Origin: an uncultured Gammaproteobacteria bacterium
Lineage (GTDB): Bacteria > Patescibacteriota > Microgenomatia > Levybacterales > GWA1-39-11
Length of the DNA: 64,000 nucleotides
Assembly: GCA_964409875.1 (NCBI GenBank)
Contig: CAYPEN010000003.1
Coordinates: forward strand, 557-64,556
Reading direction: 5' to 3'
In this document: in pieces, positions 1 through 64,000 of the stretch
How the letters are laid out: each line of letters begins with the position of its first letter
How positions within the stretch are numbered: the first letter of the stretch is position 1
Notes under the pieces: model-generated
What the model was told of the DNA's origin: nothing
What the model saw: the letters and a program-made list of their open reading frames with translations, nothing else
The model's database searches: none
Translations under genes and position numbers: made by a program

Positions 1-714
1 GATATAATAATTCTAACGATTGAGGAAATCGACAAGATAATCAATACGAAGCTCGATTATGGTAGCCAGTATGGTAAGGATATGTCTTTTCTTGATTTTA
101 GATACAGAACTTTAGTTATGTTTTTGGCAGAAACTGGTTGTAGATATGGAGAAGCAGAAAACCTTTTAGTTAAAAGAATTGATATTAGTGCTGGAAGAGC
201 AACTTTTGTAAATACAAAAACTAACGAAAACAGAAGTGTGTATTTTACTGACCCTCTAAAATCAGACCTAGCGAAACTTATTGAAGGGAGAAAACCAAAT
301 GACCATGTATTTCGCAACTCTAAAGAAATACAGGTAAGAGCATCAGATTTCAGCCAGGATTTGAAAAGGCGAGCGAAAAAAGCTGGAGTGATGAAAAGAG
401 TACACCCACATATTTTCCGTCATTCTTATGCTACCCACATGCTAGAGACTGGAGTTCCAGAAACACAGGTCGCTTCTCTTGGAGGCTGGAAAGATATTAG
501 AACCCTTTATGAAGTATATGCGCATCTTGCAGATAGGACTTTAAGACAGGCGGCCATGAGACATCCATTGGTTAGAAAAAATATAGACCCCCGAGAAATA
601 TTAAGGATAGTAAAGGAAGGCATCGACAAGTATCATTTAGATGAAGATGGGAGATTCGATGTTAAATTGAGTGTGGGCAATAAAGGTTTATCAATAACTA
701 TTGATATCTTATGA
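1..714 (+). CDS. tyrosine recombinase / phage-type integrase, 5' end truncated by window edge (reading frame open from nt 1)
   Basis: Catalytic box II region HPHIFRHSYATHMLETG...LGGWKD...LYEVYAHL (R..HxxR..Y pattern of XerC/D-lambda Int family); earlier Arg in TGCRYGEA; frame 1 is open from position 1 to the ORF. Confidence 0.85.
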   Translation, partial: DIIILTIEEIDKIINTKLDYGSQYGKDMSFLDFRYRTLVMFLAETGCRYGEAENLLVKRIDISAGRATFVNTKTNENRSVYFTDPLKSDLAKLIEGRKPNDHVFRNSKEIQVRASDFSQDLKRRAKKAGVMKRVHPHIFRHSYATHMLETGVPETQVASLGGWKDIRTLYEVYAHLADRTLRQAAMRHPLVRKNIDPREILRIVKEGIDKYHLDEDGRFDVKLSVGNKGLSITIDIL

Positions 715-888
715 TTTTAGCCTGGAAGTCATTTTGAGAATAACTCCACAGCCTCTAACCACAAGGTGCTCAGTTCGTCATAATTCTTCGCGTGAATCCA
801 CGAATAAACAACACGTGATTTATAGCAAGGACTGGTATATGTATACTTTTCATTTTTTCTCCTCTTAAATCGCAAAATAGCGTAACTT

Positions 889-1170
889 CTAAGCACAAAT
901 TTGCTTTAAAATTTCACTGTCTAGACGAAGAGTTATAAATTCTCCGTCTTGTGTATTTTTTAACAATTTAAGTACATTTTTTTTAGCAACTTTTCTTCCA
1001 GACAACTTAGTTTGTTGAATTATGAAATGTAGGAGTGGATAGTCACCAATTACATCCCACTTTGGACTAATTCTTAAATCCTTATATATGGAAAAAAGCG
1101 TAGCTTTCCTTATAAGTGAAGTTCTAATAATAGATTTAGTAGATTGTAAATCCTGATATTTGTAATTCAT
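889..1170 (-). CDS. hypothetical protein (ORFan, island cargo)
   Basis: 93-aa ORF, co-oriented with two upstream minus-strand small genes; no recognisable motif. Confidence 0.35.
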   Translation of the reverse strand: MNYKYQDLQSTKSIIRTSLIRKATLFSIYKDLRISPKWDVIGDYPLLHFIIQQTKLSGRKVAKKNVLKLLKNTQDGEFITLRLDSEILKQICA

Positions 1171-1312
1171 AAATACTCTTACACGTGCATTAAATGCTTT
1201 TAATGCACTAAGTTAATTGTTTATTTAATGATTATATTTGTAGGAACTCAGTTTCCCTATGATAGTGAAATTTATTTCTCTATCTCCAGAAATTGATTTC
1301 TCCCCTTGCACA

Positions 1313-1630
1313 TTATTCATATACCCTTAATTGACCTAATTCATAAAGTAAACCTGTGAAGTAGTATGAATTATGTTGTGGGTGTTTACCTGCCTTTTTC
1401 CAACCAATAAGCCTGTTGTCTTTGAGCTCTTTTAGCAAATTACCGATTTGTCTCGTAGATACGCCAATATCCTTTGCAAGAGTGCTTCTACTAGGAAAAC
1501 ATCTCCCGTCAAGACCTGCATATAGCAATAGGTTCATAAGTAAAAGCCTTGCTGTGGGAGAGATATTATTATCCCTAAGCACTTCTCTTAATCCTTCAAA
1601 ACTAATTTTGTATGTTTGACCGTCTTCCAT
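1313..1630 (-). CDS. helix-turn-helix domain protein (phage/plasmid replication-regulator-like)
   Basis: SRSTLAKDIGVSTRQIGNLLKELKDNRLI is a classic HTH (wHTH) segment as in DnaD-like/HTH_36 phage proteins. Confidence 0.5.
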   Translation of the reverse strand: MEDGQTYKISFEGLREVLRDNNISPTARLLLMNLLLYAGLDGRCFPSRSTLAKDIGVSTRQIGNLLKELKDNRLIGWKKAGKHPQHNSYYFTGLLYELGQLRVYE

Positions 1631-1724
1631 AGTCTTTATACGAAAAAGGGTTCGTTTTAATGCTCATGTATTAACTTTAAGCACTAAAACGAACCAAACA
1701 ACACTTACCGAAACTACTATTTAG

Positions 1725-2033
1725 CTAGTCTTTTTTTTGTCGGTATTTTTTTCGCAAATCCTCAATAACTCTTTGTTTTTCTTTCACTGCCTCGTGCATC
1801 ACATTGTCTATTTGTGTCGCAAGTTCATTCTCTTTGGCTTTTTCTGCAAGCTCTTTCAGCCAAGAGGGAGGAACAGCAATAAACGAATTCTCAACGTTAT
1901 AAACGTGAGCATACAAAGGAAAAACGTTTCTGTTGAAATCATTTTTAATCGCGGAGGCACTGGTTTTTGTTTTTGAATTAGAAAGTGCAGAAGCACTTTT
2001 CAATTCAATCTTAATACCAGCAATAAATGACAT
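1725..2033 (-). CDS. hypothetical protein, coiled-coil C-terminus
   Basis: 102-aa ORF, first gene of a leftward operon leaving the divergent promoter region 2034-2241. Confidence 0.35.
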   Translation of the reverse strand: MSFIAGIKIELKSASALSNSKTKTSASAIKNDFNRNVFPLYAHVYNVENSFIAVPPSWLKELAEKAKENELATQIDNVMHEAVKEKQRVIEDLRKKYRQKKD

Positions 2034-2091
2034 GGAGTTAGTATACCATTACTGCGGTATGGTGTCAAGTGCCAAAATAAATCTGCCTTTT

Positions 2092-2100
2092 TGCTATAAT
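2092..2100 (+). promoter_or_regulatory. extended -10 promoter element TGcTATAAT
   Basis: TGCTATAAT at 2092-2100 in divergent intergenic region; would place TSS about 2107, upstream of the GC-rich element. Confidence 0.3.
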
Positions 2101-2139
2101 AACCTTAATTAAGTTGCCTAAACTTACAGAAATGTAGGC

Positions 2140-2243
2140 ATGGCAGAGAAACGTTCAACGCAAAGAACCCTCGTCAGGGCGCGTTGAACGTCATGTTTCC
2201 GAAAGGGGCATGGGGCCGAAAGGCCTACTGACGGGGGCTTTTT
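2140..2243 (+). promoter_or_regulatory. GC-rich structured RNA element (riboswitch-like leader or small RNA); strand not certain
   Basis: About 58% GC over 100 nt in an AT-rich genome. Stem A is 10 bp perfect: CGTTCAACGC (2152-2161) with GCGTTGAACG (2181-2190). Stem B is CCCTCGTCAG (2168-2177) with CTGACGGGGG (2228-2237), 10 bp with one G-U; it crosses stem A, giving a pseudoknot or alternative fold. Two CCGAAAGG GNRA hairpins (2199-2206, 2214-2225). A U-run follows at 2238-2243. Confidence 0.35.
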
Positions 2244-3075
2244 GATAGCCCGAGATTTAACAATGGAAATCCCAAACTGGATTAAAAGTTATTGGAAAAA
2301 AAGTAAGTTCTCCAAAGCTGTTGTTATGATACTTGCTATGATTTTATGGCCAATAACTGCAGTGATTATATGGACTTCAATAAAAGGAGTAAAAAAAGAA
2401 TGGAAGAGGAAAATTTTACAAAGTATCTTCATATTCTTATCAGTTCTTTTTTTAATAACCTGGCTAGTATTTGCACTGGGAATTGTAGTTTCAAATAAAA
2501 ATAAATCGAATGTAAGCAGTGTCAGTCCTACACCTATGCTTACTCAGCAAGGTGATTGTCTTGGGCCAGACGGGAAATGGATACAATTAAGTCCCGATGA
2601 ATGTCAGAAATTCAACGACGCATGGAAAAACCCTCCCCAACAAAACCAAGAACAAACGCAGGCACAACAACCTACATCTACACCAGTTATAAGCAAGGAA
2701 TATGACAAAAACAAAGGAAACAACTATGTAGCGGCACAGGCAGCAGAAGCTATGCAGAGCATAATAGATAAAGCCGCTGAAGGGGCAGTGTTAAATGTAT
2801 TCATTGAGCTTTCACCAGAAGACCCAAGTGGAAAAACAGAAGAAGAATATAAAGGCTCATTGACCAGTGCATTTGTACAGATTCAAGTATCTCAATCGTT
2901 CTGGAATAGCTTAACTGATGATTACAAGAAGGATTTGGTTGCAAGCTTTGTAACCAGTGTAGGAAATATTTTCCCAAGACCCTATCCTCATGTTTACGTA
3001 AACAATGGAGTACGCGAAGTAGCAACGGGAGAATACAACCTGCTTAAAAGTGAGGCTCAAGTTAAACTGAAATAG
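2242..3075 (+). CDS. membrane-anchored protein with Gln-rich linker and C-terminal extracytoplasmic domain (alternative start ATG 2263)
   Basis: Two to three N-terminal hydrophobic helices, then a QQNQEQTQAQQ linker and a 150-aa soluble domain; no known motif. Confidence 0.45.
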   Translation: MIARDLTMEIPNWIKSYWKKSKFSKAVVMILAMILWPITAVIIWTSIKGVKKEWKRKILQSIFIFLSVLFLITWLVFALGIVVSNKNKSNVSSVSPTPMLTQQGDCLGPDGKWIQLSPDECQKFNDAWKNPPQQNQEQTQAQQPTSTPVISKEYDKNKGNNYVAAQAAEAMQSIIDKAAEGAVLNVFIELSPEDPSGKTEEEYKGSLTSAFVQIQVSQSFWNSLTDDYKKDLVASFVTSVGNIFPRPYPHVYVNNGVREVATGEYNLLKSEAQVKLK

Positions 3076-3393
3076 GTTTTCGACAAGAATTTTTCCCTAT
3101 TTTTTCAAAGCGACTTTTAGGAAAACCTATAATGGCCGAGAATTGACTTCGTCTATAGTAGGTTAATCTAATAATAGAAAATCCGACCAGGCCCTATATA
3201 TACTTAGTAGAAGTTTTGAAATATAAATCAGAAACAGACATTAACTTAGTTGATTCTTATCAAATATTATAAACTCTTATGTCTTTTGATGAAAAACTAT
3301 ATAAACTTTGTATACAAAATATATACATTTATATTTTATTGATATATTTTTTCCTGAAATATCATACTCGATTTGTTAGAATAGTCGTTAAAT

Positions 3394-3957
3394 ATGGCAA
3401 AAATCTCGACAGACCACCTGTACTCGCTCAATTTTGAGTACTTAATGATGATGTTGTTTCCGAAGGGAGATAGTCCTGTTGCATCTTTTGCAGACGATGA
3501 GCAATATGTTAAAACATGGTTGAGAAAAGCAATTAAGAAGTTTATCAAAGAAGTTAACACACTCGATACAACTCAAAGACATAAAGATGTATTGATACTT
3601 CATCTTGAGAGCATAAACCGTCGATTAAACGGTGGAAACATTTGGGAGATAATTTTTGATTTATTCAACGTAATAGCTCGACTATTTGGCTACGATTATC
3701 ATAAGGGTCAAAAGCTTTTAACAGCTATATATTCAGAAACACCTTATCAACATTTTTGGAGTGGATTGCATGCGGGTGAAGACTGGAAAAAGCAAAACGG
3801 AATAAGAGAATCTTTTATCAGAAAAAGGATAGAGTTAATTAAGCAGTTGAAAAAAGATGGGTATTCGACTTTTGATATATCGCAGATATTCAATACAACT
3901 GACTACGAAATCAAGAAAATACTTAGAGAAACGAGCCGAAGTAAAAGGGAAAAGTGA
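3394..3957 (+). CDS. hypothetical protein, possible C-terminal HTH
   Basis: 187-aa ORF; the C-terminal DGYSTFDISQIFNTTDYEIKKILRE resembles a sigma region-4-like HTH (weak). Confidence 0.4.
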   Translation: MAKISTDHLYSLNFEYLMMMLFPKGDSPVASFADDEQYVKTWLRKAIKKFIKEVNTLDTTQRHKDVLILHLESINRRLNGGNIWEIIFDLFNVIARLFGYDYHKGQKLLTAIYSETPYQHFWSGLHAGEDWKKQNGIRESFIRKRIELIKQLKKDGYSTFDISQIFNTTDYEIKKILRETSRSKREK

Positions 3958-4074
3958 TGCATGGTTTCATAGCGTGAAAAGTGGAACTATAAGACACTCC
4001 ATTTTTTTATCTAGCTTCAAAACTGATTTTATGTCGCATAACTAGCTTCATTTTTATGTCTTAGAATATTTATT

Positions 4075-4581
4075 TTGCGTCATGAGATATGGTTTGATAT
4101 AGAGCTTCAAATTAAACACACATATTTAAAAAGAGCATTTGCTATAATTGAATTAATGATTGTCAATATATTAATTTCTGTAGTAGCTTATCTTGTTTTA
4201 ATGTATGTGAGCGTTAATTTACTGGGTCTTCTTGTAAGAGGCTTGTTTACAAATCCTGAACTCGATAAATTAAAAAGCGAAGGACACGAATTCATTAAAA
4301 AAGAAATTGAAAAATCCCAGCGAGCTGACAAATGGATTAATGTTTTTGCACTGATATTAATCATTGGGTATTTTTATGCGTTGTTTCATTTTTGGAATAT
4401 AGGAGTGGTTGCAGTGGCGATAATAATTATGGTGGGAAGACTACCTGATTTAGTATGGGAGATTAAACATGGGAAAAAAGTTGACCCTAATTTGATGAAG
4501 CATAATGCAATGTACTACATTACGTCTTTTTTACCATGGATTGGATTACCTCTTTTGTATTACTTTCTCTATGTAATCTAG
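4075..4581 (+). CDS. hypothetical integral membrane protein (about 4 TM)
   Basis: Hydrophobic helices IIELMIVNILISVVAYLVLMYVSV, INVFALILIIGYFYALF, GVVAVAIIIMVG, YYITSFLPWIGLPLLYYFLYVI. Confidence 0.4.
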   Translation: MRHEIWFDIELQIKHTYLKRAFAIIELMIVNILISVVAYLVLMYVSVNLLGLLVRGLFTNPELDKLKSEGHEFIKKEIEKSQRADKWINVFALILIIGYFYALFHFWNIGVVAVAIIIMVGRLPDLVWEIKHGKKVDPNLMKHNAMYYITSFLPWIGLPLLYYFLYVI

Positions 4582-4585
4582 GAGT

Positions 4586-5065
4586 ATGAGCATCGATTTA
4601 ACTAAAAGAGCAGAAAAACTTGACAATATGCGTTTGAAAGGTATGGCCGAAAAATTATCGCTAGAAGAGGCTGAAAATATTGTATCAGTTTGGGGAGTAC
4701 ATCTTGAGCATATGGGTGGTATTAGAATGCTTTTTGGGATTAGTATTCCCGAATCAATTCTGCCTTATCCAATTGTTATTCTACAGGGCGCTCTAAATAA
4801 AATGGAAGCATATTATCATGCACAAGGTATACATGATAGGGTTAAACTTCTTGAGAGTACTGAAATGGAGCTTATGCAATATACAACTGATGAAGAGGCG
4901 ATAAAGGAAGCATTAACAAATTTGGGTAATAATAAAATGAAGGATGTTTTAATTGAGGGTCTTAAAGATTATCAAAAAACCCAAATGGAAAATGGCTATT
5001 TAGTAGATAAGAGACTCTTTAAACTAAGTAAACCCCGTATAGAAGAACTTATAAAAGACATTTAG
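4586..5065 (+). CDS. hypothetical protein
   Basis: 159-aa ORF starting 5 nt after the preceding gene; no known motif. Confidence 0.4.
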   Translation: MSIDLTKRAEKLDNMRLKGMAEKLSLEEAENIVSVWGVHLEHMGGIRMLFGISIPESILPYPIVILQGALNKMEAYYHAQGIHDRVKLLESTEMELMQYTTDEEAIKEALTNLGNNKMKDVLIEGLKDYQKTQMENGYLVDKRLFKLSKPRIEELIKDI

Positions 5066-5189
5066 GAAAATTAGCTTACAGATGATGGGCGCATTTATTA
5101 GGAAAAACCGATAGATTTTGTCTCCAAGAAAAATACTCCTTAATTATTCTGAGCAGGGTGCAATTTTTGGCTTCAAAGCAGGCTATTGA

Positions 5190-5198
5190 TGTTATAAT
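5190..5198 (+). promoter_or_regulatory. extended -10 element TGtTATAAT abutting the start codon (possible leaderless transcript)
   Basis: TGTTATAAT at 5190-5198, only 6 nt before ATG 5205. Confidence 0.3.
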
Positions 5199-5204
5199 CC
5201 TGGT

Positions 5205-6278
5205 ATGCAGAAGAGGTCAATTAAGAAAGCAAAATTTAGAAGACGACAGGTAGAAAGAATATTTAAATACGAAGTCAGTAAAAGACTTTATCTAAAAAAG
5301 GCACGGTACGAAAGGCTTCCAAATAGAATTAAACAGGGCAGAGGAAGAAGATTTATAAATGATTCTAAACACGTTAAGCAGGAAATTTGTGAGGCCCCTG
5401 CTACATTTTCACTAATTGAAAATACTACAGAAGTGATATCTTATTTTGATAAAGCCAAGAAATCCCTTGCGACAGATATACCAGTCGATTTTGATTTAAG
5501 CAAGATTGTAAAAATGGGACCTGAAACCCTAACATATTTATGTGCCTTCATTAATGAAGATAAACTTACGCACAACACCGCCCTCAAGGGCAATACGCCA
5601 AAAGACCCAAAAGTAAAGGAAATGTTCCAGAAGTCAGGCTTCTATAATTTTGTGATGTTAGATTCAGTACCTGAATATTATAGCAGGGAAATTGCTGATG
5701 ATATGATTCATAGAATAACAAGGGAAAAAGTAGAGTCTGAATTGGCAGGTTTAGTTTGTAAGGCGGCTATGAAACATTCGTTTGATAGCGAGGATTTTAA
5801 AAAGCAAAACTTCTATCCAATCTTGATTGAGTGTATGGCTAACACACTGAACCATGCTAATTACATAAACAAAGAAGAAATTTATAATTGGTGGCTTCTT
5901 GCTTACAAAGAGCCTAACACAAAAATTACAAAATTTTGTTTTATTGATTTGGGAGTAGGTATATTTAGTTCGTTGGAAGATAAGTACAAAAAAAAGAAAC
6001 TGGCCGAACTATTAAAATGGTTTATTCCAAATAAACATAAGGAAACTTTAGAGAGAATATTTAAAGGTGAGAGAAGAACATCTACAAAGAACTTAAGAGG
6101 GAGAGGGCAAGGGCTTAATTACATTTATCAACTCGTTAAAAAAGATGGAACAATTAAGAATTTTACACTCATAAGTAATGATATTATTGCTAAAATCGGG
6201 TATAATACAGGGGACAAGATTGTGAAAATGAATAAAAATTTCATTGGGACAATGTATTATTGGGAAATAGCTCCGTAA
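5205..6278 (+). CDS. GHKL-superfamily ATPase (anti-sigma-factor serine-kinase-like) with basic 200-aa N-terminal extension
   Basis: Bergerat-fold motifs: N-box ECMANTLNHAN, G1 FIDLGVGI (DxGxG), G2 GRGQGLNYI (GxGxGL). The N-terminus is K/R-rich. Confidence 0.6.
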   Translation: MQKRSIKKAKFRRRQVERIFKYEVSKRLYLKKARYERLPNRIKQGRGRRFINDSKHVKQEICEAPATFSLIENTTEVISYFDKAKKSLATDIPVDFDLSKIVKMGPETLTYLCAFINEDKLTHNTALKGNTPKDPKVKEMFQKSGFYNFVMLDSVPEYYSREIADDMIHRITREKVESELAGLVCKAAMKHSFDSEDFKKQNFYPILIECMANTLNHANYINKEEIYNWWLLAYKEPNTKITKFCFIDLGVGIFSSLEDKYKKKKLAELLKWFIPNKHKETLERIFKGERRTSTKNLRGRGQGLNYIYQLVKKDGTIKNFTLISNDIIAKIGYNTGDKIVKMNKNFIGTMYYWEIAP

Positions 6279-6613
6279 TTATGAACTACACAGATATAAA
6301 AATTGCTGAAGATTTTAGTATTTACCCTGGTGCAAGATATAAGACTGATGGTAATTTCTCGGGAGAGCAGTTTTATGAAGATTTATTAAAGTCTAAACTA
6401 ACCGAAATTTGGGACGATGAGGATAAAGGAATAAGAATTGATTTTGATGGTACCTTTGGATACGCATCGTCTTTTATATCAGAAGTATTTATTAGAACCG
6501 TCAAGGATTTTAAAGACAAAAAAAAGATTAAAAAAAAGCTAGAATTTAAATCTGATGATGAGCCGTTATTAATAAAAGCGATTTTGCAAATAATAGACGA
6601 GGCAGAGGAATAG
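6260..6613 (+). CDS. STAS-like small protein (anti-sigma-antagonist-like, DUF4325-type)
   Basis: 117 aa; IRIDFDGTFGYASSFISEVF resembles the STAS phospho-serine loop (DxSGVxFxDSSGL). The start overlaps the upstream stop by 19 nt. Confidence 0.5.
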   Translation: MGNSSVIMNYTDIKIAEDFSIYPGARYKTDGNFSGEQFYEDLLKSKLTEIWDDEDKGIRIDFDGTFGYASSFISEVFIRTVKDFKDKKKIKKKLEFKSDDEPLLIKAILQIIDEAEE

Positions 6614-7200
6614 TGAGATTTAATAAAACGACATTATTAGTTATATTATGTATTTATCTCTTTGGTGTAATATCTGGGGCTTTTCTGAATGATATTCCAA
6701 ATATTACTTTTAAAAAAGAGATGTCTTTGGGTGAAACCGCAAATTTTATTTTAGCCGTATTTATTGCTATATATATACCTTTTTTCCTCGATAAGAAAAT
6801 TAATAACAAAAGAATTGAGAAGGATATCATTATACAAGCCAGTGGTAATTTAAATGGTGAATTATATGATTTAAAGAAAACAATAATTGACCCTCTTCAC
6901 GTTTCTCAAAGAATAGTTAAGCAAAGCGAGGTCAAAACTATACTAATCAGAACCAGGAGTATAAGCAATATGTTGGGCCTATTAATAAAAAATGTTAAAC
7001 CCTATGTATCAGATAAAGATATAAAGAAAATTACAGAGGAACTTGAGAATAACCAACTTACATTTTGGACAGACTTAACCTTCAATCTTAAAGACAAAAA
7101 TCCTAAAATTACACAAGAGGTCTATCTTCGAACAGAGAAAAATATAAATACTTATTCAGGGAATATATCCGCTTTGATAATGCGTATTAATGGTTTTTGA
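6613..7200 (+). CDS. membrane protein, two N-terminal TM helices plus soluble domain; GTG start overlapping the upstream stop by 1 nt
   Basis: TLLVILCIYLFGVISGAF and ANFILAVFIAIYIPFFL helices; 1-nt overlap (taGTG) indicates translational coupling. Confidence 0.5.
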   Translation: MRFNKTTLLVILCIYLFGVISGAFLNDIPNITFKKEMSLGETANFILAVFIAIYIPFFLDKKINNKRIEKDIIIQASGNLNGELYDLKKTIIDPLHVSQRIVKQSEVKTILIRTRSISNMLGLLIKNVKPYVSDKDIKKITEELENNQLTFWTDLTFNLKDKNPKITQEVYLRTEKNINTYSGNISALIMRINGF

Positions 7201-7456
7201 GTGATTTTATATTATATTGACTTCTGAATTCTAAACTGCTAAATTCATCTTGTACTTTGAAGACATAAAAACACTTTCTGTTTCAAGGAGTGTGTAATAA
7301 GTATTTGAAGCTAAAAACAAGTCCTGTCTTATAAATCCCTGCATTTCTAAGGCAAAAAAACTAGGCGGAATACTGCATGTCTGTCGCCATTTCAAGACAG
7401 AAGAATAAAATTTCTCAGATTCGATAGGATTTTGCGAAAGTGATATTATAGCTCGT

Positions 7457-8119
7457 ATGGGTATTGGAAACTTCAAGATTGTTCGCAAAAATAGAAAATC
7501 AATTGCAATTGTAATTTTGCCTACTGGACAGGTAGAAGTAAGAGCTCCAAAATTTATTCCGGAATTTGCTATCAAGGCATTTATAAAAAGCAAAAGTGAG
7601 TGGATAAAAGAAAGGCAAGAATACGTTCTTAAAAGCAAAACAGAGCCTAAAAAATTTGCCAACGGTGAAAAATTCTTATTTTTGGGAAAAGAATATTCTC
7701 TGCTGCTTGGTCCTTCACCACACATCGAAATAATCGATAGTACATTGCACTTTCCGCTAGCTCTAGCCAAGAATGGTCACAGTATGCTTGAAAAATGGTA
7801 CATAAAGCAGGCAAAACAAGTTATTAAAAATCTTGTGGAGGAATGCTCCAGGGAAATGGAATTGCCATATAATGGAATTTCATTCTCGGACACGCGATCT
7901 AAATGGGGTTCTTGTACCCCCGACAACAGATTGCAGTTCAATTGGCGACTCATTATGGCGCCCCTCCTTGTAATTCGGTACGTCGTAATACATGAATTGG
8001 TCCATACGGTTGAGAAGAATCACAAAACACTTTTTTGGAATAGAGTCCGTGCAAAAAATCCAAGTTACAAAAACCAAATTAAGTGGCTAAAAGCAAACGG
8101 CAATGCATTGAAAGTATAG
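7457..8119 (+). CDS. YgjP/DUF45-family (M48-like, SprT-like) zinc metallopeptidase
   Basis: HELVH zinc motif in VVIHELVHTVEKNH; length and layout typical of YgjP. Confidence 0.7.
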   Translation: MGIGNFKIVRKNRKSIAIVILPTGQVEVRAPKFIPEFAIKAFIKSKSEWIKERQEYVLKSKTEPKKFANGEKFLFLGKEYSLLLGPSPHIEIIDSTLHFPLALAKNGHSMLEKWYIKQAKQVIKNLVEECSREMELPYNGISFSDTRSKWGSCTPDNRLQFNWRLIMAPLLVIRYVVIHELVHTVEKNHKTLFWNRVRAKNPSYKNQIKWLKANGNALKV

Positions 8120-8184
8120 ATGTGAAATATCTCAAATCTTTAGAGAGTTAAAAAGCTTCGTTATTACCTAATTCGTAAAAAGAC

Positions 8185-8517
8185 TCAGTAATCTCTTTTC
8201 TTATAAAAAACAAAAAGCAACACAAAAGAGATAAGTGAGATTATTATTAAAACGGTAATAACTGCGTATATAGTGGTTGGCGGAATTATTTGTGTTGCAG
8301 CTTGTTGAAATGAAATTTCATCAGTATTCACAACGACCGATCCACTCGCTATAGTCGCAGCTCGTTGCCGTATTTCTAAAGGATGCGTTGAGACCAGATA
8401 AATTACAGGGATTGTAATGGTTGCAAAGAAAAGAATGAGATATGGAATAAAAAAAGGTGAGGACAATGATTCCTGAAGTTTTTTTATAAAGGATTTACGT
8501 TTAATTTCTTTTACCAT
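8185..8517 (-). CDS. hypothetical membrane protein
   Basis: Two hydrophobic helices; 110 aa; sits 7 nt downstream of the pseudouridine synthase gene. Confidence 0.35.
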   Translation of the reverse strand: MVKEIKRKSFIKKLQESLSSPFFIPYLILFFATITIPVIYLVSTHPLEIRQRAATIASGSVVVNTDEISFQQAATQIIPPTTIYAVITVLIIISLISFVLLFVFYKKRDY

Positions 8518-8524
8518 AACCTCA

Positions 8525-9241
8525 TTATTTCACTAATTGTTTTAACTTTTCAATCTCCCGTCCTTCAAGTTCCCTATATTCTCCCTCTTTCAATCCTTCA
8601 AGTGTTAGGTTGCCAAATTTTATTCTTTGAAGATCGAGAAGAGTTAGTTTTAAAGCTTCACACATTCTTCTTACTTGACGTTTTTTTCCCTCATAAATTG
8701 TCAATTCAATAATTGTTGCATCTTTCCTCCTTTGAATAATTACAACTTTTGCCGGCGCAGTCACCCCATCTTCTAATTGAATTCCGTTTTCCAGCTGTTT
8801 AAGCTGTTCTTGGTTCACATTTCCTTTTATTGCCAGCTGATACGTTTTGGGGAGGTGGTATTTTGGATGTATAAGCATATTTGTCAGTTCACCATCGTTA
8901 GTCAAAATAAGTAGGCCATGTGTATTTCGGTCAAGTCTGCCGACAGGAAATATTCGCGTGTCTGTTTTTATTAGCGACACAACATTTTTTCTTCCGAATT
9001 CATCTGATGAGGTAGAAATGATGCCTCTGGGTTTATTGAGTAAATAGTATTCTTTTTTTGCTTTTTTCAGGCTTTGACCGTTCACTTTTATGTCGGCACG
9101 AATTGGTATTCGTTGACCATGCTCAGTAATTTTTATGCCATCGGCGGTCACTTTATGGCTCTTAATAAATTCCTCAACCCCCCTGCGGGAAGCAAGGCCA
9201 AGTGACGAAAGAAGTTTATCTGCACGGATTGTTTGTTTCAT
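8525..9241 (-). CDS. RsuA/RluB-family rRNA pseudouridine synthase with N-terminal S4 domain
   Basis: GRLDRNTHGLLILTNDG catalytic-Asp motif; N-terminal S4-like RADKLLSSLGLASRR. Confidence 0.8.
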   Translation of the reverse strand: MKQTIRADKLLSSLGLASRRGVEEFIKSHKVTADGIKITEHGQRIPIRADIKVNGQSLKKAKKEYYLLNKPRGIISTSSDEFGRKNVVSLIKTDTRIFPVGRLDRNTHGLLILTNDGELTNMLIHPKYHLPKTYQLAIKGNVNQEQLKQLENGIQLEDGVTAPAKVVIIQRRKDATIIELTIYEGKKRQVRRMCEALKLTLLDLQRIKFGNLTLEGLKEGEYRELEGREIEKLKQLVK

Positions 9242-9243
9242 AA

Positions 9244-10308
9244 TTAGCCTGTTATTTTATCAGCATAAGGTATTTTATGAACATAATAAGCCAGTCCGAA
9301 GGAAATGCCTGCGATAATTACGAACAATAGTGGGTCGAACAGGAAGTTTTTCAAAAGAATGCTTTCGTATTTTCCAATGAGCCCGTCAATTATATTGTCC
9401 CACAATAACGATTGGATGAGGACGTGAATAAAGAAGACAAAAAAAGATAGTTTTGACAATTCTATAAATAGACGACGGCGAAATTGGGTTTTTTCGAGAA
9501 GATAGAATAAGAGAGAGAAAAAATTCAACGTATAGAGATAATTCAAGGGACTATATTGATTATATATATATCGGGATGTATGCGCCTTTAATGTAATTGA
9601 TTGCACATGAAAGAAGATAAAAAATGGGAAGAGAAATAATGCTCCGGTAAATATGTATAAATACTTTTTTACAAAACCAAGAAGCCAATCTTTGTAGTGG
9701 CTTGCTACCATCCCCGTTATGAACATGGAAAAACTTAAGATTGCTATTCTTATGTCATACGAAAAATCCCATTGTTTGACATAGTAATCCTGAAATAGAA
9801 GTGCAAACTCCAATACCCAGATAAGAGAGAATACAATAGGATTTTTCAATATTTTTATTGCGAAGTGGAGGAAAGGGAATGCGAGATAAAAAAGTATAAG
9901 GGTTGGTATAAAGTAGAGATGATATGATGCATTCCCTAAAATAATTGACAAAAAAAACTTTGGGGTTAAAAGACTTTGTAGGGCAAAACCACTATTTACT
10001 ATAAAGTAAAGACAGGTCCAGAACAAATAAGGGATGATTATGCGGGAGGCTCTTTTTTTGAAAAAAATCATATAAGATAGTCCGTCTTTGTTATTAAGTT
10101 CCAGAACAAAACCTGATATGAGAAAGAAAAGAGGGACTGCAAACCGTGCACTTTGGTTAATAAATAGCGAAAATGGCGCTAGGGTAATATCTAGGTGTAG
10201 TGTTGCAAGAGTCTTTGTTGTGACGTGGATGAGAATTACGGCTAGTATAGCAATAACCCTTAATGCGTCGATAGAGAAAAGATAAGTGCGTTTATTTGAA
10301 TGGTCCAT
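9244..10308 (-). CDS. acyltransferase family 3 (OatA/OafA-like membrane O-acyltransferase); start moved to the internal Met at 10308
   Basis: FSIDALRVIAILAVILIHV hallmark and about 10 TM helices. The ORF-track N-terminus (to 10365) is translated through the intergenic repeat, so ATG 10308 (MDHSNKRTY) is preferred. Confidence 0.7.
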   Translation of the reverse strand: MDHSNKRTYLFSIDALRVIAILAVILIHVTTKTLATLHLDITLAPFSLFINQSARFAVPLFFLISGFVLELNNKDGLSYMIFFKKRASRIIIPYLFWTCLYFIVNSGFALQSLLTPKFFLSIILGNASYHLYFIPTLILFYLAFPFLHFAIKILKNPIVFSLIWVLEFALLFQDYYVKQWDFSYDIRIAILSFSMFITGMVASHYKDWLLGFVKKYLYIFTGALFLFPFFIFFHVQSITLKAHTSRYIYNQYSPLNYLYTLNFFSLLFYLLEKTQFRRRLFIELSKLSFFVFFIHVLIQSLLWDNIIDGLIGKYESILLKNFLFDPLLFVIIAGISFGLAYYVHKIPYADKITG

Positions 10309-10321
10309 TACATCCCCGTCT

Positions 10322-10467
10322 GTTTTCGAAAAGTAAGCAAAGCTTGCTTTTCGAAATATTAACAATATGTTTACTTATTTTTGGAAAGTAAGCAAAGCTT
10401 GCTTTCCAATATCTACTATATGCCTACTTGTTTTCGAAAAGTGAGCCAAAGTTTGCCCCAAAATGAT
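10322..10467. repeat. three imperfect direct repeats (period 56 and 52 nt), each with hairpin AAGCAA-agc-TTGCTT
   Basis: Copies at 10322-10359, 10378-10415 and 10430-10467 (the third degenerate). Copies 1 and 2 share GTAAGCAAAGCTTGCTTT. Confidence 0.6.
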
Positions 10468-10853
10468 GCCTTTTCCATTTTTTTATCCAACTGCCGGAGT
10501 TTCTCAATTTTTTTGTTATATTTTTCTTTCTTCTTATAATCTCTTGTACCGGGGAATGGTGGGTCAATCCACGCAGATAGTACTACCCATTCACCCAAAT
10601 CATTTTTTTTCCCGACTGCCGTTATAACACGTTCATTATGGTGCTTTATAAATTCGGTAGTGTATTTTTCTTTTCCCGCAGACGTCCTATCGGGTTGTCT
10701 TACCGCTTGCCATACCAAATCACCCGGAATTCCCCTTTGTTTCATTCTCTCAATTGCATGGTTTGTAAAGACGACATCATTGATTTTCATAAATCTATTA
10801 TATCTGCCTTTGCAGTTAAGCTCAAGTAAGCCCATTTGCATTCCAGATTTCAA
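10416..10853 (-). CDS. DUF4258-like small protein (toxin-like fold) with Lys-rich tail
   Basis: VVFTNHAIERMKQRGI matches the DUF4258 signature (F-T-x-H-A-x-x-R-M-x-x-R-G-I); the true start may be the internal Met (MKINDVV). Confidence 0.45.
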   Translation of the reverse strand: MKSGMQMGLLELNCKGRYNRFMKINDVVFTNHAIERMKQRGIPGDLVWQAVRQPDRTSAGKEKYTTEFIKHHNERVITAVGKKNDLGEWVVLSAWIDPPFPGTRDYKKKEKYNKKIEKLRQLDKKMEKASFWGKLWLTFRKQVGI

Positions 10854-10896
10854 ATGGTATACAATGGGTGAACTTTTGAGGTAATACTTTTAAATT

Positions 10897-11760
10897 ATGG
10901 TGCAAGATAAGTATTCGGCAGTTTGGGTATCACACACTTCGATATGCGATTTTTTAAATTGTCCACGGGCCTATTATTTGAAACATGTTTATAAAGATCC
11001 CAAAACAAATCATAAAATAAAACTTATGTCGCCGCCTTTAGCACTAGGTCAGGCGGTTCATGAGGTTATAGAGAATCTTTCGATACTTCCTGTGGATGAA
11101 CGATTCAATGAGCCTCTCATTACAAAATTTGAGCAAACATGGAAAAAAGTTTCTGGTAAAAGAGGCGGATTTATAAGTAATGAGGTAGAGCAGCGGTATA
11201 GGGCGCGGGGTGAAGAAATGTTAAGACGTGTAACAGACAATCCGGGTCCCATTGCAAAACAAGCAGTAAAGATTAAGATGGACCTCCCAAATTATTGGTT
11301 GTCAGAGGAAGAAAATATTATTCTATGCGGGAAGATTGATTGGCTAGAATACCTGCCGATAACAGATGCAGTTCATATTATCGACTTTAAAACGGGGAAA
11401 AATGATGAAGACGGAGATTCCCTACAATTACCTATTTATCTTCTCTTAGTTAGCAACTGCCAAAGTAGAAAAGTCGAAAAGGCAAGTTATTGGTATCTTG
11501 ATCGTAATGATGAATTGACACCATGTGACTTACCCAATGAGGAGGAGGCAAACAAAAAAATTCTTGAAGTTGCCAGAAAGATTAAATTAGCACGTGCGCT
11601 TGAGAAATATTCGTGCAAGATGGGGAGTGGGTGTTCTCACTGCAAATCCTACGAAGCGATTCTTCGAGGAGAGGCAGAATTAGTCGGAACTGATGAATAT
11701 AATGCAGATGTTTATATATTGGGTGGAGAGTCCGCAGAGACCGGAAGCGTTATCCTCTGA
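10897..11760 (+). CDS. PD-(D/E)XK nuclease, Cas4/RecB-like with putative 4Fe-4S cysteines
   Basis: N-terminal SHTSICDFLNCPRAYYL (Cas4/DUF83 motif), IIDFKTGK (D-x-K motif II), C-terminal CKMGSGCSHC cysteine cluster. Confidence 0.65.
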   Translation: MVQDKYSAVWVSHTSICDFLNCPRAYYLKHVYKDPKTNHKIKLMSPPLALGQAVHEVIENLSILPVDERFNEPLITKFEQTWKKVSGKRGGFISNEVEQRYRARGEEMLRRVTDNPGPIAKQAVKIKMDLPNYWLSEEENIILCGKIDWLEYLPITDAVHIIDFKTGKNDEDGDSLQLPIYLLLVSNCQSRKVEKASYWYLDRNDELTPCDLPNEEEANKKILEVARKIKLARALEKYSCKMGSGCSHCKSYEAILRGEAELVGTDEYNADVYILGGESAETGSVIL

Positions 11761-11813
11761 ATTGTTTTTTTTGTATTTTCAATTAAAATATAACTTGAGC
11801 TCATTTTCTTATT

Positions 11814-12701
11814 ATGCCAAAAAGGAGAGGAAGACCTCGTAAAAATAAAAATTCAAAGCATAGCCTCGCAACGGTGTTTATTTTGCTTCTGGTATTAGGT
11901 TCTTTTTCCTTTGGGGTTTTTCTCGGTTTTAAAAAAAGGGTTGTAGCTAAAAATATCATGCATGAAAGTAAGCAGGCGGCTTCCAAGATGTTTAATGTAC
12001 AACCTGTTCTACCAACGGCAAGCATTAATGTGCCAATCCTTGTATATCACTATGTGGAGTTTGTAAAGGATTCAAAAGACACAATTAGAAAGTCGCTAGA
12101 TATCATTCCCCCAATATTTGAAGCACAAATCAAGACGCTCAAGGATTTCGGCTACAATTTTATAACAGCATCAGAATTAGGTCAGTACTTAGACGGAAAA
12201 AAACAACTTCCTCAACGGCCCGTAATTCTGACGTTTGATGACGGGTATGCTGATTTTTACACCGATGTATTCCCTATTCTCAAAAAGTACAACGTTGCAG
12301 CAACAGAGTATGTGGTTTCGGGATTTTTAGACACGCCAAATTATATGACAACAGAGCAGGTAAAAGAAATTGCCCAGAGCGGTCTGGTTGAGATAGGAGC
12401 ACATACTGTTCACCACTTAAATTTGAAATCATTGCCACTTGAACATGCAAAGAAAGAAATTGAACAAAGTAAAGAAGATTTAGAGCAGCTGCTTGGAATA
12501 AAAGTTGTTTCTTTCGCTTATCCATACGGTGGGTTCAACGAACACCTTGCCGAGTTAGTAAAGAATGCGGGGTTTACAACTGGAGTTACGACAAAGGGGG
12601 GGAGCATTGTTAATCAAGAAAACAAATTCACTTTGTTTCGGGTTCATCCTGGGGCTTCGGTAGGAGAAAGCCTTATTCATGAGCTTGGGGCAAAATATTG
12701 A
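11814..12701 (+). CDS. polysaccharide deacetylase (NodB homology domain) with N-terminal TM anchor
   Basis: LTFDDGY and GAHTVHH motifs; N-terminal basic-hydrophobic anchor. Confidence 0.8.
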   Translation: MPKRRGRPRKNKNSKHSLATVFILLLVLGSFSFGVFLGFKKRVVAKNIMHESKQAASKMFNVQPVLPTASINVPILVYHYVEFVKDSKDTIRKSLDIIPPIFEAQIKTLKDFGYNFITASELGQYLDGKKQLPQRPVILTFDDGYADFYTDVFPILKKYNVAATEYVVSGFLDTPNYMTTEQVKEIAQSGLVEIGAHTVHHLNLKSLPLEHAKKEIEQSKEDLEQLLGIKVVSFAYPYGGFNEHLAELVKNAGFTTGVTTKGGSIVNQENKFTLFRVHPGASVGESLIHELGAKY

Positions 12702-12732
12702 CAAGACAAGTAATTCATTCTAAAGTGTATGT

Positions 12733-12918
12733 ATGAAGAGAAAAAAGTCCACAAAATCGTCAAGAAGAAAGTCAGATCTTTCCACCTCAAAAATTATGTT
12801 CTTGAGTATTATTCTTCTTTTTATAGTTTTTGAGGCTTTGTATATTGTAAAGGGACAAAATCAGCTTGCGAACAGTAACTCCGTACGCCAGGTGGCAGGA
12901 GTGAACACCTCAAAGTAG
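12733..12918 (+). CDS. small membrane protein
   Basis: 61 aa, K/R/S-rich N-terminus then one TM helix. Confidence 0.3.
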   Translation: MKRKKSTKSSRRKSDLSTSKIMFLSIILLFIVFEALYIVKGQNQLANSNSVRQVAGVNTSK

Positions 12919-12985
12919 GTTTTCATCTAGCAAATTCCATTGATTAATTTGGGAAAATCCGTATAATTTATTAGACGTTTTTTGT

Positions 12986-13177
12986 ATGAATCGCTTAAAG
13001 AAAGAAATTAGCTTGCTGCTTTTAAGAGCCAGTATACTCAAGGATTTATTTGGGTTTCTTTTTACTCATAAGCTATGGTGGGCAACCCCGTTGATTCTTT
13101 TATCAGTTGTTTTCATCATAATTTTCCTTTTCGGGCAGACAACAGGAGTTGGACCATTTATTTACCCCTTCTTTTAA
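12986..13177 (+). CDS. small membrane protein, DUF5989/SxtK-like (carbamoyltransferase-associated)
   Basis: HKLWWATPLILLSVVFIIIF...GVGPFIYPFF* matches the remembered DUF5989 C-terminal signature (WW..P......PFIY..F). Confidence 0.4.
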   Translation: MNRLKKEISLLLLRASILKDLFGFLFTHKLWWATPLILLSVVFIIIFLFGQTTGVGPFIYPFF

Positions 13178-13408
13178 ATGAAAAATGCATGGCAGAGATG
13201 GATGAGAATATCTAAAAAGGTAGTAGGTGTGCAAGCGACTATTGTTTTTGGGATTATTTTCTTGGTAATTATAACCCCCCTTTCATTGTTCTTAAAGCTT
13301 GTGAATAAGAACGTGTTTTTAGGAAGCGGCTACTCAAAAAGAGAAAATTCATTCTGGAGCAAAATGCCGAGAAAGACATACGACTTAAATTCTGCCCACA
13401 AACAATAA
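13178..13408 (+). CDS. small membrane protein, possibly SxtJ-like
   Basis: 76 aa, one TM; starts immediately after the in-frame stop of the previous gene and ends 5 nt before the carbamoyltransferase. Confidence 0.3.
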   Translation: MKNAWQRWMRISKKVVGVQATIVFGIIFLVIITPLSLFLKLVNKNVFLGSGYSKRENSFWSKMPRKTYDLNSAHKQ

Positions 13409-13412
13409 TTGC

Positions 13413-15116
13413 ATGTATATATTAGGCATTTCGTGTTATTTCCACGACAGCGCTGCGGTTCTTATCCGTGATGGCGAGGTTATTGCAGCAGCTCAAGAGG
13501 AGCGTTTTACCCGGGAAAAGCATGATTTTTCCTTTCCGCAAAAATCAATTGAGTTTTGTCTTAAGAAAGAGGGAATCACAGAGCAAGACCTCTCGTATGT
13601 CGTTTTTTACGAAAAACCATTCTTGAAATTTGAACGGATTTTCCTCAACGCGCTTGAATATGCTCCGTTATCCCTTAAATTTTACACGGAGTCGATGAAA
13701 AAATGGTTCTTTGAACATACATGGATAAAAACCCACATCGTTTCGTCTCTTAAAATTAATCCCTCAAAAGTTCTTTTCTCCGAGCACCATCTCTCGCATG
13801 CTGCAAGCGCTTATTATGTTTCACCTTATGAGAAGGCTGCGGTTTTGACACTGGATGGTGTTGGGGAGTGGACTACTGCAGCATGGGGTGTCGGGAATGG
13901 TTCGGATATCACACTCAAAGAGGAAATCCGTTTTCCGCATTCATTGGGTTTACTCTATAGTGCGTTTACGTACTTTTGCGGGTATGAGGTAAATGATGGT
14001 GAGTATAAATTGATGGGTCTTGCTCCCTATGGAAAACCCATATATGAAGAAAAGATAAGAAAACTTTTAAAATTTAAGGATGATGGAAGTTTTCAGATAG
14101 ACACATCATATTTCTCTTACCCATATTCTCTAGCAGGAGTTTACACCAAAAAATTTGAGGAGCTTTTTGGAAAACCAAATAAAACCCCCGATGAAATTGT
14201 TCCATACTACGCAGATATCGCGGCAAGTATTCAGAAGGTTCTAGAGGATATTGTCATTGATATCGCAAAATATGTCAGGAAAAAAAGTGGGTGTTCGTAT
14301 TTGTGTTTTGCCGGAGGGGTTGCTTTTAATAGTGTTGCAAATTACAAAGTTCTTCTGAAAGCCGGTTTTAAAGACGTGTATATCCAGCCGGCAGCGGGTG
14401 ATGCAGGCGGAGCTTTGGGGGCAGCAATGTGGGCATACTATGCAGTTCTCAAAAATAAAAAAAGACATGTTATGAATAACGCCTATTTAGGGGATGAAGA
14501 AAGTGAAGAGGTAATTATACAGACATTAAAAAAATTGAATGCACGATATACAAAAGTAAGTGACGAAAAATTGGTTGAACAAATTTCCGATAAATTGGCA
14601 AATAAAAAAGTAATCGGTTGGGTGCAGGGTAGATTTGAATGGGGTCCTAGATCCTTAGGCAACAGAAGCATCCTTGCCGATCCGAGGAGTTATGAGATGA
14701 AAGGAATTGTTAATAGCAAGATTAAGTTTAGGGAAGCTTTTAGGCCTTTCGCACCTTCTCTGCCTATGGAAAAAGCAACAAAATATTTCGACACTAAAAA
14801 AGAGCAGAGTTATCCATTCCGCTTTATGCTATATGTGGCGCCTGTAAAAAATGATAAGCGAAAGGAGTTGGGAGCAGTTACTCATGAAGATGGTACAGCG
14901 CGGCCGCAATTTGTCGATAAAAAAATCAATCCATTGTATCACAACCTCATTTCCGGGTTCGGTAAAAAAACAGGCACATCGGTTATCCTCAACACATCGT
15001 TTAATCTGAGAGGGGAGCCCATTGTTAATACGACTGAAGAAGCATATGCAACTTTTATGAAAAGCGGAATCGATACGCTCGTTGTTAAAAATTATATTAT
15101 CGAAAAAAGAAAATAG
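13413..15116 (+). CDS. NodU/CmcH-family carbamoyltransferase
   Basis: N-terminal ILGISCYFHDSAAVL...AAAQEERFTREK and full 567-aa two-domain layout typical of Carbam_trans_N/C. Confidence 0.85.
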   Translation: MYILGISCYFHDSAAVLIRDGEVIAAAQEERFTREKHDFSFPQKSIEFCLKKEGITEQDLSYVVFYEKPFLKFERIFLNALEYAPLSLKFYTESMKKWFFEHTWIKTHIVSSLKINPSKVLFSEHHLSHAASAYYVSPYEKAAVLTLDGVGEWTTAAWGVGNGSDITLKEEIRFPHSLGLLYSAFTYFCGYEVNDGEYKLMGLAPYGKPIYEEKIRKLLKFKDDGSFQIDTSYFSYPYSLAGVYTKKFEELFGKPNKTPDEIVPYYADIAASIQKVLEDIVIDIAKYVRKKSGCSYLCFAGGVAFNSVANYKVLLKAGFKDVYIQPAAGDAGGALGAAMWAYYAVLKNKKRHVMNNAYLGDEESEEVIIQTLKKLNARYTKVSDEKLVEQISDKLANKKVIGWVQGRFEWGPRSLGNRSILADPRSYEMKGIVNSKIKFREAFRPFAPSLPMEKATKYFDTKKEQSYPFRFMLYVAPVKNDKRKELGAVTHEDGTARPQFVDKKINPLYHNLISGFGKKTGTSVILNTSFNLRGEPIVNTTEEAYATFMKSGIDTLVVKNYIIEKRK

Positions 15117-15121
15117 TTAAA

Positions 15122-15718
15122 TTAGTCTGCTTTTGAGTAGACAACTGTCCTTTCAGTGTACATTTTTTTATTTTTGTCCCATACACCACCGCACGTTATA
15201 AGATTCAGTCTTTTTTCTTGTATTGTTTTGTCAAAAATTATATTAAGAGGAATACTTTCGACAGGATATGTTTCTACTTTTTCAACAAAAAAAGTAAGTT
15301 TATTCCCGCTCTCCGTTTTTATTTCAATAATATCGCCTTTCGTAAGTTTTCCGATGTTTGCAAAAACTGCAGGCAAGCCTGTTGGTGTATCCACGTGTCC
15401 GTCAATTACCGCGCTTCCCATTTCTCCAGGTTTTGGGCCAAGGCTATACCAGGCAGTATTCATGTAGTCTTTTGGAACATCCATATTTCCCTTTTCATCT
15501 ACGGTCACTGCTTCAATTTGCGCATTTACTCCCCATTTTGGAATTCGTATTTGAATGGGGCGTGATACTTGTGGGATAGGACTAGCAATTTTCGACGAAT
15601 GAGGGGTAATTTTTTGTATGCGTGCCTCTTTTAAAGGATGTTGTAATCCAGGAAGTGTAATATATGCTAATATTATTCCTGAGATTATTGCTACAATTAC
15701 AATTACCCCTCTTTTCAT
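15122..15718 (-). CDS. sortase (class E/F-like transpeptidase)
   Basis: N-terminal TM anchor, catalytic His in VIDGHVDT, TLxTC-type Cys in LNLITCGG, Arg downstream. Confidence 0.8.
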   Translation of the reverse strand: MKRGVIVIVAIISGIILAYITLPGLQHPLKEARIQKITPHSSKIASPIPQVSRPIQIRIPKWGVNAQIEAVTVDEKGNMDVPKDYMNTAWYSLGPKPGEMGSAVIDGHVDTPTGLPAVFANIGKLTKGDIIEIKTESGNKLTFFVEKVETYPVESIPLNIIFDKTIQEKRLNLITCGGVWDKNKKMYTERTVVYSKAD

Positions 15719-15727
15719 GTATTAAAT

Positions 15728-15912
15728 TTAGTAACCAAAACCGGTATTTGGTGCACCCGGCGTTGTGTTTGTGTTGCCCGTATTATTCTGAGTAGCACTA
15801 GTCGTTGGGCTTGGGCTTGGAGTGGTTGTGCTCGTTTGAGCCATCACTATATTTGCTGTTACTGCAAAAGCCACAGCTAAAGCGACAAACGATATAAGAA
15901 AAGTTTTTATCA
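15728..15912 (-). CDS. small secreted Thr/Ser/Pro/Asn-rich peptide (signal peptide plus 36-aa low-complexity mature part ending GAPNTGFGY)
   Basis: Strong SD GGAGGTGAGACT before ATG at 15912 (the ORF track extends further upstream); signal peptide MIKTFLISFVALAVAFAVTANIVMA; directly upstream of the sortase in the same operon. Confidence 0.45.
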
Positions 15913-16062
15913 TAGTCTCACCTCCTTCCATGTTGATATAAGAGTAATGAATAAGTTTATATTTTGGGGTAGAGTGAAATAATAATTTTGTAAGCAATAA
16001 ATTCTGCTTTGTGTATTTTAATATCCTTGAACATTGAGGCTTGTTAAGCTACAATTGAAGCT

Positions 16063-18882
16063 ATGTTAAAACCGGTTAAACAACATATTTCGTTTTCGGA
16101 AATGGAAGACGAGGTGTCAAAATATTGGAAAGAGCATAATATTTTTGAAAAGTCCGTATCAAGCCGTTCTGATGACAAAAAATGGACTTTTTTGGATGGA
16201 CCTCCATTTGTAACTGGTAAGCCACATTATGGTTCCCTTCTTTCATCATTACCTAAAGATCTATTCGGAAGATATTGGACAATGAAAGGCTACCGCGTGC
16301 GGCGCGTATGGGGATGGGATGGACACGGACTGCCTATAGAGAACAAAGTTGAAGGCAAGCTTCGCATAAAAAGAAAAAGGGATATTGAGGAAAAGGTCGG
16401 GGTAGGGAAATTTATTGAGGAATGTAAGGCGTATGTAGACGAGGTGTCAAGCGAATGGGAATGGTACATTGACAAGATTGGAAGGTGGGTAGATTTTAAA
16501 AATGCGTATAAAACATGGGACATTTCGTACATGGAATCGGTAATGTGGGTATTTCACAATCTGTATAAAGGAGGGCATATCTATAAAGGTCTTCGGGTTT
16601 CATTATATTGTCCACACTGTTCAACTCCGATTTCAAATTTTGAAGTTGCAATGGACGCTGATAATTATAAAGAGATTAAAGACGCAGCTACTACCTATAA
16701 ATATCAATTGGAAGAAGAAAAAAACACGTATATTCTTGCATGGTCAACAACTCCCTGGAATAAAATAGTAACTCCTGCCTTAGCGGTCAATCCTACATTT
16801 ACGTATGTAAAGGTAAAACAGGGCAATGAATATTATATTCTTGCCAAAACAACCGTAAAAATGCTGAAAAGCGATCCTTCTTATGAGGTTGTCGAAGAAT
16901 TTGCCGGAAGCACCCTTCTTGGTAAAAAGTTTGTTCCACATTATGATTACTATGCGAATGACGTCAAGGAAGGGGAGCGGGCATTCGAGATTATCGGAGA
17001 CGACTTTGTTACGGCAGATGAAGGGACTGGAGTTGTTACCATTGCAGTATATGGAGAGGAAGACCTTCATGCAATGCAGGAAAACGATGTTCATATCGAG
17101 CAACACGTCGATGAAGAGGGGATGATAAAGTCTGATGTTCCTTTATTTGGCGGTATGTACTATCTGGATGCAAATGAAGCGGTAAATAATGATCTTTCGT
17201 CGAGGGGTCTTGTTTATGAGGACAAACCGCTGCCCCACAAAGTGCCTCACTGCTGGAGATGCGGAACGAGACTCTATTATTCGCCTCAAAACGCCTGGTA
17301 CGTCAACGTGCAGAGTATGAAAGAAAAATTGAAAAAAACCAACGAAACGGTTAACTGGTTCCCTAAGCACTTCAAGACCGGCCGGTTTCTTAAGAGCCTT
17401 GAAAGTGCACCTGACTGGAATATCTCGCGTTCACGGTATTGGGGTAGCCCTGTGCCAGTTTGGGAATGTAATTGTGGCGAAAGGTTTGTGCCTGAATCGA
17501 TCAAAGAATTAGAACAGATGTCAGGAAAAAAAATTACAGATTTACACAAGCCTTTCATAGACGAAGTGACAATAAAGTGTAAAAAATGTGAACAAAATGT
17601 AAATCGAGTACCAGAAGTACTCGATAGCTGGATTGAGGCTGGCAGTGCTTCATTTGCTGAGAGGCATTTTCCTTTTGAAGACACTGAGAAACTTCAGGAT
17701 TTCTTCCCACCTGACTTTATTGCCGAGTACACCGGGCAGATTCGAGCGTGGTTTTACGTACTACATGTGATAGGGACGGCATTATATGACTCACCTGCTT
17801 TTAAGAATGTGCTCGTGGAAGGTGTAATTTTAGGTACGGATGGGCGCAAAATGAGCAAGAACTACGGTAATTTTCCCGACCCCAAAAAGCTTATCGAGGC
17901 GTATGGAGGAGACGCTTTAAGAATGTATCTATTAGGTTCACCGGTCATGAATGGAGAAGATATACGAATTTCTGAAATAGATTACCGAGATCAGGTGAGA
18001 GGAACCCTTCTTATCCTTTGGAACGTATATAACTTCTTTGTGACATACGCGCTTTCAGACAATTGGGTTCCGGCAGATAATCCTCAAACCGAGAGAAAAA
18101 ATCCTCTCGATAGATGGATACTTTCACGTCTCAATGGACTAATTGGCGAAATGACCACCCAACTTGACAATTACAGTACGGTTAGTGCAATAAGCGGATA
18201 TAAAAGATTTGTGAACGAGCTCTCCACCTGGTACATAAGACGCTCGCGCGACAGGGTTGGACCGAGCGTGAATAATAAAAATGACAAGAAAGATTTTTAT
18301 GCAACATGCAATGAAGTTCTTATAGCACTGTCAAAGCTTGCTGCTCCGATTACTCCCTTTATCTCGGAAGAAATATTTAGAAATCTGACCGGAAAAGAAT
18401 CAGTCCATCTTGAGTATTGGCCTCAAATGAATATGTCACTGGTTGACCTTCCTCTTGAGGAGGAGATGGGGTATGCCCAAGAATTAGCCTCTTCAATTAA
18501 TTCTATAAGAAAACAGGAAGGGATAAAGGTTAAGATACCTTTCAAGAAGTTGGCATATGAAGGAGTTAAAGACCTCTCACCCGAAATATCTGAAATTGTG
18601 AAGGCTGAAGGAAATGTATATGAACTTGAATTTGCGGGCAAAAAAGATGAGTACGCAATACCTTCAATTGGAGGAGAAGAAAATTTAGACAAAAATGCTG
18701 GAGAGGCGAGGGATATTATCCGTTCCATACAGCAAAAGAGGAAAGAAATGGGCACTTCACTCACTCAGAAAGTAACCGTAAGCCTCCCTTTTTGGCCTGA
18801 AGAATTTGAGGAAGAGATAAAGAAAAAAGCGTTGGTAGAAAAGCTCGTAAAATCCGAGGAATTTAAGGTAGAAATCGAATAA
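16063..18882 (+). CDS. ileS: isoleucine--tRNA ligase (type 2-like)
   Basis: PPFVTGKPHYGS (HIGH-region variant), WGWDGHGLPIE, DWNISRSRYWGSPVP and the KMSKS motif (GRKMSKNYGN); 939 aa. Confidence 0.88.
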   Translation: MLKPVKQHISFSEMEDEVSKYWKEHNIFEKSVSSRSDDKKWTFLDGPPFVTGKPHYGSLLSSLPKDLFGRYWTMKGYRVRRVWGWDGHGLPIENKVEGKLRIKRKRDIEEKVGVGKFIEECKAYVDEVSSEWEWYIDKIGRWVDFKNAYKTWDISYMESVMWVFHNLYKGGHIYKGLRVSLYCPHCSTPISNFEVAMDADNYKEIKDAATTYKYQLEEEKNTYILAWSTTPWNKIVTPALAVNPTFTYVKVKQGNEYYILAKTTVKMLKSDPSYEVVEEFAGSTLLGKKFVPHYDYYANDVKEGERAFEIIGDDFVTADEGTGVVTIAVYGEEDLHAMQENDVHIEQHVDEEGMIKSDVPLFGGMYYLDANEAVNNDLSSRGLVYEDKPLPHKVPHCWRCGTRLYYSPQNAWYVNVQSMKEKLKKTNETVNWFPKHFKTGRFLKSLESAPDWNISRSRYWGSPVPVWECNCGERFVPESIKELEQMSGKKITDLHKPFIDEVTIKCKKCEQNVNRVPEVLDSWIEAGSASFAERHFPFEDTEKLQDFFPPDFIAEYTGQIRAWFYVLHVIGTALYDSPAFKNVLVEGVILGTDGRKMSKNYGNFPDPKKLIEAYGGDALRMYLLGSPVMNGEDIRISEIDYRDQVRGTLLILWNVYNFFVTYALSDNWVPADNPQTERKNPLDRWILSRLNGLIGEMTTQLDNYSTVSAISGYKRFVNELSTWYIRRSRDRVGPSVNNKNDKKDFYATCNEVLIALSKLAAPITPFISEEIFRNLTGKESVHLEYWPQMNMSLVDLPLEEEMGYAQELASSINSIRKQEGIKVKIPFKKLAYEGVKDLSPEISEIVKAEGNVYELEFAGKKDEYAIPSIGGEENLDKNAGEARDIIRSIQQKRKEMGTSLTQKVTVSLPFWPEEFEEEIKKKALVEKLVKSEEFKVEIE

Positions 18883-19965
18883 ATGAATCGTTTTTCAATA
18901 CAAAGAGTAGATTTTTCGTTACTCATCCCATCCGTACTTTTGGTAGCTTTCAGCCTTGCAACTCTTTTTTCCATTGACGTGATGCTGTTCAGGCAACAAC
19001 TAATATTTCTTGTTATTGGGCTTTTTTTCTATTTTCTCTTCCTCAATATTGATTACAAGTTCTTTACTCTTTATCCAAAAGCTGTATATGTATCGATTAT
19101 TGTAGGGTTTCTTGTTGTTTTATTTTTTGGAACTGTAGTAAATGGATCAAAAAGTTGGCTAGTTTTTTTTGGAATTCATTTACAAGTTGAGGAATTCCTC
19201 AAGCCTTTTTTCATAGTAATGGTGGCAAATTTTCTTTCCCACTCCAAGCTTCCCACTCTCCAAAAATATTTATCTTCATTTGCACTTGCGATTCCTATTT
19301 TTTTTCTTATCTTAAGACAACCGGACACGGGGACTGCCCTTATGTATATCGTAACCTTTGCTGGAATGCTATTTATGTATAGTTTCCCGATATATTACTA
19401 CTTATTGACTCTCGTTATGGTTCTTGCTCCTACTCCTATTATTTTGAATATTTTGAGGCCTTATCAGAAGGAGAGGCTTGTTACGTTATTCAACCTCACC
19501 GCAGACCCATTCGGCTCTTCATACAATGCAATTCAAGCACTTATTTCAATAGGAAGCGGTGGGATATTTGGAAAAGGATTGGGGGAAGGTACCCAGTCAG
19601 TATTACGATTTCTTCCTGAAAGACAGACAGATTTTATCTTTGCGTCAGTATCAGAGGGGTTAGGATTCTTAGGTGGATTAAGCATAATTTGCATTCTGTG
19701 TTTTTTGCTTTACCGCATCTATCGGCTTTCAACTCCTATTGATGATACTTACCCTTACCTCATTATTATGGGTGTATTTTTTCTAATTCTCGTGCAAACA
19801 TTGACAAATATTGGTATGAATATGGGAATGATGCCAATTATCGGCGTTACATTGCCTTTCGTGTCATATGGGGGAAGCTCGTTGGTGACGAACTTTATAT
19901 TGTTGGGTATTGTTTCGTCGGCTGGGTATGAATACAGAAGGAGACGAACACTCGAAATTATTTAA
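18883..19965 (+). CDS. FtsW/RodA/SpoVE-family peptidoglycan glycosyltransferase (SEDS)
   Basis: 10 TM; DFIFASVSEGLGFLGG conserved SEDS motif; start codon abuts the ileS stop. Confidence 0.8.
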   Translation: MNRFSIQRVDFSLLIPSVLLVAFSLATLFSIDVMLFRQQLIFLVIGLFFYFLFLNIDYKFFTLYPKAVYVSIIVGFLVVLFFGTVVNGSKSWLVFFGIHLQVEEFLKPFFIVMVANFLSHSKLPTLQKYLSSFALAIPIFFLILRQPDTGTALMYIVTFAGMLFMYSFPIYYYLLTLVMVLAPTPIILNILRPYQKERLVTLFNLTADPFGSSYNAIQALISIGSGGIFGKGLGEGTQSVLRFLPERQTDFIFASVSEGLGFLGGLSIICILCFLLYRIYRLSTPIDDTYPYLIIMGVFFLILVQTLTNIGMNMGMMPIIGVTLPFVSYGGSSLVTNFILLGIVSSAGYEYRRRRTLEII

Positions 19966-20021
19966 CGAGCAAGTGAAAATTATTGAACAACGATAACTTT
20001 TTTGGTACAATACCATTCATT

Positions 20022-20345
20022 ATGAATTTCGCAGTCATTAAAGCCGCTGGAAAGCAGTACAAAGTAACACCAGGTAGCATCTTAGAAGTAGATAAAATCG
20101 AGGGAGAAAAGGGAAAAAACATCTCTTTTGATGAGGTATTGTTACTTGGCGATGATAAAACTACGCTTATTGGTACTCCTTTGGTTAAGAACGCCTCTGT
20201 AACGGCAAAAATTGTTGATCAAATTAAGGGCGACAAAGTAAGAGTTGCAAAATTTAAGGCAAAAGCTCGATTTAGACGCGTTACTGGTTTTCGTTCTCAA
20301 CTTACAAAAATTGAAATTATCGGAATAAAAGGAGGCAAGGAATAA
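20022..20345 (+). CDS. rplU: 50S ribosomal protein L21
   Basis: MNFAVIKAAGKQYKV...; the ORF-track TTG start at 19983 adds 13 unlikely residues, so ATG 20022 is preferred. Confidence 0.85.
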   Translation: MNFAVIKAAGKQYKVTPGSILEVDKIEGEKGKNISFDEVLLLGDDKTTLIGTPLVKNASVTAKIVDQIKGDKVRVAKFKAKARFRRVTGFRSQLTKIEIIGIKGGKE

Positions 20346-20591
20346 ATGGCACATACAAAGTCAGCTGGATCAGTTAAAGGTAATAAGGATTCCATTGCAA
20401 AAAGACTTGGGGTAAAAGTTTTTGGTGGCCAAAAGGTTATCTCAGGTAACGTAATCGTACGACAAAAGGGAACTAAATTTCATCCTGGAATAGGAGTTTC
20501 AATGGGAAAAGATTACACCATTTTTGCTATTTCCGACGGGACTGTCCAGTTTAAAAATGCCCGTGGAAAAAAAGTCGTAGAAGTAGTATAG
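20346..20591 (+). CDS. rpmA: 50S ribosomal protein L27
   Basis: [25 protein letters not shown]...G.IIVRQ.GTKFHPG; SD AAGGAGG upstream. Confidence 0.9.
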
Positions 20592-20603
20592 TATTGAACA
20601 AAT

Positions 20604-21428
20604 ATGGACGATTATAAGACAATGTCAATTGTCGAACTGGACCTATCTCTTTTGCAACCTAATCCTCTCCAGCCCCGGGGACTCATTTCACCTGAATCAT
20701 TAACCGATCTTGTAAATTCTATCCGCGAACAAGGAATTCTTGAGCCAATAGTGGTGGCCGAAACTCCGGCAGGATACCAAATCATCGCAGGTGAAAGACG
20801 GTGGAGAGCTGCAAAAATCTTAGGACTTATAAAGGTGCCGGTTGTTGTGAAGCAAACTACTCCGCAGCAGATGCTTGAGATGTCAATTGTGGAGAACGTC
20901 CAACGTGAGGATCTTAATCCTATTGAGCGCGCACAAGCATACAAGAGGCTCATCGACGAATTCAATCTTTCCGTGACAGAAGTTGCAAAAAGGGTAGGAA
21001 AGTCATTACCGTATATTTCAAATACTATCCGATTGTTAACTCTGCCTGATGCAATTAAAGACGCACTTGCCGCAGGTGTCATAACCGAAGGGCACGTTCG
21101 GCCTCTCATTTCAATCGGTGATCCTAAGCTCATGCTTACAGCATTTAAGAAGATTCTTGTTGAAGGGATAAGTGTGCGGGGAGCAGAAGATGTTGCACGT
21201 CAGGTCAAGGCAGAAATTCAGAAAAAAGAGCCTCAAAAAAAGAGCGACAAGATATATATTCCCGAGCAGGATGAAATGGCGCGAACTTTAGGCGAAAAAT
21301 ATGGTTGGAATGTAAAATTCGACCAATCAAGGGCACTTGGTAAAATCATTATTACCATAAAAGGAACCGAGGATAAGACCGGAGAAGAACTGAAAAGAAT
21401 CTATCAGAGGCTTCTTGAAGCTCAATAA
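20604..21428 (+). CDS. parB: ParB/Spo0J-family partition/nucleoid protein (orphan, no adjacent parA)
   Basis: ParB box IIAGERRWRAAKILGL; HTH SVTEVAKRVGKSLPYISNTIRLL. Confidence 0.8.
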   Translation: MDDYKTMSIVELDLSLLQPNPLQPRGLISPESLTDLVNSIREQGILEPIVVAETPAGYQIIAGERRWRAAKILGLIKVPVVVKQTTPQQMLEMSIVENVQREDLNPIERAQAYKRLIDEFNLSVTEVAKRVGKSLPYISNTIRLLTLPDAIKDALAAGVITEGHVRPLISIGDPKLMLTAFKKILVEGISVRGAEDVARQVKAEIQKKEPQKKSDKIYIPEQDEMARTLGEKYGWNVKFDQSRALGKIIITIKGTEDKTGEELKRIYQRLLEAQ

Positions 21429-21492
21429 CCCCCGGAAAGAACATTGATAGCTTGTCTTAGACCCTCAAAACCACTTAAATTTTACGTTTTTT

Positions 21493-22053
21493 CTATAAAG
21501 AGGCATGTTTGACCACTCTGAGATGATTAAGTGGCCAATAAACGAGAAAAGATCGACCGATAACTGCGCTTTTTGTAACAAATCCCCATTCTCGTGAATC
21601 TGAGCTGAATTCTCTATTGTCCCCCATGACAAAATATTGACCTTCAGGCACAATTACTTCATCGCCCTCGCCTAAGAATGCTCCACCGTTCGTTCGAACG
21701 TCTGAAGAAAGAAACGAGCTTTGGTCAAGCTTGTTCCCGTTAAGATATACTGCGCCCCCAGCAACTTTAACTCTATCTCCAGGTAATCCTATAATTCTTT
21801 TTATATAATCCTTCTCCTTATCTGGTGGTGCTACAAAGACAACGATATCACCTCGCTTAAGTGGTGAAAAGCGTAGTGATATTAAATTTGTAAGAACATA
21901 TTCACCGTTCTGGAAAGTCGGATCCATAGAATGGCCGTTCACTTGATATGGTCTAAAAAGGAATGCATAGATAACGACAAATATTGCGCCAGCAATAACC
22001 AGGGTCTGAATTAAATCAAAAAGCAGATAATAAATTTTTTTAAGAATTTCCAT
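21493..22053 (-). CDS. lepB: signal peptidase I
   Basis: GHSMDPTF (catalytic Ser), RIIGLPGD, GDNREFSSDSR box. Confidence 0.8.
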   Translation of the reverse strand: MEILKKIYYLLFDLIQTLVIAGAIFVVIYAFLFRPYQVNGHSMDPTFQNGEYVLTNLISLRFSPLKRGDIVVFVAPPDKEKDYIKRIIGLPGDRVKVAGGAVYLNGNKLDQSSFLSSDVRTNGGAFLGEGDEVIVPEGQYFVMGDNREFSSDSREWGFVTKSAVIGRSFLVYWPLNHLRVVKHASL

Positions 22054-22351
22054 CCTAGTAATTATCGAACCAAATTCCTTTTATTTCAAGAACATTTTGT
22101 AAATCTAAGCAATCCCTTACAAAAAAATTATCCGGACTTCATCCGGCAGACATCCATTGTGAAGGGAAAACCCTTATTTGTCAATCTAAATGAATTTTTT
22201 CTGCTACAATACAGAAAAATGAGTGAGCTTAATAATGTTTTATCACTCTCTTCACCCGAGTGCTAATAAGGGAGCAAATTCATTTCGTCCCGTAAAATCA
22301 ATCTAAAATGAAAAATGACGACTATATAAAAATGATATTATCTATATCAAT

Positions 22352-23374
22352 ATGAATCAGAAGAAGAAAATTTTGTTCCTCACCAGATTATACCATCCGC
22401 ATATAGGTGGTGTCGAGAAGCATGTTGAAGAGCTCTCCTCTCGTCTTATTGAAAAGGGTTATGAAATAGTTATTATAACTGAAAAATTTAATAAAACTCT
22501 GCCGGAAACAGAAGTAATAAATGGTATCACTGTTTATCGTATGAGTATTCCGGCTGAAGGTTTTTTAAAAAAGTTTTTTATATGGAAATGGATGTTGTTG
22601 CATGCCAATATCATTGCAGACCAAGATATACTGCATATACATGACGTATTTTACTGGTATATTCCGTTTCGTTTTCTTTTTCTTTTTAAAAAAACGTATA
22701 TAACGTTCCATGGGTATGAAGGATTTCCCATAAAAAGGAGTTGGAAAATGCAACGCAAATTAGCTGAAAAGTTGACAAATGGTAATATTTGTGTGGGAGA
22801 TTTCATGAAAAAATGGTATAAAACGTGTCCTACCTCAGTCATCTATGGTGGGGTGAGGCTGGAGGCGGAAAAATATAAGGCAAAAACTCATTCAGGGGTA
22901 TTTTTTGGAAGACTGGACGACCAAACTGGAATTAAAGAGTATATACAATCCTATAATTTGATAAAACGAAAATACCCAGATTTTGAAATGACCGTTGTAG
23001 GGGAGGGGAAATTAAAAGAGCGCATACCAAAGGGGATAAAAATTGTAGAATTTAAGAAAGAAATTATTCCTTACATTCAAAAGAACAGAATAATTTTCGT
23101 TTCGAGGTATTTGTCCATGCTCGAAGCACTCGCCTCAAAAAGAGAAGTTGTAGCAGTCTACGATAATCCAGTGAAAAAAGATTACTTGAATCTCTCGCCC
23201 TTCAAGAAATACATACATATTGGAAGTAATTCTACGGAAATTGCCGATATCGTACTAAATCTTCTTGGAAGAAAAATGCCTACAAAAAAGCTTCATGAAG
23301 GCGCGAAATGGGCTCAGAAGCAAACATGGGATAAAGTCCTCTCCGTCTACCTTACTCTATGGGAAATAAAGTGA
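22352..23374 (+). CDS. glycosyltransferase family 4-like (GT-B)
   Basis: N-terminal KILFLTRLYHPHIGGVEKHVEELS typical of GT4. Confidence 0.65.
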   Translation: MNQKKKILFLTRLYHPHIGGVEKHVEELSSRLIEKGYEIVIITEKFNKTLPETEVINGITVYRMSIPAEGFLKKFFIWKWMLLHANIIADQDILHIHDVFYWYIPFRFLFLFKKTYITFHGYEGFPIKRSWKMQRKLAEKLTNGNICVGDFMKKWYKTCPTSVIYGGVRLEAEKYKAKTHSGVFFGRLDDQTGIKEYIQSYNLIKRKYPDFEMTVVGEGKLKERIPKGIKIVEFKKEIIPYIQKNRIIFVSRYLSMLEALASKREVVAVYDNPVKKDYLNLSPFKKYIHIGSNSTEIADIVLNLLGRKMPTKKLHEGAKWAQKQTWDKVLSVYLTLWEIK

Positions 23375-25107
23375 TACATCAGATAAAGAAGAATACCAAC
23401 AACCGCAAGAAGGCTTATCGTATTCCCCATTTTTCGTACAGGTGTATCTTCAAATCGAAGCGAGACTTTGTATACTCCCTGGGGTAGGCTAAATTTGATA
23501 AGTCCGGTTTTGCCTTCGTCCACGCTAAATTGATGCTGTTTTCCATTTACATATAAATTCCAACCGGGAAAATACAATGTGTTCTCCATGAATGAAGAGT
23601 TTCTGATTACCCGAACATCATAATCATGTACTATCGGAGTTCTTGTTGTTGATTTTATTAAGGCTTCGCCTTTTGAGAACATAAGGTGTGAATCCGGTGG
23701 GTTTTCAAACCAAAGATTGGAATTACCTCTCCATTTTGGGACAGCAGCCTGTAGGCCTTCCCCTTCTGCTGTTGCAATGGGTAAATGACGGATAAGGTAC
23801 GTGTCGGTAATATCTGTTATCATGCCCCGTGTTCCCCAATTAAGTATAGTGGTAGCTATTGCGAAAAAGACAATCGGTAACATGAATTTCCTATCCATAT
23901 ATTCCGAAGATATGCCGCCAATAAATGCTAAAAGAAAAGAAATGGGGAGCATAAGTCGATAAGCAAATTGGAAATTGGTCATCAGAGGAATCATTTTCCA
24001 AATAGGAAATGATATTGGGAAGAGCAAAAAAAGAAAAACAAAAAAAAATAAAAGAGAAATTCCGAAAATTTTTTTATGCGGATTTTTGATTTTCGATTTT
24101 AGAAAATAAAGAATAGAAATTGTCAACATGAATAGTTGGACAAAACCCATTGGAAAAGAAATTTGACCGGTAGGTCCTTGAAATAAAAATCCATATCTCC
24201 ACGGAGCAAAAAAATACAATAAAGGATTTTCAAAAGAAATGCTTTTTCCATATTGTGATTGAAGGGAGGAACTTGTTTCAAAAAGTGCGCCCATCCAGTA
24301 AAAAGCGGTGAGGAGAAGTCCTAGAGTTAACGATAAAAAGATTTTAGTTTTGTTTTCAGTTTTAACAAAGAAGGGAAACGCAAATATAAAAGGAGTTGAG
24401 ATAATGGAGATTGCAGGATGGGATAGAAGAAGGGCAGCATAACAAAAAATGCATAGAACAAAATACGATAAGGAGTCTTTTTTTGTGAGCTTTATCACAT
24501 AATAAAACACAAATGGGAGCAATGCATATGCGAATAATTCACCTATCGCTACGCGAAAATGCATGTCGACGAGATGGTATGGTGCAAATAAATACAAAAT
24601 GCTTGAAAATGCGGACGGAAGAGGTTTCAGAAAAGTTCGTGAAAATTTATACATTCCAATCCCCGATAGAATAAAAGTTATGGCGATAATCAATTTCTCT
24701 CCTAGGATAAATGAAAAACCGACAAGTTTTAGGAACGAAAGAAGATAGTAGGGAAGTGGGTAAATAAAGATAAAAAGTGGATATCCGTATGTATAGTTTA
24801 AAACAGAAGCCCAACGAACAGGAAAAATTCCATAATTTAATGAAATCCACATATCTATGGAGCGCTCAATGTGAAGTGCAAAGTCTCCGCTTTGATGAAC
24901 TCCACTACGAAGTAGGGAAGCTAAGGGAAGCAGCGAGGAGAATATTACTAAAAAAAACGGATAGTTTTTCGCTTTTTTTAGTAGATACGACAAAATAATA
25001 AATAGAAAAAAAGCAATAAGGCTTACTGTTACGAGTTTATATGAATCCATTAGTGGTATTATAACCCTTAGAAAAGGGGGTATAATAGCAAAAAATGAAG
25101 AAAGCAT
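23347..25107 (-). CDS. large polytopic membrane protein (YfhO/GT-C-like), related to 40218..43028
   Basis: More than 12 TM; the loop motif GIFPVRWASVLNYTYGYPLF parallels GIFPLWNNLNAGGVPLF in the 40218 gene. Confidence 0.4.
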   Translation of the reverse strand: MLSSFFAIIPPFLRVIIPLMDSYKLVTVSLIAFFLFIILSYLLKKAKNYPFFLVIFSSLLPLASLLRSGVHQSGDFALHIERSIDMWISLNYGIFPVRWASVLNYTYGYPLFIFIYPLPYYLLSFLKLVGFSFILGEKLIIAITFILSGIGMYKFSRTFLKPLPSAFSSILYLFAPYHLVDMHFRVAIGELFAYALLPFVFYYVIKLTKKDSLSYFVLCIFCYAALLLSHPAISIISTPFIFAFPFFVKTENKTKIFLSLTLGLLLTAFYWMGALFETSSSLQSQYGKSISFENPLLYFFAPWRYGFLFQGPTGQISFPMGFVQLFMLTISILYFLKSKIKNPHKKIFGISLLFFFVFLFLLFPISFPIWKMIPLMTNFQFAYRLMLPISFLLAFIGGISSEYMDRKFMLPIVFFAIATTILNWGTRGMITDITDTYLIRHLPIATAEGEGLQAAVPKWRGNSNLWFENPPDSHLMFSKGEALIKSTTRTPIVHDYDVRVIRNSSFMENTLYFPGWNLYVNGKQHQFSVDEGKTGLIKFSLPQGVYKVSLRFEDTPVRKMGNTISLLAVVGILLYLMYHFISHRVR

Positions 25108-26030
25108 TTATTACCACTGTTTTTAATGAAGAAAAAACAATTAAAAAACTTTTAGAGAGTTTGAAAAATCAAAATGAAATTCCTTCTGAAACTATTATTG
25201 TTGATGCATTTTCGGATGATAAAACGGTAAAAATTATCAAAGAGTATCAAGAAGAATATCCCTCATTACATATTGTTCTATTGCAAAAAAAGGGCAACCG
25301 GTCAGAAGGTAGGAATTTAGCGATCAAAAATACAAAGTCAGATATCATTGCGGTAAGCGACAGTGGTTGCGTTTTAAAAAAAGATTGGTTTTACGAAATT
25401 ACAAAACCATTTAATGAAAAAAGTGTCGACGTTGTGGCGGGGTTTTATAAACCGATAACACATTCGGTTTTCGAGAAAAGCCTTTCGACATATACATGTG
25501 TCATGGAGGAAAATGTTACCGATTCCTTTTTGCCTTCGTCCCGTTCTGTAGCATTTAAAAAAATTGTATGGCGGAAAGAAAAAGGCTATCCGGAAGATCT
25601 TGATACATGTGAAGATTTATTTTTTGCGCGAAAACTTAAAAGGAAAGGGTATAAATTTTTTGTAAACAAGAAAGCAGTTGTATATTGGCCGCAAAGAAAA
25701 AATTTATTCCAAGCATTCCATCAATTTTTTTCGTATGCAAAGGGGGATGGTATGGCACTATACGTGAGATGGCAAACTCCGCTTTTATACCTGAGAGTAA
25801 TTGCCAGTGTTATTTTATTTTTAATGTTTCTAAACACTCGAAGTATTGTGGTGCTCTTAATGATAGTCATGCTGTTTTTTTTGTATGTAGTGTGGTCGAT
25901 AATAAAAAATTACCGCTATGTAAAAAATAGGATGGCAATTTTTTACTTACCGTTGTTACAAATAACCTCCGATGTAGCGGTTTTTTTTGGTATGACGTTC
26001 GGTTTTTTTGGTCGGTTATTTCCGTTTTAA
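25095..26030 (+). CDS. GT2 glycosyltransferase with C-terminal TM helices
   Basis: AFITTVFNEEKTI...IIVDAFSDDKT GT-A DxD-type layout. Confidence 0.75.
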   Translation: MKKAFITTVFNEEKTIKKLLESLKNQNEIPSETIIVDAFSDDKTVKIIKEYQEEYPSLHIVLLQKKGNRSEGRNLAIKNTKSDIIAVSDSGCVLKKDWFYEITKPFNEKSVDVVAGFYKPITHSVFEKSLSTYTCVMEENVTDSFLPSSRSVAFKKIVWRKEKGYPEDLDTCEDLFFARKLKRKGYKFFVNKKAVVYWPQRKNLFQAFHQFFSYAKGDGMALYVRWQTPLLYLRVIASVILFLMFLNTRSIVVLLMIVMLFFLYVVWSIIKNYRYVKNRMAIFYLPLLQITSDVAVFFGMTFGFFGRLFPF

Positions 26031-27496
26031 CCCGTTTTGTGGCCTCTCATTAGGTCGAGGATTTGGCGGAGTGAATGAGGAAAAGCAATTACTATAAATA
26101 AAAGATACAGTAGGAATGAGATGAAAAGCTTGGCTAACAGATCTCCAAATGATTGTTGAAAAAAGGAATTTGTAATATTCATTACGATGAAAGTTGAAAG
26201 AAATAAGAAAGCACTTGAAATAAGGGTCCGGTTTATGTTGATACGTATGTCTGCTTTTCTACAGAGTAATACATAAGTAAAATAAGTAAGTGCAATAATG
26301 GCAAAAAATCCCATTGCAATACCGCTAAACCCAAAGTAAGTTAGAAGGTAAAATGATCCAAAGAATTCAAAAGCCGTAATTATTGAAACAGAAATTAATA
26401 TTTCTTTAGTTTTCCCAATAGCCATAAGAGCATGTCCTAGAAGGCCGGTGCCGTTCATAAAGAAAATACTTGCAACGTACCAATAGAGAGCGGGTAATGC
26501 ATCTATCCATTTGTCATTTAGGAAATAGTGTATTAAATCTCCCCCATATGCAAACACAGCGACTATAAAATACATTGTTACAATAGTAAGCATGTCAAAA
26601 GCCTTCTCTACAGAGGAAGATATAATACCTTTTTTTTCCTGAATTCTTGAAAATGATGAAAAAGACACTCTTCCCAAGTTATCTATAAAAACCCTTGGAA
26701 AAGAAGCTGTATTATAACTCCAGTCGAGAAATCCGACCTGAAAAAGAGGAATCCTGGGACCGGCAATTACCGGAATTATTGAATTATGAATTATTGTCAG
26801 AAGAAATCCTAATTGAAAATATTTCCCAATATTTACAAAATCCCGTACGTCTTTAAAATCAAAAACAAACAATGGAATGAGAGGTTTGAGGAGAAATGTA
26901 ATAATACTTTCAATAATTGTTTTGACTATTACTGCGATTATAAAGCTCCAAATGCCGAATCCCATTAAAGCTAACAATAGCGACACGGAATAGTAGGAAA
27001 AGATTCCGAAAATATCAATTAGTGCGATTTGTTTATAAGCAAGTTCTCTTTCGAGTAGTGCAGAAATAATATTGGGAAGAGGTTTTAGCAAAAGAGTAAG
27101 TGATAATATGCGCAGTATTACTATTTCTGTTAAAGAGAGCTGGTGATAGAAGGAAATAATTATAGGAGCAAAAATATTTAAAAGTATTACTGTAATGAAG
27201 GTAAGAGCAAATTTAATGTAAAATATTGTTGATAGTTGCCGAACAGTGGGCTCTTCTTTTTTTTGAATTATGGCAAGGTTAAGACCGACATCAGTAAATA
27301 TTTCTGCAGTGCTTAATACAAATGAGAGAATTGCAAACACACCAAAGACAGATGGGGCAAGAAGCCTAACCAGGAGTAATTGACCTGCAACAACAATTAC
27401 TTTAATAACCATCTCTCTTCCTATTAATTGAATTGCCCCGGTTATCGTTTTGCGTTTAATTTCAAAGAGAAGAGCTTTCGAATGAGCTTTTGACAT
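26027..27496 (-). CDS. polysaccharide biosynthesis protein / Wzx-like flippase (MOP superfamily)
   Basis: 489 aa, about 12-14 TM, typical size and topology. Confidence 0.5.
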   Translation of the reverse strand: MSKAHSKALLFEIKRKTITGAIQLIGREMVIKVIVVAGQLLLVRLLAPSVFGVFAILSFVLSTAEIFTDVGLNLAIIQKKEEPTVRQLSTIFYIKFALTFITVILLNIFAPIIISFYHQLSLTEIVILRILSLTLLLKPLPNIISALLERELAYKQIALIDIFGIFSYYSVSLLLALMGFGIWSFIIAVIVKTIIESIITFLLKPLIPLFVFDFKDVRDFVNIGKYFQLGFLLTIIHNSIIPVIAGPRIPLFQVGFLDWSYNTASFPRVFIDNLGRVSFSSFSRIQEKKGIISSSVEKAFDMLTIVTMYFIVAVFAYGGDLIHYFLNDKWIDALPALYWYVASIFFMNGTGLLGHALMAIGKTKEILISVSIITAFEFFGSFYLLTYFGFSGIAMGFFAIIALTYFTYVLLCRKADIRININRTLISSAFLFLSTFIVMNITNSFFQQSFGDLLAKLFISFLLYLLFIVIAFPHSLRQILDLMRGHKTG

Positions 27497-27510
27497 AGAG
27501 TAACGAATTT

Positions 27511-28218
27511 TTAAGCTTTGGAATAAGGTACGGCTTTGTTGGTTATCTTTTGGGTTTTGTGTTCCATGCGTTTTAAGTGGGCGATACAGGAGGCAATAAG
27601 ATGACCAACCATCATGTGGGTATCCTCAATCGGGCCATAATGAGATGTTTTTGAGATAATGCTAATATTTGCAATAGTTGCCAACTCCCCTCCTTTTTCA
27701 AAGCCTGTAAATGCGATGACAGTCGCGCCGATTTTTCTTGAGTATTTAACAGCTTTTATTACATTTTTACTGTTTCCGCTTCCTGAAATCGCAATCAGAA
27801 TATCATCCTTTTCTATAAGGTTTCGTAACTGCTGTAAAAAAATTGCATCATATCCAACATCATTGGCATAAGCAGTAATAAGCGCAGTATTGTCAGTCAA
27901 CGAAATAACCTTTATCCTTTTTTCTCTCTCATCGTATATTCTGTTTAGTGTTCCCTTCCCTAAGTCACAGGCCAAATGGGATGCAATACTTGCGCTTCCG
28001 CCGTTACCCAATACATAAATCTTTCTATCATTTTGATATGCTTCAATAATTTTTTCTATCGCTTTTAATATCTGTTTTCCGTTCAATTTTTTTATTGTTT
28101 TTTGCACCTCATCAAAATATGACGTAATTAATTGTGAAATTATTTGAGAAGTAGAAATGTCATTTGTTTTTTTCATATTAATTTTCAACAAAAATAATTT
28201 TACTACCTTGATTTTCAA
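27511..28218 (-). CDS. gmhA: SIS-domain sedoheptulose-7-phosphate isomerase-like
   Basis: IYVLGNGGSASIASHLACDL matches the GmhA GNGGSA motif. Confidence 0.7.
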   Translation of the reverse strand: MKIKVVKLFLLKINMKKTNDISTSQIISQLITSYFDEVQKTIKKLNGKQILKAIEKIIEAYQNDRKIYVLGNGGSASIASHLACDLGKGTLNRIYDEREKRIKVISLTDNTALITAYANDVGYDAIFLQQLRNLIEKDDILIAISGSGNSKNVIKAVKYSRKIGATVIAFTGFEKGGELATIANISIISKTSHYGPIEDTHMMVGHLIASCIAHLKRMEHKTQKITNKAVPYSKA

Positions 28219-29161
28219 ATTCGAATGGAATTGCTCTTAAGTTGGGGAGTGCATTTAATATCGCCCTCTGATATTTTGGCTTTGCGTATAAGAGTAAAAA
28301 ACCGCCGCCACCGGCTCCTAAAATTTTCCCCCCCTCAGCTCCGAGCCTTATTGCTTTTTTGTACCATCTGTCGATAGTATCTGAGCTAATTGACGGTGCA
28401 AGACTTTTTTTTAGATTCCAGTTTTCGTGGAGCAGCATTCCGAATTCGGATATTCTGTTGCGAGAAAGTTCATTGTGCATCTTCCGAGCAATAATTACCA
28501 TGCTTTCAATTGTTTGAAAGTTTATTTCCTTTTGTGCTAGATTTTTCTTTTGTTCCTCTAAAATCTTATTGGAAGAACGGGTAAGCCCGGTATATAAAAG
28601 TAATAAATTTTTTTGAAGAGATGTTTTTGTTGCAGCATTCATGACAATTTGAGTATTAAATACACTTTCGTCCGGTAAAAATCTGAAGTATTGGAATCCT
28701 CCATACGCCGCACAGTATTGATCCTGTTTTCCGATGGGGCTTTTCAACATTTTTATTTCAATTTCACATGCCTCTCTAGCAAGTTTTTCCGCCCCGACAA
28801 AAATATTGTTATACGAGTATAAAGCATTCAGAAGTCCGACAGTAAAACTACTCGAGGAGCCAAGCCCTGTCCCTTCTGAAGGAATATCGGAAATTGATGT
28901 GATTTCTATTCCACCCTTTATTCCAACCTTTTTTAGACATTCACGGATGATGGGGTGTTGTAATTCGGAAACTTTGTTTACGATTTCTGTTTTCGAATAG
29001 CTTGCACGAATACTATCATCAAACTTTTTGTTAACTGCGATGTAAATATATTTGTTAATTGCTGTTGTGACAACGCCACCTTCTTTTTTTAAATAATAAT
29101 TTGAAATATCGCTGCCTCCACCTACGAAACTAATTCGAAGAGGTGTTCTTGATATAATCAT
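28178..29161 (-). CDS. hddA: GHMP sugar kinase, D-glycero-D-manno-heptose 7-phosphate kinase-like
   Basis: PLRISFVGGGSD N-terminus; PSEGTGLGSSSSFTVGL GHMP ATP motif. Confidence 0.65.
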   Translation of the reverse strand: MIISRTPLRISFVGGGSDISNYYLKKEGGVVTTAINKYIYIAVNKKFDDSIRASYSKTEIVNKVSELQHPIIRECLKKVGIKGGIEITSISDIPSEGTGLGSSSSFTVGLLNALYSYNNIFVGAEKLAREACEIEIKMLKSPIGKQDQYCAAYGGFQYFRFLPDESVFNTQIVMNAATKTSLQKNLLLLYTGLTRSSNKILEEQKKNLAQKEINFQTIESMVIIARKMHNELSRNRISEFGMLLHENWNLKKSLAPSISSDTIDRWYKKAIRLGAEGGKILGAGGGGFLLLYAKPKYQRAILNALPNLRAIPFEFENQGSKIIFVEN

Positions 29162-29859
29162 TTTTTTAGCAATTCATGGACCTTTCTTAGTCTGTCGGGA
29201 GTGCCAATGTCCATCATGAATTCTGAAGTATTATAACAGAAAATCTTTCCCCGTCTTCCTAAAAGATGAGGGAGAAGATCGTGTGCAATGTCATATGGCT
29301 TTGTGAGATTGAGATAATTCTTAATGGCAGGATTTACGATGTATAATGCTGAGAGATTAAATGGACGTTGGGGAATAATTTTGTGCGGTTTTATTAATAT
29401 GGAACGTAGTTCATTATTATTGTCAAATTCGATCAGATCACTATCCTCAGGATGTGTAGACGGATGTACAGCAGCTGTAATAATACCATTATGCTTTAAA
29501 TGAAATCGAAGCATTTTTTTATAGTTAACAAAAGAAACAACATCTCCATAGATAATAAGAGTATTATCATCGAGAAATTCCATTAAGGGTTCTAATGCCC
29601 CGCCTGTTCCCAAAAGTTTTGCTTCATGAGAATACGTAATGTTTAATCCATATCTTCTTCCATCGCCAAAGTAATCCATGATTATTCTTGAGAGATGGTG
29701 AACAGTAATACATATATCCTTAACCCCAGCTTCTTTTAGTTGTTGAATATGGAGAAGAAGCAACGGTTTTCCGTTTATCTCAACCATTGGTTTTGGAATT
29801 TTGCTTGAAATATCCGGTAGTCTGGTTCCTTTACCGGCGCAGTGAATGATAGCCTTCAT
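29158..29859 (-). CDS. hddC: sugar-phosphate nucleotidyltransferase, heptose-1-phosphate guanylyltransferase-like
   Basis: AIIHCAGKGTRL (GxGTRL) N-terminal motif. Confidence 0.65.
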   Translation of the reverse strand: MKAIIHCAGKGTRLPDISSKIPKPMVEINGKPLLLLHIQQLKEAGVKDICITVHHLSRIIMDYFGDGRRYGLNITYSHEAKLLGTGGALEPLMEFLDDNTLIIYGDVVSFVNYKKMLRFHLKHNGIITAAVHPSTHPEDSDLIEFDNNNELRSILIKPHKIIPQRPFNLSALYIVNPAIKNYLNLTKPYDIAHDLLPHLLGRRGKIFCYNTSEFMMDIGTPDRLRKVHELLKK

Positions 29860-30443
29860 AAATTTAAGAGATTATCGACGCACTCAAGAAAATTGTCGGA
29901 GACAAAATCGGGAACAGCATTGCACGTTCCATCTCCCCCTTTGTATCCGGTTTTGACGAGAGATGTTGGGATATGTGCATTCTTGCCAAATTGAATGTCT
30001 CTCGTTGTGTCTCCGATAATTCCTATTACTTTTTTTATACCAAAATCTTTTTTTGCGTGTTTGAAGAGCAGGATATTCGGTTTTCTGCAATGGCATCGAA
30101 CCTTATACTTTTGATTTGGTGCCTCGGGATGATGAGGGCATGAATAGACTGCATCGATATATGCATCTTTTAAAGCAAGCATGCTAACAAAGTGAGAGTT
30201 CAATTCCGCTAGCGCTTTTAATGTTAATAAATTATGGCCGACTACCGGTTGATTTGTAACGACAATTACCGCAATGCCATTTTTGTTCAGTATTTTGATG
30301 CCGTCAATAACTTTCGGCAAGATTTTTAAATGTTTCTTTTCATTCAAATATCCGACTTCGTCACAAAGAGTGCCATCTCTATCAACGAAGATAATTCCCT
30401 TGTAATTATGAGAGTTTCTAAATATCTGTTTAAGATATGCCAT
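29856..30443 (-). CDS. gmhB: D,D-heptose 1,7-bisphosphate phosphatase (HAD-IIIA, zinc-binding)
   Basis: FVDRDGTL HAD motif I; CPHHPE...CHCRKP zinc motif characteristic of GmhB. Confidence 0.75.
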   Translation of the reverse strand: MAYLKQIFRNSHNYKGIIFVDRDGTLCDEVGYLNEKKHLKILPKVIDGIKILNKNGIAVIVVTNQPVVGHNLLTLKALAELNSHFVSMLALKDAYIDAVYSCPHHPEAPNQKYKVRCHCRKPNILLFKHAKKDFGIKKVIGIIGDTTRDIQFGKNAHIPTSLVKTGYKGGDGTCNAVPDFVSDNFLECVDNLLNL

Positions 30444-30445
30444 AT

Positions 30446-31816
30446 TTAGTTACCGATGATATTGTTATTTATAATATATTCAAAGAGAGTATCGGCGACT
30501 ATCTTATTACTTTTTGCCGGGTAAAAGTGAAAGTCATCAGAAAAGTATTCTTCGCTCTTGGGAATTTTTTCCTCAATATCGACGTACGGAACATTTTCGT
30601 TATGTGCAATTTCTTTAGTCGCTTCATTAAATTGGCGTATCCCTTTTATAAGTGAAGATATGTTTGGATATGTATTCTTTGTTCTGCAGACCCATTCCAG
30701 ATCCCACGAATGTGACTTATCAAGTTTAGCATTATAAAGATAGGGTTGGTTGCCAAGAATTAACTTTACACCGTCCTCTCTGGTGATTTTTATTAGGCTC
30801 ATTAAGTTCCTTTTATAAGAATCTATACTTTTAAAAGTCATATCTATTGGTTTTCCTGGAGGTTTGGAAAGTGATCTTGCATTTTTTCCATAATTCTTAA
30901 AATCCGAATATAATATATTGCTTATGATAAATTTTAGAAAATCAAGAGTTAATAAATTAATCGTTTTTTGTGGCGAGTAGAAATAATTAAAAACGGTGAT
31001 TAATGGACCAAACTTATGTGAATAGTCACTTTTATACTTGCCGAAAGTATCATTTCCGATATCAGCACATGAAGCTGCCATATCATTTGCCCCCTGCCAA
31101 ACAATGAGAAGGTTAGGATGAAAATCCTTAATCTTAAAAAGATATTGTATTATCGAATGCTCAGAATTGTAATATCTTACTTCGGCATTAAGTACTTCAA
31201 TTTTCTTATCGGGAAAGTAAAGTTGAAGACGCTTTTCCAGTAACCGCGAAGAATTTTCTTCATAAGGCGTAAATTCATTAAGAACAGTTGATCCACCTAA
31301 TATAAAAATTCTATACGTATTTGTTGGTTTTGTTATTTTTATTTCTTCTCCTCGAAAACCCTCGTCATCAATATGTAATTGAGGTCGTGTTTCATTGTCT
31401 TTTTTTGTGTTTTGTAATTGAAGGAAAGGATGGAAATCTTCCTTCGGCAATGTTTGTTGTGTTGAGAGACGGATATTGTGATTCCGAAGATATGATTCAG
31501 ATATGAAAAGTGATATTAACAATGCGATTATTAGAAGAGCAACTTTTTGATTTATTCCAAAATTTAAGCAATGTTTACCGATATGAATTTGGGAAATTCT
31601 GAAAAAGAAAGCAAGTATTAACTTGAATATCAAAAAAAATAAAGGGAAAGCAACAAGCAAGATAAAATATGAAAGCGAGTATTTGGCAAAAATAGTTCCG
31701 TTGTGTGAGGTGTGGAATATAAGACCTAAGTAAATAAATATGAATATATAAAAGAATAGAATGTTACTTCCATTAAACCTTCCGCTTTTTTTATTTTGCT
31801 TTTGCATAAATTTCAA
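30446..31816 (-). CDS. membrane-anchored SGNH/GDSL-family hydrolase (paralog of 36636..37985)
   Basis: N-terminal TM region, then ILGGSTVLN...VWQGANDMAAS (SGNH Ser block and GxND block). Confidence 0.6.
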   Translation of the reverse strand: MKFMQKQNKKSGRFNGSNILFFYIFIFIYLGLIFHTSHNGTIFAKYSLSYFILLVAFPLFFLIFKLILAFFFRISQIHIGKHCLNFGINQKVALLIIALLISLFISESYLRNHNIRLSTQQTLPKEDFHPFLQLQNTKKDNETRPQLHIDDEGFRGEEIKITKPTNTYRIFILGGSTVLNEFTPYEENSSRLLEKRLQLYFPDKKIEVLNAEVRYYNSEHSIIQYLFKIKDFHPNLLIVWQGANDMAASCADIGNDTFGKYKSDYSHKFGPLITVFNYFYSPQKTINLLTLDFLKFIISNILYSDFKNYGKNARSLSKPPGKPIDMTFKSIDSYKRNLMSLIKITREDGVKLILGNQPYLYNAKLDKSHSWDLEWVCRTKNTYPNISSLIKGIRQFNEATKEIAHNENVPYVDIEEKIPKSEEYFSDDFHFYPAKSNKIVADTLFEYIINNNIIGN

Positions 31817-32690
31817 TCATCGAACCTTTATTAAATAAATTAAGTACCGAATATCCATATTTACAAATGTAATTCTCAAAAATGAGTTTTTTGATACTTT
31901 GATTTTTTTGTGTGATCCTTTTCTTTTTGATGGGCTTAATCCTAGGAGAATTTGACTGTTGATTTTTCCCTTCCCTTAAAGCACGGTAAATTCCTCCAAG
32001 GTCCATAGGATATCCATATGTGGTAATTCTAATTATTTCAAATCCGTTTTTTTCTAGAATCTTTTTTAATGTTTCGGGTGAATAATATACAAGGTGCTCT
32101 GGAGGGATGAAATAGTTAAAGCGCTCCCCCAATACTTTATGAAGCCAACTGTTTATGTTTGGCGTTGATATGCATATTATGCCGTTGGGTTTTAGGAGAG
32201 TCCTTATTTTTTTTAATAAACTGTGAGGAGCTGATAGATGTTCAATTACCTGTTGAAGAGACACGACATCAAATTGTCGCTTTGTTTGGTACTTATTAAA
32301 ATCTTTTTGAATCACATTTAATTTTAGTTTTTGCCTGGCATATTCAATCGGTTTTTTCGCAGTATCAATTCCCGTTGTGCTCCATCCTTTATTTCTTGCT
32401 TCATCCATGAAAAACCCAGCTCCACAACCGATATCTAAAAGTTCACCGTTTTGAAATCCCAATGTATCTAAATTTCTTAAACTTCGCTTTGCATCCATTC
32501 TTAAATTGCCCTCAAACGAAAAACCGTCAGCAAATGAGAAATTTTTGTAGTAGACGTCAAGATTCTTTTGTGAAGGGATAGGGTGCGTTGAGATCAGACC
32601 GCAGCGGTTGCATTTATTGATTGAGTAACCCTTAATGGCGTAAAGTCTATGATATTTTTTTCTTCCGCAAAGTATACATTTATTATCCAT
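31791..32690 (-). CDS. class I SAM-dependent methyltransferase with N-terminal zinc ribbon (paralog of 48407..49321)
   Basis: CILCGRKK...CNRCGL ribbon; LLDIGCGAGFF motif I. Confidence 0.75.
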   Translation of the reverse strand: MDNKCILCGRKKYHRLYAIKGYSINKCNRCGLISTHPIPSQKNLDVYYKNFSFADGFSFEGNLRMDAKRSLRNLDTLGFQNGELLDIGCGAGFFMDEARNKGWSTTGIDTAKKPIEYARQKLKLNVIQKDFNKYQTKRQFDVVSLQQVIEHLSAPHSLLKKIRTLLKPNGIICISTPNINSWLHKVLGERFNYFIPPEHLVYYSPETLKKILEKNGFEIIRITTYGYPMDLGGIYRALREGKNQQSNSPRIKPIKKKRITQKNQSIKKLIFENYICKYGYSVLNLFNKGSMIEIYAKAK

Positions 32691-33555
32691 GGGTTTGTAA
32701 GAATGTACGGATTTTCCGATACAGAATTCTCAAGTTATGTTTTATCTCAAGGAAAAATGCATATTTTTTCATGAATTTCATTCTTTGGGATTCGCTAATA
32801 ATCATACTTCTGTATTTTGTACGATTCTCCTGGATATATTGGGGGAGAAAATTGACTGGAATGATATTAAATTTATCGCCGTGATTCAGAAAATCTTTTT
32901 TTTCAAGCATCGCTCTTAGTATCTTTTCTTTTGTATTATATTTGTCGTTATTAAATTCCTGGTGTGAACCGGTTGCCATTTTTTCACGAATTTTTTTTAT
33001 TCCGCCCATATATGAAAAATGCCAACCGCCGTCACGTACTATGACATTATTAGGACTATGCCTTATTACATAAGCATCTTGGTATTTAACAAAGTCGCGA
33101 TACTTTAACATTTTGGGTCCTAACCATTTTCTATTAGTAGAGCGGAAATTTAAATAATAGTAGAAAAATTGCTGTTCAAAAACTTTTAGTTTGCCCGGTT
33201 TTTTAATAAATTCAGTAATTTTTAGGGGATTTGGAATTTCGTCTAAATTGGAAATAATAATAGTATCATTATCTTCTGCAGTTGTTAATCCTCGCGCAGC
33301 GGCCGCCATCAAAAAATGCTCAATTATCCATGGATGGGACACATTGGGACTGTCACGAACTACAACATGAATAATTTTATCATGAAATTTACTGTATCTT
33401 TTTTTATTTTCTTGATAATAAAGGGGTTTTTTAATATTTGTATACGTTCTGTTGCTTTCGATAAGAACAAATTTATCAACATGCCTGTCAAGAATGTTTA
33501 GTCGTATTTCTAAAAGATCAAGTTCATTATAAAAAGTAAAACAATCAAACACCAT
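32683..33555 (-). CDS. GT17-like glycosyltransferase (Glyco_transf_17 family)
   Basis: MVFDCFTFYNELDLLEIRLNILDRHVDKFVLIESNRT matches the family N-terminal signature. Confidence 0.5.
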   Translation of the reverse strand: MVFDCFTFYNELDLLEIRLNILDRHVDKFVLIESNRTYTNIKKPLYYQENKKRYSKFHDKIIHVVVRDSPNVSHPWIIEHFLMAAAARGLTTAEDNDTIIISNLDEIPNPLKITEFIKKPGKLKVFEQQFFYYYLNFRSTNRKWLGPKMLKYRDFVKYQDAYVIRHSPNNVIVRDGGWHFSYMGGIKKIREKMATGSHQEFNNDKYNTKEKILRAMLEKKDFLNHGDKFNIIPVNFLPQYIQENRTKYRSMIISESQRMKFMKKYAFFLEIKHNLRILYRKIRTFLQTHG

Positions 33556-33556
33556 A

Positions 33557-34528
33557 TTACGTGCCTCTCAATTCCTTCAAAATTTCTATTACAGTTTTTT
33601 TCACTGCTTCTGTTGACGAATATTTTGCTTTCCAACCGGTCTTTACAATTTTTGTATTATCCATTCTTATTACAGGAACATCACCCGGCCATCCACCTTT
33701 TCCTTTGGTGTGCGATATTTTTACATTTTTGAGATTCATAGTTCTTATCACAATGTCTGCAATAGTGTTAACGGTAATAAAATCGTCGGAAGAAACATTA
33801 TAAATATTAACCATATCGTGTCCTTTCTCAATTCCAAAAAAAACAGCCTCCAAAAGATCGTCAACATATACATATGACTTGCTCTGTTTCCCGTCCCCTA
33901 GTATCTCAAGCTCTTTTGGGTTTTTGATTAATTTGTTCACGAAGTCAAAGGTAACTCCATGTGTTGCCCTATTTCCTATGATGTTCGCAGGGCGAAATAT
34001 GTAAGCTTTTATCCCGTAGAGATGTGAGTATGCACTTATTAGTCCTTCCGCAGATAATTTCGTTGCTCCGTACATAGAAATTGGAAGTAACGGACCATAA
34101 CTTTCTTTTGTAAATGTTTTTCCGACGTCGCCGTAGATTCCACTTCCAGAAAAATAAACCAAGTTTTTAATATTTTTTTTCCTCATTGTTTCTAAGAGGT
34201 TAAATGTTGCAATGATTGTTTGATTAAAATCAAGCGTTGGATCTAAAAAACCTTTTGAAACATCAGCGTTTGCTGACAAATGAAATACCATGTCGGTGTC
34301 TTTTGGAAGAGATTTAAAAAACGTTTCCTTTTCCAACATGTCCGCTTGCATTAATGTGAAAAATTCGTTGTTAATTGATGTATTTAGGAATTCTTTTTTT
34401 CCTGAAGAAAAGTTATCATACACCGTAGTCTTTCTTCTGTATGCAACTAGTAAGTCTGTCAGATGACTTCCTATAAAACCAGCTCCACCGGTAATAAATA
34501 TTTTTTGAATTTTATTGTCAAGTAACAT
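33557..34528 (-). CDS. NAD-dependent NDP-sugar epimerase/dehydratase (extended SDR)
   Basis: IFITGGAGFIGSHL Rossmann motif; catalytic YxxxK region present (YGATK). Confidence 0.8.
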   Translation of the reverse strand: MLLDNKIQKIFITGGAGFIGSHLTDLLVAYRRKTTVYDNFSSGKKEFLNTSINNEFFTLMQADMLEKETFFKSLPKDTDMVFHLSANADVSKGFLDPTLDFNQTIIATFNLLETMRKKNIKNLVYFSGSGIYGDVGKTFTKESYGPLLPISMYGATKLSAEGLISAYSHLYGIKAYIFRPANIIGNRATHGVTFDFVNKLIKNPKELEILGDGKQSKSYVYVDDLLEAVFFGIEKGHDMVNIYNVSSDDFITVNTIADIVIRTMNLKNVKISHTKGKGGWPGDVPVIRMDNTKIVKTGWKAKYSSTEAVKKTVIEILKELRGT

Positions 34529-34600
34529 TTCTTTTGAATTTTCTTTGTATTATAGCATTATCATAATTGTTGTTGTGTGTTACAATCTGGTTTGTAATTT

Positions 34601-35500
34601 ATGGGAAAAAAAGTATTCTGTATTGTTCTTAATTGGAACGGAAAGCAATATCTTAAGAAATGTTTAGATTCCATTTTTGAGAGTTCATATAAAAATTTAA
34701 CGGTAGTTGTAGTCGACAATTTTTCTAATGATGGTTCATGTGATTTTATAAAGAAAAATTACAAGAAAGTGATATTGATTCAAAATCATTCAAATCTTGG
34801 GTGGACCGGAGGTAACAATAGAGGCATAAAATATGCCCTAAAACAAAAGGCTGATATCATTTTTATTCTTAACAACGACACTCAAATCGACAAAAAATGT
34901 ATTGAAGAGTTGGTAAAGGAAATTACCAGGCATGACGAGACAGGAATAGTTGGTCCAAAAATCCTTTTGAGTACAAATGGGAGAAAAACTAATCGCATAT
35001 CATTTGCAGGAGGAAAATTTACCTCGAATAGGTATTTCGGTGTACATATTGGCAACAACAAAGTTGATGATAAGACATATAGAAAGGTAAAACAGACGCA
35101 GTTTATAACTGGTGCCGCAATAATGATAAAAAGAGAGGTTTTTAAGAGAGCAGGTCTTTTTGATGATAATTATTTTATCTATTATGATGAGGCAGACTTT
35201 TGCATACGTGCAAAAAAACTAGGGTTTAAAATTTATTTTGTTCCAACTGCGTACGCGTATCATGAATTTTCAGGAACAGTTGAATTAAATTCTCCTTTCC
35301 AGAATTACTACACGACTAGGAATCACTATCTTTTTGTAGAAAAAAATGCCCCTCTGAAAGTGAAATTGCGAGAGTTTGTAAGAACGCCAAAAACAGCCTA
35401 TGAATTTTTCAGAAATAAAGATAAAAATAAAAGAATGTATTCACTTTTAGGAATCAGGGATTACTATCTACGAAGGTTTGGAAAGCGCGTTTATTGGTAG
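34601..35500 (+). CDS. GT2 glycosyltransferase
   Basis: FCIVLNWNG...VVVDNFSNDGS GT-A signature. Confidence 0.8.
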   Translation: MGKKVFCIVLNWNGKQYLKKCLDSIFESSYKNLTVVVVDNFSNDGSCDFIKKNYKKVILIQNHSNLGWTGGNNRGIKYALKQKADIIFILNNDTQIDKKCIEELVKEITRHDETGIVGPKILLSTNGRKTNRISFAGGKFTSNRYFGVHIGNNKVDDKTYRKVKQTQFITGAAIMIKREVFKRAGLFDDNYFIYYDEADFCIRAKKLGFKIYFVPTAYAYHEFSGTVELNSPFQNYYTTRNHYLFVEKNAPLKVKLREFVRTPKTAYEFFRNKDKNKRMYSLLGIRDYYLRRFGKRVYW

Positions 35501-35503
35501 ATT

Positions 35504-36613
35504 ATGAAAATTGCTGTGTTTCATGAACTGCCCTATGGTGGTGCTCGAAGAGTTGTAAATGATTTTTCGAAAGAACTTAAGAAGAAACACCAAGTTGATT
35601 TATATATAATAGACAACAAAAAAAATACCGATGAAAGAAAATATTATTCAAAGGTATATTTTTATAAATTTAACGAACAGGAATGGAATGGCCGCAATTG
35701 GAAGGCAAAACTGTATAAAGACACATTCGAGATTTACCGCATTTACAAAAAGCACCGAAAAATTTCAAACGACATTGATAAAAGAAAGTATGATATTGTT
35801 ATTGTACACCCTTCCAAATTTACTCAAGCCCCATTTGTTTTGCGATTTTTGAAAACAAAAAAGGTATATTATGCACACGAAGCATATAGAATAATGTACG
35901 AGAAATACTTTCGCATTAAAGAGTCGGGCAATTTCTTAAAAGACATCTATGAAATTCTAACGCGAAGAATAAAAAAAGCGATTGATAAAAGAAATTCGGC
36001 AAGTGCTCCCACAATTTTTGTTAATTCCGAGAACACAAAAAAAAATATACTTAGATTTTATTCAAGAAAGAGCACTGTCTGCTATCCAGGTATTGATACG
36101 GCATTATTTAAAGTAAAAAAAATAAAAAAAACAATTGATGTTTTATTTATCGGTTCAACGGCTGATAACACCGATGGTTTTTTCGATTTAAAAAATGCAT
36201 TAGATATTATCAAGAAAAAAATTAAGCTTGAGGTGGTTGGGAGAGGAGAGGGATGGATTGATGATAGGAAATTACAGCTTTTGTATGCACGGTCGAAAGT
36301 TGTATTTTGCGGAGCACATAATGAACCGTTTGGTCTAATACCATTGGAAGCAATATTTAGTGGCAGCAGTGTATTGGCTGTGAATGAGGGAGGATACAAA
36401 GAAACATACATGAAAGGAAAGACTGTTCTTGTAGAAAGAAAAGTGGAAGTTATTGCAAATGCGTTAGAAAAAATGTTAAGAAGAAGAAAAATTAATATAG
36501 ACACGGAAAAGATAGCTGCAAAATGGAGCCTGAGTGTGCGCACAAAAAAACTTGAGAAGGAAATTAAAACTATCGTACAAACACAAAAAAAATTTAGGAA
36601 AAACGGTAAGTAG
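35504..36613 (+). CDS. GT4 glycosyltransferase
   Basis: C-terminal EPFGLIPLEAIFSGSSVLAVNEGG (EX7E motif region). Confidence 0.7.
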   Translation: MKIAVFHELPYGGARRVVNDFSKELKKKHQVDLYIIDNKKNTDERKYYSKVYFYKFNEQEWNGRNWKAKLYKDTFEIYRIYKKHRKISNDIDKRKYDIVIVHPSKFTQAPFVLRFLKTKKVYYAHEAYRIMYEKYFRIKESGNFLKDIYEILTRRIKKAIDKRNSASAPTIFVNSENTKKNILRFYSRKSTVCYPGIDTALFKVKKIKKTIDVLFIGSTADNTDGFFDLKNALDIIKKKIKLEVVGRGEGWIDDRKLQLLYARSKVVFCGAHNEPFGLIPLEAIFSGSSVLAVNEGGYKETYMKGKTVLVERKVEVIANALEKMLRRRKINIDTEKIAAKWSLSVRTKKLEKEIKTIVQTQKKFRKNGK

Positions 36614-36635
36614 TCTGTGCTATAATTCGGAATAA

Positions 36636-37985
36636 ATGAGGCAGAAAGCAAAATTTATCGTTTTCAACATTTGGCTATTTTTTCTTCTAGGGTTAATCTT
36701 TCACACTTCAAGAAATCCCCAAATTCTTACAAAATATTCTATAAAGTACTTTTTTGCATTGCTGATTTTCGCATTCCTCCTTTTCCCGCTTTTGAAAGTA
36801 ATTAGTTATATTTTTTCCGAATCGACTTTTAGATACAAAAAAAAGAAATTTTTACTTTCCCCGAATAGAAAAATTATCCTAATAACACTTATCATAACTG
36901 AAATATTTCTTCCTATTGAATTTTTTTTGAGGTACAAATATCGTAATTTTGAATCGAACTCTTATCAGTATACTATCGAATATTTTCACCCATATCTTCA
37001 AGCACAACTTGTTTCGGATAGAGAACTTCATGTTAATTCTCTGGGATTTAGGGGGGATGAAATTGCCATAAAGAAACCGGAAAACACATATAGAATTGTT
37101 ATTGTCGGTGGCTCTACTGTGCTTAATCGCGAAGTTTCCTATGAGAAAAACGCTGCCAGATTGTTGGAAAAAAAATTACGCGTTGAGTACCCTGATAAAA
37201 GAATTGAGGTTATTAATGCGGGGAAAGACGGGTATAATTCAGAACATTCCATTATACAGTACCTATTCAATATAAAAGACCTTTCTCCCGATCTAATCAT
37301 TATGTGGCAAGGTATAAATGATTTTTATCTTTCATGTACACCTTCAGACAATGAATACGGAACTTTCAAGAGGGATTATTCCCATGCTTTCGGTGCACTG
37401 ATGCGGATGGCAATAGATTACTTTAAACCCCAGCCGTTGGTTTCTTTCAAATCAGTTGCGTGGGATATTGTAGTAAAAAATCTTAGAGACAATTTATATT
37501 CGGATTTCGTAATCCCCTATAAAGAAAAAGCTTTTACAATGCTTGCGGAGAAATATAGGCAGGGAGGTAAGGAATATACTGATGTAAGCGAGTTTCCAAG
37601 CCTTTCGACATATTCTCGGAATTTAAATTCTTTCATTCACTCGGTAAAAGCTGACGGAGTACACCTAATACTTGGTAACCAAGCCAATTTATACAAGAAC
37701 AATGTATCCGTTGATGAGGCAAAGAAATTAATTTTCCCAAATCTGGTATGTAGAAAGAATGGAAAATATTACAGCATGCGATCAATCAAAAACGGTGTTG
37801 AGCAATTCAATAATGTAACACAAAAAACCGCTGAGGAAAACAAAGTTCCCTTTATCGATTTTGATGCAATACTACCAAAAAATCTAGGATATTTTATGGA
37901 TAGTGTTCATTACACAGAAAAAGGGAATGCGCTTATTGCCTCTACAATTTTCGATTATATAAAAGAGAGCCATTTGATCGACTGA
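36636..37985 (+). CDS. membrane-anchored SGNH/GDSL-family hydrolase (paralog of 30446..31816)
   Basis: IVIVGGSTVLN...MWQGINDFYLS; alignable with 30446..31816 over the N-terminal TM and catalytic blocks. Confidence 0.6.
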   Translation: MRQKAKFIVFNIWLFFLLGLIFHTSRNPQILTKYSIKYFFALLIFAFLLFPLLKVISYIFSESTFRYKKKKFLLSPNRKIILITLIITEIFLPIEFFLRYKYRNFESNSYQYTIEYFHPYLQAQLVSDRELHVNSLGFRGDEIAIKKPENTYRIVIVGGSTVLNREVSYEKNAARLLEKKLRVEYPDKRIEVINAGKDGYNSEHSIIQYLFNIKDLSPDLIIMWQGINDFYLSCTPSDNEYGTFKRDYSHAFGALMRMAIDYFKPQPLVSFKSVAWDIVVKNLRDNLYSDFVIPYKEKAFTMLAEKYRQGGKEYTDVSEFPSLSTYSRNLNSFIHSVKADGVHLILGNQANLYKNNVSVDEAKKLIFPNLVCRKNGKYYSMRSIKNGVEQFNNVTQKTAEENKVPFIDFDAILPKNLGYFMDSVHYTEKGNALIASTIFDYIKESHLID

Positions 37986-37987
37986 CT

Positions 37988-40225
37988 ATGGATAAAAAGA
38001 TAAAAGTTTCAGTTATTTATGTTTATTATAATACGCCACAGGATTTAACTCGGTCGGTTACATCCCTTTTGGATAATTCTCAAGGTGTCGCATTAGAAAT
38101 AATTATCGTAGATAATAATTCCCCCAAAAAAATTCCCAGTTCATTGGAGAGAAGAAAGGGTGTAAGGATTATCAAGGCAAAGAAAAATGCGGGATTTGGA
38201 GCAGGTTGTAATATTGGGGCAAAGGCCGCTCGGGGAGTCTATCTGTTATTCCTCAACCCCGACACTCTTGTTTATCAAGATGCAATTCATGAGATGCTAA
38301 AAACATTAAAAAACACGAAGGTTGGGATAGTAGGCCCCAAGATGGTAAGTGAGAAGGGGAGTACTCTTCCAACAATAAGTACCTTTCTAACATTCCCAAA
38401 ACTCTTAGTAGTGTATTCATTTCTTAATACCATTTTTAAATACAACCCTGTTTCAAAACGCTTTTGGCTTCTTAGTGCAGATAGAGATAAAGAGCAAAGA
38501 GTCGATGTTTTAAGCGGAGCATGCTTAATGTTAAAAAAAACGGTATTTGAAAAAATTGACGGATTTGATGAGCGGTTTTTTATGTATTTTGAAGAGCATG
38601 ATTTATGTATTAAGGTAAAAAAGGCGGGGCTTAAAGCAATATATAATCCAAAAGCAAAAATCACACATTTAATCGGAAGAAGCTTAAATGACAAAAGGAA
38701 AATAAAAAAATATTTTCAAGAGAGTAGATTTTTATACTCAAAAAAACATTTTGGGTTTAAAAAGGCAATTATTTCTGAATTTTTTTTGCGTTATATTACA
38801 ACTTCAAATATTTTTGCCGCTTTAACATTCATATTCTCTCTATTCTTGAATACCTATAAGCAAGACCGATTGATGCTTTTAATTGGGGATGCAGCACGGG
38901 ACTTTCTTGCTGCAAGGGATATGTTGTTAACGCAGACAATCCCTCTTGTTGGTATTCCCTCTTCCGTACCGTGGCTGCATCAAGGACCGATATCTGTGTA
39001 CGGTATAGGGCTCGCATTTTTATTGTCAAAATTTAATCCGATCGCACCAGGAATTTTGTTTGGAATTGTAGGTGCGATTACAACCGTATTTGTATATTCC
39101 TTAACCAAAAAGTATCTTAATGATGCAACAGCTGTTATTGCAGCTCTTCTTTATGCAACGTCTCCAATGGTTGTTGTAAACGCACGAATGCCATATCACA
39201 CTTCGTTAATTCCTTTTTTTAGTATTGTTTTCTTTTTTGTTTTTGCGGCTTCCCTTAAAAAGCCGAAAATTCTACCATATGCTTTTTTTGCTTTCGGACT
39301 TCTCATGCAAGTAGAACTTTCCAATATAGTGGTTTTTGCTATCATGGCAGTCTTGCTTTACATCAATAAAACGAAAATCAGCAGGAGAACGATTTATGCA
39401 TCCGTTCTTTCGTTTATGATAGGGATAGTACCGTTTATCTTGTATGAACTATTTTATGGGCCGTCCTATATTAAATTCCCATTATGGATTGTAAATAGAA
39501 TAAGACTATTTTTCGGCCTTACGTTGCATCATTCATCAACCACCTCATCATTGCCAAACGCACTTTCCACAATATACCAGCAGATCAGTGGAACTATATT
39601 TCCTCAAACTCACATTGTTGGACTTTTTATATTTTTAGTATCACTTTTTTTTCTTATTGCTAAGTCAAGAAGTAAGTATGAAAAAGGATTTTACCCCATA
39701 ATTTTATTGTGGATAACTATTCCACTCATCGCTTTTTCATTGCATGCTTCCCCCGGCACAGCATACTTTGGTCTTTTGTATCCTGCGATTATTATGCTTA
39801 TTGCAATATTTTTTGATGAGTTAATACGGATTAATAAAATGTTTTTCTTGTTTATTGTATTTATTGTATGTTTCAATTCGCTTCTTCTCATTAAAAATGA
39901 TTTTTTTGTTTCGAGTGAGAAGGGTGCGCATCCAATGCCGCCAACTTACTATAATTTTGGAATCTCATGGAAATTAAGTGATGATGTTTCAAAAGCAATA
40001 GTTTTAGATGCGGGAGAAAAAAGCTTTCGCCTTCTAGGAAAAGGTGGCCTTACGCTCTATAAAACAAGCATTGATCCCTATGTATATTTAGTGTGGTTTC
40101 ATGGAGGTAAAATATCCGATACTGCGACTTTGGTTTACGAAATTTATCCACCTAGAACACAAAATTTAACTGCTAAAAAAATTATATTTCGAGGAGAGGG
40201 CGGTATAGTTGTAAAAAATGAATAA
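37988..40225 (+). CDS. fusion of N-terminal GT2 (Dpm1-like) domain and C-terminal polytopic GT-C-like membrane domain
   Basis: VSVIYVYYNTPQDL...IIVDNNS GT-A part (about 250 aa) followed by more than 10 TM helices. Confidence 0.6.
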   Translation: MDKKIKVSVIYVYYNTPQDLTRSVTSLLDNSQGVALEIIIVDNNSPKKIPSSLERRKGVRIIKAKKNAGFGAGCNIGAKAARGVYLLFLNPDTLVYQDAIHEMLKTLKNTKVGIVGPKMVSEKGSTLPTISTFLTFPKLLVVYSFLNTIFKYNPVSKRFWLLSADRDKEQRVDVLSGACLMLKKTVFEKIDGFDERFFMYFEEHDLCIKVKKAGLKAIYNPKAKITHLIGRSLNDKRKIKKYFQESRFLYSKKHFGFKKAIISEFFLRYITTSNIFAALTFIFSLFLNTYKQDRLMLLIGDAARDFLAARDMLLTQTIPLVGIPSSVPWLHQGPISVYGIGLAFLLSKFNPIAPGILFGIVGAITTVFVYSLTKKYLNDATAVIAALLYATSPMVVVNARMPYHTSLIPFFSIVFFFVFAASLKKPKILPYAFFAFGLLMQVELSNIVVFAIMAVLLYINKTKISRRTIYASVLSFMIGIVPFILYELFYGPSYIKFPLWIVNRIRLFFGLTLHHSSTTSSLPNALSTIYQQISGTIFPQTHIVGLFIFLVSLFFLIAKSRSKYEKGFYPIILLWITIPLIAFSLHASPGTAYFGLLYPAIIMLIAIFFDELIRINKMFFLFIVFIVCFNSLLLIKNDFFVSSEKGAHPMPPTYYNFGISWKLSDDVSKAIVLDAGEKSFRLLGKGGLTLYKTSIDPYVYLVWFHGGKISDTATLVYEIYPPRTQNLTAKKIIFRGEGGIVVKNE

Positions 40226-43028
40226 ACTACTGCTTGCGTTGATTTTATTGACCATATGCTTAACAAGCGTTGCATACTACTTAAAAGTAATATACTTTCC
40301 TTTTGACATTCTCAATTTGTTGCCTTCATACCACACGAAGGCTTCGTTTATCCCACACAATACGCTAGTGTCAGATCCCGTATTCCAGTTTGAACCATGG
40401 AGACATTTTGTTGCAATTAACATTTACAAAGGTATATTTCCTCTTTGGAATAATTTAAATGCTGGGGGAGTTCCGTTATTTGCAAATGCTCAGTCTTCCG
40501 TGCTTTTTCCTCTAAACTTTATCTACTATGTCCTGCCACCTTCGGTATCTCTAAATCTTATTCCGCTGGTGAAATTAGATTTACTTTTTCTTTTTTCGTT
40601 CTTATATTTAAGAAGCCTAAAAATTTCAAGTGCTGTTTCGTGCGTGGGGGCATTGGCGGTTTGTTTCGCTGGTTTTTCCATGGTTTGGCTGCTTTGGCCA
40701 CATACCAATGTTTATATTTTTCTTCCGTTATTTCTTTTTATAACTGAAAAAATAAGAGACGACAGTAAAAGAAAGATGTGGGGTGTAGCATTGTCATTCA
40801 GCTATTGTATTGCGATTTTTGGAGGGCACTATGAGACGCTGTTACACATAATGCTACTGCATATCCCCTATGCATTTTTGAGATTGCAGTTTGATGTTAG
40901 AAAATTTCTTTCATTCCTATTGTTTGTAATCTTAGGGATTCTTCTTTCTTCGGTGCAACTTGTTCCTTTTTTAGAGTATTTTCTTAATAGTTCGGCATTT
41001 GCATACAGGATGCATTCTTCATATTTATATCTTCCACTTCAGAGTTCCGTTTTAAATATTCTACCATTCCTTTCGGGGGCTCCTCATTTGTCTCATTATC
41101 GTCCAATTGTCACTGTTACCAATTTTCAGGAATCAATAGGTGGTTATACGGGAACCATTATCATATTAACTGCGTTTGTGGGAGCGGTAACATTAGGCAA
41201 GAAGATATCGCTCATTAAAATCTGGTCCACAAATGCTGTAATATTTTGGCTTCTTGCGTTTAAAATTTGGCCATTTGGCCTTTTATTAGAGTTGCCTTTA
41301 ATGTCACAAGTACAGAATAGCAGACTTTCGTCAATAGCAGCTTTTGCAACAGTTATAGTCTTTACAATGACAATTGAAAAAAAATCTATTCTCTTAAAAA
41401 AAGGAAAAAAAATTCTTCCACTGACATTTGGACTGGTTACTTTCGGGCTTTTTTGTTCCGTATTGTTCATTGAAATCCTTACAATTGCTACCAAGTTTAA
41501 TATTTTCCGACACCCGTATATTACTCAATTAAATACACATATTATATTCATCGCATTTACGACATTACTATTTATTCCTGCTCTCTATATAAAAAAAATT
41601 AGGTTTAATATCATTTTCATTATAGTACTTATCACTCTTCAAACATTTTACTTGTTTGCCGGGTATGTTCCTTTTCTAAATGCTTCGGATTACTATCCAA
41701 ACTCTTCGGTGATAGAAAAACTTAAGACACTTCCAAGGGGTACTATTTTGGAAGTAGGAAATCCTTCGATACCTCCTGACATTAATTTAATGTATGATCT
41801 TCCATTAGCACAGAATTATGATGGTATAGAAGTAAAAAAATACCAGGAGGAATTCAATAAGGCATTTCCCAGCAAAAACCATTGGGGGAAAGTGGAATCA
41901 GTCGATATAAAAAGTCTTAAGAAATTTGGAATCTCATACGTTTTATCCGATTACAATATTAACAATCAACGACAGGAAATCCAGTCAGATATCTCTTCAA
42001 TAATTGGTCCAATAAAAAATGGTTTCCAAACTTCGGTAACTTTTCGGCCTTTGCAACAAAAAATATCGCAAGTTAGATTTCTTACAGCTAATTATAATAA
42101 AAAAAACTCATGTACTCTTACTGTTGCTATTTCCAATAATTTAGATGGTATTAATGTATTAAGCAGGAAGATTAATTGTAGTGAGCTGTTGGATAAGATG
42201 TTTTATACACTTACTGTTCCGAATACTACTCTTAATATTAATAGCACTTATAGGCTGACATTTACATCAAATGGGACCGATAATAACACCGTAGGATTAT
42301 GGGGTAGCGAGGGAAAACCATTTGTTGAAATACTGTATTCTAACGAAAGGCCTTACGAGTTAATTGGAGTCTACAATACTATTTGGCTTTTTAGGGTACC
42401 CAACTCTTCATTAGTTAATTTGGATGGGGATTATAAGATTTTACAAAATGAAAGCAATAAGTTAACAATACTTTATACGTCCTCTACTAACAGGGATATA
42501 GAAATAAAGAAAACGTATTATCCAGGGTGGAGTGCGAGCTTGGATTCCGAAAAAATTCCGGTTTTACAGTCAAACCCATTTATAAAAATTGGTGGAAAAA
42601 GAGGAACTCACGTTTTGTCCCTTTATTATCAACCTTTCTCTTTCAAAGTAGGAAGCCTTGTTTCAGTGTTTGTGTTTATTTTATTATCTATTTTTTTGAT
42701 AAGAGCTGAGAAAGAACAGACCTGGTATAAAAAGCTCAGTAAACAATACTCAAAATCCCCGTTTTCTATATTGAAAAAAGAGAACAGAGGGAAGGTTGTA
42801 ATGACGTTTTCTACTTCTCTTATTTTGTGTTTAATTATTTTTTTCATTGTTATTAATTTTTTACCTACGAAAGATATTCTTCTGTCATCTACTTCAATTA
42901 ATTGGCTTACCCTCCATAAACATTCGCTTGAGTTCGATTATCTTTTTATATTCATTCTGATCTTATTAATAGTTGCGGGTGTACTTGTTTCGTGGGTAAT
43001 TATTTTATGGAGAGAAGGCACAAAATAA
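40218..43028 (+). CDS. very large polytopic membrane protein (YfhO-like / GT-C-like) with C-terminal extracytoplasmic domain
   Basis: 936 aa, more than 14 TM, N/T-rich beta-like middle region; related to 23347..25107. Confidence 0.4.
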   Translation: MNKLLLALILLTICLTSVAYYLKVIYFPFDILNLLPSYHTKASFIPHNTLVSDPVFQFEPWRHFVAINIYKGIFPLWNNLNAGGVPLFANAQSSVLFPLNFIYYVLPPSVSLNLIPLVKLDLLFLFSFLYLRSLKISSAVSCVGALAVCFAGFSMVWLLWPHTNVYIFLPLFLFITEKIRDDSKRKMWGVALSFSYCIAIFGGHYETLLHIMLLHIPYAFLRLQFDVRKFLSFLLFVILGILLSSVQLVPFLEYFLNSSAFAYRMHSSYLYLPLQSSVLNILPFLSGAPHLSHYRPIVTVTNFQESIGGYTGTIIILTAFVGAVTLGKKISLIKIWSTNAVIFWLLAFKIWPFGLLLELPLMSQVQNSRLSSIAAFATVIVFTMTIEKKSILLKKGKKILPLTFGLVTFGLFCSVLFIEILTIATKFNIFRHPYITQLNTHIIFIAFTTLLFIPALYIKKIRFNIIFIIVLITLQTFYLFAGYVPFLNASDYYPNSSVIEKLKTLPRGTILEVGNPSIPPDINLMYDLPLAQNYDGIEVKKYQEEFNKAFPSKNHWGKVESVDIKSLKKFGISYVLSDYNINNQRQEIQSDISSIIGPIKNGFQTSVTFRPLQQKISQVRFLTANYNKKNSCTLTVAISNNLDGINVLSRKINCSELLDKMFYTLTVPNTTLNINSTYRLTFTSNGTDNNTVGLWGSEGKPFVEILYSNERPYELIGVYNTIWLFRVPNSSLVNLDGDYKILQNESNKLTILYTSSTNRDIEIKKTYYPGWSASLDSEKIPVLQSNPFIKIGGKRGTHVLSLYYQPFSFKVGSLVSVFVFILLSIFLIRAEKEQTWYKKLSKQYSKSPFSILKKENRGKVVMTFSTSLILCLIIFFIVINFLPTKDILLSSTSINWLTLHKHSLEFDYLFIFILILLIVAGVLVSWVIILWREGTK

Positions 43029-44539
43029 TTTTGCTAATAGTAGCTTTCATTTGGTTTATGGTATTTGGAAATAATGGCCAAAGTGCTTTTTTTGGTGATA
43101 TCAATTTTATCGATGAGGGACAATTTGCCGCATGGGTGGGGCATATGTTGCAAGGACAAATTATTTACAAAGATTTTTATGTTCAGTATGGACCCTTAAT
43201 GATCTATCCAATTTATTTTCTGATGAAGTTGTTCGGTGTTTCGTTTTTTTATATTCGATTTTGGTCTCTATTTGGTGCGTTTCTTGGATATATTATCGGA
43301 ATTTATACACTAAATAGATTAGGTATAAAAAATACCTGGTTTTGGATAAGTGCCGTATCACTTCTTATAATTCCTGGTATTCATATAAGACAATGGATAG
43401 GAATTTTAGTGCTGCTTTTATTAATGATTTATGTAGAAAAGAAAAATTTCATATTGGGTCTATTCACTGGACTTGTAGTTGCATTGGCCCTTTTTCAGAG
43501 TGTTGAAATAGGAATATTCACATTAATTGTCGTTTGCTTATATTCCTATTTCAAACTTGTAAATAGTAAAAAAATAATTGATAGCATTAAGTTGTTGTAT
43601 CCAATATATTTATGCCTAATTATCTCTATTATGTTATTTTTTCTTTTATTCCATAGTCAGGGATGGTTAAAAGAATATATATCAACTACAGTAGGATTTG
43701 CATCTTCAATTTCGGGAATGGATTTGCCGAATGGACAGGGATTGCCTTTTGTATTCCAAAATACCGCTAGCCATTTTTCAGTGCTATCTCTTGCAAAGGA
43801 TATTATTTCAAAAAATATGCTTTTCTTTTGGTCATTCGGAATTTTATCCGTTATGCTTTCTGTGCTTTTTATTAGAATAACTTTAAAGCAAAAAAGGAAT
43901 GAGGATATTTTTGCTCTCCTTATCACGATATTTTCTTTATTAATTTATATTAGTATCATTGGTCGTTCTGGGCACTATATTACAGTATTCCCATTCGTAG
44001 TGGTACTGGGAGCATATATGTGCAAAGCACTCTTAGCAAGCAAAAAATTGTATACACTTTCTCTACTACTTTTTGCGCTTTTTATCGTGCGACATGTTGC
44101 GATATATCGGTTTTCTATTATCCCAAATTTCAACGAAAAGGGAAAAGTTACACTTGCAAGGACGTATCCATTAAAAATGGACAGCGGCGACGCAAAAGAT
44201 ATCAGTTCATTAAAAGAGTATCTAGATACTAACTCAAAAAAAATCGAATCAATTTATGTATTAAATAATGTCCCAGCGTTGTATTTTCTTTTAGAAAGAG
44301 CTAATGCTACAAAATTTGATTTACCTTTGCTTGCAGGAACAGTCGACAAAAGAATGCAAGTCGTAAACGAGCTGATAAATAATAAGCCGAGCTATATTAT
44401 TGAAGATGAAAAAGCTTGGTCTGTTGATGGAATAGGTGATTCTAAGCGAATGCCCGAGGTTTTTGGGTACGTTCATTCTAACTATCAATTATCCGTTAAA
44501 TTCGGAAGATTTTTACTCTATAAAATAAACTCTAAATGA
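42992..44539 (+). CDS. polytopic membrane protein, GT-C-like (PMT_2/ArnT-like DE motif)
   Basis: First loop FIDEGQFAAWVGHMLQGQIIYKDFYVQYGPLMIY resembles the GT-C DE...Y...G...P loop. Confidence 0.45.
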   Translation: MGNYFMERRHKIILLIVAFIWFMVFGNNGQSAFFGDINFIDEGQFAAWVGHMLQGQIIYKDFYVQYGPLMIYPIYFLMKLFGVSFFYIRFWSLFGAFLGYIIGIYTLNRLGIKNTWFWISAVSLLIIPGIHIRQWIGILVLLLLMIYVEKKNFILGLFTGLVVALALFQSVEIGIFTLIVVCLYSYFKLVNSKKIIDSIKLLYPIYLCLIISIMLFFLLFHSQGWLKEYISTTVGFASSISGMDLPNGQGLPFVFQNTASHFSVLSLAKDIISKNMLFFWSFGILSVMLSVLFIRITLKQKRNEDIFALLITIFSLLIYISIIGRSGHYITVFPFVVVLGAYMCKALLASKKLYTLSLLLFALFIVRHVAIYRFSIIPNFNEKGKVTLARTYPLKMDSGDAKDISSLKEYLDTNSKKIESIYVLNNVPALYFLLERANATKFDLPLLAGTVDKRMQVVNELINNKPSYIIEDEKAWSVDGIGDSKRMPEVFGYVHSNYQLSVKFGRFLLYKINSK

Positions 44540-45275
44540 GTTGTTTAAGAAGTGCTGAGACATTGAATATCCTGTTTTTAGATATAGCTAGTAGAAACCA
44601 GGGGCTGTATGCGACAATTGAACGTCCTAACTTAAAATTCGTTTTCCCATGCTGTCTGTCTCTCCATACTGTAGGTATTTCAGCAATTCTTCCACCAAGA
44701 AGATGTGCTTTTGAGACTATCTCAAGCGTAACACTAAAACTTATTTTGCTTTTTAGATGCATTTTTTTTAAGATTTTTTTTGAGTACATTTTGTAGCTGT
44801 TGGTTGGGTCATTAGTTTTAATCCCTGTAAATAATTTCAGAAGATTTCCTGCTGTTCTCGGAAGCCAAACCTTGAAATGCGCATTCAGTTCCTGCCTCCC
44901 TCCTTTGGTATAGCGTGAGGGACACACTATGTCAAATTTCTCAGGAACCATTTTACACATGGTGTCCACTTGCGTGATGTCATCACACAAATCTGCCATC
45001 ATGATAAGGATACGAGGGGAGTTTGCTGAATTTATCCCTGTTCTTATGGCTCCGGATGGCCCTACTGCTACATTGTTTTTTATAGCAACAAAGTTTGAGT
45101 ATTTCTTTTTTATTTTTTTAAGTACAGGAAGCGTTGAATCTGTGTCGTTATCATATACAATTATAATTTCACATGAAGTTTTGATATTCTTTTTAATGCT
45201 TTCTAGAGTGTAAAGAATATTTTCTGCCTCGTTATATACAGGAATTACGATTGAAAGATCTTTTGGCTTTTTCAT
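44532..45275 (-). CDS. GT2 polyprenyl-phosphate sugar synthase-like (Dpm1/GtrB-like)
   Basis: LSIVIPVYNEAENI; 247 aa soluble GT-A. Confidence 0.75.
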   Translation of the reverse strand: MKKPKDLSIVIPVYNEAENILYTLESIKKNIKTSCEIIIVYDNDTDSTLPVLKKIKKKYSNFVAIKNNVAVGPSGAIRTGINSANSPRILIMMADLCDDITQVDTMCKMVPEKFDIVCPSRYTKGGRQELNAHFKVWLPRTAGNLLKLFTGIKTNDPTNSYKMYSKKILKKMHLKSKISFSVTLEIVSKAHLLGGRIAEIPTVWRDRQHGKTNFKLGRSIVAYSPWFLLAISKNRIFNVSALLKQLI

Positions 45276-46540
45276 CTCACAATATGAGGTGTTGGAAGCG
45301 GAACAATGAATTTCCCATTATATCCTTTTTCTTTAAGTTTTGGGATTAAATCCTTTGCGATATGCCATGAGAGGAGTAAGGCATAATCCGGCTGATCTTT
45401 AATAAGTTTCTCTTCATCAAAAACAGGAATCAGTGTTCCCGGCATATATTTTCCAATTTTTTTTGAACCTTTGGTTTCTAAGACGCAAGGCATGATATCA
45501 TTCCCAAGCCCCACATACTTAATAAGAGTGCATCCTCTCGCAGGAGCACCGATGCCATATATATTCTGGCCTTTCTTTTGGACAGTATATAGTAAATTGT
45601 ATAACTTTAATTTAGAAGAGAGTACATTATTTTTAAATTCTTCAAAATTTTTAATGTTCGTTACCTTATTTTTTTCAAGGCTTAAAAGGTCTTTGACATT
45701 TTTGTTAATGTTGTATTTACCCTTTCTTGCTGCATAAACGCGAATAGAACCCCCATGTGGTGGAATTTCTCTCGCATAAAAAATTTCAAGCCCGTGCATT
45801 TCCAGTAAGTATTTAAGAGAGTGGAGCGAGTAATATCTTAGATGTTCATGATATATTGTATCGTACTGAACTGTTTTTATTAGCGAGAGGAGATAGTGTG
45901 ACTCGGAGATAAAGACCCCATCATTTGCTAAAATTTTTTTTATGTTTTTTATGACATTGTTTATATCCTCAATATGGGCAAAAACATTTGTTGCAGTGAT
46001 AATTTTTGCTTTCCCATACTTTTTTATTACTGTATCTGCTACTTCACCGGAAAAATAATCGAGAATTGTAGGTATTCCGTTTTGAATCGCGATTTTTCCT
46101 ATCTCCTCAGGAGTAATCCCAAGAACTTTATTTGTGTTTTTAAAATTATTCAGAAGATTGCCGTCGTTAGATCCAATATCAATTACTAAGTCACTTTTTT
46201 GGAGAGGGATGAGTGTGGCGCACTCTTCGGATAGTTGCTTGAAATTATCTCTTAAAACTTTAGTCGTGCTACTGGTGTATGGATATTCTTTTGGGAAAAG
46301 TTTTGTTGGGTCAACAATAAGACCGAGTTGTACAAGCTTACATCTTTCGCAAAAAAGTAGTTGAGCAGGATAACTCAATTGCTCTGCAGGAATTGTTCCT
46401 TCGGGAATATATTCATTAACAGGTGGCAAGTAGCCGATAAAAAGAATTGGTTGTAATTTTTGGTATCCACATGTTTGACATCTATCAACAACTATGCTTG
46501 TACCGCTTTTGATTGTTAATTTAACTTTTTTGCTTGTCAT
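45272..46540 (-). CDS. NDP-hexose C-methyltransferase-like (zinc-binding N-domain plus class I SAM MTase plus C-terminal domain)
   Basis: CQTCGYQKL...CERCKLVQL zinc domain (Methyltransf_13-like); VIDIGSNDGNLL SAM motif; 422 aa as for TylCIII-type enzymes. Confidence 0.65.
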   Translation of the reverse strand: MTSKKVKLTIKSGTSIVVDRCQTCGYQKLQPILFIGYLPPVNEYIPEGTIPAEQLSYPAQLLFCERCKLVQLGLIVDPTKLFPKEYPYTSSTTKVLRDNFKQLSEECATLIPLQKSDLVIDIGSNDGNLLNNFKNTNKVLGITPEEIGKIAIQNGIPTILDYFSGEVADTVIKKYGKAKIITATNVFAHIEDINNVIKNIKKILANDGVFISESHYLLSLIKTVQYDTIYHEHLRYYSLHSLKYLLEMHGLEIFYAREIPPHGGSIRVYAARKGKYNINKNVKDLLSLEKNKVTNIKNFEEFKNNVLSSKLKLYNLLYTVQKKGQNIYGIGAPARGCTLIKYVGLGNDIMPCVLETKGSKKIGKYMPGTLIPVFDEEKLIKDQPDYALLLSWHIAKDLIPKLKEKGYNGKFIVPLPTPHIVR

Positions 46541-47489
46541 TCAAGTCATTATTGTACCACATGAAAGTTTTTTTCAAACCATTATTTAAGGATATTTTCG
46601 GAGAAAAACCAAGACGGGTAATTTTGGAAACATCGGGGCATCTTCTCTGAACGCTTCCTTCAGGGATATATGAATGATTGGTAGTTATATCTGCTTTGGC
46701 TATGTCGGCTAACCTTCTGACGAGGGAGTTTATGGTAACTTCTTCTGACGTTCCAATATTATATATTTCCCCATTTATACCTTTTCTCGTAAGTAGCATG
46801 AATGCATTTGCAAAATCTTCAATGTAAATAAATGCTCGAGTGCTACTTCCATCTCCTTGAATTGGAATAGTTATATTTTTGTTTGTTTCTTTTTCGGCCA
46901 AAATTTTTAATATTAATTCCGGTACAACATGCTCCTTCCCCATATTCGGGCCATAGACGTTATGAGGTCGGAATATAACTACTCTATCAAAAATTTTTGC
47001 CCCATTATGGAGTGTTAATAACTCACTTATAATCTTACCGCCTGCATAAGAGAATCTTGGATTATGTGGGTCAGGAATTATGAGAGGTACATTTTCAGGT
47101 GTGGGGATCTTTGGGGGCGTTTGATATACCTCCGAACTTGAAGCTAAAAATAATTCCTTGACTTCATTTTTTTTAGCTCCGTCCAAAATATTTATCATTC
47201 CCTTAACTCCTACCTCAAGGACTAATTCAGGTTTTTCATAAAAAAATTTTGTTCCGTTTATAAAGGCAAGATGTACTATTGAGTCAATATTACGGCACGC
47301 TTTTTCCACCTTTTGCGCATCTCGTATATCGGCCTTTACGTATTCAACATTTGGAAGATGGGTAAGTTTTTGGGAAATACCTCGAAATTCATTATCAAGA
47401 ACCTTTACGTAATTCTTTTCTTCAATGAGGTTTTTTACTATCGAACTACCAATAAATCCGGTTCCACCCGTTACTAAATACCTTTTCAT
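46521..47489 (-). CDS. NAD-dependent NDP-sugar dehydratase/epimerase (extended SDR)
   Basis: YLVTGGTGFIGSSIV; YAGGK catalytic region. Confidence 0.8.
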   Translation of the reverse strand: MKRYLVTGGTGFIGSSIVKNLIEEKNYVKVLDNEFRGISQKLTHLPNVEYVKADIRDAQKVEKACRNIDSIVHLAFINGTKFFYEKPELVLEVGVKGMINILDGAKKNEVKELFLASSSEVYQTPPKIPTPENVPLIIPDPHNPRFSYAGGKIISELLTLHNGAKIFDRVVIFRPHNVYGPNMGKEHVVPELILKILAEKETNKNITIPIQGDGSSTRAFIYIEDFANAFMLLTRKGINGEIYNIGTSEEVTINSLVRRLADIAKADITTNHSYIPEGSVQRRCPDVSKITRLGFSPKISLNNGLKKTFMWYNNDLNDKQKS

Positions 47490-47532
47490 TAGTTAGAGAG
47501 ATTATATATAATTAGGCGCATATTGTAAATTT

Positions 47533-48402
47533 ATGAAGAAGAAAAAAATCTTGATATTTGGAGGTTCTGGATTGGTAGGCAAAAGTCTTTATATGCAATT
47601 TAAAGATAAATATGAAATACTTGCACCGACCCGTCAAGATTGCGATTTGCTAAGAAATACTTCAATTAATAAGTTTCTAAGTGGAAAGGAATTTGACGTA
47701 ATTATTTACGCCGCCGGAATCACAAATCAGGATATTTGTGAGAAACAGAAAAAATTGGCAATAAGAATTAATGCTTTAGCAACAGCTACAATAGCATCAA
47801 TTGCAGAAGCAAGGCAAATACCACTCGTTTATTTTTCAACAGACGCTGTTTTTTCTGGTAGCAGGGAGGAAATCAGAAAAGAACAAAGTAAGGTAAATCC
47901 TGTTAATTATTATGGATACACAAAGGCTGAAGGTGAGAAAGCTGTTCTGGCTTATCACAAGAATACGGTTATACGATTGATCTCTGTATACTCTAATAAC
48001 TTTGAGATTAAACTAGATTTTGCACGACGAATAGTAAAAGATTTGGATGAAAAAGGAATAACATTCGGAATTATAGACCAATATTTCAATCCAACCTACG
48101 TGACCAATATTTGTAACGGTTTGGCAAGGGTTGTAAACGATGGCATTTCCGGCGTTCTACATATAGCGTCTTCTGACTGCATATCAAACTATGAATTTAC
48201 TATGCTTGTTGCAAAAAGATATGGGTATGCTTCGGATTCGGTAAAGCCAATTAGGTTTTTGGATTTTACTACATCAAAAATTAGCAAAAGGGGCCAGTAC
48301 TGTTGTTTGGATGTTGAATATTCAAGGAAAATTCTAGGTAATGGTGTTTTTTCTTCCAACAAAGAAAATATTGATAGCTTTTACAATAATATTGCAAGAT
48401 AA
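47533..48402 (+). CDS. RmlD-like NDP-4-keto-6-deoxysugar reductase (SDR)
   Basis: KILIFGGSGLVGKSL, YGYTK catalytic dyad; about 290 aa as for dTDP-4-dehydrorhamnose reductase. Confidence 0.55.
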   Translation: MKKKKILIFGGSGLVGKSLYMQFKDKYEILAPTRQDCDLLRNTSINKFLSGKEFDVIIYAAGITNQDICEKQKKLAIRINALATATIASIAEARQIPLVYFSTDAVFSGSREEIRKEQSKVNPVNYYGYTKAEGEKAVLAYHKNTVIRLISVYSNNFEIKLDFARRIVKDLDEKGITFGIIDQYFNPTYVTNICNGLARVVNDGISGVLHIASSDCISNYEFTMLVAKRYGYASDSVKPIRFLDFTTSKISKRGQYCCLDVEYSRKILGNGVFSSNKENIDSFYNNIAR

Positions 48403-48406
48403 GAAG

Positions 48407-49321
48407 TTATATTTTTTGAGCAATAATTGTAAATTCGTCATGCAAGTTTAGGGTTAAGGGATATTCGTGGAAAAAATTGTGTTTTGTAATTCTTCTTAAA
48501 TATTTGATAAATGCCATTTTGGTTTCAACCCTGCTTAAAAAATAATCGATTGAATAAGTCCTTCCATATTTATAAATTTCCAGTACCTTAAAACCATTTT
48601 CTTCTAGAAGTTTTGAGAGGGTTTTTGGTGAAAAAAGTACTAAGTGCATTCTGATAAAATATGGATGACTTCCTCTAAGAATTTTAAACATCAGACTTTC
48701 AACGTCAGGGGTACCTATAGCAATAATTCCATTTGTCTTTAAAGATTTGCGTAAAGTAGAAATGGTTTCTTTCGGCCGGGATAAATGCTCAATTACATCC
48801 CACATGGTTATTGTATCGAACTTCTCGCTCGGCAATTTTGTTTTTTCTATAGCGCTACCGAGAATTTTGATGCCTTTCTTCTTAGCATAAAGCCTTGCCC
48901 AATTAGATGGCTCAATGCCATACACTTTCCAATGCCTCTTTTTTGCCAATTCCAGAAAGAATCCCGCAAAACAACCAACATCAAGAATTTCACCTTTCTT
49001 CATATATTTTTCTATGTGATTTAGATGGCTACTGGATAAAATTTTTCTGAATTTTTCTGTCTGTAAATATTCCTTGTCAACGACATCTTCATAAGCTTTC
49101 ATATACGTATTCAGTTTTTCAGCAGGATTAATGTAAATGAGTGAGCATTTTGAGCATTTCACGATTTGCCCATGTTTTGTATAGTCGCTAAGACTATTTT
49201 TACAATCGTTCGTTAATACCTCTTGAGAAAAATCACTTTTTTTAAGTGTTGATTTATAAAGCACCTTGTATTTTCTGTTTTTGCAGAGCGGACATGATAT
49301 TTTTACAAAAAAAGATTTCAT
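48407..49321 (-). CDS. class I SAM-dependent methyltransferase with N-terminal zinc ribbon (paralog of 31791..32690)
   Basis: CPLCKNRKYKV...CSKCSLIY ribbon; ILDVGCFAGFF motif I. Confidence 0.75.
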   Translation of the reverse strand: MKSFFVKISCPLCKNRKYKVLYKSTLKKSDFSQEVLTNDCKNSLSDYTKHGQIVKCSKCSLIYINPAEKLNTYMKAYEDVVDKEYLQTEKFRKILSSSHLNHIEKYMKKGEILDVGCFAGFFLELAKKRHWKVYGIEPSNWARLYAKKKGIKILGSAIEKTKLPSEKFDTITMWDVIEHLSRPKETISTLRKSLKTNGIIAIGTPDVESLMFKILRGSHPYFIRMHLVLFSPKTLSKLLEENGFKVLEIYKYGRTYSIDYFLSRVETKMAFIKYLRRITKHNFFHEYPLTLNLHDEFTIIAQKI

Positions 49322-49394
49322 AATTCGAATATTCTACCATAGAAATATTAAATGGTTGCTGAAAAAGCTATCCGATTTTGTTAAGATTACCGGT

Positions 49395-50906
49395 GTGAAG
49401 AATTTCCGTTTAACAGTTAGAGATTATCAAATTAGTATCCTCTTTTTTCTAATTGGTGTCCTTACTCGATTGCCGCTAATCGAGAAAATGCAATCGCATT
49501 GGGATGCCTCTCTTTTTAGCATTGCTGTTTTACGGTATTCAATAGAAAAAAATACTCCTCCGATTCCTGGACATCCTCTCTATATTGCATTTGGACGCCT
49601 TTTCTATTATTTTATAGCTGATCCACACGTTGCAATACTTCTAGTAAGTGTTCTTTTTTCAGGACTTAGTGCAGGTGCAATTTATGTTGCTGGAAAAACT
49701 ATTTTTAACAGGACAACAGGAGTGATTGCCGCACTTATATTTTTATCGGGTTCAACTTTTTACTATTTCGGCATAACACCATATTCATTTATTTTGCTTC
49801 CTTTTTCTTGGTCAATGATTATAGCCTCTATTTATTTGTTGGCTTTTAAGAAAAGAAAGACCACTATTTTGATTGCTTTTTTCTATGCTTTTGGTATTGG
49901 TGTTCGACCGCAAGATGCACTGTTTTTGACTCCGATTGTTTTATACTCATTTTTTATTATGTCAAAAATGGAGAAGTTAAAATTTATTGCATCATTTGTT
50001 GTTACATTCCTTGCTTGGTTCGTCCCCTTATCTATTATTGAAGGCGGCGGGCTACATTATGTTCGGCTGATACTTTCTCATCCACCACGATACCCAATTG
50101 GTTTTCATCAGCAAGATTTAGAATTAATGATTAAGGATTACTTTTTGAGTTTTGGTATAGCGGGAATATTTCTTATTTATTACTTTAGATTTTTCAGAAG
50201 AAAGCTCACTAAAAAACAAAAGAAGATTTTATTGTTTTATTCCATTTGGATTTTGCCCAACTTTATTTTTAACCTGATAGTAATAAGTGTCCATGCGGGT
50301 TATCAAATGGATTACCTCATTGCCTTTTTGTTTCTATTATCTTTTGCTATTTTTAAATTAATTGGTGAAAAAAAAGTCTTACTTTGGTCAGTAGTCTCCC
50401 TCATAGTTATAACAAACCTTTTTTTATTTTTTTGGGACAGAGATCCAAAGTTCCAAAAAGTATATCGACCCTCCTCATTCCACTATTCAGATATTAGAAA
50501 AAATGACATCAAATTAGGAGGAAAGGTAGAATATATTAAAAAAAATTACAATCCTTCCGATACGTTAATTATTACAACTTCGACGTTATGGAGTCCCTAT
50601 ATGTACCATTTAAAAGAATACCATCAATATTCAATAGAGGCTTTGTTTGTTACTAACCCTAAATTTATCAATCAACGAAGAGATTCATATAGGTGGAATG
50701 TTAATGAATACAACCGTAAAGAGAAATACTTTATAGTACCAAGCGGAATACGTCATTTGATTTTAGTCGATGATGAATTTGTAATTGACTTACACAATCT
50801 TCTTGGTCAAAAACGGTACTTGCTGGGAAATAGCTACATTATAGATATTCCTGTTGCTGGCGGTGAAAAAATTAATTACGGGTACCATTTATTGGAAAGA
50901 GAGTAA
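49395..50906 (+). CDS. GT-C glycosyltransferase, PMT_2/ArnT-like (start uncertain; the ORF-track start 49266 overlaps the divergent gene, so GTG 49395 is proposed)
   Basis: WDASLFSIAVLRYSIEKNTPPIPGHPLYIAFG first-loop motif; more than 10 TM. Confidence 0.45.
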   Translation: MKNFRLTVRDYQISILFFLIGVLTRLPLIEKMQSHWDASLFSIAVLRYSIEKNTPPIPGHPLYIAFGRLFYYFIADPHVAILLVSVLFSGLSAGAIYVAGKTIFNRTTGVIAALIFLSGSTFYYFGITPYSFILLPFSWSMIIASIYLLAFKKRKTTILIAFFYAFGIGVRPQDALFLTPIVLYSFFIMSKMEKLKFIASFVVTFLAWFVPLSIIEGGGLHYVRLILSHPPRYPIGFHQQDLELMIKDYFLSFGIAGIFLIYYFRFFRRKLTKKQKKILLFYSIWILPNFIFNLIVISVHAGYQMDYLIAFLFLLSFAIFKLIGEKKVLLWSVVSLIVITNLFLFFWDRDPKFQKVYRPSSFHYSDIRKNDIKLGGKVEYIKKNYNPSDTLIITTSTLWSPYMYHLKEYHQYSIEALFVTNPKFINQRRDSYRWNVNEYNRKEKYFIVPSGIRHLILVDDEFVIDLHNLLGQKRYLLGNSYIIDIPVAGGEKINYGYHLLERE

Positions 50907-50963
50907 TTAATATTAATTTGCATTTCCTGTAAAGACTAGTTTATAATTTCGACACTTCACAAT

Positions 50964-52238
50964 ATGCCCCAAAAAAGGACAAAACCAACAGCGACTGCAG
51001 TTATTGGAATTGGAAGAGTTGGTCTTCCTTTGGCGTTAGTTTTGGCCGATGAAAATCATGTCGTTTATGGGATTGGTAGAGATAAAGAAAAAATTGATAA
51101 AATCAATAAAGGGCAAATGCCTTTTTTAGAAAAGAATGCAAGGCCGCTTCTTAAAAAATATATTGGGAAAAAATTCTTTGCGACCACAGATTACTCTTTC
51201 ATAAAAAAAAGCGACTATATCCTTTTAACATTGGGTACACCTGTAGATGAGAACATGAACCCTGTGTACTCACAAATAAACGAATCATTAACTCTTGCCT
51301 TTCCTTTTTTTAAGGTTGGCCAAACATTAATATTGAGGAGTACTGTTTCTCCCCGGACAACAAAATATGTTAAATCCCTTATTGAAGAAAAAACAAAATT
51401 TAGAGTAGGAAAAGATTTTTTTCTTGCTTTTTGTCCTGAAAGGATATCAGAAGGAAATTCAATCGACGAAATGAAGTCTATTCCTCAAATTATCGGAGCA
51501 GGAGATAATAAGAGTTTAAAAAAAGCTACCGAATTTTTTAAAAAAATAGGCGTCGCAACAATTCCAACAGATACAGTGTCTGCTGAGTTGGCAAAATTAT
51601 TCACTAATATGTATCGTTATATAAATTTTGCTATTGCCAACGAATTCATGGTTCTTGCCCACAACTACCATAGGGACATATATGAAATTGTCAATTTGGT
51701 GAACTACAAATATAAAAGAGGCGGACTCAGTGTCCCTGGGCTTACTGCGGGTCCATGTCTATTCAAAGACGGTTTTTTTCTTATTTCAGATTTACCATAT
51801 GCAGATTTAATTTCAACGAGCTGGAAAATAAACGAGTCAATGCCAATGTTCCTTATTCGTTTAGTGCGGGAAAGAATGAAACTCGAAAATAAAAAAGCAG
51901 TTATTTTAGGACTTTCCTTTAAAGCTGAAATTGATGATATTCGTGAGTCATTAAGCTTTAAGGCAAGGAATGCTCTCTTGCGTGAAAGAGCAGAAGTGGT
52001 GTTGCACGATCCATATGTAAAAAAATACCATAATCAGGAAATAGAAAAGGATGTATATAAGGCTGTTGAAGGAGCAGATCTTATTTTCATTGCTACAAAC
52101 CACAATGCTTATAAGAAAGTCAATATTAAGAAAATAAAAAGTTTGGTAAAGAAAAATTGCATAGTATGCGATGTGTGGAACGTATGGGGTACTGACAAAA
52201 TTATTTACAGAATAAATAATGTAAACGAAGAGATTTAA
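50964..52238 (+). CDS. nucleotide-sugar (UDP-glucose/UDP-ManNAc-type) 6-dehydrogenase
   Basis: AVIGIGRVGLPLALVLA Rossmann motif; catalytic Cys in GLTAGPCLFKD. Confidence 0.8.
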   Translation: MPQKRTKPTATAVIGIGRVGLPLALVLADENHVVYGIGRDKEKIDKINKGQMPFLEKNARPLLKKYIGKKFFATTDYSFIKKSDYILLTLGTPVDENMNPVYSQINESLTLAFPFFKVGQTLILRSTVSPRTTKYVKSLIEEKTKFRVGKDFFLAFCPERISEGNSIDEMKSIPQIIGAGDNKSLKKATEFFKKIGVATIPTDTVSAELAKLFTNMYRYINFAIANEFMVLAHNYHRDIYEIVNLVNYKYKRGGLSVPGLTAGPCLFKDGFFLISDLPYADLISTSWKINESMPMFLIRLVRERMKLENKKAVILGLSFKAEIDDIRESLSFKARNALLRERAEVVLHDPYVKKYHNQEIEKDVYKAVEGADLIFIATNHNAYKKVNIKKIKSLVKKNCIVCDVWNVWGTDKIIYRINNVNEEI

Positions 52239-52239
52239 T

Positions 52240-52959
52240 CTAAAGCCTCTGCATATTTAATCCAACTTTTATAATTGTCCACAGAAATTTAAAACCGTCA
52301 TTAATCGGCATTAGCTTTGAGCTGCCATGTGCCCGCTTTCTATAAATTATTGGGACATTTATAATTTTATAATTTTTTTGCGCAGCTTTTATTATTACCT
52401 CAGCTTCGTACCCATAATGATCCTCCTTCATATTGATATCTTTTAATACCTTGGTCTTAAAAGCCTTAAACCCTGCAAGCATATCGGTGACTCTTTGTCC
52501 TGCAGCAATTGAAGTGGCAAGGGATAAGAAATGAATTCCAAATTCTCGAAGGGGGGTTACAGAATCTTTATACACTTTTGCCCCTTTCTCGTAGCGGGTA
52601 GCTAAAGCAACGTCATAACCGTTTTGAAGTGCATCTATAAATTTTGGGATATCAGATGGCATAAATTGGTAGTCCGCATCAATTTGTACCGTATAATCTC
52701 CCTTTATATGTTTAATTGCTTTTCTTAAAGCTGCTCCTTTGCCTTTCCATTTTCCTGTCTGTATAACTGTTGCCCCTGCTTTTTCTGCAATTTCCGCTGT
52801 TTTGTCGGTAGTTTTATCATCAAGAACAACTAAAACTTGTAAATTATATTGTTTTAATTTAAAGCATTCGCTTAAAGTTCTGCCAATATTTTTCTCCTCG
52901 TTCAGCGCCGCCATTGTTATAGTTACTTTAGGTTTAGTTGTTTTTTGAGTTCCTTTCAT
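52240..52959 (-). CDS. GT2 glycosyltransferase (Dpm1-like)
   Basis: VTITMAALNEEKNIGRTL...VLVVLDDKTTDKT. Confidence 0.75.
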   Translation of the reverse strand: MKGTQKTTKPKVTITMAALNEEKNIGRTLSECFKLKQYNLQVLVVLDDKTTDKTAEIAEKAGATVIQTGKWKGKGAALRKAIKHIKGDYTVQIDADYQFMPSDIPKFIDALQNGYDVALATRYEKGAKVYKDSVTPLREFGIHFLSLATSIAAGQRVTDMLAGFKAFKTKVLKDINMKEDHYGYEAEVIIKAAQKNYKIINVPIIYRKRAHGSSKLMPINDGFKFLWTIIKVGLNMQRL

Positions 52960-53071
52960 GTACTTATCTAAATTCTATATAGAATAATGCGTTGATTATA
53001 TCAGAATATTTTTGTATCTCAAACATTAGAAATGTCTGATAAAATAATACATCGAACCTAAGTAAAAAAAG

Positions 53072-53521
53072 GTGAAAATTCTTTCTTCAAAAAAAAATAT
53101 ATATATTTTTGCTATTGTTCTTCTATCATGTGAGCTTTTTTTATCAATAATCCGGCTGACCTATTATATTTACAAAGGAATAACAATTGACGAAAAGTGG
53201 AATAATTTGACATTGGAACAAAAAAGAATGAAATACTATGGTGATGAGTATATTTTTTTTGAAAAGACTCGAGACATCAATACCAACACGTTTTATCTTC
53301 TATCAAAAGATGGGAAAGCATATTTTCTAGGAAGATATCTTCTTTATCCCAAAAAAATATTTCTTATTACTGATGCAGATGTAGTTAAAAGCAATCAATA
53401 CCTTTTAAATTTTAAAAATGCACAAAATGTCGAATTGTTACTCGGCAAAAAATTCATTTTGCAAGACATAATAGAAAATGACGCAGGCTTAACAATTGGA
53501 GAAGTCTTAATAAAAAAATGA
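53072..53521 (+). CDS. hypothetical protein with N-terminal TM anchor
   Basis: 149 aa; its stop overlaps the next gene's start. Confidence 0.35.
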   Translation: MKILSSKKNIYIFAIVLLSCELFLSIIRLTYYIYKGITIDEKWNNLTLEQKRMKYYGDEYIFFEKTRDINTNTFYLLSKDGKAYFLGRYLLYPKKIFLITDADVVKSNQYLLNFKNAQNVELLLGKKFILQDIIENDAGLTIGEVLIKK

Positions 53522-54804
53522 GTTATCTACATGTAATTTTTGCCATTTCAATAATTATTCTTTTCGGGTTTGGAATCGGTGAGATATTTTCTCTATATGG
53601 AAAAAAATCTTCGTTTGAGAAAGTTGCCTTATCATTAGGAGTGGGTGGAGGATTTGTTACGCTTGAAATGTTTCTTTATTCGCTTCTTGGTATACCCTGG
53701 AGTTTAATTCATTTAATTCTTCCAATAATATTGGTAGGAATTGGACTGATTTTCAAAGTTCGCAAAAAAGGATTTAATCTAAAATTCAGGAAATATAATA
53801 ATGTTCAAAAAATACTAATACTATTGCTTGTAATAACATGTTGCTACGTACTATGGGAAGCGTCTCTTCGTCCACTTCCTTCATGGGATGGGTGGTCGGC
53901 TTTCTATTTACAAGGAAAAGCATTTTATGTCGATGGTTTTCTAAACCCTCAAGTTGCACGATATAGCGGGGTTACCAATCCGCCTTTTGTAGCACTTCTT
54001 ATCGCGTTTATGTATAAATTTTTAGGGGTAGCGGATGATAAATCTACACTAATTTTTTTCAGCTCTTTCTATGTAGCTTTAGGAGTAATTTATTACAAGA
54101 ATATACATAGATACTTAAGTACAACATTATCGCTTCTTTTTACATTTTTATTGATGTCTACCCCGAATCTTATGAGGCATGCGGGGAATGTAGATATAGG
54201 CCATGCGGATTTAATCGTTGGATATTTTTTCCTGGCTTCAACAATAAGTATTGTTGAATTTTCAAGAAGTACAAAATTCAAGACTCTTATTCTATGTCAA
54301 TTGTTACTCGCTTTTGGCGCGTTTGTAAAGGATGAAGGTTTTGTTTTTTTCTTGATTGGACAAGGGATTTTGCTGTTCCTGACACTAAGAGCGCGTAAAT
54401 TTAGTGAGATTAAAGGTTTAATATCTGGTTTTTTTATCATAGGAATATGGATAGGGTACAAATATGTCTTTAAGATTCCGCAAAACCCTTTTTATAATCA
54501 TACTCCCAATTTATTTAGGTTTTTAGATATAATAAAAACTACAGCTTTTGAATACGTAAATTTTACAAGATGGAGTTTATTATGGCCAATGACATTTGTT
54601 TTATATTTTGTTCATAAAATGAATAACGAGGTCAAAACGGTTCTTATTATATTTGGCCTTCAACTTGGTGTGTATATAGGTATATATTTTACTACTCCTC
54701 AAAATCCAGTAGAACATATATATAGTTCGTTTGATAGATTATTATTGCATTTATTACCACTTTTTCTATATGGAGCAGCTATAAACATGCAAAAAACAAA
54801 ATGA
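53518..54804 (+). CDS. polytopic membrane protein (possible GT-C-like)
   Basis: 428 aa, about 11 TM, loop SWDGWSAFYLQGKAFYVDGF. Confidence 0.4.
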   Translation: MSYLHVIFAISIIILFGFGIGEIFSLYGKKSSFEKVALSLGVGGGFVTLEMFLYSLLGIPWSLIHLILPIILVGIGLIFKVRKKGFNLKFRKYNNVQKILILLLVITCCYVLWEASLRPLPSWDGWSAFYLQGKAFYVDGFLNPQVARYSGVTNPPFVALLIAFMYKFLGVADDKSTLIFFSSFYVALGVIYYKNIHRYLSTTLSLLFTFLLMSTPNLMRHAGNVDIGHADLIVGYFFLASTISIVEFSRSTKFKTLILCQLLLAFGAFVKDEGFVFFLIGQGILLFLTLRARKFSEIKGLISGFFIIGIWIGYKYVFKIPQNPFYNHTPNLFRFLDIIKTTAFEYVNFTRWSLLWPMTFVLYFVHKMNNEVKTVLIIFGLQLGVYIGIYFTTPQNPVEHIYSSFDRLLLHLLPLFLYGAAINMQKTK

Positions 54805-54811
54805 ATTATTT

Positions 54812-55522
54812 ATGAAATATAAGGGAGTAAAAACATTAGAAGTGCTTGAAGGAGCTGATAATTACAATAACTGGATAGCGAGCTCACTCAAAAAATACAT
54901 TAAGTCCCCCGCCTTAGAAATAGGCGCGGGAACCGGCAATATTTCCTCGTGCTTTATAAATTTGAAAGAACTGGTCTTAACCGATGTTGATCCTGATTTG
55001 GTCGATTTTTTATCCCGAAAATTTAAGCAAAATGAAAATATTCATACTGAAGTGCTTGATATCTCAAAGCAATTGGGAGTTATAAAAAACAAGTTCAAAA
55101 CTATTTATTCTGTTAACGTATTAGAACACATTAAAGACGATAGAAAGGCTCTTCGTAATATACATAGTTTATTGCAAGAAGATGGAAGAGTAATTCTGTT
55201 AGTGCCTGCTAAAAAAAGGGCATATACAAAGCTTGATGCGAATTTAGGACATGTAAAACGGTATGAGAAAAATGAGTTGAGAAGGTTACTTGAAGAGTGT
55301 AATTTCAAGGTAGAACACCTTGAATATTTTAATTCTTTAGGTCTTCTAAGCTGGATAGTTAGAAGCAAGCTTACAAGGAATAACTCTCATTTAAAAAAAT
55401 CACATGTGAAAATGTTTGACATTCTTGTGCCTATCTTAAGAAGAATTGAACCGAGCAGAGGGCTACCAGTAGGAATATCATTAATAGCCGTTGGAAAAAG
55501 GCAACGTAACCAATTTTCATAA
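54812..55522 (+). CDS. class I SAM-dependent methyltransferase
   Basis: ALEIGAGTGNIS motif I. Confidence 0.75.
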   Translation: MKYKGVKTLEVLEGADNYNNWIASSLKKYIKSPALEIGAGTGNISSCFINLKELVLTDVDPDLVDFLSRKFKQNENIHTEVLDISKQLGVIKNKFKTIYSVNVLEHIKDDRKALRNIHSLLQEDGRVILLVPAKKRAYTKLDANLGHVKRYEKNELRRLLEECNFKVEHLEYFNSLGLLSWIVRSKLTRNNSHLKKSHVKMFDILVPILRRIEPSRGLPVGISLIAVGKRQRNQFS

Positions 55523-55536
55523 GTGGAAAATTAAAT

Positions 55537-56283
55537 ATGAAAAGTACTCTAAGTATTGTTGTTCTTACTCATAACGATGAGAGTAGAATAGTGGATTGTC
55601 TTGAGTGCTTAAGATTTGCAGATGAATTAATAATCGTTGATGATAAGTCACAGGATAGAACAGTTGAGCTTGCAAAGCAATTTACCAGTAAGGTTTTTGT
55701 GAGAGAACTCAACAAGAATTTTTCAAATCAGAGAAATTTTGCGCTTAACAATGTGCACTCTCAGTGGGTATTGTTCATAGACTCCGATGAGTTAGTCTCA
55801 AATGCTTTAAGAGATGAGATTCTTACAGCTATTGGGAAAAAAGATGTTTCCGGATTCAATATAAAGCGGTTTGACTATGTATGGGGTAAAAAAATGACTC
55901 ATGGTGAGTTAAGCCAAGTAAAACTTTTACGATTAGCCAGAAAGGATGACGGAAAATGGCATGGGAAAGTGCATGAAACATGGAGGATAATAGGAAAAGT
56001 GGAGGAGCTTTCGCAGCCGTTACTTCATGTTCCACATCAAAATATCAGACAATTTGTAAGTGATATTGATGAATATTCAACCCTTAGAGCCGAGGAATTA
56101 AGAGAAAAAAAATCTTCAGTGTCATTTTTAGATATCCTATGCTATCCAATGGCAAAATTTATTCAGAATTACGTGATAAGGCAAGGCTATAAAGATGGAA
56201 TTCCAGGAATACTATATGCCTTGATGATGAGCTTCCATTCATTTTTGGTGCGGGCAAAATTATATCAATTACATAATGAGTAG
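55537..56283 (+). CDS. GT2 glycosyltransferase
   Basis: LSIVVLTHNDESRI...IIVDDKSQDRT. Confidence 0.75.
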   Translation: MKSTLSIVVLTHNDESRIVDCLECLRFADELIIVDDKSQDRTVELAKQFTSKVFVRELNKNFSNQRNFALNNVHSQWVLFIDSDELVSNALRDEILTAIGKKDVSGFNIKRFDYVWGKKMTHGELSQVKLLRLARKDDGKWHGKVHETWRIIGKVEELSQPLLHVPHQNIRQFVSDIDEYSTLRAEELREKKSSVSFLDILCYPMAKFIQNYVIRQGYKDGIPGILYALMMSFHSFLVRAKLYQLHNE

Positions 56284-57844
56284 ATATCCTTCGAAGCGTG
56301 TTACCAATAATCCTTTGATAGCATCTTTTGAAAACAAATGGCGAATTGCTTTACTAATTTTTCTATTTGCCTTCTCCATCCGATTGGCAACAATTGATAA
56401 AATTGGAAAGACTTGGGATGAGGGTGCATATGTTGAAATAGGAAATAGATATGTTGAGCTAGCATTAAAACATGATTTTTCTAACGCATATTGGTACTTG
56501 CAGTCAGATCATCCACCTCTAGCAAGATATATATATGGATTGGCAAGCACGTTAGATAGTAAAATTATTGAAGGAAAAGTTATATTTAATAATTCATATA
56601 CCGCTTCACGGATAGTAGCATCGTTCATGGGCTCATTGACCGTGCTGTTTATTGTTTTTATCGGATATAAATACTTTTCTTCATTTGTTGCAATTTCCTC
56701 AGGTTTAATATTTGCTCTTATTCCTTTTTTTATCGGATTGTCGCAATTAGGCACACTGGAAAGTCCGATTATGCTCTTTTTCACTGCGACTGTATTCTTC
56801 TTCTTGGAATTCCAATCAAAACCTACTAATAAAAATCTCATTTTTACGGGTTTACTACTTGGATGTTCGCTATTGGTAAAGCAGTCGAATGTAATTATCA
56901 TTCCTCTGCTTGTTTTAATAGGCATCATTCGAAATACTACGGATAAAAAAATAAAGCTTAATAACTTCCTTTCAGATGCAAAAAGTATCTTGATTATTTC
57001 ACTGATAGCATTTCTTACCTGTTTTGTATTATGGCCAATGCCCTTTTTCCATTTGAGTGAGCTTTTCTATGTACAAAATAAAATGTGGGTACATGCGGTG
57101 AAACTACCACCACCGGAGGTTTATTTTGGAGTCTTACGATTAGTGCCAAAACAATATTACCTGGTTATGTTTTTTATCACCACGCCTTTTTTACTGTTGT
57201 TTCTGGGAGTTCTTGGAGGAATAAAAGTATTACTAAATAGAAAATTTGTAATGATTGTTATTTTGATATGGTTTTTGTTCCCATTTTTGCAAATGTTTTA
57301 TTCGTTCAAACAGCATGGTGTGAGATACATAATTGAAATTTATGCACCTTTCGCACTTCTATGTGGCATTGGACTTGAATTTATTAGCGAGAAACTATCA
57401 GGTGTCAAATATATAAAAGCTATTACTCTTAGTTTTGTTGTGTTTTATCTCTTTTTAATTTTAGGAAAAATAACGCCCTATTATCTCGATTACTTCAATG
57501 AGTTTGTGGGGGGGAACAATTATGTATATCAACATAAATTATTTCAGATGGGGTGGTGGGGACAAGGGATAGAGGAAGCTGCAAAGTATATTTCCAGAAA
57601 CGAAAAGAAAATAGTTACTGTTGCTGTGGATGGGCCGCAACCGGCATCGGTAATGCCCCGACTTTGGAATATAAAGACGGTTTATTATAATAGGAACTCT
57701 ACCTTTGATTATGTTATTGTCCCATACTTTAATGTTGTAAGGCTTGGTTTTCCTGAAAAGGAATTGACTGCACATTATAGAAAAATTCATTCCGTAATGA
57801 TTGATAGAGCAGAGTTAGTTAAAATCTATAAACACATTCAATAG
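56276..57844 (+). CDS. GT-C glycosyltransferase of ArnT/PMT family (GT39/GT83-like)
   Basis: KTWDEGAYVEIGNRY...SDHPPLARYIYG matches the ArnT first periplasmic-loop signature (DE...Y.E.......PPL.Y). Confidence 0.6.
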   Translation: MSRYPSKRVTNNPLIASFENKWRIALLIFLFAFSIRLATIDKIGKTWDEGAYVEIGNRYVELALKHDFSNAYWYLQSDHPPLARYIYGLASTLDSKIIEGKVIFNNSYTASRIVASFMGSLTVLFIVFIGYKYFSSFVAISSGLIFALIPFFIGLSQLGTLESPIMLFFTATVFFFLEFQSKPTNKNLIFTGLLLGCSLLVKQSNVIIIPLLVLIGIIRNTTDKKIKLNNFLSDAKSILIISLIAFLTCFVLWPMPFFHLSELFYVQNKMWVHAVKLPPPEVYFGVLRLVPKQYYLVMFFITTPFLLLFLGVLGGIKVLLNRKFVMIVILIWFLFPFLQMFYSFKQHGVRYIIEIYAPFALLCGIGLEFISEKLSGVKYIKAITLSFVVFYLFLILGKITPYYLDYFNEFVGGNNYVYQHKLFQMGWWGQGIEEAAKYISRNEKKIVTVAVDGPQPASVMPRLWNIKTVYYNRNSTFDYVIVPYFNVVRLGFPEKELTAHYRKIHSVMIDRAELVKIYKHIQ

Positions 57845-57906
57845 ATTTTAGATTATGAATGGAGCTATGTTATGCGTTTAACTAAAAATGATATCGTTTT
57901 TTTAAT

Positions 57907-59523
57907 TTGGGCTTTACTAATACTTGGAATATACTTCTATCATCTTATTTGCAAAACCGGAAGATGTTAAAAATCGCTTTTTTAATAGGTATCTATTCGT
58001 ACTTTATTTTATTCCTTGGACTCATAGGTTGGCTAAATAATACGTTTTTATTTCCTATAACAGTTTTTTTTGCGTTAGCTTTTCTATTTATTAACAAAAA
58101 AGAGTTAAAAAATTTACTCCAATCAAAAGTAAGAATTGAGAATAAAAGGGATTATTATTTGTATTTAATTCTCGGTATTTTGTTCTTAGTAAATCTTGTA
58201 GGGGCGCTTGGACCGGAGTTAGCGTTTGATGCTTTATGGTATCACTTAACAATTCCAAAAATGTATCTTTTGAACAACAAAATATATTTTATTCATGGAA
58301 ATCTTTTATACTACAACCTTTTGCCACGCATTACCGAAATGTTATATACCGCAGCATTGTCATTGAGTAATGAAATAATTGCCAAAGTAATTCACTATTC
58401 TTTTGGTATTTTATCCAGTTTTGCGCTATACAGGCTTTCGCGAATATATCTTACGAAAAAATGGGCAATTATTACGGTTATTATTTTTTATTCAAATCTC
58501 GTCATATCTTGGCTTTCTATAACCGCTTATTCCGATTTGCCGCGCGCTTTTTTTGAAATACTTTCCTTCTATTATTTTTTACTGTACAGAAAAGAAAAAA
58601 AGAATTCTCACTTTGTTATTAGCGCATTGTTAATGGGTTTTGCAATATCTACAAAAATTTTGGCTATCGGTACTGTTATTATTTTTACCATTCTTATTTG
58701 GTCACAAAACACCAGCATATTTTTTAAATTGAAAAAAACTCTACTTTTTATGACACTTTCAGTGTCTGTACCTCTTCCTTGGTTTATTATTTCCTTTTTA
58801 TATACGGGCAATCCTTTTTTCCCGTTATTTTCTCATTTGGGATTAAGAAATTTTTCACTAGAACTTTTATCACCTTTCACATTTATAAATACATTTATTA
58901 ATATTTTCCTTTTTTCGCCTGATCCTATCAGCCCAATATACATAGTATTCCTTCCTTTTGTTTTTCTGTTATTAATTTCAAAATTCAAGAAATACAAGAT
59001 GCTTTTTCTTTATTCAGTGCTCTCCTACATAATATGGTACACAACCTCTCAATCAGGTGGTGCCAGATTTCTCGCAGCATATTTGCCCGCTTATTCTGTA
59101 CTTATTGCGTTAGCGTTAAGCCAGTTGAAGAGAAAAACTATTCTTTCGATTTCTTTTGGTCTCATATTTCTTATTGCAACAACTACGATAGTATATCGGG
59201 CTATTGCAAACATGAAGTACGTCCCTGTGATAATTGGCAGTCAAACAAAGGAGGATTTTTTAATGAAAAACCTCAATTTTTCTTTCGGAGATTTTTTTGA
59301 TGAAAATTCAATTATCAAAAAAATTGTTGGGACTAAGACGGTTGAGTTGATAAATATGCACAACCTTTATTACGTTGATTTCCCTTTTACTCTTAAGGAG
59401 TTTTCCGACAATTCGAAAGCCGCGTATGTCCTAGTCCAAGGAGGAGACCTTCCGACAACCTACAATAATCCACAACTCATATATAAAAACGACAAGACCC
59501 ATGTTAAACTCTATAAATTATGA
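57907..59523 (+). CDS. polytopic membrane protein, GT-C-like
   Basis: 538 aa, more than 12 TM, loop GPELAFDALWYHLTIPKMY. Confidence 0.4.
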   Translation: MGFTNTWNILLSSYLQNRKMLKIAFLIGIYSYFILFLGLIGWLNNTFLFPITVFFALAFLFINKKELKNLLQSKVRIENKRDYYLYLILGILFLVNLVGALGPELAFDALWYHLTIPKMYLLNNKIYFIHGNLLYYNLLPRITEMLYTAALSLSNEIIAKVIHYSFGILSSFALYRLSRIYLTKKWAIITVIIFYSNLVISWLSITAYSDLPRAFFEILSFYYFLLYRKEKKNSHFVISALLMGFAISTKILAIGTVIIFTILIWSQNTSIFFKLKKTLLFMTLSVSVPLPWFIISFLYTGNPFFPLFSHLGLRNFSLELLSPFTFINTFINIFLFSPDPISPIYIVFLPFVFLLLISKFKKYKMLFLYSVLSYIIWYTTSQSGGARFLAAYLPAYSVLIALALSQLKRKTILSISFGLIFLIATTTIVYRAIANMKYVPVIIGSQTKEDFLMKNLNFSFGDFFDENSIIKKIVGTKTVELINMHNLYYVDFPFTLKEFSDNSKAAYVLVQGGDLPTTYNNPQLIYKNDKTHVKLYKL

Positions 59524-60716
59524 GCGATAAGGTTGCAAAAATTCTCTTGTATGGGCTTTTGGTAACTTTTCCTCTAGGCATGTTAGTGCGATTTAAGGTT
59601 GCCAATAATATATACATTACCCCTCAAGACATAATTGTTTTTTTCCTTTTTATTCTTTCCATTGTGAGCTTCATTAGAATGAGGAGGAATTTTATGACAG
59701 ACAAATTTATGCTGTTTCAGGGTTTGTTTTTGTTTACCGGTCTCATAAGTCTTATTGTTAATGCTTTTCTTTATAAAGACATCAACTTCTTGGTGTCCAT
59801 ATTATATCTTTTGAGGTATGTTATTTATTTATCTCTTTTTAATATTTCAAATTTGTTTGAAAAAAAAGGTTTTGAAAGAAAAATTTTAGTATTCAGCGGA
59901 AGTACTTTTCTTATGTTGGGATTTTTGCAATTCTTTCTGTACTACGATTTAAAGTATTTGTATTATTTGGGATGGGACAACCATCTTTACAGACTTTTTT
60001 CGACTTTTCTTGATCCTAACTATGCAGGAGTTTTTTATTCACTTTACTTTATTTTTACATTTTCCGATGTACTGTATAAAAAAATAAAGCAAAGTTATAA
60101 AGAGCTTGTTTTGTCATTCTTTATAGTAATTGCTGTATACCTTACTTATTCAAGAACAGCCCTGATATCCTTTTTGGTTGGTATTGCAACCATTGCAATT
60201 TTAAAAAGGAAGTTAAAGATTTTCCTTTTCAGTATTCTTGCATTCGTAGTGCTTCTTTCAACATTGTCAGATGTATCAATTGAGGGTCTTAATCCCTTCA
60301 GGACTGCCTCAAGCGTAGAACGAATAATTTCTGTTAAAGAGGCTTTGACTATTTTCTCGGACAACCCAGCAATAGGTGTTGGATTTAACGCATATCGGTA
60401 TTCATTGATAAGAAATGGTTTTCGCACCGGTGTAGGTGTTGCCATGAGTAACGCAGATGCTGGGACGGACAATAGTTTTCTCTTTGTTCTGGCTACTACG
60501 GGAGTTATCGGTTTCACATTTTTTGCTTTGAGTTACCTTTTTCTCTTGAAAAAATTATATGCAGAAAGGTTAATAGTGGGAATTATTCCTTTTTGCCTGA
60601 CTATTTCTTTTCTTGCATCTAGCCTTTTTCTAAATGTGTTGTTTTACATGCCGATATTAATATTTGTTTTTATAGTTATTTCTTTACGGAGGCAGGTGTT
60701 TGGGAAATTAGAATAA
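59520..60716 (+). CDS. O-antigen ligase/polymerase-like (Wzy_C family) membrane protein
   Basis: About 10 TM, central YLTYSRTALISFLVGIAT block resembling the Wzy_C motif and a large extracytoplasmic loop. Confidence 0.45.
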   Translation: MSDKVAKILLYGLLVTFPLGMLVRFKVANNIYITPQDIIVFFLFILSIVSFIRMRRNFMTDKFMLFQGLFLFTGLISLIVNAFLYKDINFLVSILYLLRYVIYLSLFNISNLFEKKGFERKILVFSGSTFLMLGFLQFFLYYDLKYLYYLGWDNHLYRLFSTFLDPNYAGVFYSLYFIFTFSDVLYKKIKQSYKELVLSFFIVIAVYLTYSRTALISFLVGIATIAILKRKLKIFLFSILAFVVLLSTLSDVSIEGLNPFRTASSVERIISVKEALTIFSDNPAIGVGFNAYRYSLIRNGFRTGVGVAMSNADAGTDNSFLFVLATTGVIGFTFFALSYLFLLKKLYAERLIVGIIPFCLTISFLASSLFLNVLFYMPILIFVFIVISLRRQVFGKLE

Positions 60717-60734
60717 AATGGCCAGCGAAAGAAT

Positions 60735-61469
60735 CTAGGGGTTGTAGGTCACTTTTAATTGTTTTTGTGTGGTAAGTCCTGCCGGGTTTTGAGCCTGAAT
60801 TAGGATTTGGTTATCTCCATCATTAAGGGTTAATTGATAAGAAAATTTGCCGTCATTATCAACAATTGCAATGAACGAATTTATGCTAACAGTGTTCTCT
60901 GGGTCAGTTTGACCTGTTACCGTAATTGTCTTGTCAGCCCTCGTTAGTGTAGCATTATCAATAGGAAAAGTAACTTCAAGTTTGGGTTTATCATTAATGT
61001 AATTAACCTGGAAATCTGGGGTAAATGCGCTTGATTTATTCCCTTTGCTAAATCGGGCCTTTATTGTATTGGCTCCCTTTGCAAGCGATATATTCTGTAC
61101 AGAAAAATCTAATTTGTCATGAATTTCAACTTCTTTAGCCAATTCATCGTCTACATACACTTCAACTGTTCCACCCTTGTCCGGTGCATAGCCGTTAAAG
61201 TTAATTTTTGCGCTTTGCGTAGCATCAGGTATTCCGCTAAGAGTAGGGGGCTGGAGAAGTTCGTGTCCCACTAATTGGCTCCCATCACTTTTGTCTCCTC
61301 CTCTCAATGTGTAAATCGCGTTACCAAATATATTGATAAGTCCCGGTCCAAACTGAATAAGTATTCCAATCAGTAGTATTATGCCAAGTGTAAAAAAAAG
61401 CGCTTGTCTTTTGTTCTGTTTTTCGCTGGTTCTTGCGAGGCGTGATGTTCGCATGCGGCGTTGTATCAT
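60735..61469 (-). CDS. membrane-anchored beta-rich (Ig-like?) protein of unknown function downstream of atpC
   Basis: N-terminal TM FFTLGIILLIGILIQF then a T/N/V-rich domain. Confidence 0.4.
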   Translation of the reverse strand: MIQRRMRTSRLARTSEKQNKRQALFFTLGIILLIGILIQFGPGLINIFGNAIYTLRGGDKSDGSQLVGHELLQPPTLSGIPDATQSAKINFNGYAPDKGGTVEVYVDDELAKEVEIHDKLDFSVQNISLAKGANTIKARFSKGNKSSAFTPDFQVNYINDKPKLEVTFPIDNATLTRADKTITVTGQTDPENTVSINSFIAIVDNDGKFSYQLTLNDGDNQILIQAQNPAGLTTQKQLKVTYNP

Positions 61470-61474
61470 AGCTC

Positions 61475-61879
61475 TTAATGACGTTTAATTTTGTCTGCCA
61501 CCTTAAGCTCCAGTAAGGACTTTTGTAAATTTTTCTCTGCCATTATCAACTCCGCGGTGGTCTGTTTGTTTTTCAGTATTTCTTCGGCTAATTTTTTGGC
61601 CTCAAGAGAACGAGCAGTCTGAATTGAGTCTGCCTTAACGGCGTAATCGGACAAAACCATCACCGAGTCTTTTCTTACTTCGAGAAATCCTCCCAATATA
61701 GCAATTATAGTTTCCTTTCCTCCCTTTTTTATTGTAATAGTTCCTTCGGATAACTTAGCAAACAATGGTACATGGTGGGTTAGTACTGAAATTTCACCTT
61801 TGAATGTCGGAAGTTGTACTTCATCAATAGTATCCGAAAAAACCTGCCCTTCCGGAGAGAGAATTTTTAATTCGAACAT
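61475..61879 (-). CDS. atpC: F0F1 ATP synthase subunit epsilon
   Basis: ILSPEGQVF...V.LPT.GEISVL.HH.PLFAKL; directly after atpD. Confidence 0.85.
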   Translation of the reverse strand: MFELKILSPEGQVFSDTIDEVQLPTFKGEISVLTHHVPLFAKLSEGTITIKKGGKETIIAILGGFLEVRKDSVMVLSDYAVKADSIQTARSLEAKKLAEEILKNKQTTAELIMAEKNLQKSLLELKVADKIKRH

Positions 61880-61882
61880 AGT

Positions 61883-63337
<1,455 letters not shown>

Positions 63338-63339
63338 GC

Positions 63340-64000
63340 TCATATTTGTATACTATTTGAAAGATCAAGAATTTCGTTAGTTATTCTCTCTTGGCGTGAC
63401 TTATTATAAACAAGGTTGAGGTATTCAGCAATATCGGAGGCATTATTCTTTGCATTCTGCATCGCCACCATTTGGGCTGCTTGTTGGGAAGTATACGAAA
63501 CGAGGAGTGCGTTATAGAGTTGTACCTCAAGGTAGTACGGGAGAAGCTCCTCTAAAATAGTTTCTCTTCCGGGTTCGAGTAAAGAGGTGGCATCGTCAGG
63601 TTGCGCGACCGTTTCTTCAATCTGTAGAGGGAGGAGTTGTTTAACAACAGGAGTTTGTGTGAATAGCGAAACGAAATCGGCATAAAGAACCGAAACAGTT
63701 GCAACATTCCCTGATTTGATTTCCTCGTCTATAATGTTCTTAAGCTCATAGACAAGCGTATAATCCGGTAAGGAATTTCCCATTGGATAGGTAAGTAATA
63801 GCTCAAAACTTAACTTCGATGCAAAAAGCGAAGCCTTTTTTCCCACCGTAACCACTTTGGTGTTTCTGTCATCAACTTCAATAAGTTTTTTGTAAATATT
63901 GGTATTAAGTGAGCCACAAAGTCCCCTGTCAGGACTTATTACAATAAGAAGTTGATGGGCGGCAAGTTTCTTATCAAGGTACGGGTGGGAAAATTTACTT
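63340..64000 (-). CDS. atpG: F0F1 ATP synthase subunit gamma, N-terminus beyond window end
   Basis: C-terminal AMQNAKNNASDIAEYLNLVYNKSRQERITNEILD signature; the frame stays open to nt 64000 (SPDRGLCGSLNTNI seen). Confidence 0.8.
   Translation of the reverse strand, partial: SKFSHPYLDKKLAAHQLLIVISPDRGLCGSLNTNIYKKLIEVDDRNTKVVTVGKKASLFASKLSFELLLTYPMGNSLPDYTLVYELKNIIDEEIKSGNVATVSVLYADFVSLFTQTPVVKQLLPLQIEETVAQPDDATSLLEPGRETILEELLPYYLEVQLYNALLVSYTSQQAAQMVAMQNAKNNASDIAEYLNLVYNKSRQERITNEILDLSNSIQI

What the first reader, a model, noticed from the sequence alone, without database searches (positions are those of the whole stretch)
22352..60716. 38 kb glycosylation supercluster with at least nine polytopic GT-C-like membrane proteins and several Dpm1-like GT2 synthases
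Between lepB and the atp operon nearly every gene is glycan-related. There are GT2, GT4 and GT17-like transferases, Dpm1-like polyprenyl-P-sugar synthases (44532..45275, 52240..52959, 55537..56283, and the N-domain of 37988..40225) and a flippase. There are also three SAM methyltransferases, a C-methyltransferase, two SGNH esterases/acyltransferase-like proteins, a nucleotide-sugar dehydrogenase and an O-antigen-ligase-like protein. The polytopic proteins are at 23347..25107, 37988..40225, 40218..43028, 42992..44539, 49395..50906, 53518..54804, 56276..57844 and 57907..59523, plus the ligase-like one. Several show the ArnT/PMT-type DE...Y...PPL first-loop signature. Such a concentration of lipid-linked-donor glycosyltransferases suggests an elaborate outer-face protein or lipid glycosylation system (S-layer or pilin glycan), not a simple O-antigen.
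Basis: partly seen in the sequence, partly recalled or inferred. Interest (0 to 1): 0.55.

Follow-up and report, generated by a model that had tools for sequence, protein, structure and literature searches.

The report
GT-C-rich surface glycan locus, Patescibacteria
A tiny-genome candidate-phyla-radiation bacterium devotes 38 kb to one gene cluster that makes unusual sugars and carries eight membrane glycosyltransferases that work on the outer face of the membrane, so it probably builds an elaborate, still unknown cell-surface glycan.

Summary
Positions 22352-60716 contain 33 tightly packed ORFs (about 99% coding), and 32 have glycan-related assignments. Eight polytopic proteins are GT-C-type glycosyltransferases. 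Five hit Pfam directly (PTPS_related, PMT, three PMT_2). One is YfhO through its homologues. Two have no Pfam hit but gave confident AlphaFold models whose best PDB matches are all GT-C enzymes (STT3, PglB, AftA, ArnT). A ninth polytopic protein carries Wzy_C. Only two of the four proposed Dpm1-like synthases are confirmed (44532-45275, 52240-52959). The protein at 55537-56283 resembles GmaR/SunS/TarS, and the N-domain of 37988-40225 is a generic GT2. The organism is a Patescibacterium (Levybacteria/Microgenomates-like). The core order GT4, GT2::PMT_2, YfhO, 515-aa GT-C, plus Dpm1-like GT2s and further GT-Cs, recurs in 15 or more related genomes, while the sugar-tailoring genes vary. Best reading: an unusually large multi-component transmembrane glycosylation system of the Arn, Gtr, CsbB-YfhO or mycobacterial type. 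The acceptor (wall polysaccharide or lipoglycan versus surface protein) cannot be decided from sequence. LPS O-antigen is unlikely. This is a new variant of a known kind.

The parts
22352..23374 (+). GT4 (GT-B) cytoplasmic glycosyltransferase
   Evidence: Pfam Glyco_transf_4 1.2e-16; no TM
23347..25107 (-). GT-C membrane glycosyltransferase, PTPS_related/YfhO-like, 586 aa, about 12 TM
   Evidence: PF10131 6e-12, weak YfhO C-terminal hit; loop motif 'SGDFALH...YGYPLF'; orthologues in L008, L010, L015, L016
25095..26030 (+). GT2 with three C-terminal TM helices. It has the GtrB-like architecture, but its sequence is closest to TarS-type GT2s.
   Evidence: PF00535 1.3e-25; TM at 228-298; best PDB hit TarS-like 5.3e-9
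26027..27496 (-). Wzx/MOP-family flippase
   Evidence: Polysacc_synt_3 1.4e-50; TuaB / MOP flippase / O-glycosylation flippase hits
27511..30443 (-). Heptose nucleotide-sugar module: GmhA-like isomerase (27511-28218), HddA-like GHMP kinase (28178-29161), sugar-1-P nucleotidyltransferase (29158-29859), GmhB-like phosphatase (29856-30443)
   Evidence: Pfam SIS_2, GHMP, NTP_transferase, HAD; NCBIfam best hits phosphoheptose isomerase 2.6e-33, HddA 3.8e-47, GmhB 3.5e-32, and HddC 2.2e-26 among others, all below the curated cutoffs
30446..31816 (-). SGNH/GDSL hydrolase-fold protein with 3 N-terminal TM helices (glycan O-acyl esterase or transferase candidate)
   Evidence: Lipase_GDSL_2 3.9e-8; TM; 39% identical to 36636-37985
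31791..32690 (-). SAM-dependent methyltransferase
   Evidence: Methyltransf_23 3.6e-29
32683..33555 (-). GT17-like glycosyltransferase
   Evidence: PF04724 3.1e-30; also present in L023 and L024
33557..34528 (-). SDR NDP-sugar 4,6-dehydratase/epimerase
   Evidence: Epimerase 3e-44; dTDP-glucose 4,6-dehydratase-like 3.2e-43
34601..35500 (+). GT2, rhamnosyltransferase (WbbL)-like
   Evidence: PF00535 2.4e-23; TIGR01556 2.7e-29
35504..36613 (+). GT4 glycosyltransferase; first gene of the conserved core
   Evidence: Glyco_transf_4 1.2e-13; orthologues in 8 related loci
36636..37985 (+). SGNH/GDSL protein with 3 N-terminal TM helices
   Evidence: Lipase_GDSL_2 2.4e-12; TM
37988..40225 (+). Fusion of a cytoplasmic GT2 domain (1-260) with a GT-C (PMT_2) module, 745 aa
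   Evidence: PF00535 3.6e-21 and PF13231 2.5e-10; N-domain is a generic GT2, not specifically Dpm1-like; conserved upstream of YfhO in 10 loci and in L023, L024
40218..43028 (+). YfhO-family GT-C, 936 aa. The last ~100 residues are a 2-TM module that is a separate 98-aa ORF in some relatives.
   Evidence: Own PF09586 hit only 19.6 bits. 103 homologues, most carrying PF09586. C-terminal tail against the L024 98-aa ORF: 30% identity, E 3e-14
42992..44539 (+). 515-aa GT-C of a family almost uncovered by Pfam, with a small C-terminal alpha/beta domain
   Evidence: No Pfam, NCBIfam or PDB sequence hit. D41/E42/G43/W48 and Y66/G67/P68 invariant in the 13-sequence alignment A3; E42, G43, W48 and P68 also invariant in A1. 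AF2 pLDDT 85.5, pTM 0.87. Foldseek top 20 are all GT-C, E 1.8e-6 to 4.9e-4. Family has 11,771 representatives, a few of which reach PMT_2
44532..45275 (-). Dpm1/ArnC/GtrB-like GT2 catalytic domain without TM helices (polyprenyl-phosphate sugar synthase candidate)
   Evidence: NCBIfam ArnC 2.6e-14, PgfS 4.2e-14; PDB DPMS 2e-13, ArnC 1e-8, GtrB 8e-7
45272..46540 (-). NDP-hexose C-methyltransferase
   Evidence: Methyltransf_14 3.7e-40, Methyltransf_13 2.6e-13
46521..47489 (-). NDP-sugar 4,6-dehydratase-like SDR
   Evidence: Epimerase 9.1e-44; LegB / dTDP-glucose dehydratase about 1e-41
47533..48402 (+). RmlD-like 4-ketoreductase
   Evidence: RmlD_sub_bind 2.7e-54; TIGR01214 4.8e-50
48407..49321 (-). 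SAM-dependent methyltransferase
   Evidence: Methyltransf_23 3.2e-22
49266..50906 (+). PMT_2 GT-C (start uncertain; the gene caller uses 49356)
   Evidence: PF13231 3.3e-7; called as 516 aa in L001; orthologues in 9 loci
50964..52238 (+). Nucleotide-sugar 6-dehydrogenase (UDP-ManNAc/UDP-Glc dehydrogenase family)
   Evidence: UDPG_MGDP_dh domains; TIGR03026 1.1e-94, above cutoff
52240..52959 (-). Dpm1/AglJ-like GT2 without TM helices (polyprenyl-phosphate hexose synthase candidate)
   Evidence: AglJ 1.2e-42, dolichyl-P hexose transferase 3.7e-34; PDB DPMS 8.6e-23
53072..53521 (+). 149-aa single-TM protein of unknown function. Its stop overlaps the start of the next GT-C. Candidate accessory subunit.
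   Evidence: No family hit; one N-terminal TM; adjacent to the 428-aa orthologue in L004, L012, L016, L017 and L024 (147 aa)
53518..54804 (+). 428-aa all-helical GT-C without a soluble domain
   Evidence: No Pfam hit for the protein itself; 3 of 9 non-identical homologues carry PMT_2; invariant D124, K271, E273, G274; AF2 pLDDT 86.7, pTM 0.90; top 16 PDB matches are all GT-C, E 7.5e-3 and above
54812..55522 (+). SAM-dependent methyltransferase
   Evidence: Methyltransf_23 1.3e-14
55537..56283 (+). Soluble GT2, closest to GmaR/SunS/TarS-type transferases; not Dpm1-like by sequence
   Evidence: PF00535 1e-19; PDB GmaR 8.4e-15, SunS 1.3e-8; no polyprenyl-P family among NCBIfam hits
56276..57844 (+). 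PMT/PMT_2 GT-C with the classic 'WDEG...HPPL' first loop
   Evidence: PF02366 3.1e-15, PF13231 2.3e-12; sequence
57907..59523 (+). PMT_2 GT-C
   Evidence: PF13231 3.3e-8; LIC_10190 / LA_3751 family hits, sub-threshold
59520..60716 (+). Wzy_C-domain polytopic protein (O-antigen ligase / polymerase / O-oligosaccharyltransferase superfamily)
   Evidence: PF04932 5.8e-15; about 10 TM; no NCBIfam or PDB sequence match

Best explanation
This is the cell-surface glycan assembly locus of a Patescibacterium (CPR; Levybacteria/Microgenomates-like). It is organised as an unusually large multi-component transmembrane glycosylation system.

Shown:
- The locus encodes enzymes for at least three unusual activated sugars: a GDP-heptose-type route, a 4,6-dehydratase / C-methyltransferase / RmlD-like route to a C-methyl deoxyhexose, and a uronic-acid-forming dehydrogenase.
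- It encodes soluble GT4, GT2 and GT17-like transferases, a Wzx-type flippase and a Wzy_C protein.
- It encodes two Dpm1/ArnC-like GT2s and eight GT-C enzymes.
- It encodes three SAM-dependent methyltransferases besides the C-methyltransferase, and two membrane-anchored SGNH proteins.

Inferred mechanism:
1. A lipid-linked oligosaccharide is assembled on the cytoplasmic face by the GT4, GT2 and GT17 enzymes. Methylation also occurs there, because SAM is cytoplasmic.
2. The oligosaccharide is flipped by Wzx, then polymerised or ligated by the Wzy_C protein.
3. In parallel, the Dpm1-like GT2s load single, partly tailored sugars onto polyprenyl phosphate, as ArnC does in the Arn pathway. The operon dehydratase, C-methyltransferase, Dpm1-like GT2 (47489 to 44532, minus strand) suggests this.
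4. The eight GT-C enzymes use these donors outside the membrane to extend and decorate the glycan.
5. The SGNH proteins add or remove O-acyl groups.

The least certain step is the acceptor. I favour a wall-associated heteropolysaccharide or lipoglycan, analogous to Gram-positive secondary wall polymers or mycobacterial arabinogalactan/LAM, possibly ending on protein. A conserved GT-C core with exchangeable sugar-tailoring genes implies a conserved scaffold with lineage-specific sugars.
For: Domain assignments for 32 of 33 ORFs.

GT-C identity: Pfam for five proteins; homologues carrying YfhO or PMT_2; AF2 plus Foldseek for the two Pfam-less proteins, whose best matches are exclusively GT-C enzymes. 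Acidic first-loop residues are invariant in the alignments.

Dpm1-like identity of 44532 and 52240: best PDB hits are DPMS, ArnC and GtrB across the catalytic domain; NCBIfam best hits are AglJ, dolichyl-P hexose transferase, ArnC and PgfS.

Taxonomy: named homologues and 15 genome loci are Levybacteria, Microgenomates, Parcubacteria or Patescibacteria. A sortase lies upstream.

Conserved synteny: the order GT4, (SGNH), GT2::PMT_2, YfhO, 515-aa GT-C, with Dpm1-like GT2s, the PMT_2 GT-C, the 149-aa plus 428-aa pair and the dehydrogenase, recurs at only 30-50% protein identity. In L024 the tailoring genes are replaced by aminotransferases and a hexapeptide acyltransferase.

The literature framework (GT-A synthase, GtrA- or Wzx-type flippase, GT-C of YfhO, PMT_2 or no-Pfam type acting on teichoic acids and wall polysaccharides) is described in PMC8035078.
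Against: - No initiating phosphoglycosyltransferase (Bac_transf or MraY/WecA type), chain-length regulator, LCP ligase or GtrA-type flippase occurs anywhere in the window. The Wzx/Wzy branch is therefore incomplete here, and the flippase for monophosphate-linked sugars is unassigned.
- Only two Dpm1-like synthases are identifiable for eight GT-Cs.
- The Dpm1-like proteins lack TM helices, so membrane association is assumed.
- All NCBIfam hits for the sugar pathways fall below the curated equivalog cutoffs, so sugar identities are tentative.
- Features hinting at protein acceptors: a PF02366 PMT hit at 56276, and a GmaR/SunS-like GT2 at 55537 just upstream.
- No biochemical or expression data exist.
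Confidence: 0.6

Rival explanations
1. One reading: the locus is mainly a protein O-glycosylation system. The PMT-like GT-Cs, and the Wzy_C protein acting as a PglL/WsaB-type O-oligosaccharyltransferase, would glycosylate S-layer proteins, pilins or sortase-anchored surface proteins.
For: 56276-57844 hits the protein-O-mannosyltransferase family PF02366 (3.1e-15) and has its 'DE...PPL' loop. The GT2 just upstream (55537) is closest to the protein/peptide glycosyltransferases GmaR and SunS. 44532 hits PgfS (4.2e-14); the listed paper PMC12041528 (title and abstract) reports glycosylation of Ser/Thr-rich disordered regions of streptococcal membrane-associated proteins, and I take PgfS to belong to that system from my own knowledge. 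Wzy_C is the domain shared with PglL/PilO/WsaB O-OTases (my own knowledge). A sortase gene lies upstream.
Against: No S-layer protein or pilin was recognised in the window. The only adjacent surface protein (60735-61469) belongs to the tail of the atp operon, not to the glycan operons, and is not Ser/Thr-rich. The Wzy_C protein shows no PglL-specific domain. YfhO and PMT_2 enzymes characterised so far in monoderms act on teichoic acids and wall polysaccharides (PMC8035078). Eight GT-Cs are more than any described bacterial protein-glycosylation system needs.
Confidence: 0.27
2. The region is a glycosylation island that merely co-localises several independent GT-A/GT-C pairs, each modifying a different target (peptidoglycan-linked polymer, lipoglycan, proteins), not one pathway for one product.
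For: There are ten or more short transcription units on alternating strands. The GT-Cs show no detectable pairwise similarity. Gene content around the core is modular and shuffled between genomes. B. subtilis, Listeria and Lactococcus each carry several independent GT-A/GT-C pairs with different targets (PMC8035078).
Against: In those organisms the pairs are scattered, whereas here order and adjacency are retained across deep divergence. Only two Dpm1-like synthases serve eight GT-Cs, which argues for shared donors and a shared product.
Confidence: 0.1
3. The large membrane proteins are transporters or other unrelated folds, or the locus is an LPS O-antigen or lipid-A modification cluster.
For: ArnC- and ArnT-like hits and a Wzy_C 'O-antigen ligase' domain.
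Against: All top structural matches are GT-C enzymes; transporters appear only at probability 0.2 or lower. The Pfam families are GT-C families. All relatives are Patescibacteria. A sortase is present. No lipid A or LPS-core genes are in the window.
Confidence: 0.03

Closest known systems
Multi-component (three-component) transmembrane glycosylation systems of monoderm bacteria: CsbB/GtcA/YfhO, GtlA/GtlB, CsdAB/CD/EF, GacI/J/K/L (PMC8035078)
   Same: A GT-A polyprenyl-P-sugar synthase works with a GT-C of YfhO, PMT_2 or no-Pfam type on the outer face. A Wzx-type flippase is a possible carrier, as proposed for GacK. A soluble GT-A lacking TM helices parallels GacI, which needs a separate membrane protein. 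A small GT-C with an adjacent accessory protein matches the speculation in that review.
   Different: Eight GT-Cs lie in one contiguous locus, instead of one pair per locus. No GtrA-type flippase is present. There is a GT2::GT-C fusion. The organism is a CPR bacterium. The acceptor is unknown.
Arn pathway (ArnA/B/C/D/E/F/T) of Gram-negative bacteria
   Same: The logic of tailoring a nucleotide sugar, transferring it to undecaprenyl phosphate with a Dpm1-like GT2 (ArnC), and delivering it outside with a GT-C (ArnT). The operon dehydratase, C-methyltransferase, Dpm1-like GT2 (47489 to 44532) mirrors this. ArnC is the top NCBIfam hit of 44532.
   Different: The sugars differ. There are no ArnE/F-type flippase genes and no evidence for lipid A in this lineage. 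All hits lie far below the equivalog cutoffs.
Mycobacterial arabinogalactan / LM-LAM machinery (Ppm1, EmbA-C, AftA-D, PimE, MptA-C); from my own knowledge
   Same: It is the only well-studied bacterial system in which many GT-C enzymes (more than 10) jointly polymerise a wall glycan outside the membrane from polyprenyl-P sugars. AftA, EmbB and PimE are among the structural matches.
   Different: No sequence-level relationship. The mycobacterial genes are only partly clustered. The donors differ (DPA, PPM).
STT3/AglB/PglB oligosaccharyltransferases
   Same: They are the top Foldseek matches of the 515-aa protein (E 1.8e-6 to 3e-5, TMq 0.46-0.57). There is also a weak match of its C-terminal domain to AglB C-terminal domains (E 0.024). 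Both have an acidic EL1 motif.
   Different: No STT3 family was reported by Pfam for this protein. No WWDYG motif is present; the conserved C-terminal motif is 'AWxVDG'. AftA, DPY19 and ArnT score almost as well, so only the shared GT-C module is demonstrated.
GDP-D-glycero-alpha-D-manno-heptose pathway (GmhA/HddA/GmhB/HddC) of S-layer glycan and capsule producers; from my own knowledge
   Same: The same four enzyme types sit in one operon. The best NCBIfam hits are phosphoheptose isomerase, HddA and GmhB.
   Different: All scores are below the equivalog cutoffs. The nucleotidyltransferase is ambiguous: MurU, ManC and HddC score similarly.

Membership tests
GT-C glycosyltransferase superfamily (all eight polytopic proteins) | Polytopic membrane protein with 8 or more TM helices | tested here: met
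   9-13 hydrophobic segments in each; helix bundles in the two AF2 models
GT-C glycosyltransferase superfamily (all eight polytopic proteins) | Conserved acidic residue or modified DxD motif in the first extracytoplasmic loop | tested here: met
   Visible in all eight sequences. D41/E42 invariant in A3, with E42 also invariant in A1; D124 invariant in A2. The outward orientation of the loop could not be confirmed by K/R counting (inconclusive).
GT-C glycosyltransferase superfamily (all eight polytopic proteins) | Sequence or fold membership in a recognised GT-C family | tested here: met
   Pfam PTPS_related, PMT and PMT_2 (three proteins) are above or near the cutoffs. YfhO is supported through homologues. 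The 515-aa and 428-aa proteins are supported by Foldseek and by PMT_2-bearing homologues. The evidence for the 428-aa protein is weaker (E 7.5e-3 and above).
GT-C glycosyltransferase superfamily (all eight polytopic proteins) | Use of polyprenyl-(di)phosphate-linked sugar donors | not testable with these tools
   Inferred only from family membership and the neighbouring Dpm1-like GT2s
YfhO family (40218-43028) | Match to PF09586 over its length | tested here: inconclusive
   The protein's own hit is 19.6 bits against a 28.5-bit cutoff and is C-terminal only. Homologues of 33-63% identity that cover 86-100% of the query carry PF09586.
Dpm1/GtrB/ArnC-type polyprenyl-phosphate sugar synthases | GT2 catalytic domain most similar to DPMS/ArnC/GtrB over its full length | tested here: met
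   Met for 52240-52959 (DPMS 8.6e-23; AglJ 1.2e-42) and for 44532-45275 (DPMS 2e-13, ArnC, GtrB)
Dpm1/GtrB/ArnC-type polyprenyl-phosphate sugar synthases | The same criterion applied to 55537-56283 and to the N-domain of 37988-40225 | tested here: not met
   The best hits of 55537 are GmaR, SunS and TarS, and no polyprenyl-P family appears. For the 37988 N-domain, generic GT2s score best, and DPMS ranks 4th and matches only the N-terminal half.
Dpm1/GtrB/ArnC-type polyprenyl-phosphate sugar synthases | Membrane anchoring by C-terminal TM or amphipathic helices | tested here: not met
   No TM segment in 44532 or 52240. This resembles human DPM1, M. tuberculosis Ppm1-D2 and GacI, which rely on partner proteins (my own knowledge; PMC8035078).
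Three-component glycosylation system (GtrA/GtrB/GtrC type) | GtrA-family small flippase | tested here: not met
   No PF04138 hit among the ORFs of 100 aa or more in the locus, and no intergenic space for a further gene. Only a Wzx-type MOP flippase is present.
Wzx/Wzy-dependent polysaccharide pathway | Wzx flippase plus a Wzy/WaaL-superfamily protein | tested here: met
   Polysacc_synt_3 1.4e-50; Wzy_C 5.8e-15
Wzx/Wzy-dependent polysaccharide pathway | Initiating phosphoglycosyltransferase and chain-length regulator in the locus | tested here: not met
   No Bac_transf, Glycos_transf_4 (MraY/WecA) or Wzz hits among the window ORFs scanned
STT3/PglB/AglB oligosaccharyltransferases (515-aa protein) | STT3 Pfam match and the WWDYG motif in the C-terminal domain | tested here: not met
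   No Pfam family was reported for this protein. The conserved C-terminal motif is AWxVDG, not WWDYG. Only the general GT-C fold matches.
PglL/PilO/WsaB O-oligosaccharyltransferases (59520-60716) | Wzy_C domain plus PglL-specific regions, and a defined protein acceptor | tested here: inconclusive
   Wzy_C is present. No further family, NCBIfam or PDB match exists. The acceptor cannot be tested.
GDP-D-glycero-alpha-D-manno-heptose pathway | GmhA, HddA, GmhB and HddC equivalogs | tested here: inconclusive
   The best hits are to these families, but all lie below the curated cutoffs (for example HddA 161 bits against 600). The nucleotidyltransferase is ambiguous.

The most novel reading that the evidence does not exclude
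Levybacteria and related Patescibacteria may build their surface with a conserved extracytoplasmic 'glycan factory' of eight GT-C enzymes that has no characterised counterpart outside the Mycobacteriales. Within it, the conserved YfhO plus 515-aa pair would include a previously unrecognised enzyme that resembles oligosaccharyltransferases: its best structural matches are STT3, AglB and PglB, and its family is almost uncovered by Pfam (about 11,800 representative sequences). That enzyme would transfer the finished glycan en bloc onto surface proteins or the wall. If so, the glycan could be a key determinant of host attachment in these episymbionts.
Probability: 0.12. Interest if true: 0.8.

Novelty: new variant of a known kind. 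Interest (0 to 1): 0.5.

Why it matters
Patescibacteria have genomes of roughly 1 Mb (my own knowledge) and are thought to live attached to hosts, yet their surface chemistry is essentially unknown. The literature searches found no paper that treats GT-C enzymes, YfhO or protein or wall glycosylation in this group, and a 2024 perspective does not mention glycans at all. A conserved 20-38 kb locus with eight outer-face glycosyltransferases is a very large investment for such a genome. That argues for a complex, lineage-typical surface glycan.

The locus gives concrete targets for glycan analysis and for testing host recognition. Polysaccharide genes already scored as essential or as conferring a growth defect in a cultivated Saccharibacterium (PMC10633639). 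The work also shows that a large GT-C family (11,771 representatives) and a small soluble-domain-less GT-C with a candidate accessory subunit are still largely uncovered by Pfam.

Tried and rejected
- BLASTP all-against-all of the locus proteins found no similarity between any two GT-Cs. Recent duplication is therefore rejected.
- phmmer and profile searches of the three poorly annotated membrane proteins against PDB sequences found nothing significant: no hits for two, one chance-level hit (E 2.6) for the third, and none for the A1 profile.
- hhalign of the 515-aa family against the 428-aa family gave probability 6.6%. It aligned the acidic-loop and 'xEG' regions but is not significant.
- Positive-inside (K/R) counting on crude hydropathy TM predictions was inconclusive for loop orientation.
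- The sigma-70 promoter and terminator scan showed no enrichment over shuffles. Only the two best promoter-like matches fall in divergent intergenic regions.
- The search for related loci with the full A1 alignment failed for lack of conserved stretches. The trimmed alignment A3 worked.
- The idea that the Ig-like protein at 60735-61469 is the glycosylation target was checked and rejected. It is the conserved last gene after atpD-atpC in five related contigs.
- The idea that the heptose module is unique to this genome was corrected. The part visible in the closest relative L023 (HAD phosphatase onwards) is there too. The module is absent at that position in more distant relatives.
- No tRNA or integration scar borders the locus. 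The lower GC (0.31-0.36 against 0.38-0.43 in the flanks), combined with deep synteny, argues against recent horizontal acquisition of the core.
- The listing of cluster members gave no accession or organism name.

Full report
**Observation.** The region 22352-60716 contains 33 ORFs of at least 100 aa that abut or overlap one another. Summed intergenic space is about 0.4 kb. LepB (21493-22053, minus strand; Peptidase_S26 4.6e-52) lies on the left. On the right lie an Ig-like protein, atpC and atpD (60735-63283, minus strand). GC content is 0.31-0.36 inside the locus and 0.38-0.43 in the housekeeping flanks. Pfam and NCBIfam assign a glycan-related function to every ORF except the 149-aa ORF at 53072-53521.

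**The polytopic proteins are GT-C enzymes.**
- Direct Pfam GT-C family hits:
  - 23347-25107: PTPS_related, 6e-12
  - 37988-40225: PMT_2, 2.5e-10, fused behind a GT2 domain
  - 49266-50906: PMT_2, 3.3e-7
  - 56276-57844: PMT 3.1e-15 and PMT_2 2.3e-12
  - 57907-59523: PMT_2, 3.3e-8
- The 936-aa protein (40218-43028) has only a sub-threshold YfhO hit of its own. It has 103 homologues, most of them full-length at 33-63% identity, and most carry PF09586.
- The 515-aa protein (42992-44539) has no Pfam, NCBIfam or PDB sequence match.
  - An 18-sequence alignment gave an AlphaFold model with pLDDT 85.5 and pTM 0.87.
  - Its 20 best Foldseek matches in the PDB are all GT-C enzymes: STT3, AglB, PglB, AftA, DPY19 and ArnT, with E 1.8e-6 to 4.9e-4 and TMq 0.46-0.57. 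Transporters appear only at probability 0.2 or lower.
- The 428-aa protein (53518-54804) has no Pfam hit either, but three of its nine non-identical homologues carry PMT_2.
  - Its model (pLDDT 86.7, pTM 0.90) is an all-helical bundle. The 16 best matches are again only GT-C enzymes (STT3, ArnT, Pmt4, AftA, PimE, EmbB), though with weak E-values of 7.5e-3 and above.
Examples are 'TWDEGAY...DHPPLARY' in 56276, 'IDEGQFAAW...YGPLMIYP' in 42992 and 'PSWDGW...NPPF' in 53518.
  - The acidic residues are invariant in the family alignments. These are D41 and E42 in the 13-sequence alignment A3. E42 is also invariant when three distant members are added in A1. D124 is invariant in A2.
- The ninth protein (59520-60716) has a Wzy_C domain (5.8e-15).
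- The eight GT-Cs show no pairwise BLASTP similarity, so they are ancient, distinct lineages and not recent duplicates.

**Corrections on the GT2s.**
- 52240-52959 is Dpm1-like: NCBIfam AglJ 1.2e-42 and dolichyl-P hexose transferase 3.7e-34; best PDB hit P. furiosus DPMS at 8.6e-23.
- 44532-45275 is Dpm1/ArnC/GtrB-like over its whole catalytic domain: ArnC 2.6e-14 and PgfS 4.2e-14; PDB DPMS 2e-13, ArnC and GtrB.
- Both lack TM helices.
- 55537-56283 is closest to GmaR, SunS and TarS and hits no polyprenyl-phosphate family.
- The N-domain of 37988-40225 is a generic, WbbL/rhamnosyltransferase-like GT2, paralogous to 34601-35500.
- 25095-26030 has the GtrB-like architecture (GT2 plus three C-terminal TMs) but a TarS-like sequence.

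**Sugar supply and decoration.**
- A minus-strand operon encodes GmhA-, HddA-, nucleotidyltransferase- and GmhB-like enzymes (27511-30443). This is the enzyme set of the GDP-D-glycero-alpha-D-manno-heptose route. All scores are below the equivalog cutoffs.
- The same operon also encodes an SGNH protein, a methyltransferase, a GT17-like transferase and a 4,6-dehydratase-like SDR (30446-34528).
- A second module is the 4,6-dehydratase-like gene, the C-methyltransferase and the Dpm1-like GT2 (47489 down to 44532), with a divergent RmlD-like reductase at 47533-48402.
- A nucleotide-sugar dehydrogenase at 50964-52238 scores above its cutoff.
- Three SAM-dependent methyltransferases and two paralogous SGNH proteins, each with three N-terminal TMs, complete the set.

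**Organism and conservation.**
- The 936-aa and 428-aa proteins were looked up by exact sequence; both are encoded on one 36-kb metagenome contig (SRR11845634). Five locus proteins, including the 428-aa GT-C, are listed with an NCBI source and a longest carrying contig of 195 kb.
- Named homologues are Candidatus Levybacteria and Parcubacteria.
- A scan of GTDB representative genomes with the 515-aa family found 15 loci. Those with an informative label are Levybacteria, Microgenomates, Parcubacteria, Saccharimonadales or Patescibacteria; one is labelled only 'bacterium'. Several TPA assemblies are labelled 'uncultured Gammaproteobacteria' but carry the same locus.
- I mapped the window proteins onto these loci with phmmer.
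  - YfhO lies directly upstream of the 515-aa gene in 13 of 15 loci.
  - The GT2::PMT_2 fusion lies upstream of YfhO in 10.
  - The dehydrogenase is present in 11, and the C-methyltransferase/dehydratase pair in 10.
  - The PMT_2 GT-C (49266 type) is present in 9, the AglJ-like GT2 in 8, and the 428-aa GT-C in 6.
  - The 149-aa ORF is adjacent to the 428-aa GT-C in 4 of those 6.
  - Protein identities are only 30-50%.
- Annotated contigs confirm this. The closest relative (L023) is collinear and also carries the visible part of the heptose-side operon (from the HAD phosphatase onwards).
- A distant relative on a 776-kb contig (L024) keeps the order Wzx, GT4, GT2::PMT_2, YfhO, 98-aa ORF, 521-aa GT-C, GT2, ..., GT2, 507-aa protein, 147-aa protein, 444-aa protein, GT2. 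It replaces the C-methyl-sugar genes with aminotransferases and a hexapeptide acyltransferase.
- The locus therefore has an old, conserved GT-C core and exchangeable sugar-tailoring cassettes, like a serotype-determining locus.

**Mechanism.** The components fit the multi-component transmembrane glycosylation systems reviewed in PMC8035078. In these, a GT-A makes a C55-P-sugar, a GtrA- or Wzx-type flippase moves it, and a GT-C (YfhO, PMT_2 or no Pfam domain) transfers it to a wall polymer outside the membrane. The review also notes that soluble GT-As can need a separate membrane partner and that small GT-Cs may need an acceptor-binding partner. My inference for this locus:
1. Lipid-linked oligosaccharide is assembled and methylated on the cytoplasmic face by the GT4, GT2 and GT17 enzymes and the methyltransferases.
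2. Wzx exports it, and the Wzy_C protein polymerises or ligates it.
3. The Dpm1-like GT2s load tailored monosaccharides onto polyprenyl phosphate, as in the Arn pathway. The gene order dehydratase, C-methyltransferase, Dpm1-like GT2 supports this.
4. The eight GT-Cs use these donors outside the membrane.
5. The SGNH proteins handle O-acyl groups. They may work with the Acyl_transf_3 protein encoded upstream at 9244-10365.

Shown: domain and fold identities, synteny and taxonomy. Inferred: donors, order of steps and acceptor.

**Gaps and acceptor.**
- No phosphoglycosyltransferase, chain-length regulator, LCP ligase or GtrA flippase is encoded in the window.
- For a protein acceptor:
  - the PF02366 hit of 56276;
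  - the GmaR/SunS-like GT2 just upstream;
  - the PgfS hit;
  - the Wzy_C domain shared with O-oligosaccharyltransferases;
  - an upstream sortase.
- For a polysaccharide or lipoglycan acceptor:
  - the Wzx plus Wzy_C pair;
  - the known substrates of YfhO and PMT_2 enzymes in monoderms;
  - the number of GT-Cs, which is matched only by mycobacterial wall assembly (my own knowledge).
- I favour the polysaccharide or lipoglycan reading, but only weakly.
- The Ig-like protein next to Wzy_C is not a good acceptor candidate. It is the conserved tail gene after atpD-atpC in five related contigs.
- An LPS O-antigen is unlikely given the lineage and the sortase.

**The 515-aa family.** The word-indexed search found only 19 homologues. 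An exhaustive profile search found 11,771 representatives at E 0.001 or lower and 496 at 1e-30 or lower. Many are 640-750 aa with an N-terminal extension. Of ten sampled members, one passes the PMT_2 cutoff, two hit it weakly and seven hit nothing. The family is thus a large, essentially unannotated offshoot of the PMT_2-type GT-Cs. Its best structural matches are oligosaccharyltransferases, and its C-terminal domain weakly matches AglB C-terminal domains. However, it lacks an STT3 family match and the WWDYG motif, so membership in that family is not supported.

**Novelty.** Full-text searches found no paper that treats GT-C enzymes, YfhO or glycosylation in Patescibacteria. A 2024 perspective on the group does not mention glycans. 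The only related point is that extracellular-polysaccharide genes were essential or fitness-relevant in a cultivated Saccharibacterium (PMC10633639). The enzyme families and the general mechanism are known. The scale, the conserved architecture, the GT2::GT-C fusion, the two poorly annotated GT-C families and the CPR context are new. I classify it as a new variant of a known kind, with moderate interest.

Noticed in passing
window 42678-43028 (C-terminus of the 936-aa YfhO); L024 12505-12801: The last ~100 residues of the YfhO protein, which contain two TM helices, correspond to a separate 98-aa ORF that lies between YfhO and the 515-aa GT-C in a distant relative (30% identity, E 3e-14). YfhO homologue lengths are bimodal (about 835-860 and about 930-950 aa). 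This looks like a recurrent fusion or split of a small membrane module of unknown role.
   Followed up: partly
window 53072-53521: A 149-aa single-TM ORF with no family match has a stop codon that overlaps the start of the soluble-domain-less 428-aa GT-C. It co-occurs with that GT-C in at least five relatives and may supply an extracytoplasmic domain in trans. Gene callers predicted a shorter 97-aa version lacking the TM.
   Followed up: partly
window 9244-15718: More envelope-modifying genes lie upstream of the reported locus, separated from it by IleRS, FtsW/RodA, L21, ParB and LepB. They are an Acyl_transf_3 acyltransferase (9244-10365, -), a polysaccharide deacetylase (11814-12701, +), a NodU/CmcH-type carbamoyltransferase (13413-15116, +) and a sortase (15122-15718, -).
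   Followed up: no
window 82-7200: The left end of the window has a phage-type integrase (82-714), an HTH protein (1313-1630), a DUF4325 protein (6260-6613) and several ORFs without any family match, at low GC (0.32-0.36). It may be a mobile element or prophage remnant.
   Followed up: no
window 60735-61469 (-); L018-L022: A 244-aa membrane-anchored Ig-like/Glucodextran_B-domain protein is the conserved last gene after atpD-atpC in five related metagenome contigs. This is an unusual appendage to an ATP synthase operon. It is convergent with the Wzy_C gene.
   Followed up: partly
L003, L005, L006, L008, L010, L011, L015 (GTDB genome contigs): Seven TPA metagenome-assembled genomes whose records are titled 'uncultured Gammaproteobacteria bacterium' carry this Levybacteria/Microgenomates-type locus. 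The record titles are probably placeholder or erroneous taxonomy.
   Followed up: no
window 25095-25107: The GT-C gene on the minus strand (start at 25107) and the GT2 gene on the plus strand (start at 25095) have divergent starts that overlap by 13 nt as listed. One of the two true starts may lie further in. The same gene pair is adjacent in L010, L015 and L016.
   Followed up: no
P0225 (1298 aa): One distant member of the 515-aa GT-C family carries a C-terminal F5/8 type C (discoidin, galactose-binding-like) domain. This is consistent with a carbohydrate acceptor for at least part of the family.
   Followed up: no
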